Made by a program: the position numbers and the translations under genes. The notes under the pieces were generated by a model. It was not told the DNA's origin and ran no database searches. It saw nothing but the letters and a program-made list of their open reading frames with translations. A DNA stretch of 64,000 nucleotides from Endomicrobiales bacterium (GTDB lineage: Bacteria > Elusimicrobiota > Endomicrobiia > Endomicrobiales > JALOBY01), in assembly GCA_963796955.1 (NCBI GenBank), contig CAWCNJ010000004.1:256001-320000 (forward strand), in the 5' to 3' direction. Positions 1-64,000 of the stretch are shown in pieces. Within the stretch, counting starts at the first letter, position 1; each line of letters begins with the position of its first letter.

Positions 1-1051
1 TTCCAAAAGGCTTGCCTTTATCACAGCCCTTGTGCTGGCTCTTTTTGTGGGAGTACTGAACGATTTCTCTCTGGAATATTTCATGGTGCATTTCTTCGGT
101 TCCATTGTGGGAATATTCGCGCTCGCGAAGATACGCAACCGCTCCGACATCGCTTCCGCCGGCTTGAAGGTGGCGGCGCTTAACGTGGTCGTTGTCATGA
201 TAATACATCTTTTCCGCATATGGCCGCTGCACACCCTGGAAGCGCATATCGGCTGGGCCGCGTTCAGCGGCTTTTCATCCGGCCTGATAGTGCTGGGCGC
301 GCTGCCGTATCTGGAAAGCTTCTTTTCCCGCACCACAAATATAAAATTGCTTGAACTGGCCGATTTTAACCACCCCCTGCTTAAGCGACTTATGATAGAA
401 ACGCCGGGAACGTATCATCATTCGCTGATCATGGCTTCCCTCGCCGAACAGGCGGCCGCGGCTATTGGCGCCAACCCGCTGCTGGCCCGCGTCGGCGCTT
501 ATTATCACGACGTCGGCAAACTGGTTAAACCCGATTATTTTATTGAGAACCAGCAGGCTCTGGGCAACCCGCACGATCCTCTCTCGCCGAACATGTCCAG
601 CCTTGTGGTTATGTCGCATGTCAAAGAGGGTGTGGCCCTTGCCCGTAAGTATAACGTGGATAAGGTGATCACCGATCTTATAGAACAGCATCACGGTACG
701 TCCCTGATCCATTATTTTTATCACCGGGCGCTGGAGAAAAATTCCGATACCAGCGAGGCGAGTTTCCGTTATCCCGGCCCGCGCCCGCGGAGCAGGGAAG
801 CTGCCATTTTGATGCTCGCTGATTCAGTGGAGGCGGCCAGCCGTTCTATAGAAGAGCCGACCCCCGAACGATACATGGATATGGTAAAGAAGATCATAAA
901 TAATAAATTTACCGACGGGCAATTTGCAGAATGCCCCATAACGCTTAATGATCTTAACCGGCTGGCGGAAAGTCTGGTCAATACGCTCAGCGGCGTTCAT
1001 CACGCGCGGGTGGAATATAAAGAAAGTCCTGCACGCGAGGAGAGATCCTGA
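1..1051 (+). CDS. 7TM-HDIG membrane HD phosphohydrolase (PgpH-like), 5' truncated by window edge
   Basis: TM helices then PGTYHHS, YYHDVGK, IEQHHGT, MLADSVEAA motifs; adjacent to ybeY. Confidence 0.88.
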   Translation, partial: SKRLAFITALVLALFVGVLNDFSLEYFMVHFFGSIVGIFALAKIRNRSDIASAGLKVAALNVVVVMIIHLFRIWPLHTLEAHIGWAAFSGFSSGLIVLGALPYLESFFSRTTNIKLLELADFNHPLLKRLMIETPGTYHHSLIMASLAEQAAAAIGANPLLARVGAYYHDVGKLVKPDYFIENQQALGNPHDPLSPNMSSLVVMSHVKEGVALARKYNVDKVITDLIEQHHGTSLIHYFYHRALEKNSDTSEASFRYPGPRPRSREAAILMLADSVEAASRSIEEPTPERYMDMVKKIINNKFTDGQFAECPITLNDLNRLAESLVNTLSGVHHARVEYKESPAREERS

Positions 1052-1461
1052 TGGTCGTTGAATTCCACCATTTTCCGCCCATAGTGCTTCCGGCCATGAC
1101 TCAGGCCGCGCAGGCAGCTCTCAAGCGGGAACGGGTAAAAAGTGTCGGCGATATAAATGTTATTATGGTCAACGACCCTGAGATAAAGAAATTGAATATC
1201 CGCTTTCGAAAAGTGCGGCGTATAACCGATATTATCTCCTTCAAATATGCCGATAAACCGTTGTCCGGCGATCTGTATATTTCCGCCGGCCGTTCACAAA
1301 AGCAGGCAAAGCGTGTCGGCAACACCTGGCAGCAGGAATTGTGCTATCTGGTGATCCATGGTGTGCTTCATCTGCGTGAATACACCGATTATACGCCGGC
1401 TGAAAAAGCTAAAATGTTCACGGTGCAGGATTCTATTTTCGCGTCATTGGAAATACGTTGA
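1051..1461 (+). CDS. ybeY: rRNA maturation endoribonuclease YbeY
   Basis: LNIRFRKVRRITDIISF, GDLYIS, HGVLHL motifs. Confidence 0.9.
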   Translation: MVVEFHHFPPIVLPAMTQAAQAALKRERVKSVGDINVIMVNDPEIKKLNIRFRKVRRITDIISFKYADKPLSGDLYISAGRSQKQAKRVGNTWQQELCYLVIHGVLHLREYTDYTPAEKAKMFTVQDSIFASLEIR

Positions 1462-2495
1462 TAACGATCGCCGTCTTCGTGCTTATATTTTTGTATTTCC
1501 TGTCTGCCTTCTGGGCATCATCAGAGACGGCATTGGCCTCGTTGTCCAAGTATCGCATCAAAAAAATAATCGCGCTTAACAAGGCGCTGGCTGACCCTCT
1601 CGGCGTCTGGCTGCGTTCCCCGTATTACCTGCTTATCACTATATTGGTCGGTAACACCATAACGGATCTTTTGATCTCCAATATTTCCAGCGTAGTCGTC
1701 TTGCGCGGCTTTGGTTTTCTTTTCCATCTCATACCGCGCGGGGCGGTGGAAATAATCACCTGGCTGGGGGTTACAGCCCTGATCATTGTATTCGGAGAAC
1801 TAACGCCAAAGATTTACGGCCGCCGCTATCCTGAGAGAGTAACGCTGTTCGTGCTGCCTATCCTGTCCCGGATCATCGCTATCGTGCAGCCATTCGCGCG
1901 GCCGGTGGTCGCGCTGCTTAAATTCATTTTTCCCCGGCTTGATGTGCGGCCTTTCAGCAGGTTAAGCTATTTATCATTGGAAGAGGTGCGCACCCTGATA
2001 GGGGAAGCCAACACCTCCGGCGAGCTGGGTGCGGAAACCAGCAGCATGCTTGAGCGCACCCTTAACCTGAGCGACCGCGAAGTTTCAAAGATAATGATAC
2101 CTCTTGAAAAAATGGATTCCGTGGATGCCGACCTGCCCGAGGAAAAACTTTTGGACCTGATTACGGAAATTGGCCGCAGCCGCGTGCCGCTGTACCGCGG
2201 CGATCGCCGGAACATTATCGGTTTTATTTACGCCAAAGACCTGCTGGGCGCCTGGCAGGAGCACAAGGGTATAAACGTAAATGAGTTCATCCGCCCGGTA
2301 TACAGTATCACTGCGGGTAAAAAGGTCTTTGATCTATTGAAAGAATTCCAGACCGGGAAGACGCATATAGCCTTTGTCGCGGATACGTCCGGGAAGGTGA
2401 CGGGCATTGTAACTCTGGAAGACGTCCTTGAGGCGATCCTGGGTGAGATCCTGGATGAATACGACCTTAAAAAACCTCAGGCGGCGAAAGCATGA
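1458..2495 (+). CDS. CNNM (DUF21)-CBS hemolysin/CorC-family membrane protein
   Basis: SETAL, GELTPK, SRVPLY, VTLEDVLEAILGEI motifs. Confidence 0.88.
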   Translation: MITIAVFVLIFLYFLSAFWASSETALASLSKYRIKKIIALNKALADPLGVWLRSPYYLLITILVGNTITDLLISNISSVVVLRGFGFLFHLIPRGAVEIITWLGVTALIIVFGELTPKIYGRRYPERVTLFVLPILSRIIAIVQPFARPVVALLKFIFPRLDVRPFSRLSYLSLEEVRTLIGEANTSGELGAETSSMLERTLNLSDREVSKIMIPLEKMDSVDADLPEEKLLDLITEIGRSRVPLYRGDRRNIIGFIYAKDLLGAWQEHKGINVNEFIRPVYSITAGKKVFDLLKEFQTGKTHIAFVADTSGKVTGIVTLEDVLEAILGEILDEYDLKKPQAAKA

Positions 2496-3757
2496 CACCT
2501 TTGATACATTTTAAATTAACTGCCTTTTGGTGCAGCATAGCGGCGATAGCCTTCTTTTCCGCCGCCGAGATATCCCTGACCAGCCTCAGCACGGTCAATC
2601 TGCGTAATCTTAAAAAACGTTATCCGCATTTTGCGGGGCTGGTGACTTTCTGGGAAGAGCACCCCAACGACCTGTTGGCCGCCATTCTTATCGGCACCAA
2701 TCTCGCGATGGTCGCCATAGGTGTTGTCGGCACTTCTATCGCGCTGGATATTTCTCAGCTACTGGGTGTTTCGCACGGTAAAGTGCTGGTTATTACATCT
2801 GCCTTAGCCATCATGATAACACTGATCGTCGGCGAAATGGTGCCAAAGGTGCTCAGTCGTTACTTTGCAGAATTTATTTCCATCGTGACCCTGCCGGCGC
2901 TGACGGTCTTCAGCCGCATAGTCGCGCCGTTCTCAAAGATGCTGATAAGTGCTTCAGAGCGTATTATTCACTTTCTCGGCGGCAGCAAGGTGGCAAAAGA
3001 AACCCCGTTCATCCAACAGGACGAACTGAAGGTTTTGCTGACCATGGACGATACCATACCGCTCTCCGGCACCGCCCGTCATATCCTCGGCAAAATGCTG
3101 GATTTCGGCACGACCAGGATCAGCCGCGTCATGGTGCCAAGGTCCGAGATACAGGCGGTGAACATTGAACAACCCCCGGAACTGGTGATAGCGCAAATAA
3201 TCGAAAAGGGCTATTCCCGCGTTCCTGTGTACAAAGGCAACCTGGACAATATCGTCGGCATTATTTTCAGCCGCGACCTTGCCCTGGCCCTGCGCGGCGG
3301 CTCACTGTTCTTAATAGACGATCTTATCCGCCCGGCGTATTTTGTACCCGAGACCGCGATGATAGACCACATCTTACGTGATTTCAAGGCCGGCCACTAC
3401 CACATGGCCCTGATCGTGGATGAATTCGGCGCGACGATCGGCCTTGCCACTATTGAAGACCTGGTTGAAGAAATAGTCGGCGAAATATGGGATGAATACG
3501 ACATCCAGGCTAAAACCATATTTCCTCTGCCGGACGGTTCATGGATGGTAAAAGCCACCGAGTCCCTGGTTAAAGTAGATCAAGAACTGAAACTTAACCT
3601 GCCGCCCAACGATTTTAACACCGTCAATGGCTGGGTACTGGATCTTTTCGGCCGCATCCCGAAAATAGGCGAGAAGACCTCCTGTAACTCAACAGAAGTA
3701 GAAGTAGTCGAAGCCGATAAACGCAAAGTCATCAGGGTAAAAATCAAGAAAACCTGA
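2492..3757 (+). CDS. CNNM-CBS-CorC_HlyC family membrane protein (paralog of upstream gene)
   Basis: GEMVPK, YSRVPVY, VDEFG, TIEDLVEEIVGEI, C-terminal CorC_HlyC domain. Confidence 0.9.
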   Translation: MTPLIHFKLTAFWCSIAAIAFFSAAEISLTSLSTVNLRNLKKRYPHFAGLVTFWEEHPNDLLAAILIGTNLAMVAIGVVGTSIALDISQLLGVSHGKVLVITSALAIMITLIVGEMVPKVLSRYFAEFISIVTLPALTVFSRIVAPFSKMLISASERIIHFLGGSKVAKETPFIQQDELKVLLTMDDTIPLSGTARHILGKMLDFGTTRISRVMVPRSEIQAVNIEQPPELVIAQIIEKGYSRVPVYKGNLDNIVGIIFSRDLALALRGGSLFLIDDLIRPAYFVPETAMIDHILRDFKAGHYHMALIVDEFGATIGLATIEDLVEEIVGEIWDEYDIQAKTIFPLPDGSWMVKATESLVKVDQELKLNLPPNDFNTVNGWVLDLFGRIPKIGEKTSCNSTEVEVVEADKRKVIRVKIKKT

Positions 3758-3800
3758 AGTGCCATTTTGGCACATCAAGTGTGATACAAAAGAGTTATTT

Positions 3801-4487
3801 ATGTACTACAATATTAACGCTCTTGTTTTGAACGCAAAAGTTGCCGCGGAGGCGGATAAGGCGCTTTTGCTTTATACGCGGGAGTGGGGAAAAATATCAG
3901 TTGTTGCGCCGGGCGCCAAGAAAATAATTGCTAAGATGGGCGGGGCGACGGAGCCGGTAATGGAATCTCAGTTCATGGTTTATACAAAAAGCACTGCGGC
4001 GCGGCCCAAGCTTACCGGCGCCCGGATAGTTAACGGTTTTCTGGAGTTGCGCGGGAGCTGGAAGCGCATGGCCGCAGCTATGTGCTGCGCCGAGGTCGTG
4101 GACGTTTTGTCGCCGTATAACGCCGATAACGAACAGAAATATGACCTGCTGGCCCGCACCTGGCAGCTTTTAGGAACGGCAGAAAACCCGGCCCGCATAT
4201 TCGCGGCTTTTGCTCTTCGTTTCCTGAAGCTTTCGGGATATAGTTTTGTCGAATTCATCAAACAGGAAAATGTAGGCTTAAGCGTTAAAGAGTCGGGAGC
4301 TATATACCACTGCGCTACGCAACGCGGTGAAGATATTGATTCCTGTGAGGAATTCGACAGCCATATTGAACGCCGTATGCTGATGCATATATCGAACTAT
4401 ATCTGCACGCACAGCAACAGGCAGTTAAATTCCAAATCTTTTCTGCGTGCGATGTTGGACGATACGGAACCGGCGTATAGTTTATAG
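3801..4487 (+). CDS. recO: DNA repair protein RecO
   Basis: EADKALLLYTREWGKI N-terminal OB motif; upstream of glyQS; ATG at 3801 preferred. Confidence 0.85.
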   Translation: MYYNINALVLNAKVAAEADKALLLYTREWGKISVVAPGAKKIIAKMGGATEPVMESQFMVYTKSTAARPKLTGARIVNGFLELRGSWKRMAAAMCCAEVVDVLSPYNADNEQKYDLLARTWQLLGTAENPARIFAAFALRFLKLSGYSFVEFIKQENVGLSVKESGAIYHCATQRGEDIDSCEEFDSHIERRMLMHISNYICTHSNRQLNSKSFLRAMLDDTEPAYSL

Positions 4488-4550
4488 TGCCGCTATAGTT
4501 ACAATCCCGCTTAGCGGGATTTCACGGTGAGACAATAACAAAGACAAGGG

Positions 4551-5417
4551 GTGTTCAACATGAATTTTCAAGACATTATCATGACTCTGGAGAAATTCTG
4601 GGCAAGGCAGGGGTGCCTTATCTGGCAGCCGTATGACCTGGAAAAAGGCGCAGGCACTTTTAACCCGGCCACATTTCTGCGGGCGCTTGGGCCGGATCCA
4701 TGGTCTGCAGCTTATGTTGAACCTTCCCGTCGGCCGACGGATGGGCGCTATGGGGAGAATCCGAACAGGTTGCAGCATTATTACCAGTATCAGGTAATTA
4801 TGAAACCGGCCCCTTCCGATATACAGGCGTTATATCTGCAAAGCCTTAAGGCTATCGGCCTTGATCCGAAACGTCACGACATCCGTTTTGTAGAAGACGA
4901 TTGGGAATCGCCGACGCTGGGAGCCTGGGGCCTTGGCTGGGAAGTATGGCTGGACGGCATGGAAGTGTCGCAGTTCACGTATTTTCAGCAGGTGGGCGGT
5001 ATAGACCTGAACCCGATATCTGTCGAGATCACGTACGGTCTTGAACGTCTTACGATGTATTCGCAAAAGAAAGACAATGTGTATGACATCGCCTGGAACC
5101 CTGAAACTTCCTATGGTAAAGTTCACCTTGAAGATGAAAAACAGTGGTCAAAATATAATTTTGAGATCGCGGACGTTGAAATGCTGAAACGTCATTTTGC
5201 CGACTGGGAAAGAGAGGCGAACCGCTTGCTTGAGGCAAAACTTGTTTTGCCGGCTTACGACGCGGTAATGAAGTGCTCCCACCTGTTCAATATGCTTGAT
5301 GCGCGCGGTGCCATCTCTGTGACCGAGCGTACGCATTACATCGCGAAGGTACGCGGCGTGGCAAGAAAAGTAGCTGAACAATATGTGTCTACCATTGCTT
5401 CCCCAGAGGTGAAATAA
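4551..5417 (+). CDS. glyQ: glycine-tRNA ligase alpha subunit
   Basis: [39 protein letters not shown]. Confidence 0.98.
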
Positions 5418-5418
5418 T

Positions 5419-7512
5419 ATGGCAAAACACGCGTTGCTGGAAATAGGAACGGAAGAATTACCCGCCGCATATATTGAGCCTGCGCTTAAACAGTTAAGCG
5501 AGCTGACACAGAAAAACCTGGCTTCCATCGGTCTTAAGTACGAAGGCATAAAGACCTACGCGACTCCCCGCCGCATAGCTTTGCTGATAGAAGGTCTTAC
5601 GGAAAAGAGTGAAGACCGCAGGGAAGAATGCAACGGTCCCGCGGTGCGCGTCGGTAAAGACGCCCAGGGCAATTTTACCCAGGCGGCCATCGGTTTTGCT
5701 TCGCGTTTCGGCATTGAACCGAAGGCTCTTGAAGTTAAAGTTACCGACAAGGGTGAATATTTTTGCTACACGAAAAAGATCCCCGGGGAAAAAGCTGAAA
5801 AAGTCCTGATAACGCTTTTCCCTCAACTGATAACACAGCTTTATTTCCCCAAGACCATGAAGTGGGAACCGTCTGATTTTCGCTTCCCGCGGCCTATACG
5901 CACTATCATTGCCATGTTCGGCGAAAAGGTGCTTAAGTTCACATTGGCCGGTGTTAAATCCGCCAATTGGACAACGGGTCTGCATACTATCTCATCGAAA
6001 AAGATAGTCATAAAGTCGCCCGAAAAATATGTAACCACGCTGCGCAATAATTGCATTATCGCCGATGCCGCGGAACGCCGCGAGATCATCAAAAAGATAG
6101 TCGAACAGGCGGCTAAACGCGCTAAAGGTACGGTCATACCCGATGAGGATTTAATTGACGAAGTGAACTATCTTGTTGAACATCCCGTAGCCGTTCTTGC
6201 GGAATTTGACGAGAAATTCCTCAAGCTGCCGCCGGAAGTGCTTATTACCTGTTTGAGGAAAAAGCAGAAGTGTTTCGCTATCAACGACGAAAAAGGCACG
6301 CTGACTAATCATTTTATCGGCATACGTAACGGTATGTCGGAACATCAGGATGTGGTGCGCGAAGGTTATGAACGTGTTAACACGGCACGCCTTGCCGACT
6401 CCGAGTTCTTCTACCTTAACGACCGTAAAACACCTCTGAGCGACAAAGCTGAGAAGCTTAAAGGCGTGGTTTTTCAGCAGAAACTTGGCTCTATCCATGA
6501 TAAGATCACTCGTATCCGCACGATCGCTGAGCAGGTGAATAGCACGCTCAAGGGAACTGAAGATGCCGCTGAGACCGCACATCTGGGTAAGACGATAACA
6601 ATATCCAAGGCCGATCTTGTAACTGAAATGGTTTTTGAATACGCGGAATTACAGGGCGTGATGGGCCGCATTTACGCCAAAGCCGGCGGGGAACCCGCCG
6701 AAGTCTATAAAAGCGTTGAAGAGCATTACTGGCCGCTTACAGCGGACGGGAAGCTTCCTACAACCGCTACCGCTATAGTGATCTCTATAGCCGACAAAAT
6801 GGACACGTTGGCTGGCGATTTCGCGGCCGGCCTTTTGCCAAGCGGCTCCGCCGACCCATACGGGCTGCGCCGCGCCGCGGTAGGCGTAATAAGGATAATA
6901 AGGGAGTGCAAACTACCCCTTGCGCTGTCAAAGCTCGTGGAAACAGCCTTCGCCGTTCAGCCTGAGAACGTAAAGAGCAACACCGCCGCCCCTGGTCAAC
7001 TAAATGACTTTTTCCGTCAACGTCTTGAGAACATTTATCAGACGGAAGGCTACCGTTTCGACGAGGTTCGCGCCGTGCTTGCCAACGGCTTTGAGAGCCT
7101 TGCCGATGTTACCGCTAAACTGGAAGCCCTGAAAGCGATGCGTTCATTAGAAGACTTCACGAAGCTCGCCGCCGCATTCAAGCGGGCCTCGAATATAATC
7201 AAACAGTCAGAAAAATCTAAATGCGTTATTCCGGCAATTGTTGACGAACAACTTTTTGCTGAAGAAGCGGAGAAGAACTTATTTACAGATGTGAAAAAGA
7301 TAGAAGACGAGGTCAAAACAATGCTCGGCAAAGCCGCTTACGCCGATGCATTACGAAAAATGGTGCAAATAAAACCATCCGTAGACGGTTTTTTCGAGAA
7401 AGTAATGGTAATGGCAGAAGACGAAAAAATTAAAGCCAACCGTCTGGCATTGATAAGCTATCTGATAGGCGTTTTTAAGTCGATGTTAGACTTTTCTCAA
7501 CTACAGGGATAA
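5419..7512 (+). CDS. glyS: glycine-tRNA ligase beta subunit
   Basis: LLEIGTEELP, TPRR, ELQGVMG, GSADPYGLRR. Confidence 0.97.
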   Translation: MAKHALLEIGTEELPAAYIEPALKQLSELTQKNLASIGLKYEGIKTYATPRRIALLIEGLTEKSEDRREECNGPAVRVGKDAQGNFTQAAIGFASRFGIEPKALEVKVTDKGEYFCYTKKIPGEKAEKVLITLFPQLITQLYFPKTMKWEPSDFRFPRPIRTIIAMFGEKVLKFTLAGVKSANWTTGLHTISSKKIVIKSPEKYVTTLRNNCIIADAAERREIIKKIVEQAAKRAKGTVIPDEDLIDEVNYLVEHPVAVLAEFDEKFLKLPPEVLITCLRKKQKCFAINDEKGTLTNHFIGIRNGMSEHQDVVREGYERVNTARLADSEFFYLNDRKTPLSDKAEKLKGVVFQQKLGSIHDKITRIRTIAEQVNSTLKGTEDAAETAHLGKTITISKADLVTEMVFEYAELQGVMGRIYAKAGGEPAEVYKSVEEHYWPLTADGKLPTTATAIVISIADKMDTLAGDFAAGLLPSGSADPYGLRRAAVGVIRIIRECKLPLALSKLVETAFAVQPENVKSNTAAPGQLNDFFRQRLENIYQTEGYRFDEVRAVLANGFESLADVTAKLEALKAMRSLEDFTKLAAAFKRASNIIKQSEKSKCVIPAIVDEQLFAEEAEKNLFTDVKKIEDEVKTMLGKAAYADALRKMVQIKPSVDGFFEKVMVMAEDEKIKANRLALISYLIGVFKSMLDFSQLQG

Positions 7513-7532
7513 ACAAAATAAAGGAGTTTGTA

Positions 7533-8522
7533 ATGAAATTCAGTGGCGATGAAGGCAAAAGAATTGATAAGTGGGTTGGTTTCAGACCGGAGATAAAAAT
7601 ACTTGATTGTACTGTACGCGATGGCGGCCTGATAAACGATTGCAAGTGGGACAATGCTTTTGTTAAGGCTATATATGCCACCTGCCTTGCCTCGGGCGTT
7701 AATTATATGGAGATGGGCTACAAGGGCTCAAAAAAGATCCTTTCCCCGACCGCATATGGCAAATGGAAATTCTGCGAAGAAGATGATCTTCGCCGCATAA
7801 TCGGTGAGAAAACCACCGACCTGAAAATATCTGTTATGGCCGATGTGGGGCGTACCGATTACCATACCGATATAATCCCGAAAAAAGACAGCGTGATAGA
7901 TACTATCCGCGTTGCCGCCTACATTCACCAGATACCGGCTGCCATAGACATGATAAATGACGCCCACCAGAAGGGATATGAAACAATAATGCAGTTGATG
8001 TCTGTTTCAGTTGTGCAGGAGCATGAGCTGGACGCCTTTTTGATGGAAATTGCCAAGACCCCGGTCAGCGCCGTATACCTCGTCGACAGCTTCGGTTCCC
8101 TGTATACAGAACAAGTGCGCTACCTTATAACAAAATACCTTAGCGCCCTTAAGGAATCAGGCAAAGAAGTCGGCATACACGCTCACAATAATCAGCAGCT
8201 GGCTTACGCTAACACTATTGAGGCGGTAGTTGCAGGAGCCAACCGCCTGGACGCCACGATATCGGGCCTTGGCCGTGGCGCTGGCAATTGCCCGTTGGAA
8301 CTTATAATCGGTTTCCTTCATAACCCGCGCTTTAACCTTCGTCCGGTACTTGAATGCATAGAAGAAATCATGCTGCCTATGAAAGATAAGCTCGATTGGG
8401 GTTTCTCCATTCCCTACATGATAACGGGCCTGCTGAATATGCACCCCCGTACCGCCATGGACCTTCGGGCCGGGCCTGACAAAGACAAATATGTCAAATT
8501 CTACGACAGGACTATCGAATAA
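7533..8522 (+). CDS. DRE-TIM metallolyase (4-hydroxy-2-oxovalerate aldolase-like)
   Basis: LDCTVRDGG, VDSFGS, GIHAHNNQQLA, GLGRGAGN. Confidence 0.82.
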   Translation: MKFSGDEGKRIDKWVGFRPEIKILDCTVRDGGLINDCKWDNAFVKAIYATCLASGVNYMEMGYKGSKKILSPTAYGKWKFCEEDDLRRIIGEKTTDLKISVMADVGRTDYHTDIIPKKDSVIDTIRVAAYIHQIPAAIDMINDAHQKGYETIMQLMSVSVVQEHELDAFLMEIAKTPVSAVYLVDSFGSLYTEQVRYLITKYLSALKESGKEVGIHAHNNQQLAYANTIEAVVAGANRLDATISGLGRGAGNCPLELIIGFLHNPRFNLRPVLECIEEIMLPMKDKLDWGFSIPYMITGLLNMHPRTAMDLRAGPDKDKYVKFYDRTIE

Positions 8523-8538
8523 CAGGAAATATTTTCCA

Positions 8539-9141
8539 ATGACCAGAATTCTGGCAGTGATCACGGCATTGTGCATGTCGTTGTCATTTTCAGGGTGCGC
8601 TACCATGCTTTATATGAAAGGCAAGCCCACTGACTGGAAACTGGAAACTTGGGTAGAAACGGTTCCTTTAAAGTCCGGTACTCAGTATCTTAAAGCAAAC
8701 CTTATTACTACCCGGTCAGACAGGTATGTGTATGCCGCTAATGATATTGCCTTTATCGGAGCCTTGTTCATGGAATTTACACCGCTGGGCTTTGCCGCCC
8801 CTTTGTTTGGCTATCCGGATATCATCGATCAGGACATTGTCGGCGAACTGGCCGTAAAAATATCACGGCCTATTAACAGGGTCGAGGTGAGCGGTGGAAC
8901 ACAAAGGAGCGATTCGATATCCTTTGATTTTCCTACTAACGGCATTTCCAGCGGCGTGCACAGGGTTCGTATGAGCCTTGCCCAGGGGAAATCGACGGTG
9001 GTGGTGCCTGCCCAGGTTGATTTTAATGTTTTCTATGATAAAAAGAATTGTTCCTGCGAAGCCAACCCTCCGGTCGTTTCAGATGACGGTATGATACCCG
9101 TAAAAGTTGAAGTTCTGAATTCACAAGAATTTCACAAATAA
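8539..9141 (+). CDS. hypothetical lipoprotein
   Basis: MTRILAVITALCMSLSFSGC lipobox when started at ATG 8539. Confidence 0.65.
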   Translation: MTRILAVITALCMSLSFSGCATMLYMKGKPTDWKLETWVETVPLKSGTQYLKANLITTRSDRYVYAANDIAFIGALFMEFTPLGFAAPLFGYPDIIDQDIVGELAVKISRPINRVEVSGGTQRSDSISFDFPTNGISSGVHRVRMSLAQGKSTVVVPAQVDFNVFYDKKNCSCEANPPVVSDDGMIPVKVEVLNSQEFHK

Positions 9142-9238
9142 TCATTGAATATCACACAACTATCTACTAATATATAGTGACAACCGACACTTACCCCCTG
9201 TAACTGCGATAACCCTGTTCATAAGGATCTGGCTGAAA

Positions 9239-9736
9239 ATGAAAAAGAGTATCATTTTCATTGTTCTCACATGTTTTTTTATGTCACAGTTACCTGTCTT
9301 TGCGCAACAGGCGGGTACGGTTTTTAAGCGCTCGTCCACGCTTTCTGCCCTATTCGATCCATTCTGTCTTGTAAATAATGCCTCGCAGGATGATGTTCCC
9401 TTAACCTCGCAATACCGTGTTCCTCCAAAATCCGGTCATGATCCGGTTGAAAATACCGCTCTGATCCAGGAATTCAGCTCGCTCGTTCGCATGACTTCTC
9501 AGGTAGGATCTGCTTATAATAGTTCGAAGTTTTGTCTATGGAATTTGTTCGCGCTTTCGGATCCATCACCCCCGAATACTCCATGGAGTGTAGATAATGG
9601 GGGATTATGTCTTATACTGCTAGCCTACATAGTGCTCCTTCACCGGAGTAATTTGCCCTGGCGTATCATGAACGCTCAGGCCTCAGTTAGTTATGTCCCG
9701 ACCCTACGACTTACTCAGGGCCGGGTTTTTTTATGA
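9239..9736 (+). CDS. small exported/membrane leader protein upstream of the giant gene
   Basis: Sec signal (MKKSIIFIVL...VFA), late hydrophobic segment GGLCLILLAYIVLL, ATGA overlap with giant gene. Confidence 0.7.
   Translation: MKKSIIFIVLTCFFMSQLPVFAQQAGTVFKRSSTLSALFDPFCLVNNASQDDVPLTSQYRVPPKSGHDPVENTALIQEFSSLVRMTSQVGSAYNSSKFCLWNLFALSDPSPPNTPWSVDNGGLCLILLAYIVLLHRSNLPWRIMNAQASVSYVPTLRLTQGRVFL
9697..9732 (+). terminator. intrinsic-terminator-like hairpin abutting the giant gene ATG
   Basis: cccgaccct/agggccggg stem (8 of 9 pairs), 11-nt loop, then T7 ending at 9732. Confidence 0.55.
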
Positions 9737-12700
9737 ATAAAATAATTTCCATTATCATCCTGGCTTGTTTTACTCTTACTTCGGTGGGCGGGCAAGCGCT
9801 GAATGCCGCCGCTGCCGAACTGCGCGCGCCGGCAGCTTCCAGGCCGATAGCGCCGCTTTTCGATGTGGTCATTCCGCAGGAATTTGGGCGTATCACAGAC
9901 GGCGCCCTGGCATCATCCGGACAAAAACAAATTGTTATCAATATTCAGGACCTGCATTGCAACCCGGAAGTACAGAGAAATATCTCCAGCATCCTTGAAC
10001 AGCTGGAAAAGCGATACGGGCTTTCCGCAGTTTATGTGGAAGGCGGTTACGGCAATATTGACACATCCTGGCTGTGCAACATGTCGAACGAGGCAACTAA
10101 GAAGAACATCGCTAATGCACTGGTAAGCGGCGGGCGGCTTACCGGAAGCGAATATTATTCGGTCACGGCCAACAAACCTCATTTGTTAAAAGGTCTGGAA
10201 GATGAAGCTGTCCATAAAGCAAACATCGTGCGGCTTGGCGAGATAATTAAACGAAAAGAAAGTGTCGGGCGTATATTAAAAGAAATGGAACATGAGCTTT
10301 CGTACATGGAAGCGAACGACTGCTGTCGCCAAAGCCGGAAATTCAACGAAACTGTGCAGCAGCATACCGCCGGCCGACTGTCGACCGAGAATTACTACCG
10401 GCTACTGCAGGGGTATGTCGAAAAAGTCTCCGGCAAACCAAAGAACTACCATGCTTTAGGAAACATTCGCATGGCAGACTTCCCAACATTAAAGGCATAC
10501 ATCGAACTTACGCACATTGCCAAGGACCTGAAGTACAAAAATATATCCCGTCAGCTGCGCCCTTTTATGCAGGTCGTAAAATCCAACATTTCGTTCATGG
10601 AATACAACGATCTTTCCGATAAAACCGATAACTTTTCAAGAACGAACGAGCTCTATTTTTATCTCGGCGCCATAGCTCAAAACCCTCGCATTGCGCAGCA
10701 GTGCCGGCCCCGCTACCCGGAGCTCTACACTTTTTTTGACTACACCGCCAGGAACAGACAGATAAACCCGCTAAGCCTCATCACAGAGGAAAAGCGTTTG
10801 ACCGAAGCATTACGCATAGCCTTCGCCCAAAACACCCCTGACCTGGAGGTTTCCTACCTCGCTGATTTCATGGTGTATTTTAAACAATACCTCTCCGGCA
10901 GTATAGCCGCCGACGATTATCAATATGTAAGCAGGCAGCTACCGGCATTCGTGAAAACATGGAAAGATCATTCGATCACCGGCCGCATCGACACCCTTTC
11001 AGATGACCTTGACCGGGTAAAAGAGTATTACGATACCAATTGCCGGCGAAATGAATGTTTCTTGACAAACGCGAACATCGCACGGAGCCCATGTTCATCA
11101 CTTGCCTGCATCCAGGATGTCCCTCCTGATGCATTGTCTCGTGCGTTGAAATCCTCACAACTTACCGTCATGGTTACCGGCGGCTTTCACTCTGAAGGAT
11201 TGAAAGCTCTGCTGCAAAACAAGGGCATAGCCTACATAACGATCACGCCCAATGTGACATTAGATACCGACCCCGCAAAGCAACTATACGAAATGCTCGC
11301 GCAACAGCAAGCTAAAACCTTCGCCAAACAATCCCTGGCCCTCGCCCTCGGCTCCACCAATGCCAAAGTCATTACCTCCGGCAACGACAAGTTCGTGGTA
11401 GAACTGAACGACGATCAGGTAACGTTGATAAGAAAAGGAGAGGGTTTTGTCATCTCCGGGTCATCGGTCCGCCGCGGCGGAAACTCAGCGCGCAGTTCTG
11501 CCGTAACGAGCGGCGTTAAAGAAGCCCTTGCCATCACGAATAAATTTCTCCACACAGAAAGCCTCATGTTAAACCCCGCTCTCAGTGCTGAACTTATTTA
11601 TCAGCTGGTAAAAACCTTCTCGCTCTGGTCCGCCCGTGAGGGGATCTACACCGGCAACGGGTTAATATGGTCCATTGCCACGGATCCTGCAGTGCAGGAT
11701 ATTATTAACACCAGGGAGGGAGTCACTCTCGAAGATTTGAACCAGCTCCCGGATATCATCCAGCGGCTCACAGCCGGCCATGCATCACAACCAACAATTG
11801 ATGCCCAGGTTGTTGTCTGTGCATTAGCGATATTACAAGAAAAAACTGCTCATGGGGCCACTGGGGTCGGGTCTCACAGCGAACAGAAAATTTCTTCGGC
11901 TGATAAGGGAGGTTCTTACGTAGACTTTAAAATTGGGTCACGTAAGTTCAGGATAATGCACGCGGACGGGGTAGTAAAAAGTAATTATTATGGGGACTTT
12001 ATGGTTGAAAGTGCCCCGATGATTGTTGAGGACCTTAAAAGAAGAGGAAACAAACTGAAACGGGTTTTTGAAGTGGGTTCCGGCAAAGGTGCAATGATAA
12101 CAGCTTTCGGGCTGCTTACCGGCGATGATACAAAACTGATAGGCATAGATATAAACGATAAGGCTGTCGCTTTAATTAAACAAAACGTCACGCTCAACGG
12201 TTTGGAAAACAAGGTAAAGGTTAAGAAAGGTAACGTAATAGATGACTGGGACACCGAGGGGCCGGTGGATCTGATTCTTGCGGACTTTCCTATGATCCCG
12301 GTTGACCCGGTAAAATACAAAAGCCAACTGGATGAACAGGCTTTTAAAGAGATTAACGGCGGCGCCGATGGAAGATATTATACGGATATGATAATTCGCA
12401 GGGCTTCGAGATATCTTGCAGATGATGGAGCAATTGCCATTGTCCAGCCGGATTTTAACGGAGTCGAAAAAACCTTGAAACTGCTCAACGAAAATGGTTT
12501 TGAAGCACATGTGATAGCTAAAAAAAAGCAGTACCTGGATGAAACCACTTTTACTAGAAATAACAAGGACTATATAGAAGGATTGGGTAACGATTATCGT
12601 TTTGCCACAGACGAAACTGGTCGATTGTACTTCAATATAGTAATAATTGAAGGCATAAAAATAAAAACTGGGGCATCTGGGGCCGGGACTCAATCGATAA

Positions 12701-15700
12701 GTGGGGCCAAGTCTCAACCGTTGATAGATAAAGATACAGGGGAGACCTTTAACTATAAGCCTCATCAGAAAGCTTTTAGTAGTATAAAAGTCGGTGGTCA
12801 TAAACCGAAGCTAAGCGGAACAGTGGTGTCTGTTCTGTATCCGTCAACGACAATAGATGGGATGAAGGTAAAAACTTTTAAAAGTGATGGTCCTTCCGGA
12901 AGCATGAGAATTGCACAAGGTGTATATGATTTCGCGATTTACGATGCTGATAGTGACGAATATTTGGTCAGCGATGGGTTCTGGCAAAATTTCCGGAATG
13001 CGGGTGAGCATGGCGCTTTGCTGCGTTTTGCAAGGAAGAAGCAACGGTGGGAGGCCGCTAATAAAGAAGCAGTTATAGGATACGGGGAACAACTTAAGTA
13101 TGAAATAGATGCGATCAGGCGCAGCAAAACAAATATTGATTCGTGGACCGACGATGAAAAAGGGCTGATTCCCGAGGCTGCTATGATGGAGAGATGTAGA
13201 CGTCTGCTTGGAAATTCTGTGGTAACCGCTACATCTGAAAACCGGAGCACGAATGCTAAACTCGTTGACATGCCACGCACCAGTAATGCTCAATTCGTTG
13301 CCGGTTTGCAACAACGTATATCGAATCGCACTTCATTAACCGTTAATGAAGGCGAAAAAATTATTCGTGAATTATTGGCATTGCGTACCGATAGCAGCGT
13401 ACGAAGGAATAAAATTGATCAACTTATAGAATCAGTTTTGAAGATCATGGTCCGTGAAGGTGAACAACAACCTCTTTTTGCTCCTATACCGTATGCACAC
13501 AAGATCGCATTTCGTGATGATCTTTTGGATAGGTTTGGATTGTTATTTGCGCTTATTTCAGAGACTGACAGCAATGGAACATACGCATGTAGCGGCTCAT
13601 TTATTAAAATGGTCATGGACAGGCCCTCTATTGATGGGAAAATACGTGTGCTGCTGACACTACGAAAAAAGGTGCTGAGCGGTGAGCTCCATAAGATTTC
13701 GGAAAGCATAAGTCTGATCCGTAGTCTGCGCGCGCTTGAGTCCGGCCGTCCCATTACAAGTATCTATCTTACTAGTATGATAGAACAGGTTTTAAAGGAT
13801 ACAGTCCGAGATGATGGGGTAAGGCTTTTTGCCGATGGACAAAGAACGGTAGCTACCGCGGGTTTATATGCAAACAAGATTGCTTTGCGCGGGGATGTTG
13901 ACAAAAGGATCGATCTGTTGTTTATGCTCATAAGTGAGCCGGATGGAAAAGGTGGTTATGAATTCAGCGATTCGTTCATTGATATCGCCATGAATGACGC
14001 TTCGCTGGACAGCAAGACACGTGCATTGTTGTCATTAAGGAAAAAGATCGCTAACAGCGGCTCGTTTGAGGTCTCTGAAAGCATGGGGTTGATCCGAGAA
14101 CTGCTTGCGCAGGTGTGCGAACGGCCAATTTCAAAAGTTTATCTTACCCCGCTTATCGAACAAGTTTTAAAGCGAACTGTCCGCAGTGATGGGGCAATGG
14201 TATTTTCTGCGGATATATACCCTCTCCACATAGCACGAAAAAAGGATTTATCGGACAAGATAGATATTCTGCACTACCTATTGAACGCAAGGGATGAGCA
14301 CGGCGTATATACTTATAATCAAAGTAAAATACTTCAAATGCTTAACAGGGATACTGCCGAGTTAAAAGATGCCATGACAAAACAAATTACATCATTTGCC
14401 ATGATCTCTCAATTGAAAAAAGAAGTTCAGAGCCGGGATACAATTGATGTGACGGCTGCCGAGAAGTACATTCGGCGCGCATTGTCGGTTGTTGACGGCA
14501 AAAGTATTGTTAGACCGAGGGTTACGCCAATATTAATGGAGATTCTGGACAGATTGGCGCGCGACGGTGAAAAAGTATTCGCCGGCAGCCGGTATTACAG
14601 CCGCCATCTCGCGGGTAACATTGAGTTGCAGAACTTAGACAACTTTGTACGGTTGGTCTCAGAAAAAAAGCGGGGAGGGGGGTATCAACAAGCCGAGGGA
14701 ACCAGCAAGTATACAGGTTCATACATATACAAGATAATGATGCATATTCCTGACGGCAGCAGGATCAATCAATTGCGGGACCTGGAGCAGGAGGCAACGG
14801 AGTCGGCAACATTAACTGTCGGCGAAGGGATGAACCTTGTTCGCCGTATTCTGGGTATGGTTGATGGGCGTAACATAAATCGTAAACAGGTCAGCCGGGT
14901 TTTAGAAACTATATTTGCGAAGATAGAACGTAATGAAGTCATGCTGCCTCGATACGCCAGGTTGCTAAGTGGAAAGTACGATATAGCGGATGTTCTAGAT
15001 GCTATTCAAACGATGTTGTCACTAAAGGACCTATCCGGACGTTATGTGTTCAGTAACTCCTTTATTACAACGAACTTAATAAAGGATGATATTGCTTTAA
15101 GGCAGGTCATTGCGGAGAGATATCATAAAACAATTACCGCTCAGCTGCAGCAGATAAGCGATATATCAGTCGAAAATGGTAATAGTGCGATCCATAGCCT
15201 TCTGCTATCAGTCGTTGGTACGATTATTAGTCGGGACCAGATTGAGCCATACGTTGAAAGTATTCTCTCAAAGATGATGCGTGATGGTCAGCGAATATTG
15301 CTTGCACAGAACAGCCAGGTCTTTGCACAAAGAGCCGATCTGTTGGATGTTCTTGATATATATGAAAAGATAGCCTCTGCGCGCGATGTAAATAATGAAT
15401 ATATATTTAGTAAGGATGAAATCAACGGCCTTCTTACTGAAAGACAGGGTTCTGCACCAGAAGATTTGAAACGAGAGTACTGTCAACGTGTGATCGCAGT
15501 TACAGAACGTCAGATCCCTACTCTGCACCCGGTTGATATGCAGCTGGGGATGCAGATTGTTTCTCAAATTGCAGACTCATATGAAATGTACCCACAGAAA
15601 TTTGAATGGGGACATCTCAAACTGGTGATAAAGGATATTCTTGCCCATATCACTCGGAACAATGAGCTCGTTTTTGTTGATGCTCAGCAGCTAAATGAAA

Positions 15701-18700
15701 TTGTAGGTAACCGTGGTTTCAGGAAAAAAATACCTTCTCTCATGGCACAATTATCTGATAAGACGGGAAACGAATATAGCTACTCCGCCACGGAAATATG
15801 GGCAAACCTATTCGCGAGAAAAGGTCATGTACCATCCATGGTATCTCTGGACGCGCAGCGGGGCGAGTATGGCGATTATACTATGTACGATCGGGTGCAT
15901 GAATCAGATGAAATATCGATGGAGGACAGCGCGGCCCTTGCGGAAGCGGTACTCGTTTTTGCCCGTCAGAGAGGAGTGAACCCCTATGAACCAGATCAAC
16001 TGGCAAAATTGCTAGATGATTTGATTCAAGAAGGCACAATTACTGATCGATCCGTCCGTAAAGGGAATCAATCCCTGGGAGTCGTCATAAAAACATCACT
16101 AGATCTTACTCTTGCCGAAGATGGTGTAAAGCAGTTAGTCGCTGGTAATGTACAGAAAGCGGCAACGTTGATAGCTCAAGCGATAGCGAAGAAAAATCCG
16201 TTCGTGCCGTTTGCGGAGCGGACGGTGTTGAACAATGATCCCAAGATCGCGCCGAAGCTTGAGGCACTGAAAGCCAGATTGCGTCAGATGCCGGAGTTCC
16301 CGCAGAAGATGATCGATAAGATCCGGGTGTATGACCGCGCCGGGCCGGATAAGCCCTGGATGTTGACGGCGGAAGGCAGTATCGGCTTTGCCACTGTTGA
16401 GCTCGGCGGTAATGACGGCGAAACCATTACCAGCATTCCCATATCCGCCGGCCTGCTGGATGAGAACCTGTTCAGCCTGGACGAACAAGCAACCGCTATC
16501 ATGCATGAACCGTTCGCCCTTAATTGGCGCAAGCTTAATCGGATGGGCGGAAAACTGCCTGCTACTGATGAAGGGTATCATCTCTATTTAAAAGCTAAGG
16601 TCAATTCCGGCATAGCGACCGATGATGAAAAACGTGAAGCAGCGCTGCTTGCGAAAGTAGATCCGCTGCTGCACGAGGTTGTCAACAATCTTCCGTTCGA
16701 GCTTACCGGGGAGATCACCGAATTTTTCCCCGGGATTCAGCTTGCGGGACACGTGGCTCTCAATGATATTCTAGGACTTCAAACCCAGGCCAAAAGGGCC
16801 GCAAGATTTAACGGTCTTTCTGTTACCGGGGAAAATACAAGAAAAGCAAAACAGGTGATCTCTGCCGCTATAGGCGGTTTTAAAGGCAGTGGCAGATTCT
16901 CGTTCATTATGATCGGCAGCGGCGGCCGCGGTGAGATGTGTTACAAATCCGATATTGATTACATATTGCTTCATGATGATAAAATGACACCCAAAGAATT
17001 AGAGGAAATAGCCTCGCGTGCCGGGGCGGCTGTGAAAAAAGCCGGATTTAACCCGGTTTCGGCTTTTAAGGTGGGCACCATCAGCACCATAATGGATAAC
17101 GCTGAGATCAGCAATATAGATAAATGGGTAATGTATGATATGGCATACGTTTGCGGGGATCAGGAGTTGTACGGTGATCTAGAGTCATCTTTTAAGGCAT
17201 CCCTCGCGAATAAAACACAGGATGACCGGGACAGGTTCGCGCTCAAATGGTATTTGCTGGAAAAAAGACTGCAGAATTTACATAGCGACGATCCTGCACA
17301 GCCCAACGTCAAAAATAGCAAGGGTTCCCTGAAAGATATTCAGCATATAGAACTTATGGCAAAAATGCTCTACGGCATTAGCGGCACTGATATAACGGAG
17401 ATCGCTTCAGGCATGGTCGACAAAGGCGTTTTAACCCTGGCTGAAGCTGATTCTCTTGTCGGATCCGCAAAATATATTTTTGCGGTTAGAAATCAGCTGC
17501 ATCTGCTTGCAGATGAGGAGGCCGATGTTTTAACTGAGCCGGTTCAAAAGCAGTTAGCCCAGATATTCGGATACGTGAACGGCGCCGATTTTTTAGGTGA
17601 ATACAAAGTAAAGGCCGGCGCGTTATATGAAATTGCTGAAAAATTAAGGAATAGCATGATCAAGGAAGTGGGGGAACGCAGGGGCCATTCCTGGGCAGGT
17701 ATGTTAAATATGGCGCTGCAGCCCGGGCAATCCAGAGAGAATTATTCGAGTCTGCTTGCTAACGGAGACGATATAATCTGGCTGGCTATTGCCTGTAATT
17801 GCAAGCATGGCGATGTTCTTGAACAACTTTTAGAGCGAATAATGGCCGGGAAACTGGATTGGAGTCTCCTGTTCGGTTTAGCAAAGTCTCCGAATTCAAC
17901 GCCGGCGATATTCAAACGGTTGCTCGAGTTCAAAGACAAAGGCAACGGTTACCGGATGGTCGTGCGGGATGTCGGTTTGAACCGGTCTACCCCGGTGGAA
18001 ATGTTGCTGACCATCACAAAAGAAAACGGGTATGATTATATGGCGGTAGATTTTGCCGAGGCGAACTTAAAGGCACGACCCCAGGAAAGAAATGCCTTTC
18101 TTGAAAAAGAATATCAGCTGGCGATGGTTGAACCGCTGGCTAAAGCACGGGCGCTTGGGAAAGCGGATATCGTAATAGGTATACCGTACTACATGGAGCA
18201 AGACACTATAGAGAATGTATTCCGTAAAATACTGGATGGCCTGAACAGGGATTATCCCGGTAAAAAATGCGTTATTTTGTGCGCCGGGAACCCGGATAAC
18301 CAGCGTACACGGGACATACAGGCTTTGATAAACAAGATCGGTCTTAAGGGGCAGACCCAGGCGATCGCTTATCTGGTGCCTATAGCGGGGAAGGGCATGG
18401 CCTTAAGGTCAATGATGGAGATGGCTGAAACCATGGATAGCGATGTCTGTGGTTTTATCGATGCTGATGAACGTGCCATAACAGAAGATTGGGCGCCCAG
18501 TTTGGCCGCGCCCGTGCTTTCGGGACAGTATGATTATGTGTCGCCCCGGTATACGCGCCACCACCACACGGCAACTATAACTAATCATTTCGGGTTTCCT
18601 CTCGTCAGCACGGTATACGGCAAGCAAGTGCGCCAGCCCATGGGCGGTGAATTTGCGATGTCAAAGGAAATGATAAAGGTTTTCCTGAAAGATCCCGACA

Positions 18701-20196
18701 TCTGGTATACCAATGTCGGAGGCTATGGCGTTGATAACTGGCTTACCATAACCGCTATTACTAATTTTAAACAGGCAAGGATATGTGAGGTCGATCTGGG
18801 TACCAAGATACATAATTTAAGTTCTTTCGAAAAACGCGGGTCCATGTTCAAACAGGTCGCAGGTCAGCTGTTTGCCACGTTCAAGCAGACTGCGCTATAC
18901 TGGATGGAAATTATGGACGCTATGCCAAACCAGATAGTAGGGAGTTTCCTGGGCATCCAGCCTGCCGCTAACAATGCCGACTACCGGATCTGGATCGATA
19001 AGGCCAGGGAAAACTATAAAAAATGCAACGGCGTACTTTCAAAAGTGTTGGGGCCCGACGAAGGCAAGGCCATAGCGGCAATGTTCTTATCCGAAAACCC
19101 AGAGGATATAGAATTGTCGAGTGAAAAATGGATAGGATATGTCTATGATTTTATAATCGCCTACGCTTTCAAGGGACTGGGTGATACAAAAGAATTTTGG
19201 AACGCCCTGGAGGCATTGTGGGAAGTGCGCGCAGGTACTTTTATAAGGCAAACGCAGGATTTACCGTTCCAAGACGCTGAAAAACTGGTGAATGCTCAAA
19301 CGGCTGCCTTTATCGCCCGCAAACCCGATTTTGTCAGTAAATGGAAACAAAGCGAACTCGAATTAAAAGCCAGGCGGCCACGGCTGGAAATTATTAACCC
19401 GGAGCTGAAGGCAGATGTTAAAGTCGTCGTATTTGATTGGGACGGAACCATAATGAACCTGATCCCGGAGTGGAAAGACACATTGCGGGATGTCCTGACA
19501 AAAGAGTTAGGCGCGCAGGTGGCAGATTTCCCGACAAGTCACGGATCTGTGGGCGCTATAGGCTGGGCGCTCAGGGAAGCGGCAAGGCTTGGTATTGTAT
19601 CAAAAAAACGCGAGGTGGATTTTACAGCGCAATACGTTGCGGCTATGAATCGTCTTGTCGAAGGAATGAAGGATTCAGAGCTGCTCATAACAGGCGCTCA
19701 GGAGGTTGTAGCCTCGATACATGCGACCGGCGCGAAACTGATAGTGCTTTCCGCGGGGTATCATAAAGAAAAAGCGCCGCTCGTTAAACGTTTCGGTTTG
19801 GACACCTATTTTGATGAAGTTATCGCCAGACGCCCCGGTATTCTCAAAGAACAGAACACAAATAAATTCAAAATAGATAAACTTGTAGAAATAAAGCGAA
19901 AGTACGGTTTAACCGGCGCGCAAGTAGCTATCGTCGGTGATAACGTGATAGATATAAGAGCGGCAAAAGCAGCGGGCGCCATAGCCGTCGGTATAGCTGC
20001 CAACGATGTGATCAGGGAAAAGCTCATCAATGAAGGGGCCGATGTAATCATTAACGGCGATTATGAAGATGTAAAAACCCGGCTCGCCGATATTCTACAT
20101 TGCAATGGTTTGCAAAACCGGGACGTAAAAAGAATTTTAAAGCAACCCATGAAGACATGTCTTCGGGTGTACCCGCCCAATCCCTCGGGATCGTGA
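9733..20196 (+). CDS. giant multidomain protein part 1: signal peptide, N-domain, SAM methyltransferase, helical repeats, spacer module, GlnD-like nucleotidyltransferase, glycosyltransferase, HAD hydrolase
   Basis: 3487-aa ORF; motifs IQDLHC, VTGGFHSEG, FEVGSGKG, GSGGRGEMCYKSDID, RQPMGGEF, FDWDGT/VGDNVIDI. Confidence 0.9.
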   Translation: MNKIISIIILACFTLTSVGGQALNAAAAELRAPAASRPIAPLFDVVIPQEFGRITDGALASSGQKQIVINIQDLHCNPEVQRNISSILEQLEKRYGLSAVYVEGGYGNIDTSWLCNMSNEATKKNIANALVSGGRLTGSEYYSVTANKPHLLKGLEDEAVHKANIVRLGEIIKRKESVGRILKEMEHELSYMEANDCCRQSRKFNETVQQHTAGRLSTENYYRLLQGYVEKVSGKPKNYHALGNIRMADFPTLKAYIELTHIAKDLKYKNISRQLRPFMQVVKSNISFMEYNDLSDKTDNFSRTNELYFYLGAIAQNPRIAQQCRPRYPELYTFFDYTARNRQINPLSLITEEKRLTEALRIAFAQNTPDLEVSYLADFMVYFKQYLSGSIAADDYQYVSRQLPAFVKTWKDHSITGRIDTLSDDLDRVKEYYDTNCRRNECFLTNANIARSPCSSLACIQDVPPDALSRALKSSQLTVMVTGGFHSEGLKALLQNKGIAYITITPNVTLDTDPAKQLYEMLAQQQAKTFAKQSLALALGSTNAKVITSGNDKFVVELNDDQVTLIRKGEGFVISGSSVRRGGNSARSSAVTSGVKEALAITNKFLHTESLMLNPALSAELIYQLVKTFSLWSAREGIYTGNGLIWSIATDPAVQDIINTREGVTLEDLNQLPDIIQRLTAGHASQPTIDAQVVVCALAILQEKTAHGATGVGSHSEQKISSADKGGSYVDFKIGSRKFRIMHADGVVKSNYYGDFMVESAPMIVEDLKRRGNKLKRVFEVGSGKGAMITAFGLLTGDDTKLIGIDINDKAVALIKQNVTLNGLENKVKVKKGNVIDDWDTEGPVDLILADFPMIPVDPVKYKSQLDEQAFKEINGGADGRYYTDMIIRRASRYLADDGAIAIVQPDFNGVEKTLKLLNENGFEAHVIAKKKQYLDETTFTRNNKDYIEGLGNDYRFATDETGRLYFNIVIIEGIKIKTGASGAGTQSISGAKSQPLIDKDTGETFNYKPHQKAFSSIKVGGHKPKLSGTVVSVLYPSTTIDGMKVKTFKSDGPSGSMRIAQGVYDFAIYDADSDEYLVSDGFWQNFRNAGEHGALLRFARKKQRWEAANKEAVIGYGEQLKYEIDAIRRSKTNIDSWTDDEKGLIPEAAMMERCRRLLGNSVVTATSENRSTNAKLVDMPRTSNAQFVAGLQQRISNRTSLTVNEGEKIIRELLALRTDSSVRRNKIDQLIESVLKIMVREGEQQPLFAPIPYAHKIAFRDDLLDRFGLLFALISETDSNGTYACSGSFIKMVMDRPSIDGKIRVLLTLRKKVLSGELHKISESISLIRSLRALESGRPITSIYLTSMIEQVLKDTVRDDGVRLFADGQRTVATAGLYANKIALRGDVDKRIDLLFMLISEPDGKGGYEFSDSFIDIAMNDASLDSKTRALLSLRKKIANSGSFEVSESMGLIRELLAQVCERPISKVYLTPLIEQVLKRTVRSDGAMVFSADIYPLHIARKKDLSDKIDILHYLLNARDEHGVYTYNQSKILQMLNRDTAELKDAMTKQITSFAMISQLKKEVQSRDTIDVTAAEKYIRRALSVVDGKSIVRPRVTPILMEILDRLARDGEKVFAGSRYYSRHLAGNIELQNLDNFVRLVSEKKRGGGYQQAEGTSKYTGSYIYKIMMHIPDGSRINQLRDLEQEATESATLTVGEGMNLVRRILGMVDGRNINRKQVSRVLETIFAKIERNEVMLPRYARLLSGKYDIADVLDAIQTMLSLKDLSGRYVFSNSFITTNLIKDDIALRQVIAERYHKTITAQLQQISDISVENGNSAIHSLLLSVVGTIISRDQIEPYVESILSKMMRDGQRILLAQNSQVFAQRADLLDVLDIYEKIASARDVNNEYIFSKDEINGLLTERQGSAPEDLKREYCQRVIAVTERQIPTLHPVDMQLGMQIVSQIADSYEMYPQKFEWGHLKLVIKDILAHITRNNELVFVDAQQLNEIVGNRGFRKKIPSLMAQLSDKTGNEYSYSATEIWANLFARKGHVPSMVSLDAQRGEYGDYTMYDRVHESDEISMEDSAALAEAVLVFARQRGVNPYEPDQLAKLLDDLIQEGTITDRSVRKGNQSLGVVIKTSLDLTLAEDGVKQLVAGNVQKAATLIAQAIAKKNPFVPFAERTVLNNDPKIAPKLEALKARLRQMPEFPQKMIDKIRVYDRAGPDKPWMLTAEGSIGFATVELGGNDGETITSIPISAGLLDENLFSLDEQATAIMHEPFALNWRKLNRMGGKLPATDEGYHLYLKAKVNSGIATDDEKREAALLAKVDPLLHEVVNNLPFELTGEITEFFPGIQLAGHVALNDILGLQTQAKRAARFNGLSVTGENTRKAKQVISAAIGGFKGSGRFSFIMIGSGGRGEMCYKSDIDYILLHDDKMTPKELEEIASRAGAAVKKAGFNPVSAFKVGTISTIMDNAEISNIDKWVMYDMAYVCGDQELYGDLESSFKASLANKTQDDRDRFALKWYLLEKRLQNLHSDDPAQPNVKNSKGSLKDIQHIELMAKMLYGISGTDITEIASGMVDKGVLTLAEADSLVGSAKYIFAVRNQLHLLADEEADVLTEPVQKQLAQIFGYVNGADFLGEYKVKAGALYEIAEKLRNSMIKEVGERRGHSWAGMLNMALQPGQSRENYSSLLANGDDIIWLAIACNCKHGDVLEQLLERIMAGKLDWSLLFGLAKSPNSTPAIFKRLLEFKDKGNGYRMVVRDVGLNRSTPVEMLLTITKENGYDYMAVDFAEANLKARPQERNAFLEKEYQLAMVEPLAKARALGKADIVIGIPYYMEQDTIENVFRKILDGLNRDYPGKKCVILCAGNPDNQRTRDIQALINKIGLKGQTQAIAYLVPIAGKGMALRSMMEMAETMDSDVCGFIDADERAITEDWAPSLAAPVLSGQYDYVSPRYTRHHHTATITNHFGFPLVSTVYGKQVRQPMGGEFAMSKEMIKVFLKDPDIWYTNVGGYGVDNWLTITAITNFKQARICEVDLGTKIHNLSSFEKRGSMFKQVAGQLFATFKQTALYWMEIMDAMPNQIVGSFLGIQPAANNADYRIWIDKARENYKKCNGVLSKVLGPDEGKAIAAMFLSENPEDIELSSEKWIGYVYDFIIAYAFKGLGDTKEFWNALEALWEVRAGTFIRQTQDLPFQDAEKLVNAQTAAFIARKPDFVSKWKQSELELKARRPRLEIINPELKADVKVVVFDWDGTIMNLIPEWKDTLRDVLTKELGAQVADFPTSHGSVGAIGWALREAARLGIVSKKREVDFTAQYVAAMNRLVEGMKDSELLITGAQEVVASIHATGAKLIVLSAGYHKEKAPLVKRFGLDTYFDEVIARRPGILKEQNTNKFKIDKLVEIKRKYGLTGAQVAIVGDNVIDIRAAKAAGAIAVGIAANDVIREKLINEGADVIINGDYEDVKTRLADILHCNGLQNRDVKRILKQPMKTCLRVYPPNPSGS
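13300..15830 (+). repeat. seven tandem ~120-aa degenerate helical repeats in the giant protein
   Basis: recurring (T/S)VxEGxxLIRxLL...RDG...GxYxYS pattern. Confidence 0.7.
16069..16735 (+). repeat. ~220-aa spacer module, copy 1
   Basis: QSLGVVIKTS...KIRVYDRAGP...EGSIGF...HEP...PATDEGYH...EFFPG. Confidence 0.92.
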
Positions 20197-20850
20197 TCGA
20201 AACCTCACTGGAGCTGGCGCTTTGCGCCGAAGGTGTGAAGCATTTCGTTGCCGGTAACGTGCAAAAAGCGGCCGGGTTGTTAGCGCGGGCAATAGCAGAG
20301 AAAAATCCATTCGTGCCGTTTGCTCAAAGAAGGTTAATGAACACTCAACGTCGAGGTCGCACCCAAACTTGAGGCGCTGAAAGCCAAATTGCGACAGACA
20401 CCGGGCTTCCCGTCGGAGCTGATCGATAAAATCCAGGTTTATGACCGCGCCGGGCCGGAGAATGACGAATGCTGGATGTACACGGGCGAAGGTAGTATTG
20501 GCTTTACCACCATTGAGCTTGGGGAAAAAGACGGCGAAACCATTACCGCCATTCCCATCTCTGCCGGCCTGCTGGACGGGAATATCTTTAGCCTGGAGGA
20601 ACAGGCCGCCGCTATAACACACGAACCGCATGCCCTAACCTGGCGCAAGGCCAATCGGATCAAAGGTAAACTACCCGCCACCGATGAAGGTTATCATAAA
20701 TATCTGGGGAAGAAAGCAGAGGCTGATAAAGCGACTGAAGAAGAAAAACTTGAAGCCGCCCTGATGGATAGGGTCAAGCCAATGCTTGATCGCGAAGTAA
20801 CCAGCCTGCCTTTTGTTATTTCAAAAGAAATAGCGGAATACTTTCCCGGA
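20178..20850 (+). repeat. ~220-aa spacer module, copy 2 (split over two frames)
   Basis: QSLGIVIETS...KIQVYDRAGP...EGSIGF...HEP...PATDEGYH...EYFPG. Confidence 0.9.
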
Positions 20851-23800
20851 GTTGAACTCGCAGAAGGAGCTGTAAGTTCGTTGGGCGAAATATTAGGGTC
20901 AACCCAGTCGCAATCTCGCGACATGGAAAATGTCTCTGGGGTAGATAATACCGTGAGCCCGGCGAATAGTACAAAACTCAAGTCTGACGCCGGTAGCATT
21001 CTGGTGCATACCGGCGCGGCGGGGGCCACAGCTGACCGGGTGGTGCGCATGATTCGCGCTGCACTTTCTGCAGGAGGGATAGTGCTGGATGAGGGAACAG
21101 AGCTGGCTCTTACTGCGGGGATCTCTGCCGGAGTTGTAAGCGCTTCGTCCGATGTTACCGGTATCGGACAGGGGCGTTTGCTATGGTGGGATGGCTGTGA
21201 ACGTCCGTTCGAGCAGGAAATAAAAGAAGCGACCGGACTTGACGTTTCCGTGACAACCGTGCAGGGTACGGGGCCCGCAGATATGATGTTCGTTGAGAAA
21301 GGCGTGTGGGGGTTTCTGACGTATGACCCGAGAAACAAGACGGTCGTGGTTTCTGATGGTATATGGAGGCCATTCCTTGCCCCCGGCGTCGGCGAGTTTG
21401 AGGACGAGGAACGGCTGTCTATGTTCACGCTTGCAGCGGGAAGCGACAGGGCGCTGAACGAGCCGGCCTCGCAGGAACAGGCCGAACTGCTGGGGTATTT
21501 ATCTAAAAAACTGTCCCACAGAGAACTTTTTGACGATGCGGAAATGAAGCATATCGGCGATGGCGGCGCCGGTGCAAAAGAGCTCTATGATCGGCTGATG
21601 GTTGCCCGGGGCAAGGAAGCCATAGATGTTCTTGACCAGTTATTGCGTGCAGCGGGCATCACAAAAAAAGCATTTGAGTACTGGTATGATGCTATCAGGG
21701 AATCAGTGCATTCCGGCGATACCACGCATAAAGCTGAGGTCGAGGTACTGGATAGAATAGAAAAGGCGGCAAGCCTCTCTCAGTTCAGTACGTTCGACGA
21801 TAGTCTTCAAGGAAAGGTTACGGCGCTGGTCAACGGAGCGCTCGATGTCGTAGCCAGGGGGACCTTAACGACCGGTCTTATAACATCAATAGCCGGCCTC
21901 GCTGACGCGAAGACAACGGTGCATATGCCCGTGCCCTGTGTGGTGGAACTGAGCGCATCCGGGGTCAAGCTGTCGCGCGCGGTCAGGATGCTTGATATGG
22001 GTCTTCCATTTAAACCGAAGGAGCAGAAAAGTTGGATGCTGCGGCGGCAGGAATCGGGTCTTGTTCAAAGGTCAGCACAACGCAGGCTGAAACTTGGCGC
22101 TCCTTCAATTCCCGCACAGGAAAAAAGAGATGCCCAGCCGCCGCAAAAAGAAGCGCTGCTTTTGGAGCCTGCGCAGCAAATGCCTGAAACCGGCCTTATT
22201 CCCGGCGCTCCTCAACAGGAAACACCGGCGCTGAAAATGCAGAAGGATGGCCTTCCCTTAGAAAATACAAAGCGGAAAGCTGAAACGGGACAGATGAAAA
22301 AAGCCGAGCCTATCGGTGAGCCAGTGGTGATCAACAGCTGGCTGGATGACGGCAGGCTTGTGCTTGCCGGTAACGGCGAATGCTTTTTCGGGTATCTGGA
22401 CCAAGAGGGACGCTGCGCTCTTCAAGGTTCGCCATACATAAAGATCCAGGGGGCGTTCGGATTAAACAACACGAACGGCGAGATCCCTGTATTGCATGGT
22501 GATGTCTTTGCGGGAGCCGCGGCTGAGGTATATAACTTTGACGAGATGCAAGGCGGATACCGCAGGGAGCCGGTATTTGGCGATGACCAATTCTATTCAT
22601 GGGGGTACTACCCGCGCCGGATAAGCTGCGCGATGAATGGAAAATATCGAGGCAAATTCGCGGTTTGCGGCCCTCATGGGACTCTTAACGTTGAAGTATG
22701 GTGGCAGGGCCAGCGGCGGCTTGAGCCAATAAAATTGACGTATTTTGGCGGGCCGCAGGTTATGACTGACTTTTACGCGCTGGAATGGTCGCACGACGGC
22801 AAAAGGCTTGCGGTCTGCGGTGACAAAGGAGAAGTGTGGATACTGGAACGGAATGAAGACAGAACGTGGAAGTTTATGAAGCTTGAGGCGCAGGACGAGT
22901 CGGGAAAAGCCATTGGCGAGTTCGCCCGCACGCGGATAACCCAAAGCCATTGGTCGCCGGACGGGCGCCTGCTTGTCTCGGGTGAAATGAAAGGCGACAA
23001 ATCCCGCGCATGGATACTGGACTTAAGAAACACCGCTGGTTATCAGGTAAAAGCGCATTTGCTTACCAATACGCACGGTCAACCTCTGTGCAGTGTGAGT
23101 GATGCGGCATGGTCGGGCGATAACCGGCTTGCGATAGGAGGAAGCACGGACCGCGATGGAGCGCACTCTGTATATGTTTATGCCCCTGGCGAGACAACGT
23201 ATGAAGTTCAACAGGTGGCGCTTCCAGGCGCGGATAAAGCTGAACAAGTCCGTTCACTTGCTTTTTCAAAAAGCAACAGGCTTGGCGTTGTGGGGTATCA
23301 TGATGTTGTAATAGAAAATGTGCCGGACAAAGTATGGGTCCTGAATCTTAAGGGCGACGGGGTTTTTGCAAACACCGTAAAACTGGAAGGCGTTAATATA
23401 AGGATAGCCAATCTTTCCTGGTCGCCGGACGGACGGTGGCTATGCGGTTCAGGCAGCGCCTCCGCGGCAAATATATGGGAGGTCGGCCCGCTTGCTGAGC
23501 TTGCCGCACAGGGCCGTCTCGAAAACACGGGAACGGCCGGTGACAGGCATGAACTGTTGGCAAATAGGGTAGCCGGGGCAGCTGGGGTCGGATCTCAAGT
23601 ATTGGTAACTGCGCAAACTGAGACGAATGAATCCGCTGCTACAAGTGTTAAACCTAATAACCTAAGAATGCCCCCTACTGCCGATTCCACAGATCCGCAG
23701 ATATCAATTGCAGATGAGCAATTACTGCAGAAGTATTTGGCAAAACTGGGGAAGGGCCCTCGCTTGTTGTTTGAATTCCCGAATATGCCTTTACTGGATC

Positions 23801-26800
23801 GGCAGCTTAATAAAACTGAATTCAATGAATGGAAAAAACAAAGGCAGGCGGTATGGTCCCAAATTTATGTTGTTGTAACTTCTTTGCCATGCAAGATAAT
23901 GGATGCTAAGCTCGGCTACGGCGACCGGATCCGCTATGTGTTAAATGAAACTTTTCATAACTCATGCGATGCCATTTTCTCAAATTATGACGCTCGTGTG
24001 TTGAAGAATTCAGGTGTGCCGGTTCGGCCGGCAAACTACGTCGGAAAGATATGGGTTGACGTTTCTGTGGTCGGAAACAATCTAGTTTTCAAGGTAATGG
24101 ACAATGGTTTAGGTATATATGCCGCAAATACCAATCAAAAGAAAAACCTAAGAAAAGCGCTTGCCTCGGTGTACTTTGGCGACCTTGGGGAAGGGCTCGA
24201 TAATATCAGTAAGTACGTAGCTGATAAATCACTAAGTTATGAGCAAAAGCTTGCCTTCAGCCAAGAAGATCGTAAGGTGAGTGAGACGGTTATAACTGTT
24301 CCTTTAGCAAATGTGACATTTGTTCAAGAATCTCTCGCCAGATTACCATCTTTGCAGGCAGCTGAAGAAGATTATTTGCAGGAGCCGATTGGGACCAAAT
24401 CCAGCCTTTCGACAAACGTGGACATGCGGGATGACAAAAACGGGAAACACGAACAATCTCTTGGGGTAGTGATTAAATCCTCGGCGGAGCTTGCGCTTTC
24501 TGCTGAAGGGGTAAGGCAGTTAGTAGCGGGCAGTGTTCAGGGTGCGGCGAGTTTGATAGCGCTGGAAATTGCGAAACAGCATCCGAAACCATACAAGTCG
24601 TTTACTGATCCCGAGCGAGTGGCGGATAGCAGTCCGGAGGTTGTCGCGAAATTGAATAAGCTTATAGATGCGCTGCGCGATCGCGGTGTCAGTGAGGATA
24701 TCATTGCCAAAATACAGGTTTATCCGCGCGACGGGCCTGAAGGGTATATTTGGACCGATGAAGGCAGTATCGGTTTTGCCGGCGCGTTGTTCGATGGAAC
24801 GCCGCAGCATAACCTTACACTGCTGCCGGTTTCCGAAGGGCTTTTCACGCGCTATCCCAATGTGGAAGATCAAGTTATCGCTATTCTCCATGAGCCGTAT
24901 GCCGCCGATTGGCGACGCGCTAATGGCTGGCCCGCAACCGATGAAGAATACCACAAAGAACTGCTCGGTGGCCTCAGTAAAGGTACCTTGCCCTCCGAGA
25001 AAATCCGCGAGGCTGAACTGATCAAAGATGTTGAAGATCTGCTGAATAAAGTTATTCCTGCCCTGCCGTTCAATGTTACCGAAGATATCGCGGAATACTT
25101 CCCCGGAGCTAAGTCAGCGATAAACACCGAAAAATCAATAACCGAGTTGCTTAAGTTAGTTAAGTCTGACACCAGGTCCATTGGTGTGGATACAGGAGCC
25201 TATCCCGTGATACCCGGATATCGCATCACCGGGAAGGCGGGTTCCGGGACGACTGCGATAGTATACAGCGCTACAGAGAGCGCCACTGGTCTGAAAGTCG
25301 CTGCAAAAGTCGCCCGTTCGACATGTTTAGAGAAGAGTAAACCGCAGCTCGAAACAGAATCGAAGTTCTTCGCGATGTCTACGAGCGGGCGTTTTCCACG
25401 CTTGATCACACATGGTGTTACGAAACTCGGCGAGCCCTATGAGATCATGGGATTTGTTGCTGGTAAAACTCTTGAGAAATGGATATACGATAATAGAAAA
25501 GCAACCGGTACTGCATATTCTATCCGTTGTCTTTCGATTATTTTCCAGATAGTGCAGGCGTTGCAGGAGGCTCATGTTCAGCACAATGTTATATACCGGG
25601 ACCTGAAGCCTTCTAACGTTATGGTTGAAGATATTCCCGGCGGAGCTGTTAAAGTTACGCTTGTTGATGCCGGCCTCGTTACTGCCGTGGGTGAACCTCA
25701 GGACGGCAGCGGTACATACGCTTTTTCCGCGCCGGAACAACAGCCGGGGAGCATCGCCGATCTCCGTTTCGACTTCTTCCCGGCAGGCTTGCTCCTGTTC
25801 CGCCTGCTTATACATAATGATTGGGCCCTTTCTGATCTCCGGAAGAACATGGACCTGGTCAGGCTGGACGAAGGACTGAAGCGGGAGTTAACGAATATCA
25901 TAGAAAAGGCCGTCGCACAACAGCCGAAAGACCGTTATCACAACGACAAGGAATTCCTGGACGAGGTAGATCAAGCTTTGGCCTTGGCGAGGCGAATTGA
26001 GTCTGCTGAAACGGCGTGGGCCGATCGTTACCGTTTTGAACACCCGGTTCTGTCGCATCTGCCTATTCTTGGTACTTATTTAATGCGCCGCATTGTCGCC
26101 AACTCAGTTAATCCCGTATCTTCACAAAAAACAACGCGATTAACAACCGGTGAAACGGTTAAGAATTATATAGTTAAGCACTCCGCTATGCGTTTTATTT
26201 ATACCCATAATATCCTTTGGCTAGGCAGAGGTTTTGTAATTGCATGTGTCTCAATTTCGCGCAGCGAGCTTGGGGCGTCGGTGGCGGAGCTTGGGATGTT
26301 CGCCGAGGCTATCGCGGCAAGGCTTACGAATGATAATACCGCGTATAATAAGCTGGTATTAGCCCACAAACCCGAAGGCATGAGTGAAGAAGATTGGCTG
26401 CAAAGTGCTGCGAAGGAAAAAGTGGAAAGCGGTTTTCTTGCCCTGGAAGCTAAGCTATTGCGCAACTTCCCGGGAGTAACGCCGGCAGCTGTTCTAACCA
26501 ACAAAATCGTCCACGCCTGGATAGTGGAAACCCACCGGAAACACAACCTGGCCGTGCTGATGAACTTTAAACTGCACATTATTAATCTAGGCAGAATTTT
26601 AACCTTGCGCAAACCCCTCCCCTACGGCTTGCTGACGACAAATGGGGAAGATAAGTCAAATGCCGTAGCGCAAGACCTGGCCCCATTGGTACTGCCAAAA
26701 GAGCCGGAAATATCTGCACGTATGTCTAATTTAAAGAAAGCGCGTGTGCTGAGCGAATATATACTGTTATTGAGCGACTTGTTTTATCAAGTGTGTCCGG

Positions 26801-29538
26801 ATGGGAAATCGGTATATGTGGAGAAAGTGGTTAGAAATACGTCCATATCGGTAATGACAAATTTCTCTCAGTGGATCGGCCATGGAGTGTTTGATCATTC
26901 GAAATTAATTCAGATACTTAGCTATTACGAGACAGATGGATACAAAATATTTGAACACGATGATCTGGAATCGCTTTATAAAGATATTCGTGACCATGTA
27001 CAAGCAATATCAGATTATGCGCAAGACGATAGTTTCCTTAAAAATTATTCCATCCCTGATGTTAGCAAATATACCAAGGAAAACCCAATGTCGCGTTCGC
27101 AGGCTGTGATGTACTTCCTGAACGAAGCCTTCGGCGGTAGTTCGCCGGAAGCCGCCCAGCGCTACGCGCGGTTCAAACGAATAGTCGCTCAGATGGAAAA
27201 AGTAGAACCCGACTTTGAAAAATACATCCAGGCCGTCATAGCCGATTACAACAACTGGAAGGCCGCCCAAACTGCCGCGACTAGTCAAAAAGACAAGTCT
27301 GACACCGAAATATCAACGCTATCCAATGTTTCATATAGCAGCGTAATGCATGTTTCATTGTTCGATAAGGCGTTGAAGGATCTTGAATTTGTTTATAGCG
27401 ATAGCGTTGAGCGGGCAGTGAAGGATGGGTTGGATCGTACCGCTACGGAAAAAGGCAATCCCGATGAAGTGACTGTGGCGAACGTGCGGTTTTTTAAAGT
27501 ATGGTCCGGCGTACATCGTATTTGGGTCTGTGCGAGGGAACAACATACCGGAATGCGGGCGGTGCTGGACGAGCTTGGGATCGAATACTGGTTAAAGTAC
27601 GATGACAAAGCCCAGATCGTGATCTCGCAGCACAGTTTAAAGGCGCTCTCTATAACGAATCCTGAAAGGATCGCCAGGGAGTTGGATTCTGCGCTGGACC
27701 GTAAGGCCGCTGACGATAAAACGCCCAATTCAGTTGTGTTGTGCGGTGTCAGGTTCTTCAGAGTCCAGGCCGGCAAATGGCCCAGGTGGGCTGCTGAGCG
27801 TAAAGAGCACGACGCTTTTATTAAGCTCGGTACAAACCCGGGAAGCCCCGTGCAGTTTATCGTAAAAGAAAATAGGCAGCCAGAGAATGAAGCCGTATCA
27901 CTGGATTTTCATAATGTCCCAGCGGCGAAGCTTCGCGAGATCATTCAATCGTATCACGCTGTTACCACGGATGATAACGGCGGATTACATACCAATATCT
28001 ATCTGCTGGATGCCCCGACTCCTGATATGGAAAGCTGGGATTGGCACAACACGGGTATGGTCGTGAACGGTAACCCGGTATGGTTCAGCGCGAAAGCGAA
28101 TGCGCTGGTGCTGTTTTCCGAAGGAGCGCAAAGCTCGGAAGTTGCAGCGCGTATCGCAATGACAATGACGGATAGGAATGGCGTGAAAGAAGGCCGGCTG
28201 ATCCGTCAGGCATTTGAGCGTCTGGGCCGGGAGCAGGAGATCGATCTGAGCGCCCGGGGCTATCAGGTGGGCATCCGCATAGATCACTCCGCGCCGGGGG
28301 AAACCGTGAATTATATCAACGGTGAAATGGTGGTGAGTGCGGGCTATTTCGAGGCGGGCGGAAAGACGACACCCGGCAGGATTTCCCTAAAGCTTGGCGG
28401 ATTAGAAAAATTTCGCAAAGCTGAAAGCAAGGCGTTGCAGCAGGAAATATATATCGGCATGGATGATGTAAACGACTTTAACGGATTGCTGGAAGAACTG
28501 GCTTTGTTCGACCGGGCAGGCAGCGGGCAGATGGTAGTAAAGGCTGCCGTATTTGACGGGAAGAGTGAAACGCAGATACGCGCTGTCACAGATCTTGCCC
28601 GTAGGGCTGGTATTAAAATAATGATCAACACTGTCCAGGGTTGTCAGCGCGATTGGCAGTCGCTTGGTTTTGCAGGATATTATGACGGACGCAAAATGTA
28701 TGATTTCACGGCGAAACCAGAGGGGGACAGTGCGGATGAAATAGGCGATTTCAAAACGCCGGATGTATTAAAAAGCAAGCTTGCCGGATCAAACGCGGCT
28801 TATAAGATAGTTACATGGAGCAACTTGAAGGGGTTGCTTGCCGAGCGATCCATTGTTGAGCGTGTTGCGATAGGTGAAATACTGAAAACTTCCGTGTTGG
28901 GCCTGTATAGGGCCGAGACGACGCTGACAGAGAACTATGTCCGGGACGTGGGGTATAATTTGGAACGGGATGCATTGCCCACGGTGATAAACGACTCCGC
29001 GCTGGCTGATGCGGTGAAGAGCGGTTCCGTTGAAGAGATACAGGAAGCGCTTCAAATAAACGGGCAGGAACATGTTGTCAACGCATATCTTGCTAAACTG
29101 GCCGGAGACATTGGCGGGAAGAATCAGCAGAAGCTAAAGGAACTTCAACTGGCGTTCTTAACCGCGGTCGTTGAAAAAGCTCTGTCTAAATCAAAACTTG
29201 ATAGCGTCGGTAAGACCGATGGCCTTGCGGATCAGGGTTTTGAGATAACTCTTGGCCAAAAACTGCTGAAGCAAAAGCAGGATAATACTGCCGGGCCTGT
29301 TGATGTAAAAACGCTTACGATGTTTGCAGGTCTGGAAAAAGAAAAATTAGCGGGTGAATTCTTCCGCTCTCTTTCAACGAAAGTAACTGAATTAAACGCT
29401 CGCAAAGATCCTGAGGCAATAAACACCGTAATAGAACTAATAGCCGCCCGCGCTGAAACGAAAATACGTTTTGATAAGGATTCTCTGCAGACCAAGTTCG
29501 ATGCCGAAGCCGTAACCGCCGTCCTTGAAGCCGGATAA
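20341..29538 (+). CDS. giant multidomain protein part 2: spacer module, WD40 propeller, HATPase, spacer module, Ser/Thr kinase, C-terminal region; probably the same gene as part 1
   Basis: same frame as part 1, reopens at 20341 mid-repeat with no SD or proper start; WSPDG repeats, NxCDA/DNGLG, YRDLKPSN/APE. Confidence 0.85.
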   Translation, partial: TLNVEVAPKLEALKAKLRQTPGFPSELIDKIQVYDRAGPENDECWMYTGEGSIGFTTIELGEKDGETITAIPISAGLLDGNIFSLEEQAAAITHEPHALTWRKANRIKGKLPATDEGYHKYLGKKAEADKATEEEKLEAALMDRVKPMLDREVTSLPFVISKEIAEYFPGVELAEGAVSSLGEILGSTQSQSRDMENVSGVDNTVSPANSTKLKSDAGSILVHTGAAGATADRVVRMIRAALSAGGIVLDEGTELALTAGISAGVVSASSDVTGIGQGRLLWWDGCERPFEQEIKEATGLDVSVTTVQGTGPADMMFVEKGVWGFLTYDPRNKTVVVSDGIWRPFLAPGVGEFEDEERLSMFTLAAGSDRALNEPASQEQAELLGYLSKKLSHRELFDDAEMKHIGDGGAGAKELYDRLMVARGKEAIDVLDQLLRAAGITKKAFEYWYDAIRESVHSGDTTHKAEVEVLDRIEKAASLSQFSTFDDSLQGKVTALVNGALDVVARGTLTTGLITSIAGLADAKTTVHMPVPCVVELSASGVKLSRAVRMLDMGLPFKPKEQKSWMLRRQESGLVQRSAQRRLKLGAPSIPAQEKRDAQPPQKEALLLEPAQQMPETGLIPGAPQQETPALKMQKDGLPLENTKRKAETGQMKKAEPIGEPVVINSWLDDGRLVLAGNGECFFGYLDQEGRCALQGSPYIKIQGAFGLNNTNGEIPVLHGDVFAGAAAEVYNFDEMQGGYRREPVFGDDQFYSWGYYPRRISCAMNGKYRGKFAVCGPHGTLNVEVWWQGQRRLEPIKLTYFGGPQVMTDFYALEWSHDGKRLAVCGDKGEVWILERNEDRTWKFMKLEAQDESGKAIGEFARTRITQSHWSPDGRLLVSGEMKGDKSRAWILDLRNTAGYQVKAHLLTNTHGQPLCSVSDAAWSGDNRLAIGGSTDRDGAHSVYVYAPGETTYEVQQVALPGADKAEQVRSLAFSKSNRLGVVGYHDVVIENVPDKVWVLNLKGDGVFANTVKLEGVNIRIANLSWSPDGRWLCGSGSASAANIWEVGPLAELAAQGRLENTGTAGDRHELLANRVAGAAGVGSQVLVTAQTETNESAATSVKPNNLRMPPTADSTDPQISIADEQLLQKYLAKLGKGPRLLFEFPNMPLLDRQLNKTEFNEWKKQRQAVWSQIYVVVTSLPCKIMDAKLGYGDRIRYVLNETFHNSCDAIFSNYDARVLKNSGVPVRPANYVGKIWVDVSVVGNNLVFKVMDNGLGIYAANTNQKKNLRKALASVYFGDLGEGLDNISKYVADKSLSYEQKLAFSQEDRKVSETVITVPLANVTFVQESLARLPSLQAAEEDYLQEPIGTKSSLSTNVDMRDDKNGKHEQSLGVVIKSSAELALSAEGVRQLVAGSVQGAASLIALEIAKQHPKPYKSFTDPERVADSSPEVVAKLNKLIDALRDRGVSEDIIAKIQVYPRDGPEGYIWTDEGSIGFAGALFDGTPQHNLTLLPVSEGLFTRYPNVEDQVIAILHEPYAADWRRANGWPATDEEYHKELLGGLSKGTLPSEKIREAELIKDVEDLLNKVIPALPFNVTEDIAEYFPGAKSAINTEKSITELLKLVKSDTRSIGVDTGAYPVIPGYRITGKAGSGTTAIVYSATESATGLKVAAKVARSTCLEKSKPQLETESKFFAMSTSGRFPRLITHGVTKLGEPYEIMGFVAGKTLEKWIYDNRKATGTAYSIRCLSIIFQIVQALQEAHVQHNVIYRDLKPSNVMVEDIPGGAVKVTLVDAGLVTAVGEPQDGSGTYAFSAPEQQPGSIADLRFDFFPAGLLLFRLLIHNDWALSDLRKNMDLVRLDEGLKRELTNIIEKAVAQQPKDRYHNDKEFLDEVDQALALARRIESAETAWADRYRFEHPVLSHLPILGTYLMRRIVANSVNPVSSQKTTRLTTGETVKNYIVKHSAMRFIYTHNILWLGRGFVIACVSISRSELGASVAELGMFAEAIAARLTNDNTAYNKLVLAHKPEGMSEEDWLQSAAKEKVESGFLALEAKLLRNFPGVTPAAVLTNKIVHAWIVETHRKHNLAVLMNFKLHIINLGRILTLRKPLPYGLLTTNGEDKSNAVAQDLAPLVLPKEPEISARMSNLKKARVLSEYILLLSDLFYQVCPDGKSVYVEKVVRNTSISVMTNFSQWIGHGVFDHSKLIQILSYYETDGYKIFEHDDLESLYKDIRDHVQAISDYAQDDSFLKNYSIPDVSKYTKENPMSRSQAVMYFLNEAFGGSSPEAAQRYARFKRIVAQMEKVEPDFEKYIQAVIADYNNWKAAQTAATSQKDKSDTEISTLSNVSYSSVMHVSLFDKALKDLEFVYSDSVERAVKDGLDRTATEKGNPDEVTVANVRFFKVWSGVHRIWVCAREQHTGMRAVLDELGIEYWLKYDDKAQIVISQHSLKALSITNPERIARELDSALDRKAADDKTPNSVVLCGVRFFRVQAGKWPRWAAERKEHDAFIKLGTNPGSPVQFIVKENRQPENEAVSLDFHNVPAAKLREIIQSYHAVTTDDNGGLHTNIYLLDAPTPDMESWDWHNTGMVVNGNPVWFSAKANALVLFSEGAQSSEVAARIAMTMTDRNGVKEGRLIRQAFERLGREQEIDLSARGYQVGIRIDHSAPGETVNYINGEMVVSAGYFEAGGKTTPGRISLKLGGLEKFRKAESKALQQEIYIGMDDVNDFNGLLEELALFDRAGSGQMVVKAAVFDGKSETQIRAVTDLARRAGIKIMINTVQGCQRDWQSLGFAGYYDGRKMYDFTAKPEGDSADEIGDFKTPDVLKSKLAGSNAAYKIVTWSNLKGLLAERSIVERVAIGEILKTSVLGLYRAETTLTENYVRDVGYNLERDALPTVINDSALADAVKSGSVEEIQEALQINGQEHVVNAYLAKLAGDIGGKNQQKLKELQLAFLTAVVEKALSKSKLDSVGKTDGLADQGFEITLGQKLLKQKQDNTAGPVDVKTLTMFAGLEKEKLAGEFFRSLSTKVTELNARKDPEAINTVIELIAARAETKIRFDKDSLQTKFDAEAVTAVLEAG
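24454..25107 (+). repeat. ~220-aa spacer module, copy 3
   Basis: QSLGVVIKSS...KIQVYPRDGP...EGSIGF...HEP...PATDEEYH...EYFPG. Confidence 0.9.
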
Positions 29539-29566
29539 TGCACTATCCCGCCTGCTGTCTGTTCGC

Positions 29567-29605
29567 AAAAAAAACCACGAAAGTTTCTTTTCGTGGTTTT
29601 TTTTT
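29567..29605. terminator. bidirectional intrinsic terminator
   Basis: A8-ccacgaaa / tttcgtgg-T9 between convergent genes. Confidence 0.9.
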
Positions 29606-29619
29606 GTTCGTTACTATGT

Positions 29620-30099
29620 TTATTTTTTGTGTTTTTTTCCGGTCAGGTCAATGATCAGCGGCACTTCGCCGCAATCGGGGAAATGGGGGCAATTAATGCA
29701 CTCGCCCCAGACTTTGTGGGGAAGTTCGTCGCGGGATATTTGCTTGTAGCCTAGTTTCTCAAAGAAGCCCGGTCTGTAGGTGAGGCAGAAAACCTTGTGA
29801 ATACCGAGCATCAGGGAATTTTTTTGACAGGCTATCACCATTTTAGTGCCCACGCCTTTGCCTCTTACGCTTTGATCGACGGCCAGGGCTTTTACTTCGG
29901 CAAGATCTTCCCATGATACATGCAGGGCGCAGCAGCCGACCATTTTTTTCCCCTCGACAGCGACGATATATTCCTGCAGATTTTCGTAAATAGAGTTCAG
30001 AGACCTCGGCAGCATTTCCCGTTCTTTGGCGTAATGGTTGATAAGAGCATGCATCGCTTTAACGTCCTGCGCTGTGGCGGGCCGTATTTTAATGTTCAT
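29620..30099 (-). CDS. GNAT N-acetyltransferase, short ArgA-like amino-acid acetyltransferase
   Basis: MLPRSL, EDLAEVKALAV, LPHKVWGECINCPHFPDCGE. Confidence 0.85.
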   Translation of the reverse strand: MNIKIRPATAQDVKAMHALINHYAKEREMLPRSLNSIYENLQEYIVAVEGKKMVGCCALHVSWEDLAEVKALAVDQSVRGKGVGTKMVIACQKNSLMLGIHKVFCLTYRPGFFEKLGYKQISRDELPHKVWGECINCPHFPDCGEVPLIIDLTGKKHKK

Positions 30100-30113
30100 A
30101 TTTATCCTTTGAA

Positions 30114-30653
30114 TTATTTGTGAGCGTAGCCAAGTTCAAGGGCGCGCTGGTTGAGTGGTATCAGTTTCGGTTTGTCCGCGAGCACTGTCTCGCAGGCCTT
30201 CTGGGCTGAAGCGAGTTTCAGCAACTTTGTGGAGTTTAGGTACGCGCCGATGGCTATCAGATTAGCGACCCGTGTATCTCCGAGCTGTTTGTCGGCTATT
30301 TCGCTGGCCGGTATCTCGGTGCATACTATACCTTTCGGTATATTTAATTCACTTCGTCGTACAAGAGAAGAGTTAAGGATCATTGTTCCATTAGCGGTCA
30401 GGCGTTCCATGAACCGTTTAGTGGCTATCTCATTGAGTGCTATCAATGCGTTCGGGCGAAAGGAAACCGGCGAGCCGATCTCTTCATCGGCGATCATGAT
30501 GGTAGAGTTGGCCGAGCCGCCGCGCATTTCAGCGCCATAGGCCGGGAACCAGGAAGTTTCTTTGCCTTCTTCCAGCGCGGCTTGGGCGAGCAAAAGCCCG
30601 GAAAACAATACGCCCTGCCCGCCAAAACCAGCTATTATTATTTCGTTTTTCAT
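30114..30653 (-). CDS. 2-oxoacid:ferredoxin oxidoreductase gamma subunit
   Basis: AGFGGQGV, PAYGAEMRGG. Confidence 0.93.
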   Translation of the reverse strand: MKNEIIIAGFGGQGVLFSGLLLAQAALEEGKETSWFPAYGAEMRGGSANSTIMIADEEIGSPVSFRPNALIALNEIATKRFMERLTANGTMILNSSLVRRSELNIPKGIVCTEIPASEIADKQLGDTRVANLIAIGAYLNSTKLLKLASAQKACETVLADKPKLIPLNQRALELGYAHK

Positions 30654-31405
30654 TTGTATTCTATAACCTTTGAATTGTCTTTGTATATGCCAAGCGGATA
30701 ATATTTCATGAATGTTTCATCTATCCATTTCACTGATTCCGCCGGGGTCATACCCCAGTTCACGGGACATTGTGAAAGCACTTCCACCAGTGAAAAGCCC
30801 TTTCCGCTTATCTGTATCTCAAAAGCTTTTTTAATCGCTCTTTTCGCGGCTAAAATGTTCTTAGGGTTGTTTACCGCTACCCGTTCCAGATAGGTAACAC
30901 CGCTAAGAGACTGAAGCAGTTCGCAAACCTTGAGGGGGAAGCCGTCCCGGTTAGCATCCCGGCCGAACGGCGATGTAACTGATTTCTGCCCGATAAGCGT
31001 TGTCGGCGCCATCTGTCCGCCGGTCATGCCGTAAATACCGTTGTTCACGAAGATCACTGTTATGTTCTCTCCACGGTTGGCGGCATGTACTGTTTCAGCG
31101 GTGCCGATAGCGGCTAGGTCGCCGTCTCCCTGATAGGTGAAAACCACCTTGTCCGGGTTAGTGCGCTTTATCCCGGTAGCCACAGCAGGCGGCCTGCCAT
31201 GCGGCGCTTCTGTCACGTCGAAATTGAAATATTCGTACGCAAATACCGCGCAGCCTACCGGTGCCACGGCTATTACTTTTTCACGCACGCAAAGCTCGTC
31301 GATAACTTCGGCAACCAGCCGGTGTGTTATACCATGTCCGCAGCCGCCGCAGTAGAGGTGCTGAACGTCTTTAAGCGCATCCGGTTTGCCGTAAATTTTA
31401 TTCAT
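30650..31405 (-). CDS. 2-oxoacid:ferredoxin oxidoreductase beta (TPP-binding) subunit
   Basis: YCGGCGHG, YQGDGDLAAIG, YGMTGGQMAPT. Confidence 0.93.
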   Translation of the reverse strand: MNKIYGKPDALKDVQHLYCGGCGHGITHRLVAEVIDELCVREKVIAVAPVGCAVFAYEYFNFDVTEAPHGRPPAVATGIKRTNPDKVVFTYQGDGDLAAIGTAETVHAANRGENITVIFVNNGIYGMTGGQMAPTTLIGQKSVTSPFGRDANRDGFPLKVCELLQSLSGVTYLERVAVNNPKNILAAKRAIKKAFEIQISGKGFSLVEVLSQCPVNWGMTPAESVKWIDETFMKYYPLGIYKDNSKVIEYK

Positions 31406-31406
31406 A

Positions 31407-32456
31407 TTATTTTGCCTGTAATCGTTTTATTATTTCTTCTTCATCGACAACTCCGCCGCCGGCCCTGCCGTAAAACTCCACGGGGGACTTACCATTGACG
31501 GCCAAGCGCACATCTTCTACCATCTGGCCGGCGTTCATCTCTACCACTAAAAACTTTTTCGAGGCTGATGCCGCCTTTGAGATCACTTCGCTGGGGAACG
31601 GCCAAAGTGTAATAGGCCTTACAAGTCCGGCCTTAATGCCAAGTTCCCTTGCCCTGCGGACCGCTGATTTGGCAATGCGCCCGGCAATGCCAAAGGCAAC
31701 AACTATCTGGTCTGCTTCTTCAAGGAACTCAGTTTCAACTCTTATTTCATCTTTAGTTATCGCGGCGTATTTCTTTTGTAGTTTAAGGTTGTGGTTCTCC
31801 AGCTCTCCTTCCATCATAAGAAGGGAGTGCAGCGATCTCGGCTCTCTGCCCTTACAGCCGTCCAGTACCCAATCGCGGTCTTCGCTGCCGTTGGCGCTTG
31901 CAGGGCAGTGGTCTTTAATTTCTATCGGTTCCATCATCTGGCCTACTATCCCGTCGCTCAGTATCATTACCGGGTTACGGTACTTTTCTGAAAGCGCGAA
32001 TGAGGCATAAGTCAGGTCATACATTTCCTGGGCATTTGATGGGGCAAGCACTATCATTTTGTAATCGCCATGACCGCCCCCTTTAACAGCCTGGAAATAA
32101 TCGCTCTGGGAAGCTGCGATATTGCCAAGGCCAGGGCCGCCGCGCATGACGTTAACTATTACGCACGGTATTTCCATGCCGGTAAGATAAGAAATGCCTT
32201 CCTGTTTAAGCGAAATCCCGGGGGAAGATGAAGATGTCATGGCCCGAACGCCCGTTGCGGCGGCGCCAAGCACCATATTTATAGCCGCAAGCTCGGATTC
32301 GGCTTGTAAAAATACGCGGCCAAGTTCCACCATGCGTTTGCTCATATGGGCGGGCACTTCGTTTTGCGGGGTGATCGGGTAGCCGAAATAGGCTTTCACT
32401 CCTGCCGCGATAGCGCCTTCACAAAGCGCGATGTTCCCTTTGATTAGTTGTTTCAC
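31407..32456 (-). CDS. vorB: 2-oxoacid (2-ketoisovalerate-type):ferredoxin oxidoreductase alpha subunit
   Basis: GYPITPQ, QAESE, TSSSSPGISLK, RGGPGLGNI. Confidence 0.9.
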   Translation of the reverse strand: MKQLIKGNIALCEGAIAAGVKAYFGYPITPQNEVPAHMSKRMVELGRVFLQAESELAAINMVLGAAATGVRAMTSSSSPGISLKQEGISYLTGMEIPCVIVNVMRGGPGLGNIAASQSDYFQAVKGGGHGDYKMIVLAPSNAQEMYDLTYASFALSEKYRNPVMILSDGIVGQMMEPIEIKDHCPASANGSEDRDWVLDGCKGREPRSLHSLLMMEGELENHNLKLQKKYAAITKDEIRVETEFLEEADQIVVAFGIAGRIAKSAVRRARELGIKAGLVRPITLWPFPSEVISKAASASKKFLVVEMNAGQMVEDVRLAVNGKSPVEFYGRAGGGVVDEEEIIKRLQAK

Positions 32457-32662
32457 GGTTTATATACCTCTATACACACATCAGGGCAAATTTGATAGCA
32501 AAATCCGCAGGAAGTGCACTTGTCCTCTCCAATAAAAATAGCCGGATGGTATCCGGCCTTATTGAATTCTTTGGACATTTCCAGCGTCTTTTTGGGGCAT
32601 ATAAGAACGCAAAGGCCGCAGCCTTTGCATTTCTCTGAATTGATATTCACTCTCTTAGTCAC
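32453..32662 (-). CDS. 2x[4Fe-4S] ferredoxin-type delta subunit
   Basis: CKGCGLCVLICP and CTSCGFCYQICP. Confidence 0.93.
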   Translation of the reverse strand: MTKRVNINSEKCKGCGLCVLICPKKTLEMSKEFNKAGYHPAIFIGEDKCTSCGFCYQICPDVCIEVYKP

Positions 32663-32670
32663 GATAAGAA

Positions 32671-32699
32671 ATTGTAACTCTTTGAAAGTTCTATGTCAA
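32671..32699 (-). promoter_or_regulatory. sigma70 promoter of the vor operon
   Basis: TTGACA-17 nt-TACAAT, 8 nt before the GTG at 32662. Confidence 0.75.
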
Positions 32700-32710
32700 A
32701 TAACAGTTTT

Positions 32711-32857
32711 CCGAGGTTGGTACGGTTGGGCACAAGTGCCTTTCCGGTTCTCTCATTGCAGAACGCCCCGCCAATGAAAACGGAATGACCCAGCGGGACT
32801 CTAGAGGCTAAGATTCTGCACTGAGTTCACCGGAAAGCCCCTCGCGCCCAACCTTAG
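32711..32857 (-). ncRNA. putative rod-shaped structured RNA (6S-like or unassigned)
   Basis: nested stems ggttgggcgcgag/cttgtgcccaacc, ctttccggt/accggaaag, tgcagaa/ttctgca, cccgctgg/ttggcggg; mismatches resolve as G-U only on the minus strand. Confidence 0.55.
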
Positions 32858-32886
32858 TTCTATATAAGCTTTCGCGCTCAGCGTTC

Positions 32887-34548
32887 CTATTTTGATTGTG
32901 AAACTAATTCTTCGGCGTGTTTAAGGGCGGCGGGGGTTACTTCGGAGCCTGAGAGCATGCGGGCTACTTCTGTTATGTGTTCGGACTCGTTCAAGATCGT
33001 TGCGCGGGTGAAGGTTCGGCCGGCTTTAGAATCTTTTGCCACGTTGATGTTTCGTTCGCCAAGGGCCGCGATCTGGGGAAGGTGCGTTATAGTGATAACC
33101 TGATGGTGTTTTGCAAGGTTTTTCATTTTAATGCCTATCACCTGGCCCATGGGGCCGCCTATGCCGGTGTCTATCTCGTCGAATATCAGCACAGGGATCT
33201 TATCGGCCTTGGCAAGCACGGTCTTTATGGCCAACATTACCCGGGATATTTCGCCGCCGGAGGCGATGTTCTTCAATGGTTTAATGTCTTCCCCGGGATT
33301 AGCGCAGAACATAAAGTTCACTATATCCTGACCGGTACTGGTGGGTGCGGCTTCTTTTTGCAGGGCAAGCTCGAAGCGCGCTTTTTTCATGCCGAGGTCG
33401 CTCAATTCTTTTTGTATATGCAAGGCAAGTTTGTCGCCAGCTTTTTTACGCTGGTTGGTGAGTCTGTCGCAAATACCATTCAGCTCTTTGGCGGCTTTTT
33501 CGGTCTTTTCATCAAGCTCAGCGCGGTTTTGATCCGCTTTGGAAAGTGCGTCAAGCTCTGCCGCTATCTTATCCCGGTAGGCAAGTATATCGATGATAGT
33601 TGTTCCGTATTTTCTCTTTAGTTTATGGATAAGGTCCTGCCTTTCCATAAGTGTGTTAAGTCGATCAGGATCGGAGCTGAGTTTGTCCCGGTAGGTTTCA
33701 ATATCGGAAGCGACGCCTTCTATTTGATAGACCGCGTTCTTCAAGTTTTCAGCGGTCTCGCCAAGCTGGCCGCTGATCGACACTATGCTTTCCAGCAGCT
33801 TTTGCGCCCGTGCCAGTTTTTCCATTACAGCGCCGTCGCCGCAGTAGAGGGTACTGTAAGACTCCTCACTCATGTTGCGCAGCTTTTCCGCGTTCTTCTG
33901 CTGCGGCAGGGCTGCCTCTATCTCTTCTTCCTGTCCGACAGAAAGCTTCGCGTCGTCTATTTCAGTAACTTGAAATGTGTAGAGGTCTACAAGCCTGGCA
34001 CGTTCCTGTTCGGACATCTGTTGCGATTGCTGTTGCGCCGAAAAGTCTTTCCAAATGCGGTATTTCTCGCCTACCTGATCCCTCAGTTCTTCAAGTTCGC
34101 CGAAGCTGTCCAGAAGTGAGCGCTGCTGCGTGCTTTGCATAAGCGTCTGGTGCTCGTGCTGGCCGTGCAGGTCTATAAGGAATTTTCCAGCGGTTGTAAG
34201 GGTTGTAAGGCTTACCGGGATATCATTAATAAAAGCGCGGCTTTTACCGGAGGCGTCTATCTCTCTGCGTATTATCAGGCTGCCGTCGGAAGAAAGGCCG
34301 GTTTCCTGCAAAAATGCGTCCAGCTCTTTGATCTTTCCGTTGTCGAATTCCGCCGTTATAAAACACCGTTCAGCGCCCTTGCGGATACCCTCGCTGGAGG
34401 CCCTGCCGCCCAGGATCAAGCCGATGGATTCAACGATAATGGATTTGCCGGCGCCGGTCTCGCCCGTAAAAACATTAAAGCCCGGCGCCAGTTCAAGGCG
34501 CAGGTCTTCTATCAAAGCGTAATTTTTAATGTGCAGGCTCAGCAGCAT
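32887..34548 (-). CDS. recN: DNA repair protein RecN
   Basis: TGETGAGKS, ASGGEISR, LIFDEIDTGIGG, ITHLPQIA. Confidence 0.97.
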   Translation of the reverse strand: MLLSLHIKNYALIEDLRLELAPGFNVFTGETGAGKSIIVESIGLILGGRASSEGIRKGAERCFITAEFDNGKIKELDAFLQETGLSSDGSLIIRREIDASGKSRAFINDIPVSLTTLTTAGKFLIDLHGQHEHQTLMQSTQQRSLLDSFGELEELRDQVGEKYRIWKDFSAQQQSQQMSEQERARLVDLYTFQVTEIDDAKLSVGQEEEIEAALPQQKNAEKLRNMSEESYSTLYCGDGAVMEKLARAQKLLESIVSISGQLGETAENLKNAVYQIEGVASDIETYRDKLSSDPDRLNTLMERQDLIHKLKRKYGTTIIDILAYRDKIAAELDALSKADQNRAELDEKTEKAAKELNGICDRLTNQRKKAGDKLALHIQKELSDLGMKKARFELALQKEAAPTSTGQDIVNFMFCANPGEDIKPLKNIASGGEISRVMLAIKTVLAKADKIPVLIFDEIDTGIGGPMGQVIGIKMKNLAKHHQVITITHLPQIAALGERNINVAKDSKAGRTFTRATILNESEHITEVARMLSGSEVTPAALKHAEELVSQSK

Positions 34549-34557
34549 GGATTGATA

Positions 34558-35388
34558 TCAGCCTCTCTCGCCCCAGCGTAGTTTTTCTCTCAGCACTTTC
34601 AGATATTTTCGTTTCGGGTTCGTTATCAGCCTAAGCGGTGTTGGCAAAAGCGTTACCGTTACCGTATCGGAGTCGTTTATCTCATGCCGTATCTGGCCGT
34701 CAACAAAAATAGCAGCTTTTTCCGTTCCGTAGGTCTCAGCCGTCATGCGCAGGGTATGCGAGCTGGAAACGATTATGGGGCGCTCTGTCAGTGTGTGCGG
34801 GCAAATGGGCGTAAGGGTGAATACCGAAAGGTCCGGGTGCACGATGGGGCCGCCCGAAGATAGGGAATAGGCCGTTGAGCCGGTAGGCGTTGCGACGATC
34901 AAACCATCACCGGTATAGTCCGCGATAAAATCCTCGTTCAGCCAGGAGCTGATGGTAATGACGCGACCGTTAGTCCCCGAATGGAAGATAACATCGTTCA
35001 GGGCGGTCTCAGTTATCGTTTTACCGTTGGCACGCTGCACCGAGATGTGCAGCATAGCGCGTTCTTCAACCGTATATTTGTCTTTAATTATGTCGGAAAG
35101 GAAGGAATACAGTTCTTTCGTGTTGGTCTCGGCCAGAAACCCCAGAGAACCCAGGTTAATGCCCAGCACCGGCACGCCCCTGATAGCAAGAATGCGGCTG
35201 GCCCTGAGCATGGTACCGTCCCCGCCGAGCGTGATGGCGCAATCTATCTCCGGGAACTTCTCTTTTTCAGAGTCAATGACAATAGCCTTGCAGCCGCGCG
35301 CCGTAAGCCATTTCTTCAGCTTAGGCAATTCGGCAACCGCTTTCTCTTTCTGATCATTGTAGATAATGCCTACGGTTTTCATAGTCAC
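34558..35388 (-). CDS. nadK: NAD kinase
   Basis: LGGDGTML, GDGLIVATPTGSTAYSLSSGGP. Confidence 0.96.
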   Translation of the reverse strand: MTMKTVGIIYNDQKEKAVAELPKLKKWLTARGCKAIVIDSEKEKFPEIDCAITLGGDGTMLRASRILAIRGVPVLGINLGSLGFLAETNTKELYSFLSDIIKDKYTVEERAMLHISVQRANGKTITETALNDVIFHSGTNGRVITISSWLNEDFIADYTGDGLIVATPTGSTAYSLSSGGPIVHPDLSVFTLTPICPHTLTERPIIVSSSHTLRMTAETYGTEKAAIFVDGQIRHEINDSDTVTVTLLPTPLRLITNPKRKYLKVLREKLRWGERG

Positions 35389-35472
35389 CTCTCTCTGGGC
35401 TTATTATATCACATATTGAATATATTTTGTATAATGTGTTGACGTCAGTGTTTTTAAGAAAAAGGATATATT

Positions 35473-36570
35473 ATGCCATTATCAGTCGGTATCGTCGGGT
35501 TGCCAAATGTCGGGAAGTCTACTTTTTTCAATGCTATTACGAACGCGGGGGCCGAGGCGCAGAATTATCCGTTCTGCACTATCGAGCCTAATACGGGGAT
35601 AGTTCCGGTGCCGGACCCGAGGCTTGAAGTGCTGGCACAGATCAGCGGAACAAAAAAAATAATCCCAGCGACTATTTCCTGCGTCGACATAGCGGGGTTG
35701 GTGAAGGGCGCTTCCAAGGGGGAAGGTCTTGGCAATAAATTCCTGTCTCATATACGCGAAGTTTCGGCTATAGCGCATGTGGTGCGCTGTTTTGAGGATG
35801 AGAACATTGTGCATGTGAGCGGAAAAATAAGCCCCGTCGATGATATTGAGGTGATTAATACCGAGCTGACGCTGGCTGACCTTGAGATGGCCGACAAGAT
35901 GCACTCCAACGCCAGTAAGGCGATGAGATCCGGCGCCACGGCCGAGGCTAAAGACCGGTTTGCCGTGCTTGAAAAAGTTAAGGCGGCTTTAGAAGGCGGC
36001 AAGTGCCTTCGCACCGTCCCTTTTAACGCCGAGGAAGCGGCTATCCTTTTTACTATGAACTTTATTACCGCCAAAAAAGTTATCTACGTGGCGAATATCA
36101 GTGATTCTATGATAGGGCAGGCAAGCCCGCAGGTGGACGCCGTTAAAGCCTACGCAGAACGCGAAGGCGCCGAATTTACCGTCATCTGCGCTAAGATCGA
36201 AGATGAGATCGCCAAGCTTGATAAGGCGGAAAAAGTTGAGTTCCTTAAGGAGCTGGGCATCGCCGAATCCGGGCTGGATATTTTCGCTCACAAGTGCTAC
36301 CACCTGCTCGGTTTGCAGACGTATATGACCACCGGCGTTCAGGAAACCCATGCCTGGACGATAAATAAGGGTGATACCGCCCCGAAGGCCGCCGGGGTGA
36401 TCCATACGGATTTTGAAAAAGGCTTTATCCGCGCGAATATTATGTCGTATGACGACCTGGTAAAGTACGGCTCGGAGAAAGTGGTTAAAGAAAAGGGCCT
36501 TATGCGTCAGGAAGGCCGCGAATATGTGATGCAGGAAGGCGACATAGTTGAATTTCTGTTCAATGTTTAA
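35473..36570 (+). CDS. ychF: redox-regulated ATPase YchF
   Basis: [42 protein letters not shown]. Confidence 0.98.
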
Positions 36571-36573
36571 TGC

Positions 36574-36603
36574 TGAAACTATTTCCTGCTATATAATGTC
36601 TAA
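36574..36603 (+). promoter_or_regulatory. ECF-sigma promoter candidate 1 (tolC-RND operon)
   Basis: TGAAAC-N17-TGTCTAA, identical boxes and spacing to 42840-42869 and 55495-55524. Confidence 0.8.
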
Positions 36604-36639
36604 TAAAATGATGTTAAATAATACTATTGGGATGCCATC

Positions 36640-37896
36640 GTGAAAAACTTTATAAGACCAAAGGCTGCAGCATTGTTTTTGTCGTTGATATTCTGCGCCG
36701 GGATAGCTTCGGCTGATGGAATTAGATCACTAACCCTGCAGGAGTGCTGCAAAAAAGCCAGGGAGCAGCTTGCAACGGTGCTTGTGCAGGGCGAGCGCAT
36801 TGTTCAGGCAAATGAACGGTTGCGCCAGGCAAAAGCCGCCTTCCTTCCGGATGTCCACTTCCTTGCAAAGAAAACTTTTCAAGACAGCGCCGATGGCGCT
36901 GTCGCCGGTGAATTTACCCAGACGAACCTGACCGCCACACAATCGCTTTTCAACGGCTTCAAGGATAAGAACCTTACCGCCATCGCTTCGCGTGACATTC
37001 AGGTGCAGCAGCTTCTGTATAAATCCTCCATGCGGGATGCCGGCGGACAGGCTGTTCGCGCGTTCTATTCTGTCTCCCTGCCGGAAGTTTCAATTTCTAA
37101 CGATAGCAATAATATATCAATGGTGCAGGATCGCATAAGCGAGCTGCAGTCCAGGGTACGCCTCGGCAAATCCAGGGAAACCGAACTTTTCAGCGTGCAG
37201 TCGACGCTTGCCTCGGTCAGGGCGGACCTTGCAAAGTCGCAGGGCGACAGAACGTCCGCTATCGCAAACCTTGCGTTGCTTATCGGCGGCGATGTAGCGG
37301 CTATAGATGCTGCGGCCGAAGCACAGGACAGCATGAGCGTGCCTTCGCTCCAGGATGCCATTTCTGCCGTAAAGAACCGCTCCGACCTTGTGGCGGCTCG
37401 TGAAGCGCTTGAAGAACAGGAAATTCGCGTAAAGTTCGATAAGGGAGCATTCCTTCCGACGCTTAACGCCACAGGCAATTATTATCTTGACCGTCTCTCC
37501 GGCGCGCCATCCCAGTGGAGCGCGGCCCTTGCCCTTGACATGCCCTTGTTCCAGGGCGGCAGGGACCAGGCTCAGTTGAGACAAGATCTATCACTGTTAC
37601 GCGCCCAGCGCATAGCGCTTGATTTCGAGGAACGTCAGGCCGAGACAGATGTGCGCACGGCTCACGCGGCCCTGGCGGCCTCTATAGAACAATTCGGGTT
37701 TTTAAAAGAAGCTAATGACAAGGCGGAGGCGGCATACCAGTCGCTGGTGAAGGAATATCGCCTGGGCCTTGTTAATAATCTTGATGTCCTTGCCGGTCTG
37801 GGTACATTATTGACGGCGAAAAGCGCCTACACTCAAACCGCCGTCCAGGTCCGCCAGAACAGGGCCCTTCTTCTTGTAACATTAGAACAGTTGTAA
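36640..37896 (+). CDS. TolC-family outer membrane efflux protein
   Basis: signal peptide, two OEP repeats (AFLP..., PLFQGG, YRLGLV). Confidence 0.88.
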   Translation: MKNFIRPKAAALFLSLIFCAGIASADGIRSLTLQECCKKAREQLATVLVQGERIVQANERLRQAKAAFLPDVHFLAKKTFQDSADGAVAGEFTQTNLTATQSLFNGFKDKNLTAIASRDIQVQQLLYKSSMRDAGGQAVRAFYSVSLPEVSISNDSNNISMVQDRISELQSRVRLGKSRETELFSVQSTLASVRADLAKSQGDRTSAIANLALLIGGDVAAIDAAAEAQDSMSVPSLQDAISAVKNRSDLVAAREALEEQEIRVKFDKGAFLPTLNATGNYYLDRLSGAPSQWSAALALDMPLFQGGRDQAQLRQDLSLLRAQRIALDFEERQAETDVRTAHAALAASIEQFGFLKEANDKAEAAYQSLVKEYRLGLVNNLDVLAGLGTLLTAKSAYTQTAVQVRQNRALLLVTLEQL

Positions 37897-37902
37897 AATT
37901 TT

Positions 37903-37942
37903 GATCTGACGGATCCGTCTGATCAGACAGATCCGGCTGATC
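37903..37942. repeat. five GATC sites at exact 9-nt spacing forming a palindrome
   Basis: GATC at 37903, 37912, 37921, 37930, 37939. Confidence 0.85.
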
Positions 37943-37957
37943 GTCTTTGGGAGTCTT

Positions 37958-40900
37958 ATGTCATTATCCGATAACGCTATAAAAAATCCCGTATTCGCCT
38001 GGATGCTCCTGGTAGGAATGGTGGTCTTCGGCTTCATCGCTTTCTGGCGATTAGGCCTCAGCCAGCTGCCGGATGTGGATTTTCCTGTGCTTAACGTTCT
38101 CGCTACCTGGGAAGGCGCCGCACCGGAGGTAATGGAAACAGAGATAACAGACCCGATCGAAGAGGCCGTGCTCGGCGTGCAGGGCGTTCAGGAGATCACT
38201 TCCAGTTCCAAACAGGGAATTTCGAATATCACCATCCAGTTCAACATGAACGTAAATGTTGACGTTGCCTTGCAGGAAGTGCAAAGCAAAATTTCCACCG
38301 CGCAGCGCAATATGCCCAAGGATATGGACCTTCCTATTATCACAAAAACAAATCCGGAAGATTCTCCTATCATGTGGATAACGCTTTCCGGGACCAGAGA
38401 ACCGAGAGAGCTGATGACCTACAGCCGCGATGTGCTGAAAGACCAGTTCTCCACCGTCCCCGGCGTCGGTGAGATCACCCTGGGCGGCTACCTGGAGCCC
38501 AATCTCCGCGTGTGGCTTGACGCGGAAAAGATGCACAGTAAAGAGCTTACCGTTGATGATGTCACCAATGCTATCAACTCTGAGCACTCCGAAGTGCCTG
38601 CCGGCTATATAGATTCCGGTCCTCGCGAAAGCAACATACGCGTGGCTGGCGAGGCTTCCACAGTGCAGGAATTTGGATCCTTGATCATACCGGCACGTAA
38701 GGGCACGCCTTTGTGGAAAACCTTTCGCATTAGAGATGTTGCAAGCGTCGAAGACGGCTTGGAAGACGTCCGGCGTATTTCCAGGGTTGCCGGCAACCCG
38801 TCGGTAAGTATCGGTATACGCAAACAGCGCGGTACAAATTCTGTGGAGATAGCTAAAGCCGTTAAAAAGAAGATCGTAGAGATGCAGAAATTCCTTCCCA
38901 AAGGAATGGTGCTGGAAGTCAGATTTGATACCACGCGTTTTATAGAAGCTTCAATGAAGGATATGTATTTCGTCCTTATTCTTTCGATCGTTCTGACCGG
39001 GCTTGTCTGCTGGTTGTTCCTCGGCTCCTTGAGCTCTGCTTTCAATATTTTCTTGACGATCCCGATGTCTTTGTGCGGCACATTTTTTGTCATATATATC
39101 ATGGGTTTCACTATTAACACCTTCACGCTGCTGGGCTTATCCCTGGTTGTCGGTATCGTGGTTGACGACGCCATCATGATGCTGGAAAATATCGCCCGAC
39201 ACCGGGAGAACGGCGAGCCCAGGGTCAAGGCCGCCATAATGGGCGCGCGCGAGATCACTTTCGCCGCGGTCGCCGCGTCGGCTGCCATACTCGCTATCTT
39301 TATTCCTGTCATATTCATGTCGGGTGTCATCGGTAAATTCTTCTACCAGTTCGGCGTTACCATTTCCGTTGCGGTGGCGATCTCCCTTCTGGGGGCCCTT
39401 ACTTTGACGCCGATGTTCTGCTCGCAGTTCCTGAAAGTCGGCCATGCCGAACGCGGGATAGGCGCCTGGATGGACAAATTTATGGACGCGCTGCGCGACC
39501 GTTACGCCCTCATGCTCGCCTGGTGCCTGAAATATCGGTGGTTGGTTATTGTTGGTTCTTTCTCGGTATTTGCCGCCTCGCTTCTAATTTACACGAAGGT
39601 TAACAAAGAATTCGTCCCGCCACAGGATCAGAGCATGCTTATGGTAAGCATTACGGCGAAAACAGGGTCAGCTCTGGATTATACAAGCGAAGTTTATAAA
39701 AAGGCAGAGGCAATCCTTGCCACGCGCAACGAACTGGCCGGTTTCTTTAGCGTTATAGGCGGCGATGATGTCAGCACGGGCCGGCTTTTGATAACACTGA
39801 AAGACCTGGAGGCCCGCCCGATAAACCCGAAGACCGGTAAACATATAACACAGCAGGAGTTCATGCCCGTATTGCGCAAGCTGCTTAAGGGCGTTCCCGG
39901 CGCAACGAAGGTGGTTGTGCAGGATCCGTCCCTGATGGGCCTTTCGGCGAAGCGCGGCTTCCCGATAGAATTCACCGTGAGCGGACCCGATTGGGATAAG
40001 CTTGCGGAATTGAGCACGACCGTCGGTGAAGAAATGGGCAAGACCGGCCTTATGACGGACGTGGATACCGACTACAACATGGGTCCTCCTGAGATCAGGG
40101 TCGTGCCGGATCGCACTAAGGCCTCTGAACGCGCGGTAAGCGTGGACAATATAGCTAACACAATAAACGCCATGATCGGCGGGCTCAAGGTCGGGAAATT
40201 TACCAAGAACGGACACCGCAATGATATTCGCCTGCAGCTGGTCGCAAAAGACCGCAGCGAGAAATCCGCTATCGGTAAACTGTGGGTTCACAACAGCAGG
40301 GGCGAGCTGGTGCGCCTTTCTGATGTTGTGACCATTGTTGAAAAACCCGCCCTGCTCTCTATAACCCGCGACAACCGTCAGCGCGCCATCAGGATGTTCG
40401 CCAATGTTGCCCCGGGCAAATCGCAATCTGATGCTATGAAGGCCTGCGAGGACGTCGGTAAAAAGATGCTCCCTGAAGGTTATAAGCTGGTTTTCTCTGG
40501 CAGCGCTCAGAGCTTTAAAGATTCATTCGCTGATCTCGGTCTGGTGATGATACTGGGTATTTTTGTCGCCTATATGGTACTTGGTACGCAGTTCAACAGT
40601 TTCGTTCATCCGTTCACGGTGCTGCTGGCCCTGCCTTTCAGCGTTTCAGGCGCCTTTATGGCTTTGGCATTGACCGGCCACTCGCTTAACATTTATAGCG
40701 CCATAGGGCTGATATTGCTGATGGGTCTGGTTAAGAAAAATTCTATTTTGCTGGTAGATTTTACCAATCAGCGAAGGGCTGAAGGCCTCTCGGTAACCGA
40801 CGCACTGCTGCAAGCCTGCCCTGTCAGGCTTCGCCCCATTCTTATGACCTCGGTCGCGACCGTTGCGGCAGCTGTTCCGCCTGCCGTTGCCGTCGGTCTG

Positions 40901-41146
40901 GGATCGGAAACAAGAGCGCCTATGGCCATAGTCATCATCGGCGGCGTAACGCTCTCGACTCTTTTGACATTATTCGTGGTGCCATGTGCTTACAGCCTGC
41001 TTTCAGGGTTGGAAAGCCGCACGCACCAGAAAGATGTGCATGACGCTATCGCTGAGCTTGATAGCGAAAAGACAGCAGCCGGTCTTGACATGCCGGCCCT
41101 GGAATTGCAAAATAATGCGGTAAGCGTGCCTAAGGAGACCCTATGA
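37958..41146 (+). CDS. RND efflux transporter permease (AcrB/MdtB family)
   Basis: LPDVDFP, GIVVDDAI, VKKNSILLVDF, RLRPILMT. Confidence 0.96.
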   Translation: MSLSDNAIKNPVFAWMLLVGMVVFGFIAFWRLGLSQLPDVDFPVLNVLATWEGAAPEVMETEITDPIEEAVLGVQGVQEITSSSKQGISNITIQFNMNVNVDVALQEVQSKISTAQRNMPKDMDLPIITKTNPEDSPIMWITLSGTREPRELMTYSRDVLKDQFSTVPGVGEITLGGYLEPNLRVWLDAEKMHSKELTVDDVTNAINSEHSEVPAGYIDSGPRESNIRVAGEASTVQEFGSLIIPARKGTPLWKTFRIRDVASVEDGLEDVRRISRVAGNPSVSIGIRKQRGTNSVEIAKAVKKKIVEMQKFLPKGMVLEVRFDTTRFIEASMKDMYFVLILSIVLTGLVCWLFLGSLSSAFNIFLTIPMSLCGTFFVIYIMGFTINTFTLLGLSLVVGIVVDDAIMMLENIARHRENGEPRVKAAIMGAREITFAAVAASAAILAIFIPVIFMSGVIGKFFYQFGVTISVAVAISLLGALTLTPMFCSQFLKVGHAERGIGAWMDKFMDALRDRYALMLAWCLKYRWLVIVGSFSVFAASLLIYTKVNKEFVPPQDQSMLMVSITAKTGSALDYTSEVYKKAEAILATRNELAGFFSVIGGDDVSTGRLLITLKDLEARPINPKTGKHITQQEFMPVLRKLLKGVPGATKVVVQDPSLMGLSAKRGFPIEFTVSGPDWDKLAELSTTVGEEMGKTGLMTDVDTDYNMGPPEIRVVPDRTKASERAVSVDNIANTINAMIGGLKVGKFTKNGHRNDIRLQLVAKDRSEKSAIGKLWVHNSRGELVRLSDVVTIVEKPALLSITRDNRQRAIRMFANVAPGKSQSDAMKACEDVGKKMLPEGYKLVFSGSAQSFKDSFADLGLVMILGIFVAYMVLGTQFNSFVHPFTVLLALPFSVSGAFMALALTGHSLNIYSAIGLILLMGLVKKNSILLVDFTNQRRAEGLSVTDALLQACPVRLRPILMTSVATVAAAVPPAVAVGLGSETRAPMAIVIIGGVTLSTLLTLFVVPCAYSLLSGLESRTHQKDVHDAIAELDSEKTAAGLDMPALELQNNAVSVPKETL

Positions 41147-41679
41147 TAAAAAGAATGTGGCTTGCGTTCGGTGTTGCCGCCTTGATACTGACTTCCTCAT
41201 TACTATCGTCTTACGGTGAATTACCTGTCCTGAAAGATGCCATGGACCTCGCGCGCGATAAAAAATATGACCAGGCTATTGAGAAGGTTCAGACGGCTAT
41301 TGTCACGGCGACCCCTGAGCAGTGTAAAGAGTGCCGTTTAACGCTCGGACTGCTGTATTATAAATCGGGCCGCTATGATAATTCTCTCAACGAGTTTAAG
41401 GCCATCGTCGCACAGGACGAGAAGAATGTTATGGCATGGTTCTATATGGGCTATATCTACGAACAACTGGGCATGCGTGAAAATGGTGCGCAGCCAATAA
41501 AAGACACAACTCGCAAGGCTCTTGAATGCTGGAAGAAGGTTGTCTCTTATGCCAGTGATACCTCTGCCGTACAGGCAATACATCATAAAATAGATCCTAA
41601 GGAGTTGATCCAGCGGGCTCATAAACATATAAAGCTGCTGTCAGAGGGGCTGTCGGAGGGAATTAACGATGATAAATAA
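41143..41679 (+). CDS. exported TPR-repeat protein
   Basis: signal peptide; LGLLYYKSGRYD and AWFYMGYIY TPR motifs. Confidence 0.75.
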   Translation: MIKRMWLAFGVAALILTSSLLSSYGELPVLKDAMDLARDKKYDQAIEKVQTAIVTATPEQCKECRLTLGLLYYKSGRYDNSLNEFKAIVAQDEKNVMAWFYMGYIYEQLGMRENGAQPIKDTTRKALECWKKVVSYASDTSAVQAIHHKIDPKELIQRAHKHIKLLSEGLSEGINDDK

Positions 41680-42253
41680 CATAAAACTCATAGGGGCCGC
41701 TCTTCTTGCAGGCGTGTTGCTCGCGTCATGCGCTACACAATCGGTCGTGCTAAAACCGAATTACGATTTCTCAAAGATCAAGAAGGTGGCTGTGCTGGAA
41801 TTCAGGGATGCGCCGTATGTCCCGAATTCAGGCGCCATGGTCTCTCAATTATTCATAAAACATTTGCTGAGCGCGGGCTATAATGTCATCGAGCGTGACG
41901 AATTGCAGGCCCTGTTAAGAGAACGCCAAATGACGATGCAGGGCATTATCGAGAGCCCCAGCGAAGCCAAGGAGTTCGGTAAGATATCCGGTATCGATGC
42001 CTTTGTGGTAGGTTCCATTACCCAATGCGTGCCGCCTCAGGATATTTTTGAAGGCGGCGGCATGACCAGATACATCGCTTCTCAGGTCGGGATGGTATGC
42101 CGCATGGTCAGTGTGGATACCGGCGAGATCCTTTGGGCGGGCTCAGATACGTACGATTCCATGAATATGCAGACGGCGTTTGATTACCTGATCTATTCAT
42201 TGGTGCATGAGCTGGTTTCTGACATAAGGGAAGCAACGCCAGCGGTTAAATAG
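41669..42253 (+). CDS. lipoprotein, CsgG/LpoB/GNA1162-like fold
   Basis: lipobox LASC; KVAVLEF, YNVIER, VDTGEILW. Confidence 0.72.
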   Translation: MINNIKLIGAALLAGVLLASCATQSVVLKPNYDFSKIKKVAVLEFRDAPYVPNSGAMVSQLFIKHLLSAGYNVIERDELQALLRERQMTMQGIIESPSEAKEFGKISGIDAFVVGSITQCVPPQDIFEGGGMTRYIASQVGMVCRMVSVDTGEILWAGSDTYDSMNMQTAFDYLIYSLVHELVSDIREATPAVK

Positions 42254-42262
42254 CCTGAAGAC

Positions 42263-42317
42263 AAAAAATATGACGGCCGCGTATACCTGGGGGAGAAGTA
42301 CCGTTTGGCCGTCATAT
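42263..42317 (-). terminator. intrinsic terminator of the spy-like gene with a large C-rich loop
   Basis: 11-bp stem atatgacggcc/ggccgtcatat then a U-tract on the minus strand. Confidence 0.75.
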
Positions 42318-42338
42318 ATTTGTAGCAAATTTTAAAGT

Positions 42339-42800
42339 TTATTTATCTTTATCTTCGTCGCCGTGCCTGTGTTCCTTCATTTTCTTTTCCATCTTCTCGG
42401 CACGCTCCTTCTGCAATGTATCGAATTTAGCCGCCTGGTCCGGTGTAAGGATGGCTTTTATCTTCGCATCCTGCGCATCCATTCTGGCCTTCATATCGGC
42501 GCGCATCTTTTCCATCTCGGCCTTTCTTTCCTCACGTTTCTTGTCCATCTCCGGCTTCATGGCCGCCGCGTCTTCTTTCAAGATCGTTTCCAGCTTTGTT
42601 TTCTGCTCAGCCGTCAGGTCAAGCTTCTTTGAAAGGTTCTCAACCCTTTTGGCCTGCCAGTTCTCAGCTTTGTCATCCTTGTCTTTGCTATCGCCGTAAC
42701 AGGCGCAATCCTTGCCGCACTGCTTGTCGCCCGCCACTGCCACACCGCAGACCTGAGCCGCCAACGCACACGCAAACCCCAATACTAGCGCCTTTTTCAT
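42339..42800 (-). CDS. Spy/CpxP-family periplasmic chaperone
   Basis: signal peptide, two LTxxQ motifs (LTAEQ, LTPDQ); GGAGG SD before ATG 42800. Confidence 0.8.
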   Translation of the reverse strand: MKKALVLGFACALAAQVCGVAVAGDKQCGKDCACYGDSKDKDDKAENWQAKRVENLSKKLDLTAEQKTKLETILKEDAAAMKPEMDKKREERKAEMEKMRADMKARMDAQDAKIKAILTPDQAAKFDTLQKERAEKMEKKMKEHRHGDEDKDK

Positions 42801-42839
42801 GGACAACCTCCTATGGTATTTCCGGCTTCCTTCTATTGG

Positions 42840-42869
42840 TTAGACATCCGGGGCCTTGAAAAGGTTTCA
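42840..42869 (-). promoter_or_regulatory. ECF-sigma promoter candidate 2 (spy-like gene)
   Basis: TGAAAC-N17-TGTCTAA on the minus strand. Confidence 0.8.
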
Positions 42870-42978
42870 ATATAACTATATCCCGCCGCGTTAAATTAGT
42901 ATAATACTTACTAGGATTATCGCAAGTTATTTTTATATTATTAATTGCTGAAATCGTAAAAACGCTGACATTAAGGCC

Positions 42979-44166
42979 ATGACCAACAACAAAAATTTCT
43001 TTTATATCTCTATCATCGGTTTCTTTGGTATCTTTTCGACTACCATATCCAAGAACCCGGTTCTACCGTTGTTCGTTCATGCGATGAACGGCAGCGACTC
43101 ATTGCTTGGGATCATATCCGCGATCTCGCCTTTTGCCGGCATCTGCCTGAGCTTTCCGGTCGGATATTATTCCGACATCCTCGGGCGAAGAAAATTACTG
43201 TTGATCTCAGCATCCTTTTTTCTTGTGATACCGTTATTGTATCTGGTGATCAACAGCCCCGCCTGGCTGATACCGATCCGTTTCCTTCACGGTTTTGCGA
43301 CCGCGATCCTCAATCCCGTCGGTCTTGCGATAATCATGGCGGGCTACCCCGACAGCAAGGGCGTCAAACTGGGCACCTATTCTTCTATCACGCTTGTCGG
43401 CCGTACTATCGCGCCCGCGCTCGGCGGTTACATCATAGGGAACTGTTTCGCCTTTGGAGGCCTGTGGAATTATAAACTTGTTTACGCCGCCGCCTTCATA
43501 GCAGCACTGCCGGTTATCGCGGGAGCCATCCTTTATAAAGATCCGCCCGCAAAAGTCGAAATGAAGAAGCCGACGTTCAGCGGATTGCGTACCTCATTCA
43601 AGGAGGTCTTCGCCGACCTTCGCCTGCTTTCCACGGGCGTGGCAGAACTTGCCACCTATTTCGCATTCGGTGTTACAGAGACATTCGTCCCTGTCTACGC
43701 CATGCATCTCGGCATAAGCGCCGCCAAGATCGGCATAATCTTTTCACTGCAAATATTGTCCATCGCCATAACCAAGCCTTTCTTCGGCAAACTCGCCGAC
43801 CGCATAGATAAACGCGTGCAGATACTCGCGGGCCTTGCCTTCCTGGGAGTATCCATCGGTATATTGCCCTACTTCAATAACTATTACGCCCTTACGGTAG
43901 TCAGCGTTCTATTTGGTGTAGGGATGTCATTTTGCACGGTAGCCACCACAACCTACGCCGCCGAAACCGCCAAAAAAGAAACGCTGGGCGCCGCCGTCGG
44001 CGCACTCAGCTCCATAATGGACATAGGCCACTCCAGCGGCCCCTTCATCGCCGGCATCGTGATCACCGCCCTGAGCCTGAAAGCCGGCTTCCTGACCTGC
44101 GCTGTTCTGTGCGCCGTTGCCTTTGCATTCTTTTTGTCATCAAATTTGACAAGACAATACAAATAG
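42979..44166 (+). CDS. MFS transporter
   Basis: ~12 TM; GYYSDILGRRK and GKLADRIDKR motif A. Confidence 0.92.
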   Translation: MTNNKNFFYISIIGFFGIFSTTISKNPVLPLFVHAMNGSDSLLGIISAISPFAGICLSFPVGYYSDILGRRKLLLISASFFLVIPLLYLVINSPAWLIPIRFLHGFATAILNPVGLAIIMAGYPDSKGVKLGTYSSITLVGRTIAPALGGYIIGNCFAFGGLWNYKLVYAAAFIAALPVIAGAILYKDPPAKVEMKKPTFSGLRTSFKEVFADLRLLSTGVAELATYFAFGVTETFVPVYAMHLGISAAKIGIIFSLQILSIAITKPFFGKLADRIDKRVQILAGLAFLGVSIGILPYFNNYYALTVVSVLFGVGMSFCTVATTTYAAETAKKETLGAAVGALSSIMDIGHSSGPFIAGIVITALSLKAGFLTCAVLCAVAFAFFLSSNLTRQYK

Positions 44167-44206
44167 AGTAGTTTATGTGTGTAGATCGAAGTTTGCAGAA
44201 GGGAAA

Positions 44207-44899
44207 ATGAAACGATACAGTATATTTTTCATGTTGATGATCGCAGCCGTTTGCGCACGGGCGGATGTGGTGCGCAAGGTTACGGTAAATGATAATACCG
44301 GTGTTACCGCGGTATACTATAACGGGGATGTTGAATGTGCCCGCGAGGTGTTCGATAAAGACAGCAACCTGGTACGGCGTACCGGCTCTATCCCGGACGG
44401 AGTGGTAAAACAATTTGCGCCGAACGGAACGTTGGTTGGCGAATTCAATTACAAGAACGACCGGAAAAACGGGTCGGTTAAGAAGTTCTCTGAAGGTGGA
44501 AGGCTCCGGCAGGAAATGTCTTACAAGGCCGGCCGCAAGAGCGGTGCTACCAAAGATTATTTTAATAACGGTAATCTCAGCCAGGAATCGATGTATGAGA
44601 ACGGTAAATTGAACGGTGTTACAAAAGTATATACAGCCGACGGAAAATTATTTGAGGAAATTACGTACGCCAATGATGTGCGCGAAGGTCTCTGCACCAC
44701 CTTTTTTGAAAGCGGCCGGCCGGGCGAGGTTTCACTGTACAAGGCCGGGAAAAAAGACGGCATAACAAAAGTCTATTTCGACACTGAACTCCAGCAGCTG
44801 CAATACGCATATACCTATCATGACGGCGAACTGATAAAGACCGTAGAATACAATCCTGATGGTACGCTGAAAGCCGCCCCCGGCATTCCTGCCAGGTAA
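44207..44899 (+). CDS. exported MORN-variant repeat (YwqK-like) protein
   Basis: signal peptide; repeated YKNDRKNG/YENGKLNG units. Confidence 0.8.
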   Translation: MKRYSIFFMLMIAAVCARADVVRKVTVNDNTGVTAVYYNGDVECAREVFDKDSNLVRRTGSIPDGVVKQFAPNGTLVGEFNYKNDRKNGSVKKFSEGGRLRQEMSYKAGRKSGATKDYFNNGNLSQESMYENGKLNGVTKVYTADGKLFEEITYANDVREGLCTTFFESGRPGEVSLYKAGKKDGITKVYFDTELQQLQYAYTYHDGELIKTVEYNPDGTLKAAPGIPAR

Positions 44900-44922
44900 C
44901 CTGCCGAAACTAGGAATAAACC

Positions 44923-45222
44923 TTGAAAAAACCAGAAACATGCACTACTATTGAAGAAGTTCGCGAACAGATAGACGCGCTGGACGAACAAATAATCGGC
45001 CTGATAGGCAAGCGCGGTGAGTATGTGAAGGCCGCCTCAAGGTTCAAATCTGACGAGGCCGCAGTTCGCGCCCCGGAAAGGGTGCGGGCGTTGCTCCAAT
45101 CGCGCAAGGGGATGGCAGCGCGCGCAGGTCTTGATCCGGATGTGATAGCGAATGTGTACAGATTACTGGTCGACTATTTTATAGACGAAGAGCTGCATCA
45201 CTGGAAGCAGGAGGAAAAGTAG
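44923..45222 (+). CDS. chorismate mutase / isochorismate-pyruvate lyase (PchB-like)
   Basis: VREQIDALD, VRAPER. Confidence 0.82.
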   Translation: MKKPETCTTIEEVREQIDALDEQIIGLIGKRGEYVKAASRFKSDEAAVRAPERVRALLQSRKGMAARAGLDPDVIANVYRLLVDYFIDEELHHWKQEEK

Positions 45223-45699
45223 ATGGAAGGAACAACGGTTGTATTAGAGACGAACCAGGGTATCATTGAAGTGAAGCTTATGCCCGATGTCGCGCCGAAG
45301 GCCAGCGAGAATTTTGAAAAGCTCGCCGCCAAGGGCTATTATAACGGTATTATTTTTCACCGTGTAATAAAAAAATTCATGATCCAGGGCGGGGACCCTA
45401 CCGGCACAGGTACCGGCGGTAAATCGATCTGGGGAAAGCCTTTCAAAGACGAGTTCGTTGAAGACGTGGGTTTTGACCGTCCGGGCCTGCTTGCCATGGC
45501 CAATTCCGGTCCGGGCACCAACGGCAGCCAGTTCTTTATCACCACGCACGAAACACCGTGGCTTAACAACCATCACACCATCTTCGGCGTTGTTACCGAG
45601 GGTATGGATGTGGTGCACAAAATAGAGAACGCGGAGACCGGTTTTAACGACGATCCTCTGGAAGAGCAGAAAATTATTAAAGCGTACGTAAAAAAATAA
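45223..45699 (+). CDS. cyclophilin-type peptidyl-prolyl isomerase
   Basis: FHRVIKKFMIQGGDP, AMANSGPGTNGSQFFIT. Confidence 0.96.
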   Translation: MEGTTVVLETNQGIIEVKLMPDVAPKASENFEKLAAKGYYNGIIFHRVIKKFMIQGGDPTGTGTGGKSIWGKPFKDEFVEDVGFDRPGLLAMANSGPGTNGSQFFITTHETPWLNNHHTIFGVVTEGMDVVHKIENAETGFNDDPLEEQKIIKAYVKK

Positions 45700-45711
45700 G
45701 CCGCAACAATT

Positions 45712-46590
45712 ATGCTTGAATACAGAGGAACGGTTATCAGGCCGCCGAGCGAGGCGGAGAGCGTTATAATCCAGGTAACACTGGGCTGTTCCGACAACGG
45801 GTGCGTTTTCTGCCCGGCATTCAAAGAAAAGACATTCTCAATTAAACCTGTTGAACGTATCGAACAGGATATAAAGACCGCCGCGCGATGGTATCCCGCC
45901 GCACGGCGGCTTTTCTTTGCCGACGGGGATGCTCTTATCCTGCCCCAGCATCACCTAGTCCGCGCGCTGGAAGTGGCGCAGCAGTACTTTCCAAAGCTTG
46001 CCAGGGTAGGTATCTATGGCTCCATTAAAAGCGTTGAACGTAAAACTATTCATGAATTGCAAAAGCTTAAAAGCCTGAAACTGGGAATAATATATCTTGG
46101 TTTTGAGACCGGCTCGGATGAAGTGTATCAGCGGATCGGGAAATACGGTTCGCCCCAGGGAAATGTTGACGCCTGCAGAAAAGTAAAAGAAGCCGGCATT
46201 CGCACCAATGTTTCAGTGATCCTCGGTCTGGGGGGGAAGGAGTTAACTTCTCAAAACGCGGAGTATACCGGCCGGATGCTGAACCTGGCCGGTCCTGATC
46301 AGATAGCCGCCTTAACGCTGATGATAGCGCCGAACACGCCGCTATTTGAGCAACGCGCCGCGGGTTCGTTCGTTGAGATGGATGAATTCGCCATGCTTCA
46401 AGAGCTGCGCAGCCTGATACTGCACATGAACGATTTTCGCTGCCAATTCTTCGCTAACCACGCTTCTAACTACTACCCGATAGCCGCACGATTCCCTGCT
46501 GATAAACCCGCTGTGTTGAACGTGCTCGCCGATATTATCGGGCGCAGGGACCAGTCGCGGCTGCGCCCGGATAACATACGGGCGCTGTAA
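45712..46590 (+). CDS. radical SAM protein
   Basis: IRPPSEA, CSDNGCVFC (CxxxCxxC), NHASNY. Confidence 0.9.
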   Translation: MLEYRGTVIRPPSEAESVIIQVTLGCSDNGCVFCPAFKEKTFSIKPVERIEQDIKTAARWYPAARRLFFADGDALILPQHHLVRALEVAQQYFPKLARVGIYGSIKSVERKTIHELQKLKSLKLGIIYLGFETGSDEVYQRIGKYGSPQGNVDACRKVKEAGIRTNVSVILGLGGKELTSQNAEYTGRMLNLAGPDQIAALTLMIAPNTPLFEQRAAGSFVEMDEFAMLQELRSLILHMNDFRCQFFANHASNYYPIAARFPADKPAVLNVLADIIGRRDQSRLRPDNIRAL

Positions 46591-46595
46591 TGCTT

Positions 46596-48725
46596 TCAAT
46601 CCTTTAATTCTTCCACCTGTATGGTCGTTCCCTGCATTAAAACATGCTGCGCCGCATTGTTGGTGCTGATTATGCGATACCCCGCAGCAATGGGCAGTTT
46701 CTTCTTACCCGTGGACGCGATAACCAGCGTAGGCTGCACCGATAATAGAAAATCATCATCAAGTGCGACCTTCCCATGGGCCGGCAGGGTCATTATATCG
46801 CACTTCAGTCCGGAAGCCGCCAAAACAGCCAGTCCCTTCTGGGCTCTTTTGCTTATATCGCCGCAAAACAGCATTGAACCTTGCGGTGTTGTTATACTGG
46901 TCGTCAAAGAAGTTCGCTCTCTCTTACCTGAAACCTCAGTTACCTGCCATATTTTTACCGTGATGCTGTCTTCGCCGATCTCATAATACGCGGCTGGCCG
47001 AACGATCTTTGTTTTGCCGTTCGTATCTATCTTGATGCCGTTCGGCAGTATCGCCCGTCGAGGCGAGAAATTGTCGATCACTTTCAACAACCCGCCCGTG
47101 CGGTCATGGCCGGTGCCTGTTACGATAACGGTATCCAGGCCTGCGATGCCCTTATGCCACAAATATTCGCTGACCGCATCTTCCTTAGCCATCCTGCCCC
47201 CAAGGCCGGCATCTATAAGCCAGTACGTGCCGTTCGGCATGGAAAGCACCATAGCATCGGCGCTGCCAAGGCGGAGCGCGGCTATCTCAACCGCCTGCTG
47301 CTGTTTTGCCATGGGCAAATGGTTCCCCAGTAAGCCGAATGCTGCAAGCATCATCCCCAGGGAACCGGCGATCCAGCGGATCCTTACTTTGCTGTGAAAA
47401 ATTCCCCACAGCGCGATATAATAGCCTGTTAAAGTCAATGGTGAGGGCGTTGGTACGCGGATCGATGAATGCGGCAGGCCTGCGAAAAAAATAACGATAG
47501 CGTTTTGGATGTGCACCAGCCAGTAATTAACAAAAGTTGAAAGGGGTAAAAGCACCGGCGCTATCTTAAATACACCGTAATGCACTATTCCGGTTATGGT
47601 GATTATTCCTGCAAGCGGTACTACCAGCAGGTTGCAAAATATCCCGGCTATAGATATGCGGTTGAAAGTATAGGCTATTATCGGGCTGACAGCCAGCTGG
47701 GAAGAAATGGTAACGGCTGCTACCTCCACGATGCTTAAAGGTATCGTGGGCAAGCGGGAGAATGGCTTTATGATCGGTCTGTAAAAATACAAGATGCCTG
47801 CGGTAGCGCCGTAAGAAAGCAGGAAGCTCGGCGTAAATATAGACTGCGGGTTGATATATATCACCACCAGTACTGAGGCAGCCATCGCGTTATATACCTC
47901 GCTTTCTCTCTCCAGCGACATGGCGATAACGATCATAATAGCCATAATGCTTGCGCGCACTACCGGAGGATTGGCTCCTGTAGCGAGTGTATAAAGGATA
48001 ATAAAAGGTATGGTAAGTAGTTGCGCTGTTTTCAGAGGCATGTTAAAAACTTTGAAGATAAACACTATGACAAGTATCACGTAGGCGACGTTCATGCCGC
48101 TGACGACCAGCAGGTGCGTTGTGCCTGAGTCGCGGTATGCCGATTTTATGTAATCTGTCAATTGCGAAGCGTCGCCGATGACCATGGGCGCAAGCACGGA
48201 GGCTTCCTGTTGAGGAAGTGTCGAATAATAACTGTCCGTAATGTCAAAGAACATTTTGTCGGCCCATCTGCGCAAGAAAGGCTGCGCAGTATGACCGCTT
48301 ATAACAGCTGAATTCGTATACATGCTGCCATAAATACCCTGGCGGCGAAGGTAGAGGTTGTAGTCGAAGCTGCCCGGGTTCTTCGGCACTTTAGGTTTTG
48401 TGATCCGGCCTCTAAGTTCTACTATGTCGCCCCGCTGAAGCTCCGGGTCTGCATGGAAAAGGGATATTATAAGTGCGCCTGTAACCGGCTTGCCGTCTAC
48501 CAGAGAGGCAGCGAGGGGAAATTGTGTCTTGTTGTTACGCAGCGAAGGAATGTCGTCGACTATCCCTGTTACCGTTACGTCGTCATGACTCGCGAAATTA
48601 GATACATCTCCGGTTTTTGGGGAAACAAAAAAACCGGCATGGTCCGCGATTATAATTCCCGCGCAGGCCATGCCGGCTATAAGTATTAGAAAGTATTGTC
48701 TTAAAAAACCGACAAAGCTTCTCAA
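46596..48725 (-). CDS. comEC: ComEC/Rec2 competence protein
   Basis: NPGSFDY, HLLVVSGMNV, PPVVRA, SFLLSY; C-terminal MBL-like domain; start uncertain. Confidence 0.9.
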   Translation of the reverse strand: MRSFVGFLRQYFLILIAGMACAGIIIADHAGFFVSPKTGDVSNFASHDDVTVTGIVDDIPSLRNNKTQFPLAASLVDGKPVTGALIISLFHADPELQRGDIVELRGRITKPKVPKNPGSFDYNLYLRRQGIYGSMYTNSAVISGHTAQPFLRRWADKMFFDITDSYYSTLPQQEASVLAPMVIGDASQLTDYIKSAYRDSGTTHLLVVSGMNVAYVILVIVFIFKVFNMPLKTAQLLTIPFIILYTLATGANPPVVRASIMAIMIVIAMSLERESEVYNAMAASVLVVIYINPQSIFTPSFLLSYGATAGILYFYRPIIKPFSRLPTIPLSIVEVAAVTISSQLAVSPIIAYTFNRISIAGIFCNLLVVPLAGIITITGIVHYGVFKIAPVLLPLSTFVNYWLVHIQNAIVIFFAGLPHSSIRVPTPSPLTLTGYYIALWGIFHSKVRIRWIAGSLGMMLAAFGLLGNHLPMAKQQQAVEIAALRLGSADAMVLSMPNGTYWLIDAGLGGRMAKEDAVSEYLWHKGIAGLDTVIVTGTGHDRTGGLLKVIDNFSPRRAILPNGIKIDTNGKTKIVRPAAYYEIGEDSITVKIWQVTEVSGKRERTSLTTSITTPQGSMLFCGDISKRAQKGLAVLAASGLKCDIMTLPAHGKVALDDDFLLSVQPTLVIASTGKKKLPIAAGYRIISTNNAAQHVLMQGTTIQVEELKD

Positions 48726-48735
48726 TGGTATCCCC

Positions 48736-48776
48736 AAAAAAATAGACGACGCACAGAGTGATCCGCGCGCCGTCTA
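48736..48776 (-). terminator. intrinsic terminator after rplA
   Basis: tagacggcgcgcgga-tcac-tctgtgcgtcgtcta-T7. Confidence 0.88.
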
Positions 48777-48791
48777 ATAGTATCGTAACAC

Positions 48792-48892
48792 AGCAAAGTC
48801 AATTTTGATCCGGATGCAAGGCGCGACGAGTGTAGTGTGCTAGTGCACATAAGCGAGAAGCAACGCAGCAGCCGGACAAAAGTGCCTTTGCT
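48792..48892. mobile_element. ~100-bp ERIC-like palindromic element (MITE-like)
   Basis: terminal IRs agcaaagtcaattttg/caaaagtgcctttgct (14/16), GCAAGGCG...CAACGCAGC core, central tgtgc-tagt-gcaca hairpin. Confidence 0.6.
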
Positions 48893-49574
48893 AAAATTCC
48901 TGCGATGGATCCAAGCGGATGCCGGGCCCCATTGTGGAGGACATGGAAACGCTCTTAACGTACTGTCCCTTGGAGGCGGCAGGTTTCGCTTTTATCAAAG
49001 TTTCCATAAGGGTCTTGGCGTTATCGCGCAGCTTGTCGGCGGTGAAAGATGCTTTGCCTATGGAGCAATGCACAATGCCGTAGCTGTCGCATTTATATTC
49101 GATACGGCCGAGTTTAAGTTCTTTTACTGCTTTGGCAACGTCAACGGTAACGGTACCGGCTTTAGGGTTCGGCATCAATCCCTTGGGACCAAGTACTTTA
49201 CCGAGCTTGGTAAGGTTCTTCATGGTGTCCGGCGTGGCCACAAGCACATCGAAATCAAGCCAGCCTTTGCTGATCTTTTCGATCAGGTCATCTGAACCGG
49301 CAACGGATGCGCCGGCAGCTTCCGCTTCTTTTATTTTGTCGCCGTTGGCGATAACCGCTACACGCAGGGTTTTTCCCGTGCCGTGCGGCAGGCTTACCGT
49401 ACCGCGCACCATCTGGTCGCTTTGTTTCGGGTCAACGCCCAGGCGGATATGCAATTCTATCGTTTCGTCGAACTTCGCCTTCGCGGTCTGCTTGACCAGG
49501 CCGACAGCATCGTTCAACACGTACAACTTCATTTTGTCTACCAGTTTTGCTGTTTCATTAAGTCTTTTGCTCAC
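48891..49574 (-). CDS. rplA: 50S ribosomal protein L1
   Basis: [30 protein letters not shown]. Confidence 0.98.
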
Positions 49575-49588
49575 GTTAAATCCTCCGA

Positions 49589-49623
49589 GTGGTATTCGCG
49601 TCTCTATTTAAAGAGGCTCCCAC
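49589..49623 (-). promoter_or_regulatory. L1-binding mRNA site before rplA
   Basis: gtgggag-cctct-ttaaat-agag-acgcgaataccac. Confidence 0.7.
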
Positions 49624-49629
49624 TATATT

Positions 49630-50061
49630 TTATTTTACTACTTCAATGCCCATGCTGCGGGCGGTGCCTTCGACCATAAGTTTTGCGCCTTCGATATTAA
49701 CAGCGTTAAGGTCGGGCATCTTGGCCTTAGCTATTTCTTCAACCTGTTTGGCTGTTATCTTGCCGACCTTGTTCTTGTTCGGCTGGCCGGAAGCTTTGGC
49801 CACCGCGGCGGCTTTCTTAATAAGGGAGGCGACAGGGGGCATCTTTGTGATGAACGTGAACGATCTATCGTCGTAAACAGTGATAACGACCGGTATGGTC
49901 ATGCCCTGTTCAGACTTCGCCGTGCGGGCGTTGAACTGCTTACAGAAATCCATAATATTAACGCCCTGCTGGCCGAGCGCCGGACCCACTGGCGGGGCTG
50001 GGTTAGCCTGGCCTGCCGGGATCTGAAGCTTTAACATGCCTTTTACTTTTTTTGCTGCCAT
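49630..50061 (-). CDS. rplK: 50S ribosomal protein L11
   Basis: [26 protein letters not shown]. Confidence 0.98.
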
Positions 50062-50075
50062 TTTGGTTTCTCCTT

Positions 50076-50104
50076 ACGGTTTTAGCGCCGAAGTCGGCTC
50101 CCGT
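50076..50104 (-). promoter_or_regulatory. L1-binding mRNA site before rplK
   Basis: acgggagccgacttcggcgctaaaaccgt adjacent to the SD. Confidence 0.72.
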
Positions 50105-50114
50105 TTATTGTTAT

Positions 50115-50645
50115 TTATATTTTTTCTACTTGCAGATAATCAAGTTCTACCGGTGTCGGGCGGCCGAATATCGTGACCATGACTTTCAGCTTGCCTTTTT
50201 CTTCGTTAACTTCTTCCACCACGCCCACGAAGTGTTTGAACGGCCCTTCAATGATACGCACATTCTCTTCTTTTTCGAAGGTAATGGAGGGGCGCGGCTT
50301 ATGGGCTGAGTCGGGGTTCATATTCTCAAGAAGGTTGGCTACTTCGTCATCAGGCATCGAAACGGGCTTAACGCCGCCCAGGAAGCCTGTTACGCCGGCG
50401 GTGTTGCGCACCAGCCAGTAGGTCTCATTGTCTATGGTCATCTCGGCGAAAACATAGCCGGGGAAAAATTTACGTTTCTTTACGCACTTTTTGTTGCGCT
50501 TTATCTCCACCACTTCTTCGGTCGGCACGGCGATCTGGGAGATCCTGTCATTAAGGCCAAGGTTGGCAATTGCTTTGTCAAGGCTTGACTTAACGCGGTC
50601 TTCATGGCCTGAATACGTATGGACTACATACCACTTATTAGACAT
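50115..50645 (-). CDS. nusG: transcription factor NusG
   Basis: WYVVHTYSG, FPGYV, KOW IEGPF, IFGRPTPVEL. Confidence 0.98.
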   Translation of the reverse strand: MSNKWYVVHTYSGHEDRVKSSLDKAIANLGLNDRISQIAVPTEEVVEIKRNKKCVKKRKFFPGYVFAEMTIDNETYWLVRNTAGVTGFLGGVKPVSMPDDEVANLLENMNPDSAHKPRPSITFEKEENVRIIEGPFKHFVGVVEEVNEEKGKLKVMVTIFGRPTPVELDYLQVEKI

Positions 50646-50659
50646 GTTGTTAACCTCGA

Positions 50660-50848
50660 CTAGAGTAAGATGCCCATGATGCGGGAAAGGATAAGGTCTA
50701 CGAAACTGACGAACAGTGCCATGATAGATACAAATATTATGATAACCACTGTCGAAGCGACAACTTCTTTCCTCGAAAGCCAGCTGACTTTTTTCAGCTC
50801 GTTATACGCGTCTTTTAAGAACTCGATAGCCTGATGATACCAGTTCAT
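50660..50848 (-). CDS. secE: preprotein translocase SecE
   Basis: ELKKVSW plus TM; between tRNA-Trp and nusG. Confidence 0.93.
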   Translation of the reverse strand: MNWYHQAIEFLKDAYNELKKVSWLSRKEVVASTVVIIIFVSIMALFVSFVDLILSRIMGILL

Positions 50849-50871
50849 GACCCATCCCTTTTCAAAAGTCT

Positions 50872-50945
50872 TGGCGGGAGCAGAAGGATTTGAACCCTCA
50901 AAACCGGTTTTGGAGACCGGAAGTTTACCATTAGCTTATGCTCCC
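50872..50945 (-). tRNA. tRNA-Trp(CCA)
   Basis: cloverleaf, anticodon loop CTCCAAA, CCA end. Confidence 0.95.
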
Positions 50946-50983
50946 GTAAACGTCAAACCGATTTCGCCGTTATAATATTGTCG

Positions 50984-51136
50984 TTACTTTGTTTCTTTGT
51001 GCGGCGTGTGCTTTCCGCAATTGCGGCAAAACTTCTTAACTTCAAGCTTCTGGTCGCGCTTCCTGCCGCGGCTGAAGTAGTAGTTACGATTCTTGCATTC
51101 CTGGCACCCCATGGTGATAATAACTCTGTCGCCCAT
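50984..51136 (-). CDS. rpmG: 50S ribosomal protein L33 (Zn-ribbon C+ form; absent from ORF track)
   Basis: MGDRVIITMGCQECKNRNY...KKFCRNCGKHTPHKETK. Confidence 0.95.
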   Translation of the reverse strand: MGDRVIITMGCQECKNRNYYFSRGRKRDQKLEVKKFCRNCGKHTPHKETK

Positions 51137-51161
51137 ATTTCGATTCCTTTATATATGTATG

Positions 51162-52367
51162 TTATTCCGTTATTTCTGTAACGACACCGGCGCCGACTGT
51201 GTGGCCGCCCTCGCGGATAGCGAAACGCAGCTGCGCTTCCATCGCAATCGGGGCGATAAGCTCTATGTCCATCAACACATTGTCGCCGGGCATTACCATC
51301 TCTACACCCGCCGGCAGCTGGGCAACACCCGTCACGTCGGTCGTTCTGAAATAGAACTGCGGACGGTATCCTTTAAAGAACGGGGTATGGCGGCCACCCT
51401 CTTCCTTGGTCAGGATATACACCTGTCCTTTGAATTTCTTGTGCGGCTTTATGGTTCCCGGGGCCGCTATGACCTGCCCGCGTTCTACCTGGTTCTTCTC
51501 TACGCCCCTCAACAGCATACCCACGTTATCGCCGGCCTGCGCGTCGTCAAGCAGCTTGCGGAACATTTCAAGACCGGTCGCAACAGACTTGCGGGTATCG
51601 GTCAATCCTACGATCTCTACCGCGTCGCCTACTTTTACTTTGCCGCGTTCCACACGTCCCGTCGCCACAGTGCCGCGGCCGGTGATCGTGAAGACGTCTT
51701 CCACTGACATAAGGAAGGGTTTGTCTATTTCACGCTGCGGAAGCGCTATGAACGTATCGCAGGCTTCCATCAGCTTTGTTATTGAATCTTCGCCGAGCTC
51801 AGATTTTTCGCCCTGCATAGCTTTTAATGCTGAACCGCGGATGATCGGCGTCTTGTCGCCGGGGAAACCGTACTTCGTCAGCAGGTCTCTTACTTCCATC
51901 TCCACAAGGTCAAGCAGTTCTTTATCTTCTACCGCGTCGCACTTGTTCAGATATACTACTATGCCGGGCACGTTCACCTGTTTGGCAAGCAAGATGTGCT
52001 CGCGGGTCTGCGGCATCGGGCCGTCTATGGCTGATACCACCAATATCGCTCCGTCCATTTGGGCGGCGCCGGTGATCATGTTCTTTACGTAGTCGGCATG
52101 GCCCGGGCAGTCTATGTGGGCGTAATGCCTGTTGGCCGTTGAGTATTCAACGTGGGACACGGCGATCGTTACGATCTTTGAATCGTCGCGGCGGCCCTGG
52201 GCTTCAGAGGCTTTCGCTACCATGTCGTATGATATGAATTCAGCAAAACCTTTGCCGGCCTGTACCTTCGTGATAGCCGCGGTCAATGTCGTTTTGCCGT
52301 GGTCGACGTGGCCTATGGTTCCGATGTTCGCGTGCGGCTTGGTGCGGTCAAATTTTGTTTTTGCCAT
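51162..52367 (-). CDS. tuf: elongation factor Tu
   Basis: [43 protein letters not shown]. Confidence 0.99.
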
Positions 52368-52440
52368 CTTATTCCTCCGTTTTTAACTTCAGCTTATTAT
52401 ATGTTCTTATTTATAGCCGGCTTATAAGCCGCTTTACATT

Positions 52441-52516
52441 TGGAGCCCAGAATCGGATTTGAACCGACGACCTCTTCATTACCAATGAAGTGCTCTACCA
52501 GCTGAGCTATCTGGGC
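52441..52516 (-). tRNA. tRNA-Thr(GGT)
   Basis: cloverleaf, anticodon loop TTGGTAA, CCA end. Confidence 0.96.
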
Positions 52517-52551
52517 GTTAACGGCAACTTCTACATCTAAAGCGTTATCCG

Positions 52552-52670
52552 GGGAGACGGGAATCCTTCTCACCCGCCTTCGGCTCCTTCGAAGCCGGCT
52601 GCCTCGCTGCCGGTCGCCTTTGGCGACCTTTTCCGCCTACGCGGCGGCGCTTCGGTCAGCTTCGATTCCC
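52552..52670 (-). repeat. GC-rich multi-hairpin element ending in a 14-bp copy of the tRNA-Gly 3' region
   Basis: gggagacgggaatc at 52552-52565 equals 52684-52697; several internal hairpins. Confidence 0.65.
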
Positions 52671-52677
52671 TTTTTAC

Positions 52678-52751
52678 TGGAGCGGGAGACGGGAATCGAA
52701 CCCGCGTGGCCAGCTTGGAAGGCTGGAACACTACCATTGTGCTACTCCCGC
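52678..52751 (-). tRNA. tRNA-Gly(TCC)
   Basis: cloverleaf, anticodon loop CTTCCAA, CCA end. Confidence 0.96.
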
Positions 52752-52776
52752 AAGGTGCAATCGCTATTATTCAAAG

Positions 52777-52861
52777 TGGGCAGAGATGGATTTGAACCAC
52801 CGAAGGGCGTAAGCCCGCCAGATTTACAGTCTGGTGCAATAGACCGCTCTGCCATCTGCCC
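52777..52861 (-). tRNA. tRNA-Tyr(GTA), CCA not encoded
   Basis: anticodon loop CTGTAAA, long variable arm; followed by CTTT rather than CCA. Confidence 0.95.
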
Positions 52862-52917
52862 ATTTATGTCAATAAACCACAAAATAAAAAAAACTTAAGA
52901 AAGCCTTAAGTTCGTCT

Positions 52918-52946
52918 ATTATACACCAAAACTATTATCGTGTCAA
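52918..52946 (-). promoter_or_regulatory. consensus sigma70 promoter of the tRNA-tuf operon
   Basis: TTGACA-17 nt-TATAAT. Confidence 0.9.
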
Positions 52947-52978
52947 CAACTTTTTTATTCGGTGAAGAGACAACTGGA

Positions 52979-53251
52979 TTATCCGTAAATCTCATGAGTT
53001 CCAACATCAATATAAATCACATTGGAATCGCCAGCGAACTTAAATAGTACCCGGTAATGATAGTTTACCGAATAGGACCAGTAGTCTTTTAGTTTGCCTC
53101 GTAGTTGATGTGTTTTTAGTTTTGCGTCAAAAGGGTTTTCTCTAAATAGAGAATCCTTTTTGACAAGCATTTCTTGAATTTGTTTGGGAAGGTTGTTCAA
53201 TGCTTTGCTAAAGTGTGGAGTGTAGCCGACTACTACAGGGCCCTTGACCAT
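52979..53251 (-). CDS. RelE/YafQ-family mRNA interferase toxin
   Basis: YTPHFSK...NPFDAKLKTHQLRG...SYSVNYHYRVLF...DVGTHEIY. Confidence 0.88.
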   Translation of the reverse strand: MVKGPVVVGYTPHFSKALNNLPKQIQEMLVKKDSLFRENPFDAKLKTHQLRGKLKDYWSYSVNYHYRVLFKFAGDSNVIYIDVGTHEIYG

Positions 53252-53253
53252 GG

Positions 53254-53457
53254 TTAGCGTTTAATTGCTTCGGCGATCGTTTTTTTTGTGTATTTAACTT
53301 TTCCGGCTCGGATATCATGCTCGGCTTGCTTTATTACCGAAGCAACTTCATCGTATTCGGTGGCACGCCGCCGCAAAGCTTCATACTCCTTGCGCCGCAC
53401 CAATACAAGATCGTCACCATGTGAAAAATGTCTCGGAATTGCAATAGTCATTCCCAT
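53254..53457 (-). CDS. putative antitoxin
   Basis: small ORF directly upstream of toxin; LVLVRRKEYE...AEHDIRAGKV; GGAG SD before ATG 53457. Confidence 0.75.
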   Translation of the reverse strand: MGMTIAIPRHFSHGDDLVLVRRKEYEALRRRATEYDEVASVIKQAEHDIRAGKVKYTKKTIAEAIKR

Positions 53458-53487
53458 AGTCTTCTCCGTTGTTATATGCATAATAGA

Positions 53488-53516
53488 ATTGTAGCGTAAA
53501 TTTAATGCACAGTCAA
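53488..53516 (-). promoter_or_regulatory. sigma70 promoter of TA operon with palindromic spacer (possible operator)
   Basis: TTGACT-17 nt-TACAAT; spacer contains taaattta. Confidence 0.6.
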
Positions 53517-53576
53517 TAAGACCCTCCAAAAAAATCCAAAAAAATCTATTTGAAAAGCAGTTAGTAAAGAGATACA

Positions 53577-54110
53577 ATGACTAAATCAATGTCTCAGGGG
53601 GTATTTAATGCGCCGCGAACGAACAGGGCAGGAGGATTCATAGTGAATTCTATAAGAAAGAATATTGTACGAAGTTTTGCGGTGCTTTATGTTTTGGCGG
53701 TGATCTTGCCACGCTTTTTTATCGGCTCAGAACATCAATACTTTGCACTTCCAGGTATGCATTTGGGTGCGCACAATGGGATTTGGTCGGTTTTTCTTAT
53801 GTGTATATGGCCTGTTACTATTTTGGCTGAAGTGTTAATGATATTTGCCGGGATTCGACTGTTTGTTTTTGATGAAATTGGAAGGAGAATGGTGCTTGTT
53901 TCTCTTTTGGTGTCAATTGTTGCCGCGTTAGTTGATTTGGTTGTAGATGTGTCCAATTTTATGAATTTGATCTTTTTCAATTTGAATGAGGTTCTAAGTA
54001 CTTTAATAGGTAGTAGCGTTTTTGCGATTATGTGCATAGGTGGTATTATATTGCTTAGTAGTCCATCGGTTCGAAAGGGGTTTTATCCGAGCTCACTATC
54101 TGAAAAGTGA
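53577..54110 (+). CDS. hypothetical ~4-TM membrane protein
   Basis: hydrophobic segments, AT-rich. Confidence 0.65.
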   Translation: MTKSMSQGVFNAPRTNRAGGFIVNSIRKNIVRSFAVLYVLAVILPRFFIGSEHQYFALPGMHLGAHNGIWSVFLMCIWPVTILAEVLMIFAGIRLFVFDEIGRRMVLVSLLVSIVAALVDLVVDVSNFMNLIFFNLNEVLSTLIGSSVFAIMCIGGIILLSSPSVRKGFYPSSLSEK

Positions 54111-54143
54111 AGCAAGATTTTAACGATCACCCTGGCCGGTCTT

Positions 54144-54515
54144 TTGATCACGACAGGCGTATATTCAAACATTATGCATATCCAGAATGTTAAGGCAAAA
54201 TCAGTTTTTGTGAGTGCGGATGCTCTTTATCGGGCCAAGATGTTCAGCGCTGCGTTGTCCCGGCTGGAACCTATACAAATTGCTGACAGGGATGTTTTTT
54301 GTAAAAGCTATTTTCTGGCGGGGGAATGTTATTTCGCCCTTGGTCGCTTCCCGGAGGCCGTTGAGATTTACAAAAATTGTATATTTGTAGCTAATAATGA
54401 ATGGAAACAAGCTGCTTATGGCCGCTTGTATGAAGCATATAGGGTTTTAGGAAAGCCCGACGAGGCGGCTAAATATAAGGCGGAGGCCTCAACCATTTTG
54501 AGAGACAAACGCTGA
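54144..54515 (+). CDS. TPR-repeat protein (start uncertain)
   Basis: YFLAGECYFALGRFPEA and LYEAYRVLGKPDEA TPR motifs. Confidence 0.65.
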   Translation: MITTGVYSNIMHIQNVKAKSVFVSADALYRAKMFSAALSRLEPIQIADRDVFCKSYFLAGECYFALGRFPEAVEIYKNCIFVANNEWKQAAYGRLYEAYRVLGKPDEAAKYKAEASTILRDKR

Positions 54516-54663
54516 AAGTAATAGCTTTTAAAGGCAGGGGCGCGTGGGAATACGGCTATCTTGCTCGTTGCAGTTTCTAGGGAGCTGAAGGCAGCATAGA
54601 TAGCTTGATAAAAAAGCACAATAAGAATATAATCATTCAAACGAAACATTTTCAGGGAGCGAT

Positions 54664-55440
54664 ATGGTATCGAAACGGCTTATTGTGATTAAGGTTGGCA
54701 CTAATCTGCTTACTCGGGCTGATGGAAAACTTAATACCGCCCGCATAGGCCTGCTTTCCCGCGAGATCGTGGCTCTTCAAAGGTCCGGCAAGCAGGTTAT
54801 ACTGGTTACCAGCGGGGCTATCGGCGCCGGCATGGGGAAAATGGGTTTAAAACAGCGCCCGACCATGCTGAAAGACCGGCAGGCTCTGGCCGCTGTGGGC
54901 CAGCCGCTGCTGATGGAGTTGTATCAGGGAGCGTTCAAAAAAAGTAAGGCCACGGTAGCGCAGGTACTTTTAACGCGTTACGACCTTGAAGACCGCCAGA
55001 GATCCGGCAATATCCGCAACACGCTTAAAACCCTGCTGGATCAAGGCATTATTCCTATTATCAATGAGAACGATACCGTTGCGGTTGAAGAGATCGGCGC
55101 GAATTTCGGGGATAATGATACCTTGGCCTCGGTCGTCGCCTGTGCCATGAATGCCGGATTCTGCTTTCTGCTGACGGACGTGGACGGCCTCTACAGCGGC
55201 GTGCCGGGTAAAAGCCCGCTCATTCCGCTGGTTAAAAAAATTACTTCCGATATAGAGCATTGCGCCGGCCCGGCCTGCTCCTCGGGGAAGGGTACCGGCG
55301 GGATGGTCACAAAGCTTAAAGCCGCCAAGGCCGCCACCGCCGCAGGCGTTACCATGGTTATTGTTAACGGGGGAATTCCGGAGGTAGTCACAAAAGTGCT
55401 TGCCGGACAGAAGTTGGGAACTACGTTCCTTCCATCGTAG
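54664..55440 (+). CDS. proB: glutamate 5-kinase (no PUA domain)
   Basis: VIKVGT, VTSGAIGAG, PIINENDTV, FGDNDTL, GTGGMVTKL. Confidence 0.96.
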   Translation: MVSKRLIVIKVGTNLLTRADGKLNTARIGLLSREIVALQRSGKQVILVTSGAIGAGMGKMGLKQRPTMLKDRQALAAVGQPLLMELYQGAFKKSKATVAQVLLTRYDLEDRQRSGNIRNTLKTLLDQGIIPIINENDTVAVEEIGANFGDNDTLASVVACAMNAGFCFLLTDVDGLYSGVPGKSPLIPLVKKITSDIEHCAGPACSSGKGTGGMVTKLKAAKAATAAGVTMVIVNGGIPEVVTKVLAGQKLGTTFLPS

Positions 55441-55494
55441 CGACGCGGAATTTTGCGTTCCTGCCCTTCATTTATCCCCTGTCGGTAAATCCCC

Positions 55495-55524
55495 TGAAAC
55501 TTTTCGCGCGGGAGCGCTGTCTAA
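55495..55524 (+). promoter_or_regulatory. ECF-sigma promoter candidate 3 (autoregulatory)
   Basis: TGAAAC-N17-TGTCTAA directly before the ECF sigma gene. Confidence 0.82.
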
Positions 55525-55527
55525 ACT

Positions 55528-56082
55528 ATGAGTGCAAAAAAAATGAACGCTATCGCGACGGCCATCATAGACAATAAGGCCGCTGCGGCCACCTTCGAAG
55601 AAATATACCGGGAATACGCCGATTATGTTTACACCGTGGCCTACGGAATAGTTCTTCACCATGACGATGCCAGGGAAGTATCCCAGGAAACATTTGTAAA
55701 GGTCTATAAAAATCTTTCAAATTTCAGGCATGACTCCTCCCTTAAGACCTGGCTGTACCGCATAACCGTCAATGAAGCCCTCAATTATGTGAAGAAGTAC
55801 CGTAACAAACGTTCCGTGACGATCGATCTGGAGCAGGCGGACGGCGAGCTGTTGGCGCCGGCAGAAGATCCGGAGGCCGCGGGCAAGCACGCGGATGTCA
55901 TGAAAATGCTTACGGAACTAAAACCGGATTATCGCGCCTGCATGGTGTTGCGAAATATCCAGGGTCTCAGTTATCAGGAGATCGCGGACATCCTGGGCGA
56001 AAATATAAATACCGTGCGCACCCGGTTGCGCCGTGCGCGCGAACAATTACTGCAGTCTCTTAAGGGAGGTGATGGGAAATGA
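55528..56082 (+). CDS. ECF RNA polymerase sigma factor
   Basis: DAREVSQETF, TWLYRITVN, LSYQEIA...TVRTRLRRAR. Confidence 0.95.
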   Translation: MSAKKMNAIATAIIDNKAAAATFEEIYREYADYVYTVAYGIVLHHDDAREVSQETFVKVYKNLSNFRHDSSLKTWLYRITVNEALNYVKKYRNKRSVTIDLEQADGELLAPAEDPEAAGKHADVMKMLTELKPDYRACMVLRNIQGLSYQEIADILGENINTVRTRLRRAREQLLQSLKGGDGK

Positions 56083-56534
56083 ACTGTACCGAGATGCAAA
56101 AGATCATCATAACAGATTTCTCCGACCATGAAACGGAACCGGCACTTCGGGGGGAAATTACCCGTCATCTGCTGGATTGCGCAGCCTGCCGCGCGCTTGA
56201 ACTGCGCGTGCGCACGCAATTAATGCAGCCGTTCGAACACATGGTACTGAAAGCGCCCGCCGGCATGTGGAACAATATACAGGAACAAATAGCTGCTCAG
56301 CCCGCGGATCAATGGTATTATCATTTTCTTCCAAAAGGGGTATCGTTCCCCAAAATAGCGCTCGCAGCCGGCTTGATCCTGATGCTTGCGGGGGGCGCGG
56401 AAGTGGTGTATCAGAAAAAGACGGTTTTTCAGCATGAGGCAGCGGTGTGCGTGCTGGAAAACATGAAGTATATGGAAACCCTTATAAATAATGAGGGTGC
56501 TATCGAAAATACCGAGATCGAAGAATTGATTTGA
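56079..56534 (+). CDS. zinc-finger (ZAS, zf-HC2) membrane anti-sigma factor
   Basis: MNC...HLLDCAAC plus one TM. Confidence 0.88.
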   Translation: MNCTEMQKIIITDFSDHETEPALRGEITRHLLDCAACRALELRVRTQLMQPFEHMVLKAPAGMWNNIQEQIAAQPADQWYYHFLPKGVSFPKIALAAGLILMLAGGAEVVYQKKTVFQHEAAVCVLENMKYMETLINNEGAIENTEIEELI

Positions 56535-56548
56535 ACGGAGGACGGGTA

Positions 56549-56992
56549 ATGAAAAGAAGGGTTTTAGCGGTCATGTGCAGTGCGGTGATCATGTTCGGCC
56601 TGTGCGGTTCAGCCCGCGCCGACCGGCCGGATGAAATGTCGGAAAAACACGAAAAGATGGCTCAAAAGATCGACAAAGAACTTAAACTTACCGCCGAGCA
56701 AAAAGAACAGCTGAGAACGTTCCGCGCGGACCAGCAGACCGTGATGAAGGACATTAGACGGCAGCTGAATGAAAAACGGCTGGCCATGAAGGAAGAGCTG
56801 GAAAAGCCGGAGTCCGACAAAGACGCCGTCGACGAATTGTCATCGGACATAAAGCAGCTTACCAGCCAGCAGATAGACCTGCATACGGCGGCCATGCTTA
56901 AAATGAAAGAAGTGCTTACCCGGGAACAGTTCAAGAAGTTCCTTGAGATGATGGATAAGCACATGAAAAATATGCCGCCCCCGAAAGACTGA
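56549..56992 (+). CDS. Spy/CpxP-family periplasmic protein
   Basis: signal peptide, LTAEQ and LTREQ. Confidence 0.85.
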   Translation: MKRRVLAVMCSAVIMFGLCGSARADRPDEMSEKHEKMAQKIDKELKLTAEQKEQLRTFRADQQTVMKDIRRQLNEKRLAMKEELEKPESDKDAVDELSSDIKQLTSQQIDLHTAAMLKMKEVLTREQFKKFLEMMDKHMKNMPPPKD

Positions 56993-57534
56993 TGTCCTGC
57001 GAAATGAAAATAGCAAAGGTCCTTCTCATGGTTTTTGTTCCTGCGTGCCTGTCCTCAGGCGCTGCATTTGCCTACGGCGGCGGCCCGGGCCCGGGCCGGC
57101 ACGGACATCCGCAGGTTGCCCAGGAACAGGGTTCCGAACATTCCTTATCGGACATCGCGGGTGTGGGCGAGCAGGAAATACGCCGCATCTTAAGCTATAA
57201 GCCGGAGCTAGAACTGACGGCGGATCAGGAGAGCGCCCTTCTCGCGGTCCGCGCCGAACTGATAAAAAACCTGGCTGTCGTGGTTAAAAGCTATATGCAG
57301 TGCCAGTACGAATACCTTGGGGTCGTAGACGCTGAAAACCCGGATTTCAAGGCGATACGTGATAAAGCCCGTGAAATGACGACGATAGAAACATACGTCA
57401 CCGCGCTTTCCGTAGATGCATTCGATAAGGCGTTCGCGGTGCTTAACGAAAAACAAAAAAACATGTGGGCCGTTCTCGCGAAAAAACGTCATGAAGAAAT
57501 GATGGAACGCATGGCGCGTCAGGCGATGCCTTAA
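56992..57534 (+). CDS. Spy/CpxP-like periplasmic protein
   Basis: signal peptide, LTADQ and LNEKQ. Confidence 0.72.
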   Translation: MSCEMKIAKVLLMVFVPACLSSGAAFAYGGGPGPGRHGHPQVAQEQGSEHSLSDIAGVGEQEIRRILSYKPELELTADQESALLAVRAELIKNLAVVVKSYMQCQYEYLGVVDAENPDFKAIRDKAREMTTIETYVTALSVDAFDKAFAVLNEKQKNMWAVLAKKRHEEMMERMARQAMP

Positions 57535-57565
57535 AAATCGGGAACAGGACTTTGCGAAAGGAAAT

Positions 57566-58804
57566 ATGATGCGATACCACAAGATCGTTGCCCTTCTTGG
57601 TGCCTTGCTTATACCGGGGCTGGCACAGGCCGTAGATCTAACCTGGGACGAAGCGCTGGCACGTACAAAACAAAGCAACCCGACCCTGATCAAAGCCTCT
57701 CAGACGGTGCGCAACGCACAGCTGAACAGCCGCAGGTCTAACAGCGCTTTTCTTCCTTCCCTCAGCGCCTCGGCAGGCGTTTCACGATCTCAGAGCGATC
57801 CGCTGCCCGTATCAAAACAGGCGTCGGCCGGATTGAGCGGTTCACTATCTATTTTTAACGGGTTTGCCGATGTAGCCGCAATGCAGCAGGCGGATGCGGA
57901 CCTGCAAATAGCGAGACAACGTTATCAACGTGCCCTCTCCGATGTCACGTATCACTTAAAACGCGATTATATCACCTTGTTGTGGGCCCAGGACCAGGTG
58001 GCATTATTTAAACAGATACAGGAAAAGCGCGACGAGAATATGAAGTTGATACAACTGAAATACGACGCCGGTATCGAAGACAAAGGCTCGCTGCTGCAAG
58101 TGCAGGCCGATAAGGCGCAGAGCGACTATGACGTAGACCGCGCCGAACGTGCAAGAACACTTGCCCTGGTCAATTTAAACCGCAGCATAGGCCTGGATGA
58201 GCCGGCGCCGTTCGTGGCTACCAGCAGCTTTGCCATCCCTTCTGAGGCGGCAGCTGCTCAAATAGAGGCCGCCTTACCGCAAACCCCCGAATATAAGATC
58301 GAAGCTTTCACGCTCAGTAAAGCCGCCGCTCAACGCACCGCCGCGCGCAGCGGTCTCTACCCTTCCCTTAATCTTAACGGCAGTGTAAGCCGCAGCGGCG
58401 ACAGCTGGTTCCCCGCTGATAACAGCTGGAGCGCCGGCCTTTTCCTGTCGTACCCTTTCTTCACCGGCGGCCGCAATTTTTACGATGCCGCCATCGGTTC
58501 CCTTGCCTACGAGATAGCGCAACAGACGTTCCGTGAGAACGTGCAGCAGCTGCGGTCCGCCATTTCCGAAGGATACAACGGGTATGCGGATACCGTCGAG
58601 GGTGTTTCTGTTGCCATCAAATCAACCTACGCCGCGCAAATGCAGTCGGATATAAAGACCGAGAAATATATGAACGGCCTGGTCGCGTATTTCGAGTGGT
58701 ATACCGATGTGAATAGCAATATAAACGCCCAAAAAAATCTGTTAAATACCAGACGCGACGCCCTGCTGCAGCAGGCGGCCTGGCAAAACCTTCTAGGAGA
58801 GTGA
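57566..58804 (+). CDS. TolC-family outer membrane protein
   Basis: signal peptide, AFLPSL/LYPSL OEP repeats. Confidence 0.88.
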   Translation: MMRYHKIVALLGALLIPGLAQAVDLTWDEALARTKQSNPTLIKASQTVRNAQLNSRRSNSAFLPSLSASAGVSRSQSDPLPVSKQASAGLSGSLSIFNGFADVAAMQQADADLQIARQRYQRALSDVTYHLKRDYITLLWAQDQVALFKQIQEKRDENMKLIQLKYDAGIEDKGSLLQVQADKAQSDYDVDRAERARTLALVNLNRSIGLDEPAPFVATSSFAIPSEAAAAQIEAALPQTPEYKIEAFTLSKAAAQRTAARSGLYPSLNLNGSVSRSGDSWFPADNSWSAGLFLSYPFFTGGRNFYDAAIGSLAYEIAQQTFRENVQQLRSAISEGYNGYADTVEGVSVAIKSTYAAQMQSDIKTEKYMNGLVAYFEWYTDVNSNINAQKNLLNTRRDALLQQAAWQNLLGE

Positions 58805-58810
58805 TACGGC

Positions 58811-59782
58811 ATGAAAAAAATTATAGTTATCGTGGTCCTGCTGGCAGCGGCCATAACGACGGGGTTTTTAATGCCCCGAAAGAATAAATCCAAGCTGGTG
58901 GAGACTATCCATCCAGAGAGAGGCACTATCGCCGTAGAGCTTCATTTGAATGGTTCCGTGCAGCCAAGGAACCGCCTGGAGATAAAACCCCAGGTTGCCG
59001 GAAGGGTGGAAAGCGTACTGGTGCAGGAAGGCGACCGGGTGAAGAAAGGCCAGGTGCTGGCCTGGATGAGCTCTTCTGACCGCGCGGCTTTGCTGGACGC
59101 CGCCAGTGCCAAGGGAGAGCAAGAGGTTAAAAAATGGGCCGACATATATAAGCCGGCCCCCGTCATGGCGCCGATGGACGGCTTTATTATCGATAGAAGC
59201 AAAGAGCCCGGGCAGACGATCTCCGTGGGAGAAGACCTGCTGGTGATGGCCGATAACCTGATCGTGGAAGAAAATGTCGATGAGACCGATCTGCGCTACG
59301 TGGCATTAGGCAGAAAAGCCAGTATTTCTCTTGATGCGTATCCGGGTAAGTTATTCCCCGGGGTGATAGAGCATGTTGCGTATGAGTCCACGGTATTGAA
59401 CAATGTGACGGTCTATCTGGTAAAGGTCCGTCCGGAGCGCATACCGCCCGCCTTCCGTGCCGGCATGACCGCCACCGTAGACATGGAAGCCGAGAAAAAG
59501 GACGACGTATTGATGCTGCCCATTGAGGCCATTGTTGATAACGGAAAAAAGAAATTCGTTATGGTCAAAGTTGCCGGGACCCCGAAGCCTGAGCGCAGGC
59601 CGGTAGAGACCGGGATAACCAACGGTAAGCAATTCGAGATAGTTTCCGGCGTCACCGAGGACGATGATGTGATAGCCGTGCCTTCCAGGGGACGCGGTGC
59701 GGGAGCTTTGGCGGCCGGCGGCGGACCGCGCGGCGGTATCGGCGGCATTTTCGGGGTACAGTCTAAATCTTCGGCGCATTGA
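58811..59782 (+). CDS. macA: periplasmic adaptor (MacA-like membrane fusion protein)
   Basis: GRVESVLVQEGDRVKKGQ, APMDG, VDETD, GMTA. Confidence 0.85.
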   Translation: MKKIIVIVVLLAAAITTGFLMPRKNKSKLVETIHPERGTIAVELHLNGSVQPRNRLEIKPQVAGRVESVLVQEGDRVKKGQVLAWMSSSDRAALLDAASAKGEQEVKKWADIYKPAPVMAPMDGFIIDRSKEPGQTISVGEDLLVMADNLIVEENVDETDLRYVALGRKASISLDAYPGKLFPGVIEHVAYESTVLNNVTVYLVKVRPERIPPAFRAGMTATVDMEAEKKDDVLMLPIEAIVDNGKKKFVMVKVAGTPKPERRPVETGITNGKQFEIVSGVTEDDDVIAVPSRGRGAGALAAGGGPRGGIGGIFGVQSKSSAH

Positions 59783-59793
59783 ACCGGGAATAA

Positions 59794-61761
59794 ATGAATA
59801 TTATCGAAATTCGCGATATTAAAAAAACGTATTATATGGGAACGCAGGAACTGACGGTATTGTTCGGCGTTTCCCTGGACATCGCCGAAGGCGATTTTGC
59901 GGCTATCATGGGGCCTTCGGGCAGCGGTAAATCCACACTGCTGCATGTTCTTGGGCTGCTTGATAAACCGACCAGCGGTTCGTATCGCATAGAGAACCGC
60001 GAGGTCGCGCGCCTGAATGATTCCCAGCTGGCTGCGGTGCGCAACCGCCACATCGGCTATGTGTTCCAAAGTTTTAATCTGCTACCCCGTCTTACGGCGA
60101 TAGAGAACGTTATGCTGCCGCTGGTGTATGCCGATAAAGCCCATGATGCCGCAGCCTCCAGGAAAAAAGCCGCCGGCCTGCTTACGATGGTAGGCCTTGC
60201 CGACCGTATGGACCATAAACCGAATGAACTCTCCGGCGGCCAGCAGCAGCGCGTCGCCATAGCCCGCGCCCTGATGAACGATCCGGACCTGATACTGGCC
60301 GACGAGCCGACAGGCAACCTTGACAGTAAATCTGCCAAAGAGATCATCAGCATCCTGACAAAACTGAACGATTCCGGTATCACGGTGGTGATGGTAACGC
60401 ATGAGCCGGACCTTGCCATGCTCGCAAAACGCACGATCCGCCTTCAGGACGGTCTTGTCGTATCCGACGAACGGGTAGGCGGCGCAAAAACGGTCGCGCG
60501 TCCCGCCGTTAACGGTAATGATACCTTGCACCACGTGTTCCAGTTCAAGAGGGTAAAAGATTATTTTTCACAGGCGTTGCGGGCGTTGTGGTCTAATAAA
60601 ACACGCTCGGTGCTTTCTATCCTCGGTGTTCTTATAGGCGTCACGGGCTTGATAGCCATGCTCGCCCTCGGCAAGGGCGCCCAGGAAGAAACAAAAAAGC
60701 AGATGTCCACGCTTGGTTCAAATATTTTGATGGTCATGCCGAGCAACGCCTCCCGCGGCGGCGTCTCTCAGGAATCCGGCAGTCAGGTGCGGTTCACGCT
60801 GGAAGACGCACAGGCAGTGAAACGCCAGATAGATGGTGTAACGGGCGTCTCGGCCTATTCCAACGGCAGAGGCCAGGTGGTTTACGGCGGCAGGAACCGC
60901 AACACCCGCGTGGAAGGCACCTCGCCCGATTATACATTCATGAGGAACGCCCAGCCGCTGATAGGCAGGTTTTTCACCAATGACGAGAACACTTCCCGGG
61001 CGAAGGTGGTGGTGCTGGGCCAGACCGTAGCCACCGACCTTTTCGGCGATCGCAGCCCTATCGGCGAATTCGTGAAGATAAACCGCATAGATTTTCAGGT
61101 CATCGGCATCATGCCGGTCAAAGGTTCCAGCGGCTGGCGCGATGAAGACGATAAAGTTGATATTCCCGTCAATACCTCCATGTACCGCCTTCTCGGGCGG
61201 GACCATATAGATAATATGGATGTGCAGATGGCAGATGAAAGCATCATGGACCCGGCTATCGATAAAATCAAGGCCTTGCTGCTGCGCCTGCACCGCCTGC
61301 CTCCTGCCAGAATAGAATTAATAGATGTCCGCAACATGGCGGATATCCAGGCGACGATCTCAGCCACGATGAATATCTTTTCCACGCTGCTCGGTTCGGT
61401 CGCTTTCATCAGCCTGCTTGTAGGCGGCATAGGCATAATGAACATTATGCTTGTTTCCGTGACGGAGAGGACCAGGGAGATCGGCCTGCGCAAAGCTCTT
61501 GGCGCCGACAACAATGACATACTGTTCCAATTTGTTATAGAAGCGGTTGCTATTTGCGGCGTCGGCGGCTGCATCGGTATCGCGCTTGGCTGCACCATTT
61601 CTATTCTGCTGGCCGTTGTCGCAGGCTGGAAAACCATGATCGTTCCGTCCTCGATCGTCATCTCTTTCGTGTTTTCCGTGCTCATAGGCCTGGTCTTCGG
61701 CACCTGGCCCGCCAAAAAAGCCGCCAGACTCAATCCCATAGACGCCCTTAGATACGAATGA
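59794..61761 (+). CDS. macB: MacB-family ABC transporter (fused NBD + permease)
   Basis: [47 protein letters not shown]. Confidence 0.95.
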
Positions 61762-63091
61762 AGCTTCCGTCTGCTGCAGCGTGTGTGCTTATACTTTACG
61801 CGCTGCCGGCGTTTGCAGATTCTGTGGTAACCTCTATTACCATTACCGATAACCGTGTTCTGGAAAGTATCGTCAGACGAAAACTCGCGTTTCGTGCGGG
61901 CGATACCCTTACCGACGATAAGTTAACCCGGACCCGCAAGGACCTGTATGCCATGGGCCTGTTCAAGCAGCTGGATATACAACAACAGCCGGACGGCCGG
62001 GACGGAGTTGCCGTTACCGTAAAAGCCAGAGACGGCTGGTTCGTTCTGCCATGGGTTATGGCCGGCAGCCGGGGCGGCGACCGTTACACCGGTGTTATGC
62101 TGATGGAACAAAATTATTTCCGGCTGTCAGAAAGACTGATGTATTTTGGTATGTTCCAGAACAGCATACAGTTCAATAGTTTTGCCGTGATGTTCCCGGA
62201 TATTTCCCTGAGCGCTGCTTTTGACAGGCGCGGCTACACGGAGTATCGCTACGTCAACGGCTCTTACAATTCAACCGTCCTTACCGGCCGCGATCTGGAC
62301 AAACTGCTGGAGCTCGGCCCGATAAGCGATTCCTACGATCTTGAAAGCGAAAGTACCCGCTTGTCGGCAACAATACCGCTGGATCGCACGATCAAGGTTT
62401 CCGCCGGAGTGAACCTGAGCAGGGCGGATTACAGCCCGATCTCCGGCGCGGCGCCCATGATGCCGGTTCATATAACGCGTTACAGGCCGGTGTATCGTAC
62501 GGCCGGACTGACGGAGGCCGCGACCTCGCAGGCTCTTTCGGCCGGATCTTCGGCATGGGCATGGCTGACTTTCAGGAGAACTTCAGGCCTCTTCCTTGCG
62601 CGGTAAGCGAGTGGGGCATGCAAGCTTCCGTTGAACCTGCATTCAAGGCATTGGGTTCCGAACATGATTACGTAAAAACAACGCTCTCTGCCGGCCGTGA
62701 GACGAAATTTTGCAACTACAGCCGTCTTCTTCTGTCTGCCCGGCTCGGAGCGGGTTCAACGCTTCCCTTCGGCCAGCTTTTCGCCAGCGGCCGGCGCGAC
62801 GGCATGATGGGTGTGTACGCCCGGGAATTCCGCGGCGACAACATAGGTATTGTTCAGGCGGACTATCGTTACCCCTTTGTGCGAAATCACACCGGAACGC
62901 TCAACGCCGATTTTTTCGCCGAGGCGGCAGCGCTTGATGGTCAGGTAAACAACAACTACGGCAAGCAGGGCGCGGGCTGTAACCTTTCCTGGCAGTTCTG
63001 GCGTTTTCCTTTGCCGATAGGTATCGGCTATACGTACTGCGTCGATGATCATAACTGGCAAACTTCTTTTGCTATCGGCGGTATGTTCTGA
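61758..63091 (+). pseudogene. POTRA + beta-barrel (Omp85-like) protein with a -1 frameshift near 62450
   Basis: POTRA motif LYAMGLFKQL; frame-2 continuation ends in terminal Phe (IGGMF). Confidence 0.7.
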
Positions 63092-64000
63092 TGCCTGTCA
63101 TAATCGGTTTTGGTCCTGCCGGCATGTTCGCTGCCCTTGAACTTATCGAAAAAGGTGTTAAACCCGTTGTTTTTGAGAGGGGCCGAAAGATAGAGGAACG
63201 CACGGTCGATGTGCAGAGGTTTATTGCTGAGAGGGTATTGAACAGTGAATCTAACATTCAATTCGGGGAAGGCGGGGCGGGCTCATATTCAGACGGCAAG
63301 CTTTTTTCGCGGCCGGGGAACAATAATGCGTACGTGCAAAAAGTTCTGGGAACGCTGATCAAATTCGGGGCGCCGCCTGAAATAGCATATATGAAGAAGC
63401 CGCATCTCGGCACGGATGTGGTATGCAACATAGTCCGCAATGTGCGTGAACACGTTCTGCAAAACGGCGGCGAGATACACTATAACGCGAAGTTGACCGG
63501 CTTGCTGATCGCACATAAGAAGGTCGCGGGCGTAATAATAAACAATGCCGGGGAATATCTTTCTTCGTCAGTTTTTCTGGCGGTGGGCCACTCAGCACGC
63601 GATACTTTTGCACTGTTGAAGGCTGACGGTGTTGCCCTGGAACAAAGAGCGATCTCTATCGGTGTAAGGCTTGAGCATCCTGCCGAAACTATAAAAAAGA
63701 TCAGGCACGGTGAGCCGACCTATTCCTTTACATATACCGACCGGACCGCACGCAGGGGTGCCTATACTTTTTGCATGTGCCCGGGCGGCGAGATAGTGAA
63801 CGCATCATCTGAAGAAGGGATGCTGGTGCTTAACGGCATGAGTTACGCTGCCAGGTCGTCTCAATTTTCAAACGCGGCGATCATCGTTACCTGCCATGAA
63901 GAGGACTACGCCTCAAAAGATCCTCTGGCCGGGATAGAATTTCAGCGGGCAGTAGAAAGAAAGGCTTTTACAGCGGGCGGAGGAAGTTGGTCCGCGCCGG
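63091..64000 (+). CDS. FAD-dependent oxidoreductase/dehydrogenase, 3' truncated (absent from ORF track)
   Basis: MPVIIGFGPAGMFAA, QFGEGGAGSYSDGKL, KPHLGTD, FCMCPGG, NGMS. Confidence 0.9.
   Translation, partial: MPVIIGFGPAGMFAALELIEKGVKPVVFERGRKIEERTVDVQRFIAERVLNSESNIQFGEGGAGSYSDGKLFSRPGNNNAYVQKVLGTLIKFGAPPEIAYMKKPHLGTDVVCNIVRNVREHVLQNGGEIHYNAKLTGLLIAHKKVAGVIINNAGEYLSSSVFLAVGHSARDTFALLKADGVALEQRAISIGVRLEHPAETIKKIRHGEPTYSFTYTDRTARRGAYTFCMCPGGEIVNASSEEGMLVLNGMSYAARSSQFSNAAIIVTCHEEDYASKDPLAGIEFQRAVERKAFTAGGGSWSAP

Follow-up and report, generated by a model that had tools for sequence, protein, structure and literature searches.

A giant modular protein of the Endomicrobiales with a signal-peptide-like N-terminus, a predicted TIKI-type head and variable enzyme cassettes

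The locus at 9733..29538 on the forward strand of the window, by which we mean the whole 64,000-nucleotide stretch of Endomicrobiales DNA analysed here, encodes one of a large group of related giant modular proteins, unannotated as a family, in the Endomicrobiales (Elusimicrobiota). Its parts follow in the order of a signal-like N-terminus, a ~470-aa head, a conserved linker and variable cassettes, and it ends in a conserved block with a C-terminal domain of ~565 aa; three zincin-like modules of ~230 aa set the blocks of cargo apart. The best overall explanation is that the chain is a precursor, targeted by Sec and subsequently divided into its cassettes, a reading for which we consider the chances to be evenly balanced. 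In the Omnitrophota, giant multi-enzyme proteins that bear export signals have been recognised as a puzzle for which no mechanism is known. The present locus widens the phenomenon to the Endomicrobiales, where the family can number two dozen copies in a genome of 1-3 Mb.

Layout of the locus and its cargo

An earlier note had taken the region for a single polyprotein ORF of ~6,600 aa, which fails for the sequence as assembled. The ~6,600 codons are not one open frame; translation with table 11 gave two ORFs in the same frame, 9733..20196 (ORF1, 3,487 aa) and 20389..29538 (ORF2, 3,049 aa), with six in-frame stops spanning 20194-20346 and a frame change in spacer copy 2, within which the stop of ORF1 (20194-20196) falls. 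The two halves have been entered in the public protein collection as separate proteins, P0001 and P0005. The following features were assigned, all on the forward strand:

9733..9816 (+): signal-peptide-like N-terminus, aa 1-28 (hydrophobicity and homologue N-termini)
9865..11277 (+): head domain, aa ~45-515, predicted TIKI/ChaN/erythromycin-esterase-like a/b core
11278..11790 (+): conserved post-head region, to aa 686 (BLASTP)
12019..12552 (+): class I SAM methyltransferase, HemK/MTQ2-like, aa 763-940 (Pfam MTS 1.6e-8, Methyltransf_31)
13342..15426 (+): at least six helical repeat units of ~110-135 aa each, aa 1204-1898 (BLASTP)
16069..16770 (+): spacer copy 1, H146-E147 ... H171, zincin-like (BLASTP, AF2, fold search)
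16837..17589 (+): nucleotidyltransferase, DUF294/GlnD-type, aa 2369-2619 (Pfam GlnD_UR_UTase 1.2e-14, DUF294 4e-8)
18124..18888 (+): GT-A glycosyltransferase, glucosyl-3-phosphoglycerate-synthase-like, aa 2798-3052 (NCBIfam NF010496 1.9e-14, under cut-off; Pfam MGS_GT 3e-4)
19417..19989 (+): HAD phosphatase, aa 3229-3419 (Pfam Hydrolase 8e-20, HAD_2 4e-14)
20178..20339 (+): spacer copy 2, N-terminal 54 codons, readable solely in the +2 frame
20347..20865 (+): spacer copy 2, remainder, main frame regained (65% identity to copy 1 over aa 58-227)
22774..23526 (+): WD40-type beta-propeller (Pfam WD40 3e-7, ANAPC4_WD40 7e-7, further propeller models)
23923..24213 (+): weak GHKL/HATPase-like segment (Pfam HATPase_c E 0.0049, 17.7 bits, cut-off 26.4)
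24454..25155 (+): spacer copy 3 (44% identity to copy 1 over aa 1-226, E 1e-44)
25219..26010 (+): Ser/Thr protein kinase (Pfam Pkinase 4e-18; NCBIfam PknB-type 4e-26, under cut-off)
26092..26658 (+): conserved ~190-aa block common to the C5 paralogue (BLASTP, ORF2 aa 1916-2104 against P0003 aa 5397-5588, 43%, E 4e-38)
27838..29538 (+): conserved C-terminal domain of ~565 aa, with stop (genome matches; 37% identity to paralogue)

The Pfam and NCBIfam searches, with BLASTP for the repeats, placed the methyltransferase, helical repeats, nucleotidyltransferase, glycosyltransferase, HAD phosphatase, WD40 propeller and kinase where they had previously been called from the sequence; the HATPase call is weak and lies below its cut-off. 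Additional NCBIfam matches were PRK14968 (5e-24) and HemK2/MTQ2 (4e-17) for the methyltransferase, both under the curated cut-offs, and UTase_glnD (5.5e-24, under cut-off) for the nucleotidyltransferase. Among the sequence motifs, we take GSGKG to mark the methyltransferase, GSGGRGE...DID the nucleotidyltransferase, DADE the glycosyltransferase, DWDGT the HAD phosphatase and YRDLKPSN, DAG and SAPE the kinase; an N-box and G1- and G2-like motifs are visible in the GHKL-like segment. With one repeat unit as a BLASTP query, units were found at aa 1204, 1312, 1437, 1563, 1696 and 1799 (E 1e-19 to 0.027). The GC3 of the helical-repeat region is 0.44, against 0.51-0.57 in most other parts. At E <= 1, Pfam searches of the head, the spacer module, the C-terminal domain and the unassigned stretches gave nothing aside from the weak HATPase_c row. 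For the C-terminal domain, a search of PDB sequences returned one weak TIM-barrel row (3-hexulose-6-phosphate synthase, E 0.018).

N-terminus and head domain

The N-terminus (MNKIISIIILACFTLTSVGGQALNAAAAE) contains a Lys, a 25-residue uncharged run and small-x-small sites, and it is the sole segment of ORF1 and ORF2 with a 19-aa Kyte-Doolittle mean of at least 1.6; internal TM helices are absent. These features agree with the Sec-like signal proposed in the earlier note. By a crude rule, K/R followed by a hydrophobic run and small-x-small sites was present in 20 of the 21 homologue N-termini that were aligned. 'ILAC' at aa 9-12 was considered as a lipoprotein motif and dismissed, since its Cys lies within the hydrophobic run and is not conserved.

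All three motifs previously listed for the N-domain are present, namely IQDLHC (aa 71-76), VEGG (aa 101-104) and VTGGFHSEG (aa 481-489), and an alignment of 25 sequences showed D73, H75, E103, R439 and H486 to be invariant. The AF2 model of the head (pLDDT 84.5, pTM 0.77) displays a core split by a helical insert of ~290 aa at positions 157-446. Comparison of this model by VIA-align gave middling scores for ChaN 2g5g (Z 8.0, 184 aligned, rmsd 5.6) and HopBA1 5t09 (Z 7.1), followed by 2qgm (6.4), 2rad (6.3), EreC (6.2-6.8) and PMT 2ebf (5.5); among the matches listed, only TIKI-superfamily entries cover both core halves. A Foldseek search of the head model against the PDB gave nothing at E <= 0.001, and a head profile search of PDB chain sequences gave no match. 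The Pfam scan of aa 1-556 at E <= 1 returned two chance-level rows only, neither from the TIKI superfamily, whose models we take to be PF01963, PF04187 and PF05139, and NCBIfam had no match in the region.

On the strength of the model and the invariant residues, the head is predicted to be a hydrolase of the TIKI/ChaN/erythromycin-esterase type with a complete Asp-x-His / Glu / His catalytic set, and we infer hydrolase activity from this assignment. Members of the superfamily named in the accessible part of one source include PMT, HopBA1, Bcr135 and ChaN (PMC6254334). The same text describes a 2His/2Glu set comprising E3900, H3902, E3930 and H4030 in RRSP, with H85 and E113 in Bcr135 (PMC6254334). 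The Asp-x-His, Glu (+28) and His of the head parallel this motif: the His-to-Glu spacing of 28 (H75-E103) equals that of Bcr135 H85-E113 and RRSP H3902-E3930, an equivalence by motif and not by superposition. Its predicted a/b core gives middling matches to ChaN, HopBA1, Bcr135-type entries, EreC and PMT. The head differs from the superfamily (Tiki, TraB/PrgY/GumN, ChaN, erythromycin esterases, Bcr135/136, RRSP, HopBA1 and PMT C1/C2) in that it has no Pfam or PDB sequence match, its first acidic residue is Asp rather than Glu, its core is interrupted by the helical insert, and it is fused N-terminally to giant proteins.

Fixed ends and variable cargo across the family

Genome searches support the earlier proposal of fixed ends with swappable cargo. 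The head (first ~690 residues) was found in 45 of 61 Endomicrobiales genomes, with up to 26 matches per genome; the order-wide search listed 150 matches and reported 399 more, and head-bearing open frames span 555-12,027 aa among the matches listed. In a phylum-wide sample the head occurred in 98 of 401 genomes. At 18 of the 19 Elusimicrobiota loci examined the head starts the ORF, and an in-frame stop lies 4-66 codons upstream. For the C-terminal domain there were 43 matches, spread over 24 of the 61 genomes and located in frames that also have the head, and comparison of the two match lists gave at least 20 frames, of 1,686-9,302 aa, that carry both ends.

One of these frames is an intact paralogue of 6,489 aa in the same genome (the C5 paralogue). 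Its BLASTP similarity to the locus is confined to three regions, namely aa 1-686 (43%), a block of ~190 aa and the final ~565 aa, and its Pfam content differs (APH, Metallophos). Conservation at the N-terminal end is of similar extent against P0009 (aa 1-694) and P0008 (aa 1-684). Cargo families vary widely among 102 shorter head-bearing proteins. The earlier note had named homologues with one fixed domain order as evidence against cargo exchange; none was seen, and the paralogue as well as the 102 proteins differ in cargo. Family members often carry housekeeping-type cargo, such as glycogen enzymes, PGM, FBP aldolase/phosphatase, PEP-utilising domains and radical SAM. Outside the phylum, head homologues with 23-29% identity occur in Omnitrophota MAGs, and a stand-alone version of ~490-560 aa was found at six of eight loci examined that are labelled Omnitrophota or 'Planctomycetia'.

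Spacer modules

The proposal that one spacer module of ~230 aa occurs three times also held up; the copies start at 16069, 20178 and 24454, and a comparison with copy 1 gave E 4e-70 for copy 2 and E 1e-44 for copy 3. Across 14 copies from five genomes, three residues (G106, H146 and E147) do not vary and a fourth, H171, hardly does. In the AF2 model (pLDDT 60.3; core residues 50-200 at 65-89), H146-E147 lies on a predicted helix that follows beta-strands. VIA-align of this low-pLDDT model ranked Ste24p best (Z 6.0), with ZMPSTE24 at 5.6 and abylysin and HtpX at 4.7, and 18 of the 50 rows are, judged by the titles of the entries, zinc metallopeptidases. The best Foldseek rows were selecase (E 0.4) and ZMPSTE24; against the PDB nothing was obtained at E <= 0.001, all rows being at E >= 0.4, and the module profile gave a single row (E 0.42) among PDB sequences. 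An ESM Atlas search with the module and the C-terminal domain produced scores of <= 0.88 and no usable lead. Taken together, the models weakly suggest that the spacer is a rare module with a zincin-metallopeptidase-like fold.

The catalytic motif itself is variable. HExxH is absent from the copies in the window, which read HEPF, HEPH and HEPY followed by a gap of ~9 residues, while two of the three copies in the paralogue have HELAEH and the third HEGGEY; elsewhere HEVAEY, HEIAEE, HEFNEN, HEFNDN, HEFSEN or HEINEN is found. Since the three copies in the window are without the second His of HExxH and ~9 residues are missing right after His-Glu, they may be inactive. A query with the module of a single protein matched its own genome alone among 61, and a module profile matched 7 of 104 genomes of the order and none of the 89 genomes of its largest family; only 9 matches were obtained among 1.84 billion representatives. 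A module as rare as this cannot serve the family at large as its processing device.

Zincin-like releasing peptidases in large multidomain toxins are an established concept, as the accessible part of the source sets out (Zhang et al., 2012, PMC3482391). Like the PVC-metallopeptidase releasing peptidases (HExxHxxQ-E; PMC3482391) and the M48/minigluzincins (Ste24, HtpX, selecase, abylysin), as far as the available text describes the former, the module appears to combine a small beta-sheet with helices and to carry His-Glu on the first long helix, and it lies within a very large multidomain protein upstream of cargo. It differs from them in its motif, which is HExx[E/H] in the majority of copies and is reduced to HE in the three of the window, in the presence of three copies per protein and in its weak fold scores.

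Processing of the chain and competing explanations

In the reading that we prefer, the chain would be translated as one precursor, the N-terminus would target it to the membrane, and the precursor would then be cut to separate units. The zincin-like modules are the candidates for making these cuts from within the chain, much as releasing peptidases do; a cut might fall close to the QSLG/GFLG sequence that is conserved where the module starts. We infer hydrolase activity of the modules, cutting and topology from these features, and we place the processing of the chain as such a little short of an even chance. The cargo needs ATP, SAM, NTP or NDP-sugar and must therefore act in a cytoplasm. Action in the cytoplasm of the producer, or at the inner membrane face, after cutting is the placement that we favour, if only tentatively and at somewhat under even likelihood; delivery to another cell seems rather unlikely, and export of the cargo, with the cofactor problem remaining, is improbable, some likelihood being left to other fates. 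A bolder version would be a virus-like polyprotein strategy, in which a conserved exported TIKI-type head and, in this lineage, zincin-like junction modules between the cargo blocks turn a 6,600-residue product into several enzymes, the junctions permit exchange of cassettes between paralogues and some products possibly pass to a partner cell; this is conceivable, though on the unlikely side.

Several observations count against processing. All fold matches are middling (head Z <= 8.0; module Z <= 6.0), the copies in the window are without the second His of HExxH, the module is rare, and the first copy lies 1,400 residues past the head. Gene breaks at module starts lend processing no support: in the head-bearing locus G003:C18 of another genome of the order, the boundary between ORFs of 4,413 and 3,144 aa lies ~2.4 kb ahead of the next module. 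Moreover, Lys ahead of the hydrophobic run predicts export of all that lies downstream, which conflicts with cytoplasmic cargo unless cutting occurs very early.

Under the first competing explanation, which we regard as unlikely, the chain would never be cut: the N-terminal helix would serve as an anchor, the giant assembly would sit at the membrane as a multi-enzyme scaffold, and the modules would be structural or regulatory relics of peptidases. The missing second zinc-binding His in the copies of the window agrees with such a scaffold, as does the housekeeping-like cargo found across the family. So does the failure to find a recurrent short junction motif: R[SAN]ExR, xSELR, DxAM and GAR[LM]A had 0-2 chance-level matches in ORF1, ORF2, the paralogue, P0007, P0008 and P0009, and no other recurrent 5- or 6-mers were found at cassette borders. 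The multi-enzyme giants of the Omnitrophota offer a precedent, 94% having TM helices or signal peptides, with no cutting reported in the accessible text (Nielsen and Lui, bioRxiv 10.64898/2026.06.07.730766). Against an uncut scaffold, His-Glu is invariant in 14 of 14 module copies, which would be unexpected if the module did no more than space the cargo, the head likewise has an invariant catalytic set, and a positive charge ahead of the hydrophobic run is expected to leave most of the protein outside.

The reading given in the earlier note, a secreted self-processing effector polyprotein, holds that the whole chain is exported and that protein-modifying kinase, GlnD-like, glycosyltransferase and methyltransferase cassettes are freed in a host or prey in the fashion of MARTX toxins; we consider it unlikely. 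The cargo types in the giant protein resemble known protein-modifying effector activities, which counts in its favour, together with the signal-peptide-like N-terminus in 20 of 21 homologues, the fixed ends with variable cargo, the protease-like character of head and modules, and a Hint/intein-like motif after the module in P0006. A TIKI-fold endopeptidase is, moreover, itself a MARTX effector, according to the part of the source available (PMC6254334). The rest of the family argues the other way: the housekeeping-type cargo listed above would make unlikely effectors, radical SAM needs an Fe-S cluster, and a 1-3 Mb genome with as many as 26 head matches would have to maintain an exceptionally large set of effectors. 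RTX repeats, CPD and secretion genes are absent at the locus, and a route across the outer membrane was not identified.

Comparison with known giant proteins

The term 'MARTX-like' used in the earlier note does not stand as a statement of membership. The protein and MARTX toxins have in common conserved ends, a variable internal enzyme array and protease-like domains within the chain. At E <= 0.01, no Pfam family of glycine-rich RTX-type repeats matched either half, the autoprocessing cysteine protease domain (CPD, peptidase C80), which is activated by inositol phosphate in MARTX toxins, gave no Pfam match, no type I secretion genes dedicated to the giant protein were found in the flanks, and the signal is N-terminal and of Sec type where MARTX toxins have a C-terminal one. 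Identity with a MARTX toxin was rejected on these grounds. Membership of the polymorphic toxins (Zhang et al., 2012) was rejected too; unlike in those with releasing peptidases, the variable part here is central and the C-terminus is the conserved part, and no immunity gene is evident, the next gene being a convergent GNAT acetyltransferase.

The closest parallel is offered by the 'multi-enzyme metabolic cluster' giants of the Omnitrophota which, in the available portions of the two sources, combine a signal peptide or TM segment with many unrelated cytoplasmic-type enzyme domains, from the same repertoire of methyltransferase, HATPase, HAD and kinases (West-Roberts et al., 2023, bioRxiv 10.1101/2023.11.21.568195; Nielsen and Lui, 2026). 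As in class 1 of the latter authors, so far as the accessible text defines it, many distinct Pfam families tile the chain and none dominates. The present protein differs in belonging to the Endomicrobiales/Elusimicrobiota, in its size of 6.6 kAA compared with their catalogue of >= 10,000 aa and in having no internal TM helices. The terms TraB, erythromycin, polyprotein and Endomicrobi are absent from both papers (10.1101/2023.11.21.568195 and 10.64898/2026.06.07.730766); hence neither describes the TIKI-like head, the zincin-like module or the C-terminal domain common to the family.

The locus offers three conserved parts with testable residues: D73, H75, E103 and H486 of the head, H146, E147 and H171 of the module, and the last ~565 aa. 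If the head or the module cuts the chain, bacteria would possess a way of expressing genes as polyproteins that bring their own proteases; if neither does, the family would represent a new kind of membrane-tethered enzyme assembly.

Integrity of the reading frame and neighbouring genes

The interruption of the gene lies within module copy 2 and involves two frame changes, copy 2 having one extra base relative to copy 1 shortly 5' of 20347. Compared with copy 1, the codons of the +2-frame stretch are 17 identical, 20 synonymous and 17 non-synonymous, with differences by codon position of 11/5/29; control offsets gave only 1-2 synonymous codons. The out-of-frame stretch retains a signature of purifying selection, and the break is therefore either very recent or an assembly error. 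A decaying pseudogene, in which the frame break is real and the gene has no functional product, could be argued from six in-frame stops and two frame changes inside <= ~270 nt, from the head-bearing locus G003:C18 of another genome of the order, which is a chain of abutting or overlapping ORFs on the same strand, and from the closest relative searched (G001), which has no head match and would make the family dispensable, but it is very unlikely in view of the 19.8 kb that remain in one open frame outside the ~300-nt patch, the intact catalytic motifs, the 29 of 45 differences at third positions with 20 synonymous codons, and an assembly of 11 contigs for 2.1 Mb with an A5 run where the first shift must sit, which is compatible with an indel error.

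The small ORFs upstream (8491-9141 and 9239-9736) are without counterpart beside the other head-bearing loci compared, and a Pfam scan of neighbours revealed no shared partner next to the stand-alone heads in Omnitrophota loci. The flanking genes of the giant protein comprise glyQS, an HMGL-like gene, two unknown small ORFs, GNAT, an oxoacid:ferredoxin oxidoreductase, recN, NAD kinase and ychF, and a TolC-like gene with an AcrB-type RND pump is located 7 kb downstream.

The giant gene and its interrupted frame

The earlier note had read 9733-29538 as one ORF of ~6,600 aa. Translation with table 11 instead divided the interval into two same-frame ORFs separated by six in-frame stops, and the two halves are separate entries (P0001 and P0005) in the public protein collection. 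The features concerned are:

9733..20196 (+): ORF1, 3,487 aa, opening with the conserved N-terminal part (head)
16069 (+): start of spacer copy 1, a module of ~230 aa
20067..20372: stretch open in a third frame
20178 (+): start of spacer copy 2
20389..29538 (+): ORF2, 3,049 aa, ending in the C-terminal domain
24454 (+): start of spacer copy 3

The third frame codes for the 54 N-terminal residues of spacer copy 2 (QSLGIVIETSLELALCAEGVKHF...PFVPFAQRRL), which resumes the main frame from about 20347. Read-through of the gene needs two frame changes: the first was placed within 20067-20178, where an A5 run occurs at 20127, and the second lies just 5' of 20347, copy 2 having one base more than copy 1. 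Codon-wise comparison of the out-of-frame stretch with copy 1 gave 17 identical, 20 synonymous and 17 non-synonymous codons out of 54, with 29 of the 45 differences at third positions, as against only 1 and 2 synonymous codons at the two control offsets. This pattern argues that the stretch evolved as coding sequence in the module frame, and the frame break is therefore either recent or an artefact. Another head-bearing locus of the order (L076/L077; G003:C18:23500-59900) consists of a series of abutting or overlapping same-strand ORFs (among them 492, 1,452, 574, 4,413 and 3,144 aa) and looks like a giant gene broken several times by frame changes.

Both Pfam and NCBIfam placed the methyltransferase, nucleotidyltransferase, glycosyltransferase, HAD, WD40 and kinase domains where the first reading had put them; at the site proposed for a HATPase, the HATPase_c match was weak (E 0.0049). 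The helical repeats were recovered as at least six units at aa 1204-1898, and the three spacers proved to be copies of one element, related at E 4e-70 and 1e-44. GC3 was 0.41-0.44 in the methyltransferase and helical-repeat blocks versus 0.51-0.57 in most other blocks, differences that are compatible with a mosaic origin of the gene. The GT-A domain (18124-19989 together with the HAD) resembles glucosyl-3-phosphoglycerate synthase, below the cut-off, and is directly followed by the HAD phosphatase, an order reminiscent of two-step compatible-solute (glycosyl-glycerate) synthesis. A second small recurring element, ending VSDG[FI]W..F, was seen at 12760-13040, after the methyltransferase, and at 21140-21420, after spacer copy 2 (GVYDFAIYDADSDEYLVSDGFWQNF / GVWGFLTYDPRNKTVVVSDGIWRPF).

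A family with fixed ends and a variable middle

The proposal of fixed ends with swappable cargo was borne out, as the head and the C-terminal domain recur across the order and the middle differs between members. The head (first 556 residues) matched in 45 of the 61 genomes of the order, counting the source genome, and as many as 26 times in a single genome; the search listed 150 matches and reported 399 further ones, and among the matches listed the head-bearing open frames span 555 to 12,027 aa. The C-terminal domain (last 550 residues) gave 43 matches in 24 of the 61 genomes. When the places of the two sets of matches were compared, at least 20 open frames, 1,686-9,302 aa long, proved to carry both ends, including an uninterrupted paralogue of 6,489 aa on another contig (C5) of the same genome. 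BLASTP showed that the window protein and this paralogue have in common only aa 1-686 (43%), a block of ~190 aa (43%) and the last ~565 aa (37%). In the paralogue Pfam finds APH and Metallophos; deep in its chain, at aa 4341-4611, lie clustered TM-like segments that the window protein lacks. Further members with both ends have CofD, TPR, radical SAM and HATPase, or nothing that Pfam recognizes. Across 102 proteins that bear the head and measure 974-2,780 aa, the cargo includes HEAT, radical SAM, APH, GT2, kinase plus phosphatase, methyltransferases, HD, NUDIX, HAD, PEP-utilising domains, alpha-amylase/CBM48, aminotransferase, GDE_C, FBP aldolase/phosphatase, Metallophos and PGM; the database names of these proteins are either "hypothetical protein" or derived from the cargo.

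In a phylum-wide sample the head was present in 98 of 401 genomes, with a patchy distribution (9/9 in some families, 0/118 in others). The closest relative searched (1.4 Mb, 99% complete) had zero head matches, and the head family seems to have been lost along with genome reduction. Among 30 head-related loci, 20 were labelled Endomicrobia, Endomicrobiales or Elusimicrobiota. The position of the head within its ORF was assessed in 27 of them, L034 (frame problem) and L043 and L044 (partial matches) having been dropped. An in-frame stop was found 4-66 codons 5' of the head match in 18 of 19 Elusimicrobiota loci, in which the frame continues beyond the head for 882 to >3,876 codons. In six of the eight loci labelled Omnitrophota or "Planctomycetia" (L038, L039, L041, L042, L045 and L046) the homologue ends after 484-542 codons and is a stand-alone protein of ~490-560 aa. 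L045 and L046 show another head-like start ~2.7 kb downstream, and in L039 the homologue is followed by large unannotated ORFs (1,100 and >2,094 aa). Of 20 genomes in the small-genome genus g11, nine had head matches (1-5 each), as against 12-21 matches in genomes of 1.5-2.2 Mb from that family.

The head domain

An AF2 model of the head, built from a 25-sequence alignment (pLDDT 84.5, pTM 0.77), showed an N-terminal helix (aa 2-30), a disordered linker, and an a/b core (aa ~50-155 and ~457-512) that is split by a helical insert (aa 157-446). The Sec-like N-terminal signal noted earlier has counterparts in the family, since 20 of 21 homologues have the look of a Sec signal peptide by a crude rule. 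No curated sequence model matches the head, and Foldseek returned no match at E <= 0.001. A full VIA-align scan gave ChaN (2g5g, Z 8.0, 184 aligned), HopBA1 (5t09, 7.1), 2qgm (6.4), 2rad (6.3), EreC (6.2; 6xcs 6.8 on second look) and PMT (2ebf, 5.5), all with middling Z; these rows cover the core on either side of the insert; the remaining rows are due to the helical insert alone.

In PMC6254334, PMT, HopBA1, Bcr135 and ChaN are treated as structures of the TIKI superfamily, with a 2His/2Glu catalytic set (RRSP E3900, H3902, E3930 and H4030; Bcr135 H85 and E113). The head alignment has invariant D73-x-H75, E103 and H486, as well as Q72, Q81, E140, E156, N164, Y433 and R439. E103 lies 28 residues past the His, the spacing given there for both RRSP and Bcr135, an equivalence by motif and not by superposition. 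The model and the conserved residues suggest that the head is a divergent, probably active TIKI-superfamily hydrolase. Right after it (11340-11400; aa ~536-556), about half of the aligned homologues show a conserved L-A-L-A-L-G-S-x-x-A-K. The x-L-G with which the spacer modules begin is similar, which could reflect a shared junction signature or chance.

The spacer module

The C5 paralogue also contains three related modules (aa 1782, 3608 and 4655), with 17-19% identity to the window copies. Searched against 1.84 billion representatives, a six-copy profile retrieved only nine proteins at E <= 0.001, and the two window halves and the C5 paralogue account for three of them. Within the order the profile matched in 7 of 104 genomes, and in 0 of 89 in the largest family. 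The 14 copies compared, from five genomes, all have G106, H146 and E147, and H171 is almost invariant. HExx[E/H] with a later W-H is the form in most of them; the window copies lack ~9 residues directly after the His-Glu.

The AF2 model of the module is weak overall (pLDDT 60.3; 65-89 at residues 50-200) and places H146-E147 on a long helix following beta-strands. VIA-align rows included Ste24p (Z 6.0), ZMPSTE24 (5.6), abylysin, HtpX, aspzincin and a predicted zincin, and further jannalysin, AsaP1, Wss1, selecase, BepA and SPRTN; judged by title and the nature of the entries, 18 of the 50 rows are zinc metallopeptidases. The best Foldseek rows were selecase and ZMPSTE24 (E 0.4-1). The module is read as putatively zincin-like, and its window copies may be degenerate.

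Every module in the C5 paralogue and in P0007 and P0009, two other module-bearing proteins, opens with G-[FM]-[LF]-G-[IVF]-S, which is absent elsewhere in those proteins; the window copies open with QSLG[VI]VI. P0007 and P0009 also show a TM-like cluster, similar to that of the paralogue, between the module and the C-terminal domain. A profile match, P0006 (500 aa), is a fragment with a window-type module (…HERNAAKWRY…DEAYHEYL) followed by CVTGDTLL … TANHPYLV, which look like Hint/intein splicing blocks; if so, the family would have another type of self-cutting element besides the module.

Proposed processing and comparison with known systems

We infer that the window chain may be a precursor that would then be cut, with the spacer modules as candidate cutters, because no module copy has lost the His-Glu, because the modules stand between cargo blocks, and because zincin-like releasing peptidases inside large toxins offer a precedent (PMC3482391). 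Against the modules as cutters, too few proteins carry the module for it to serve the family as a whole, a canonical metal ligand is missing from the window copies, and in G003:C18 the natural breaks between ORFs do not coincide with module starts. For the Omnitrophota giants, West-Roberts et al. (bioRxiv 10.1101/2023.11.21.568195) suggest C39 or S8 peptidase domains at the N-terminus as possible cutters.

The N-terminus of the window protein predicts export, and this is in tension with a cargo that needs cytoplasmic cofactors. The family cargo is often housekeeping-like, a poor fit to an effector reading. As to the MARTX-like effector envisaged earlier, the protein does not belong to that group, and the mechanism is unproven. 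The closest objects described in the literature searched are the multi-enzyme giants of Omnitrophota; short junction motifs of the RSELR and GAR[LM]A type are absent here. In that literature no published description of the head, the spacer module or the C-terminal domain was found, and the supplements of two giant-protein preprints may list such clusters. The gene is real and unusual, of a kind known from preprints and with conserved parts that are undescribed; what is new is the Endomicrobiales setting, the C-terminal domain that members share, a zincin-like junction module where a short motif might have been expected from other giants, and the fact that the gene is interrupted.

Genomic setting

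The source genome (2.1 Mb, 11 contigs, 81% complete), in which the window lies on contig C4, has its relatives in Endomicrobiales. The giant gene is flanked by housekeeping genes (glyQS, an HMGL-like gene, GNAT, oxoacid:ferredoxin oxidoreductase, recN, NAD kinase and ychF), with no dedicated secretion system in these flanks; a TolC-like gene and an AcrB-type pump lie 7 kb downstream. A 165-aa ORF at 9239-9736, which fits no Pfam family and lacks a counterpart next to the other head-bearing loci examined, has a signal-peptide-like N-terminus (MKKSIIFIVLTCFFMSQLPVFAQQ) and overlaps the start codon of the giant gene by 4 nt.
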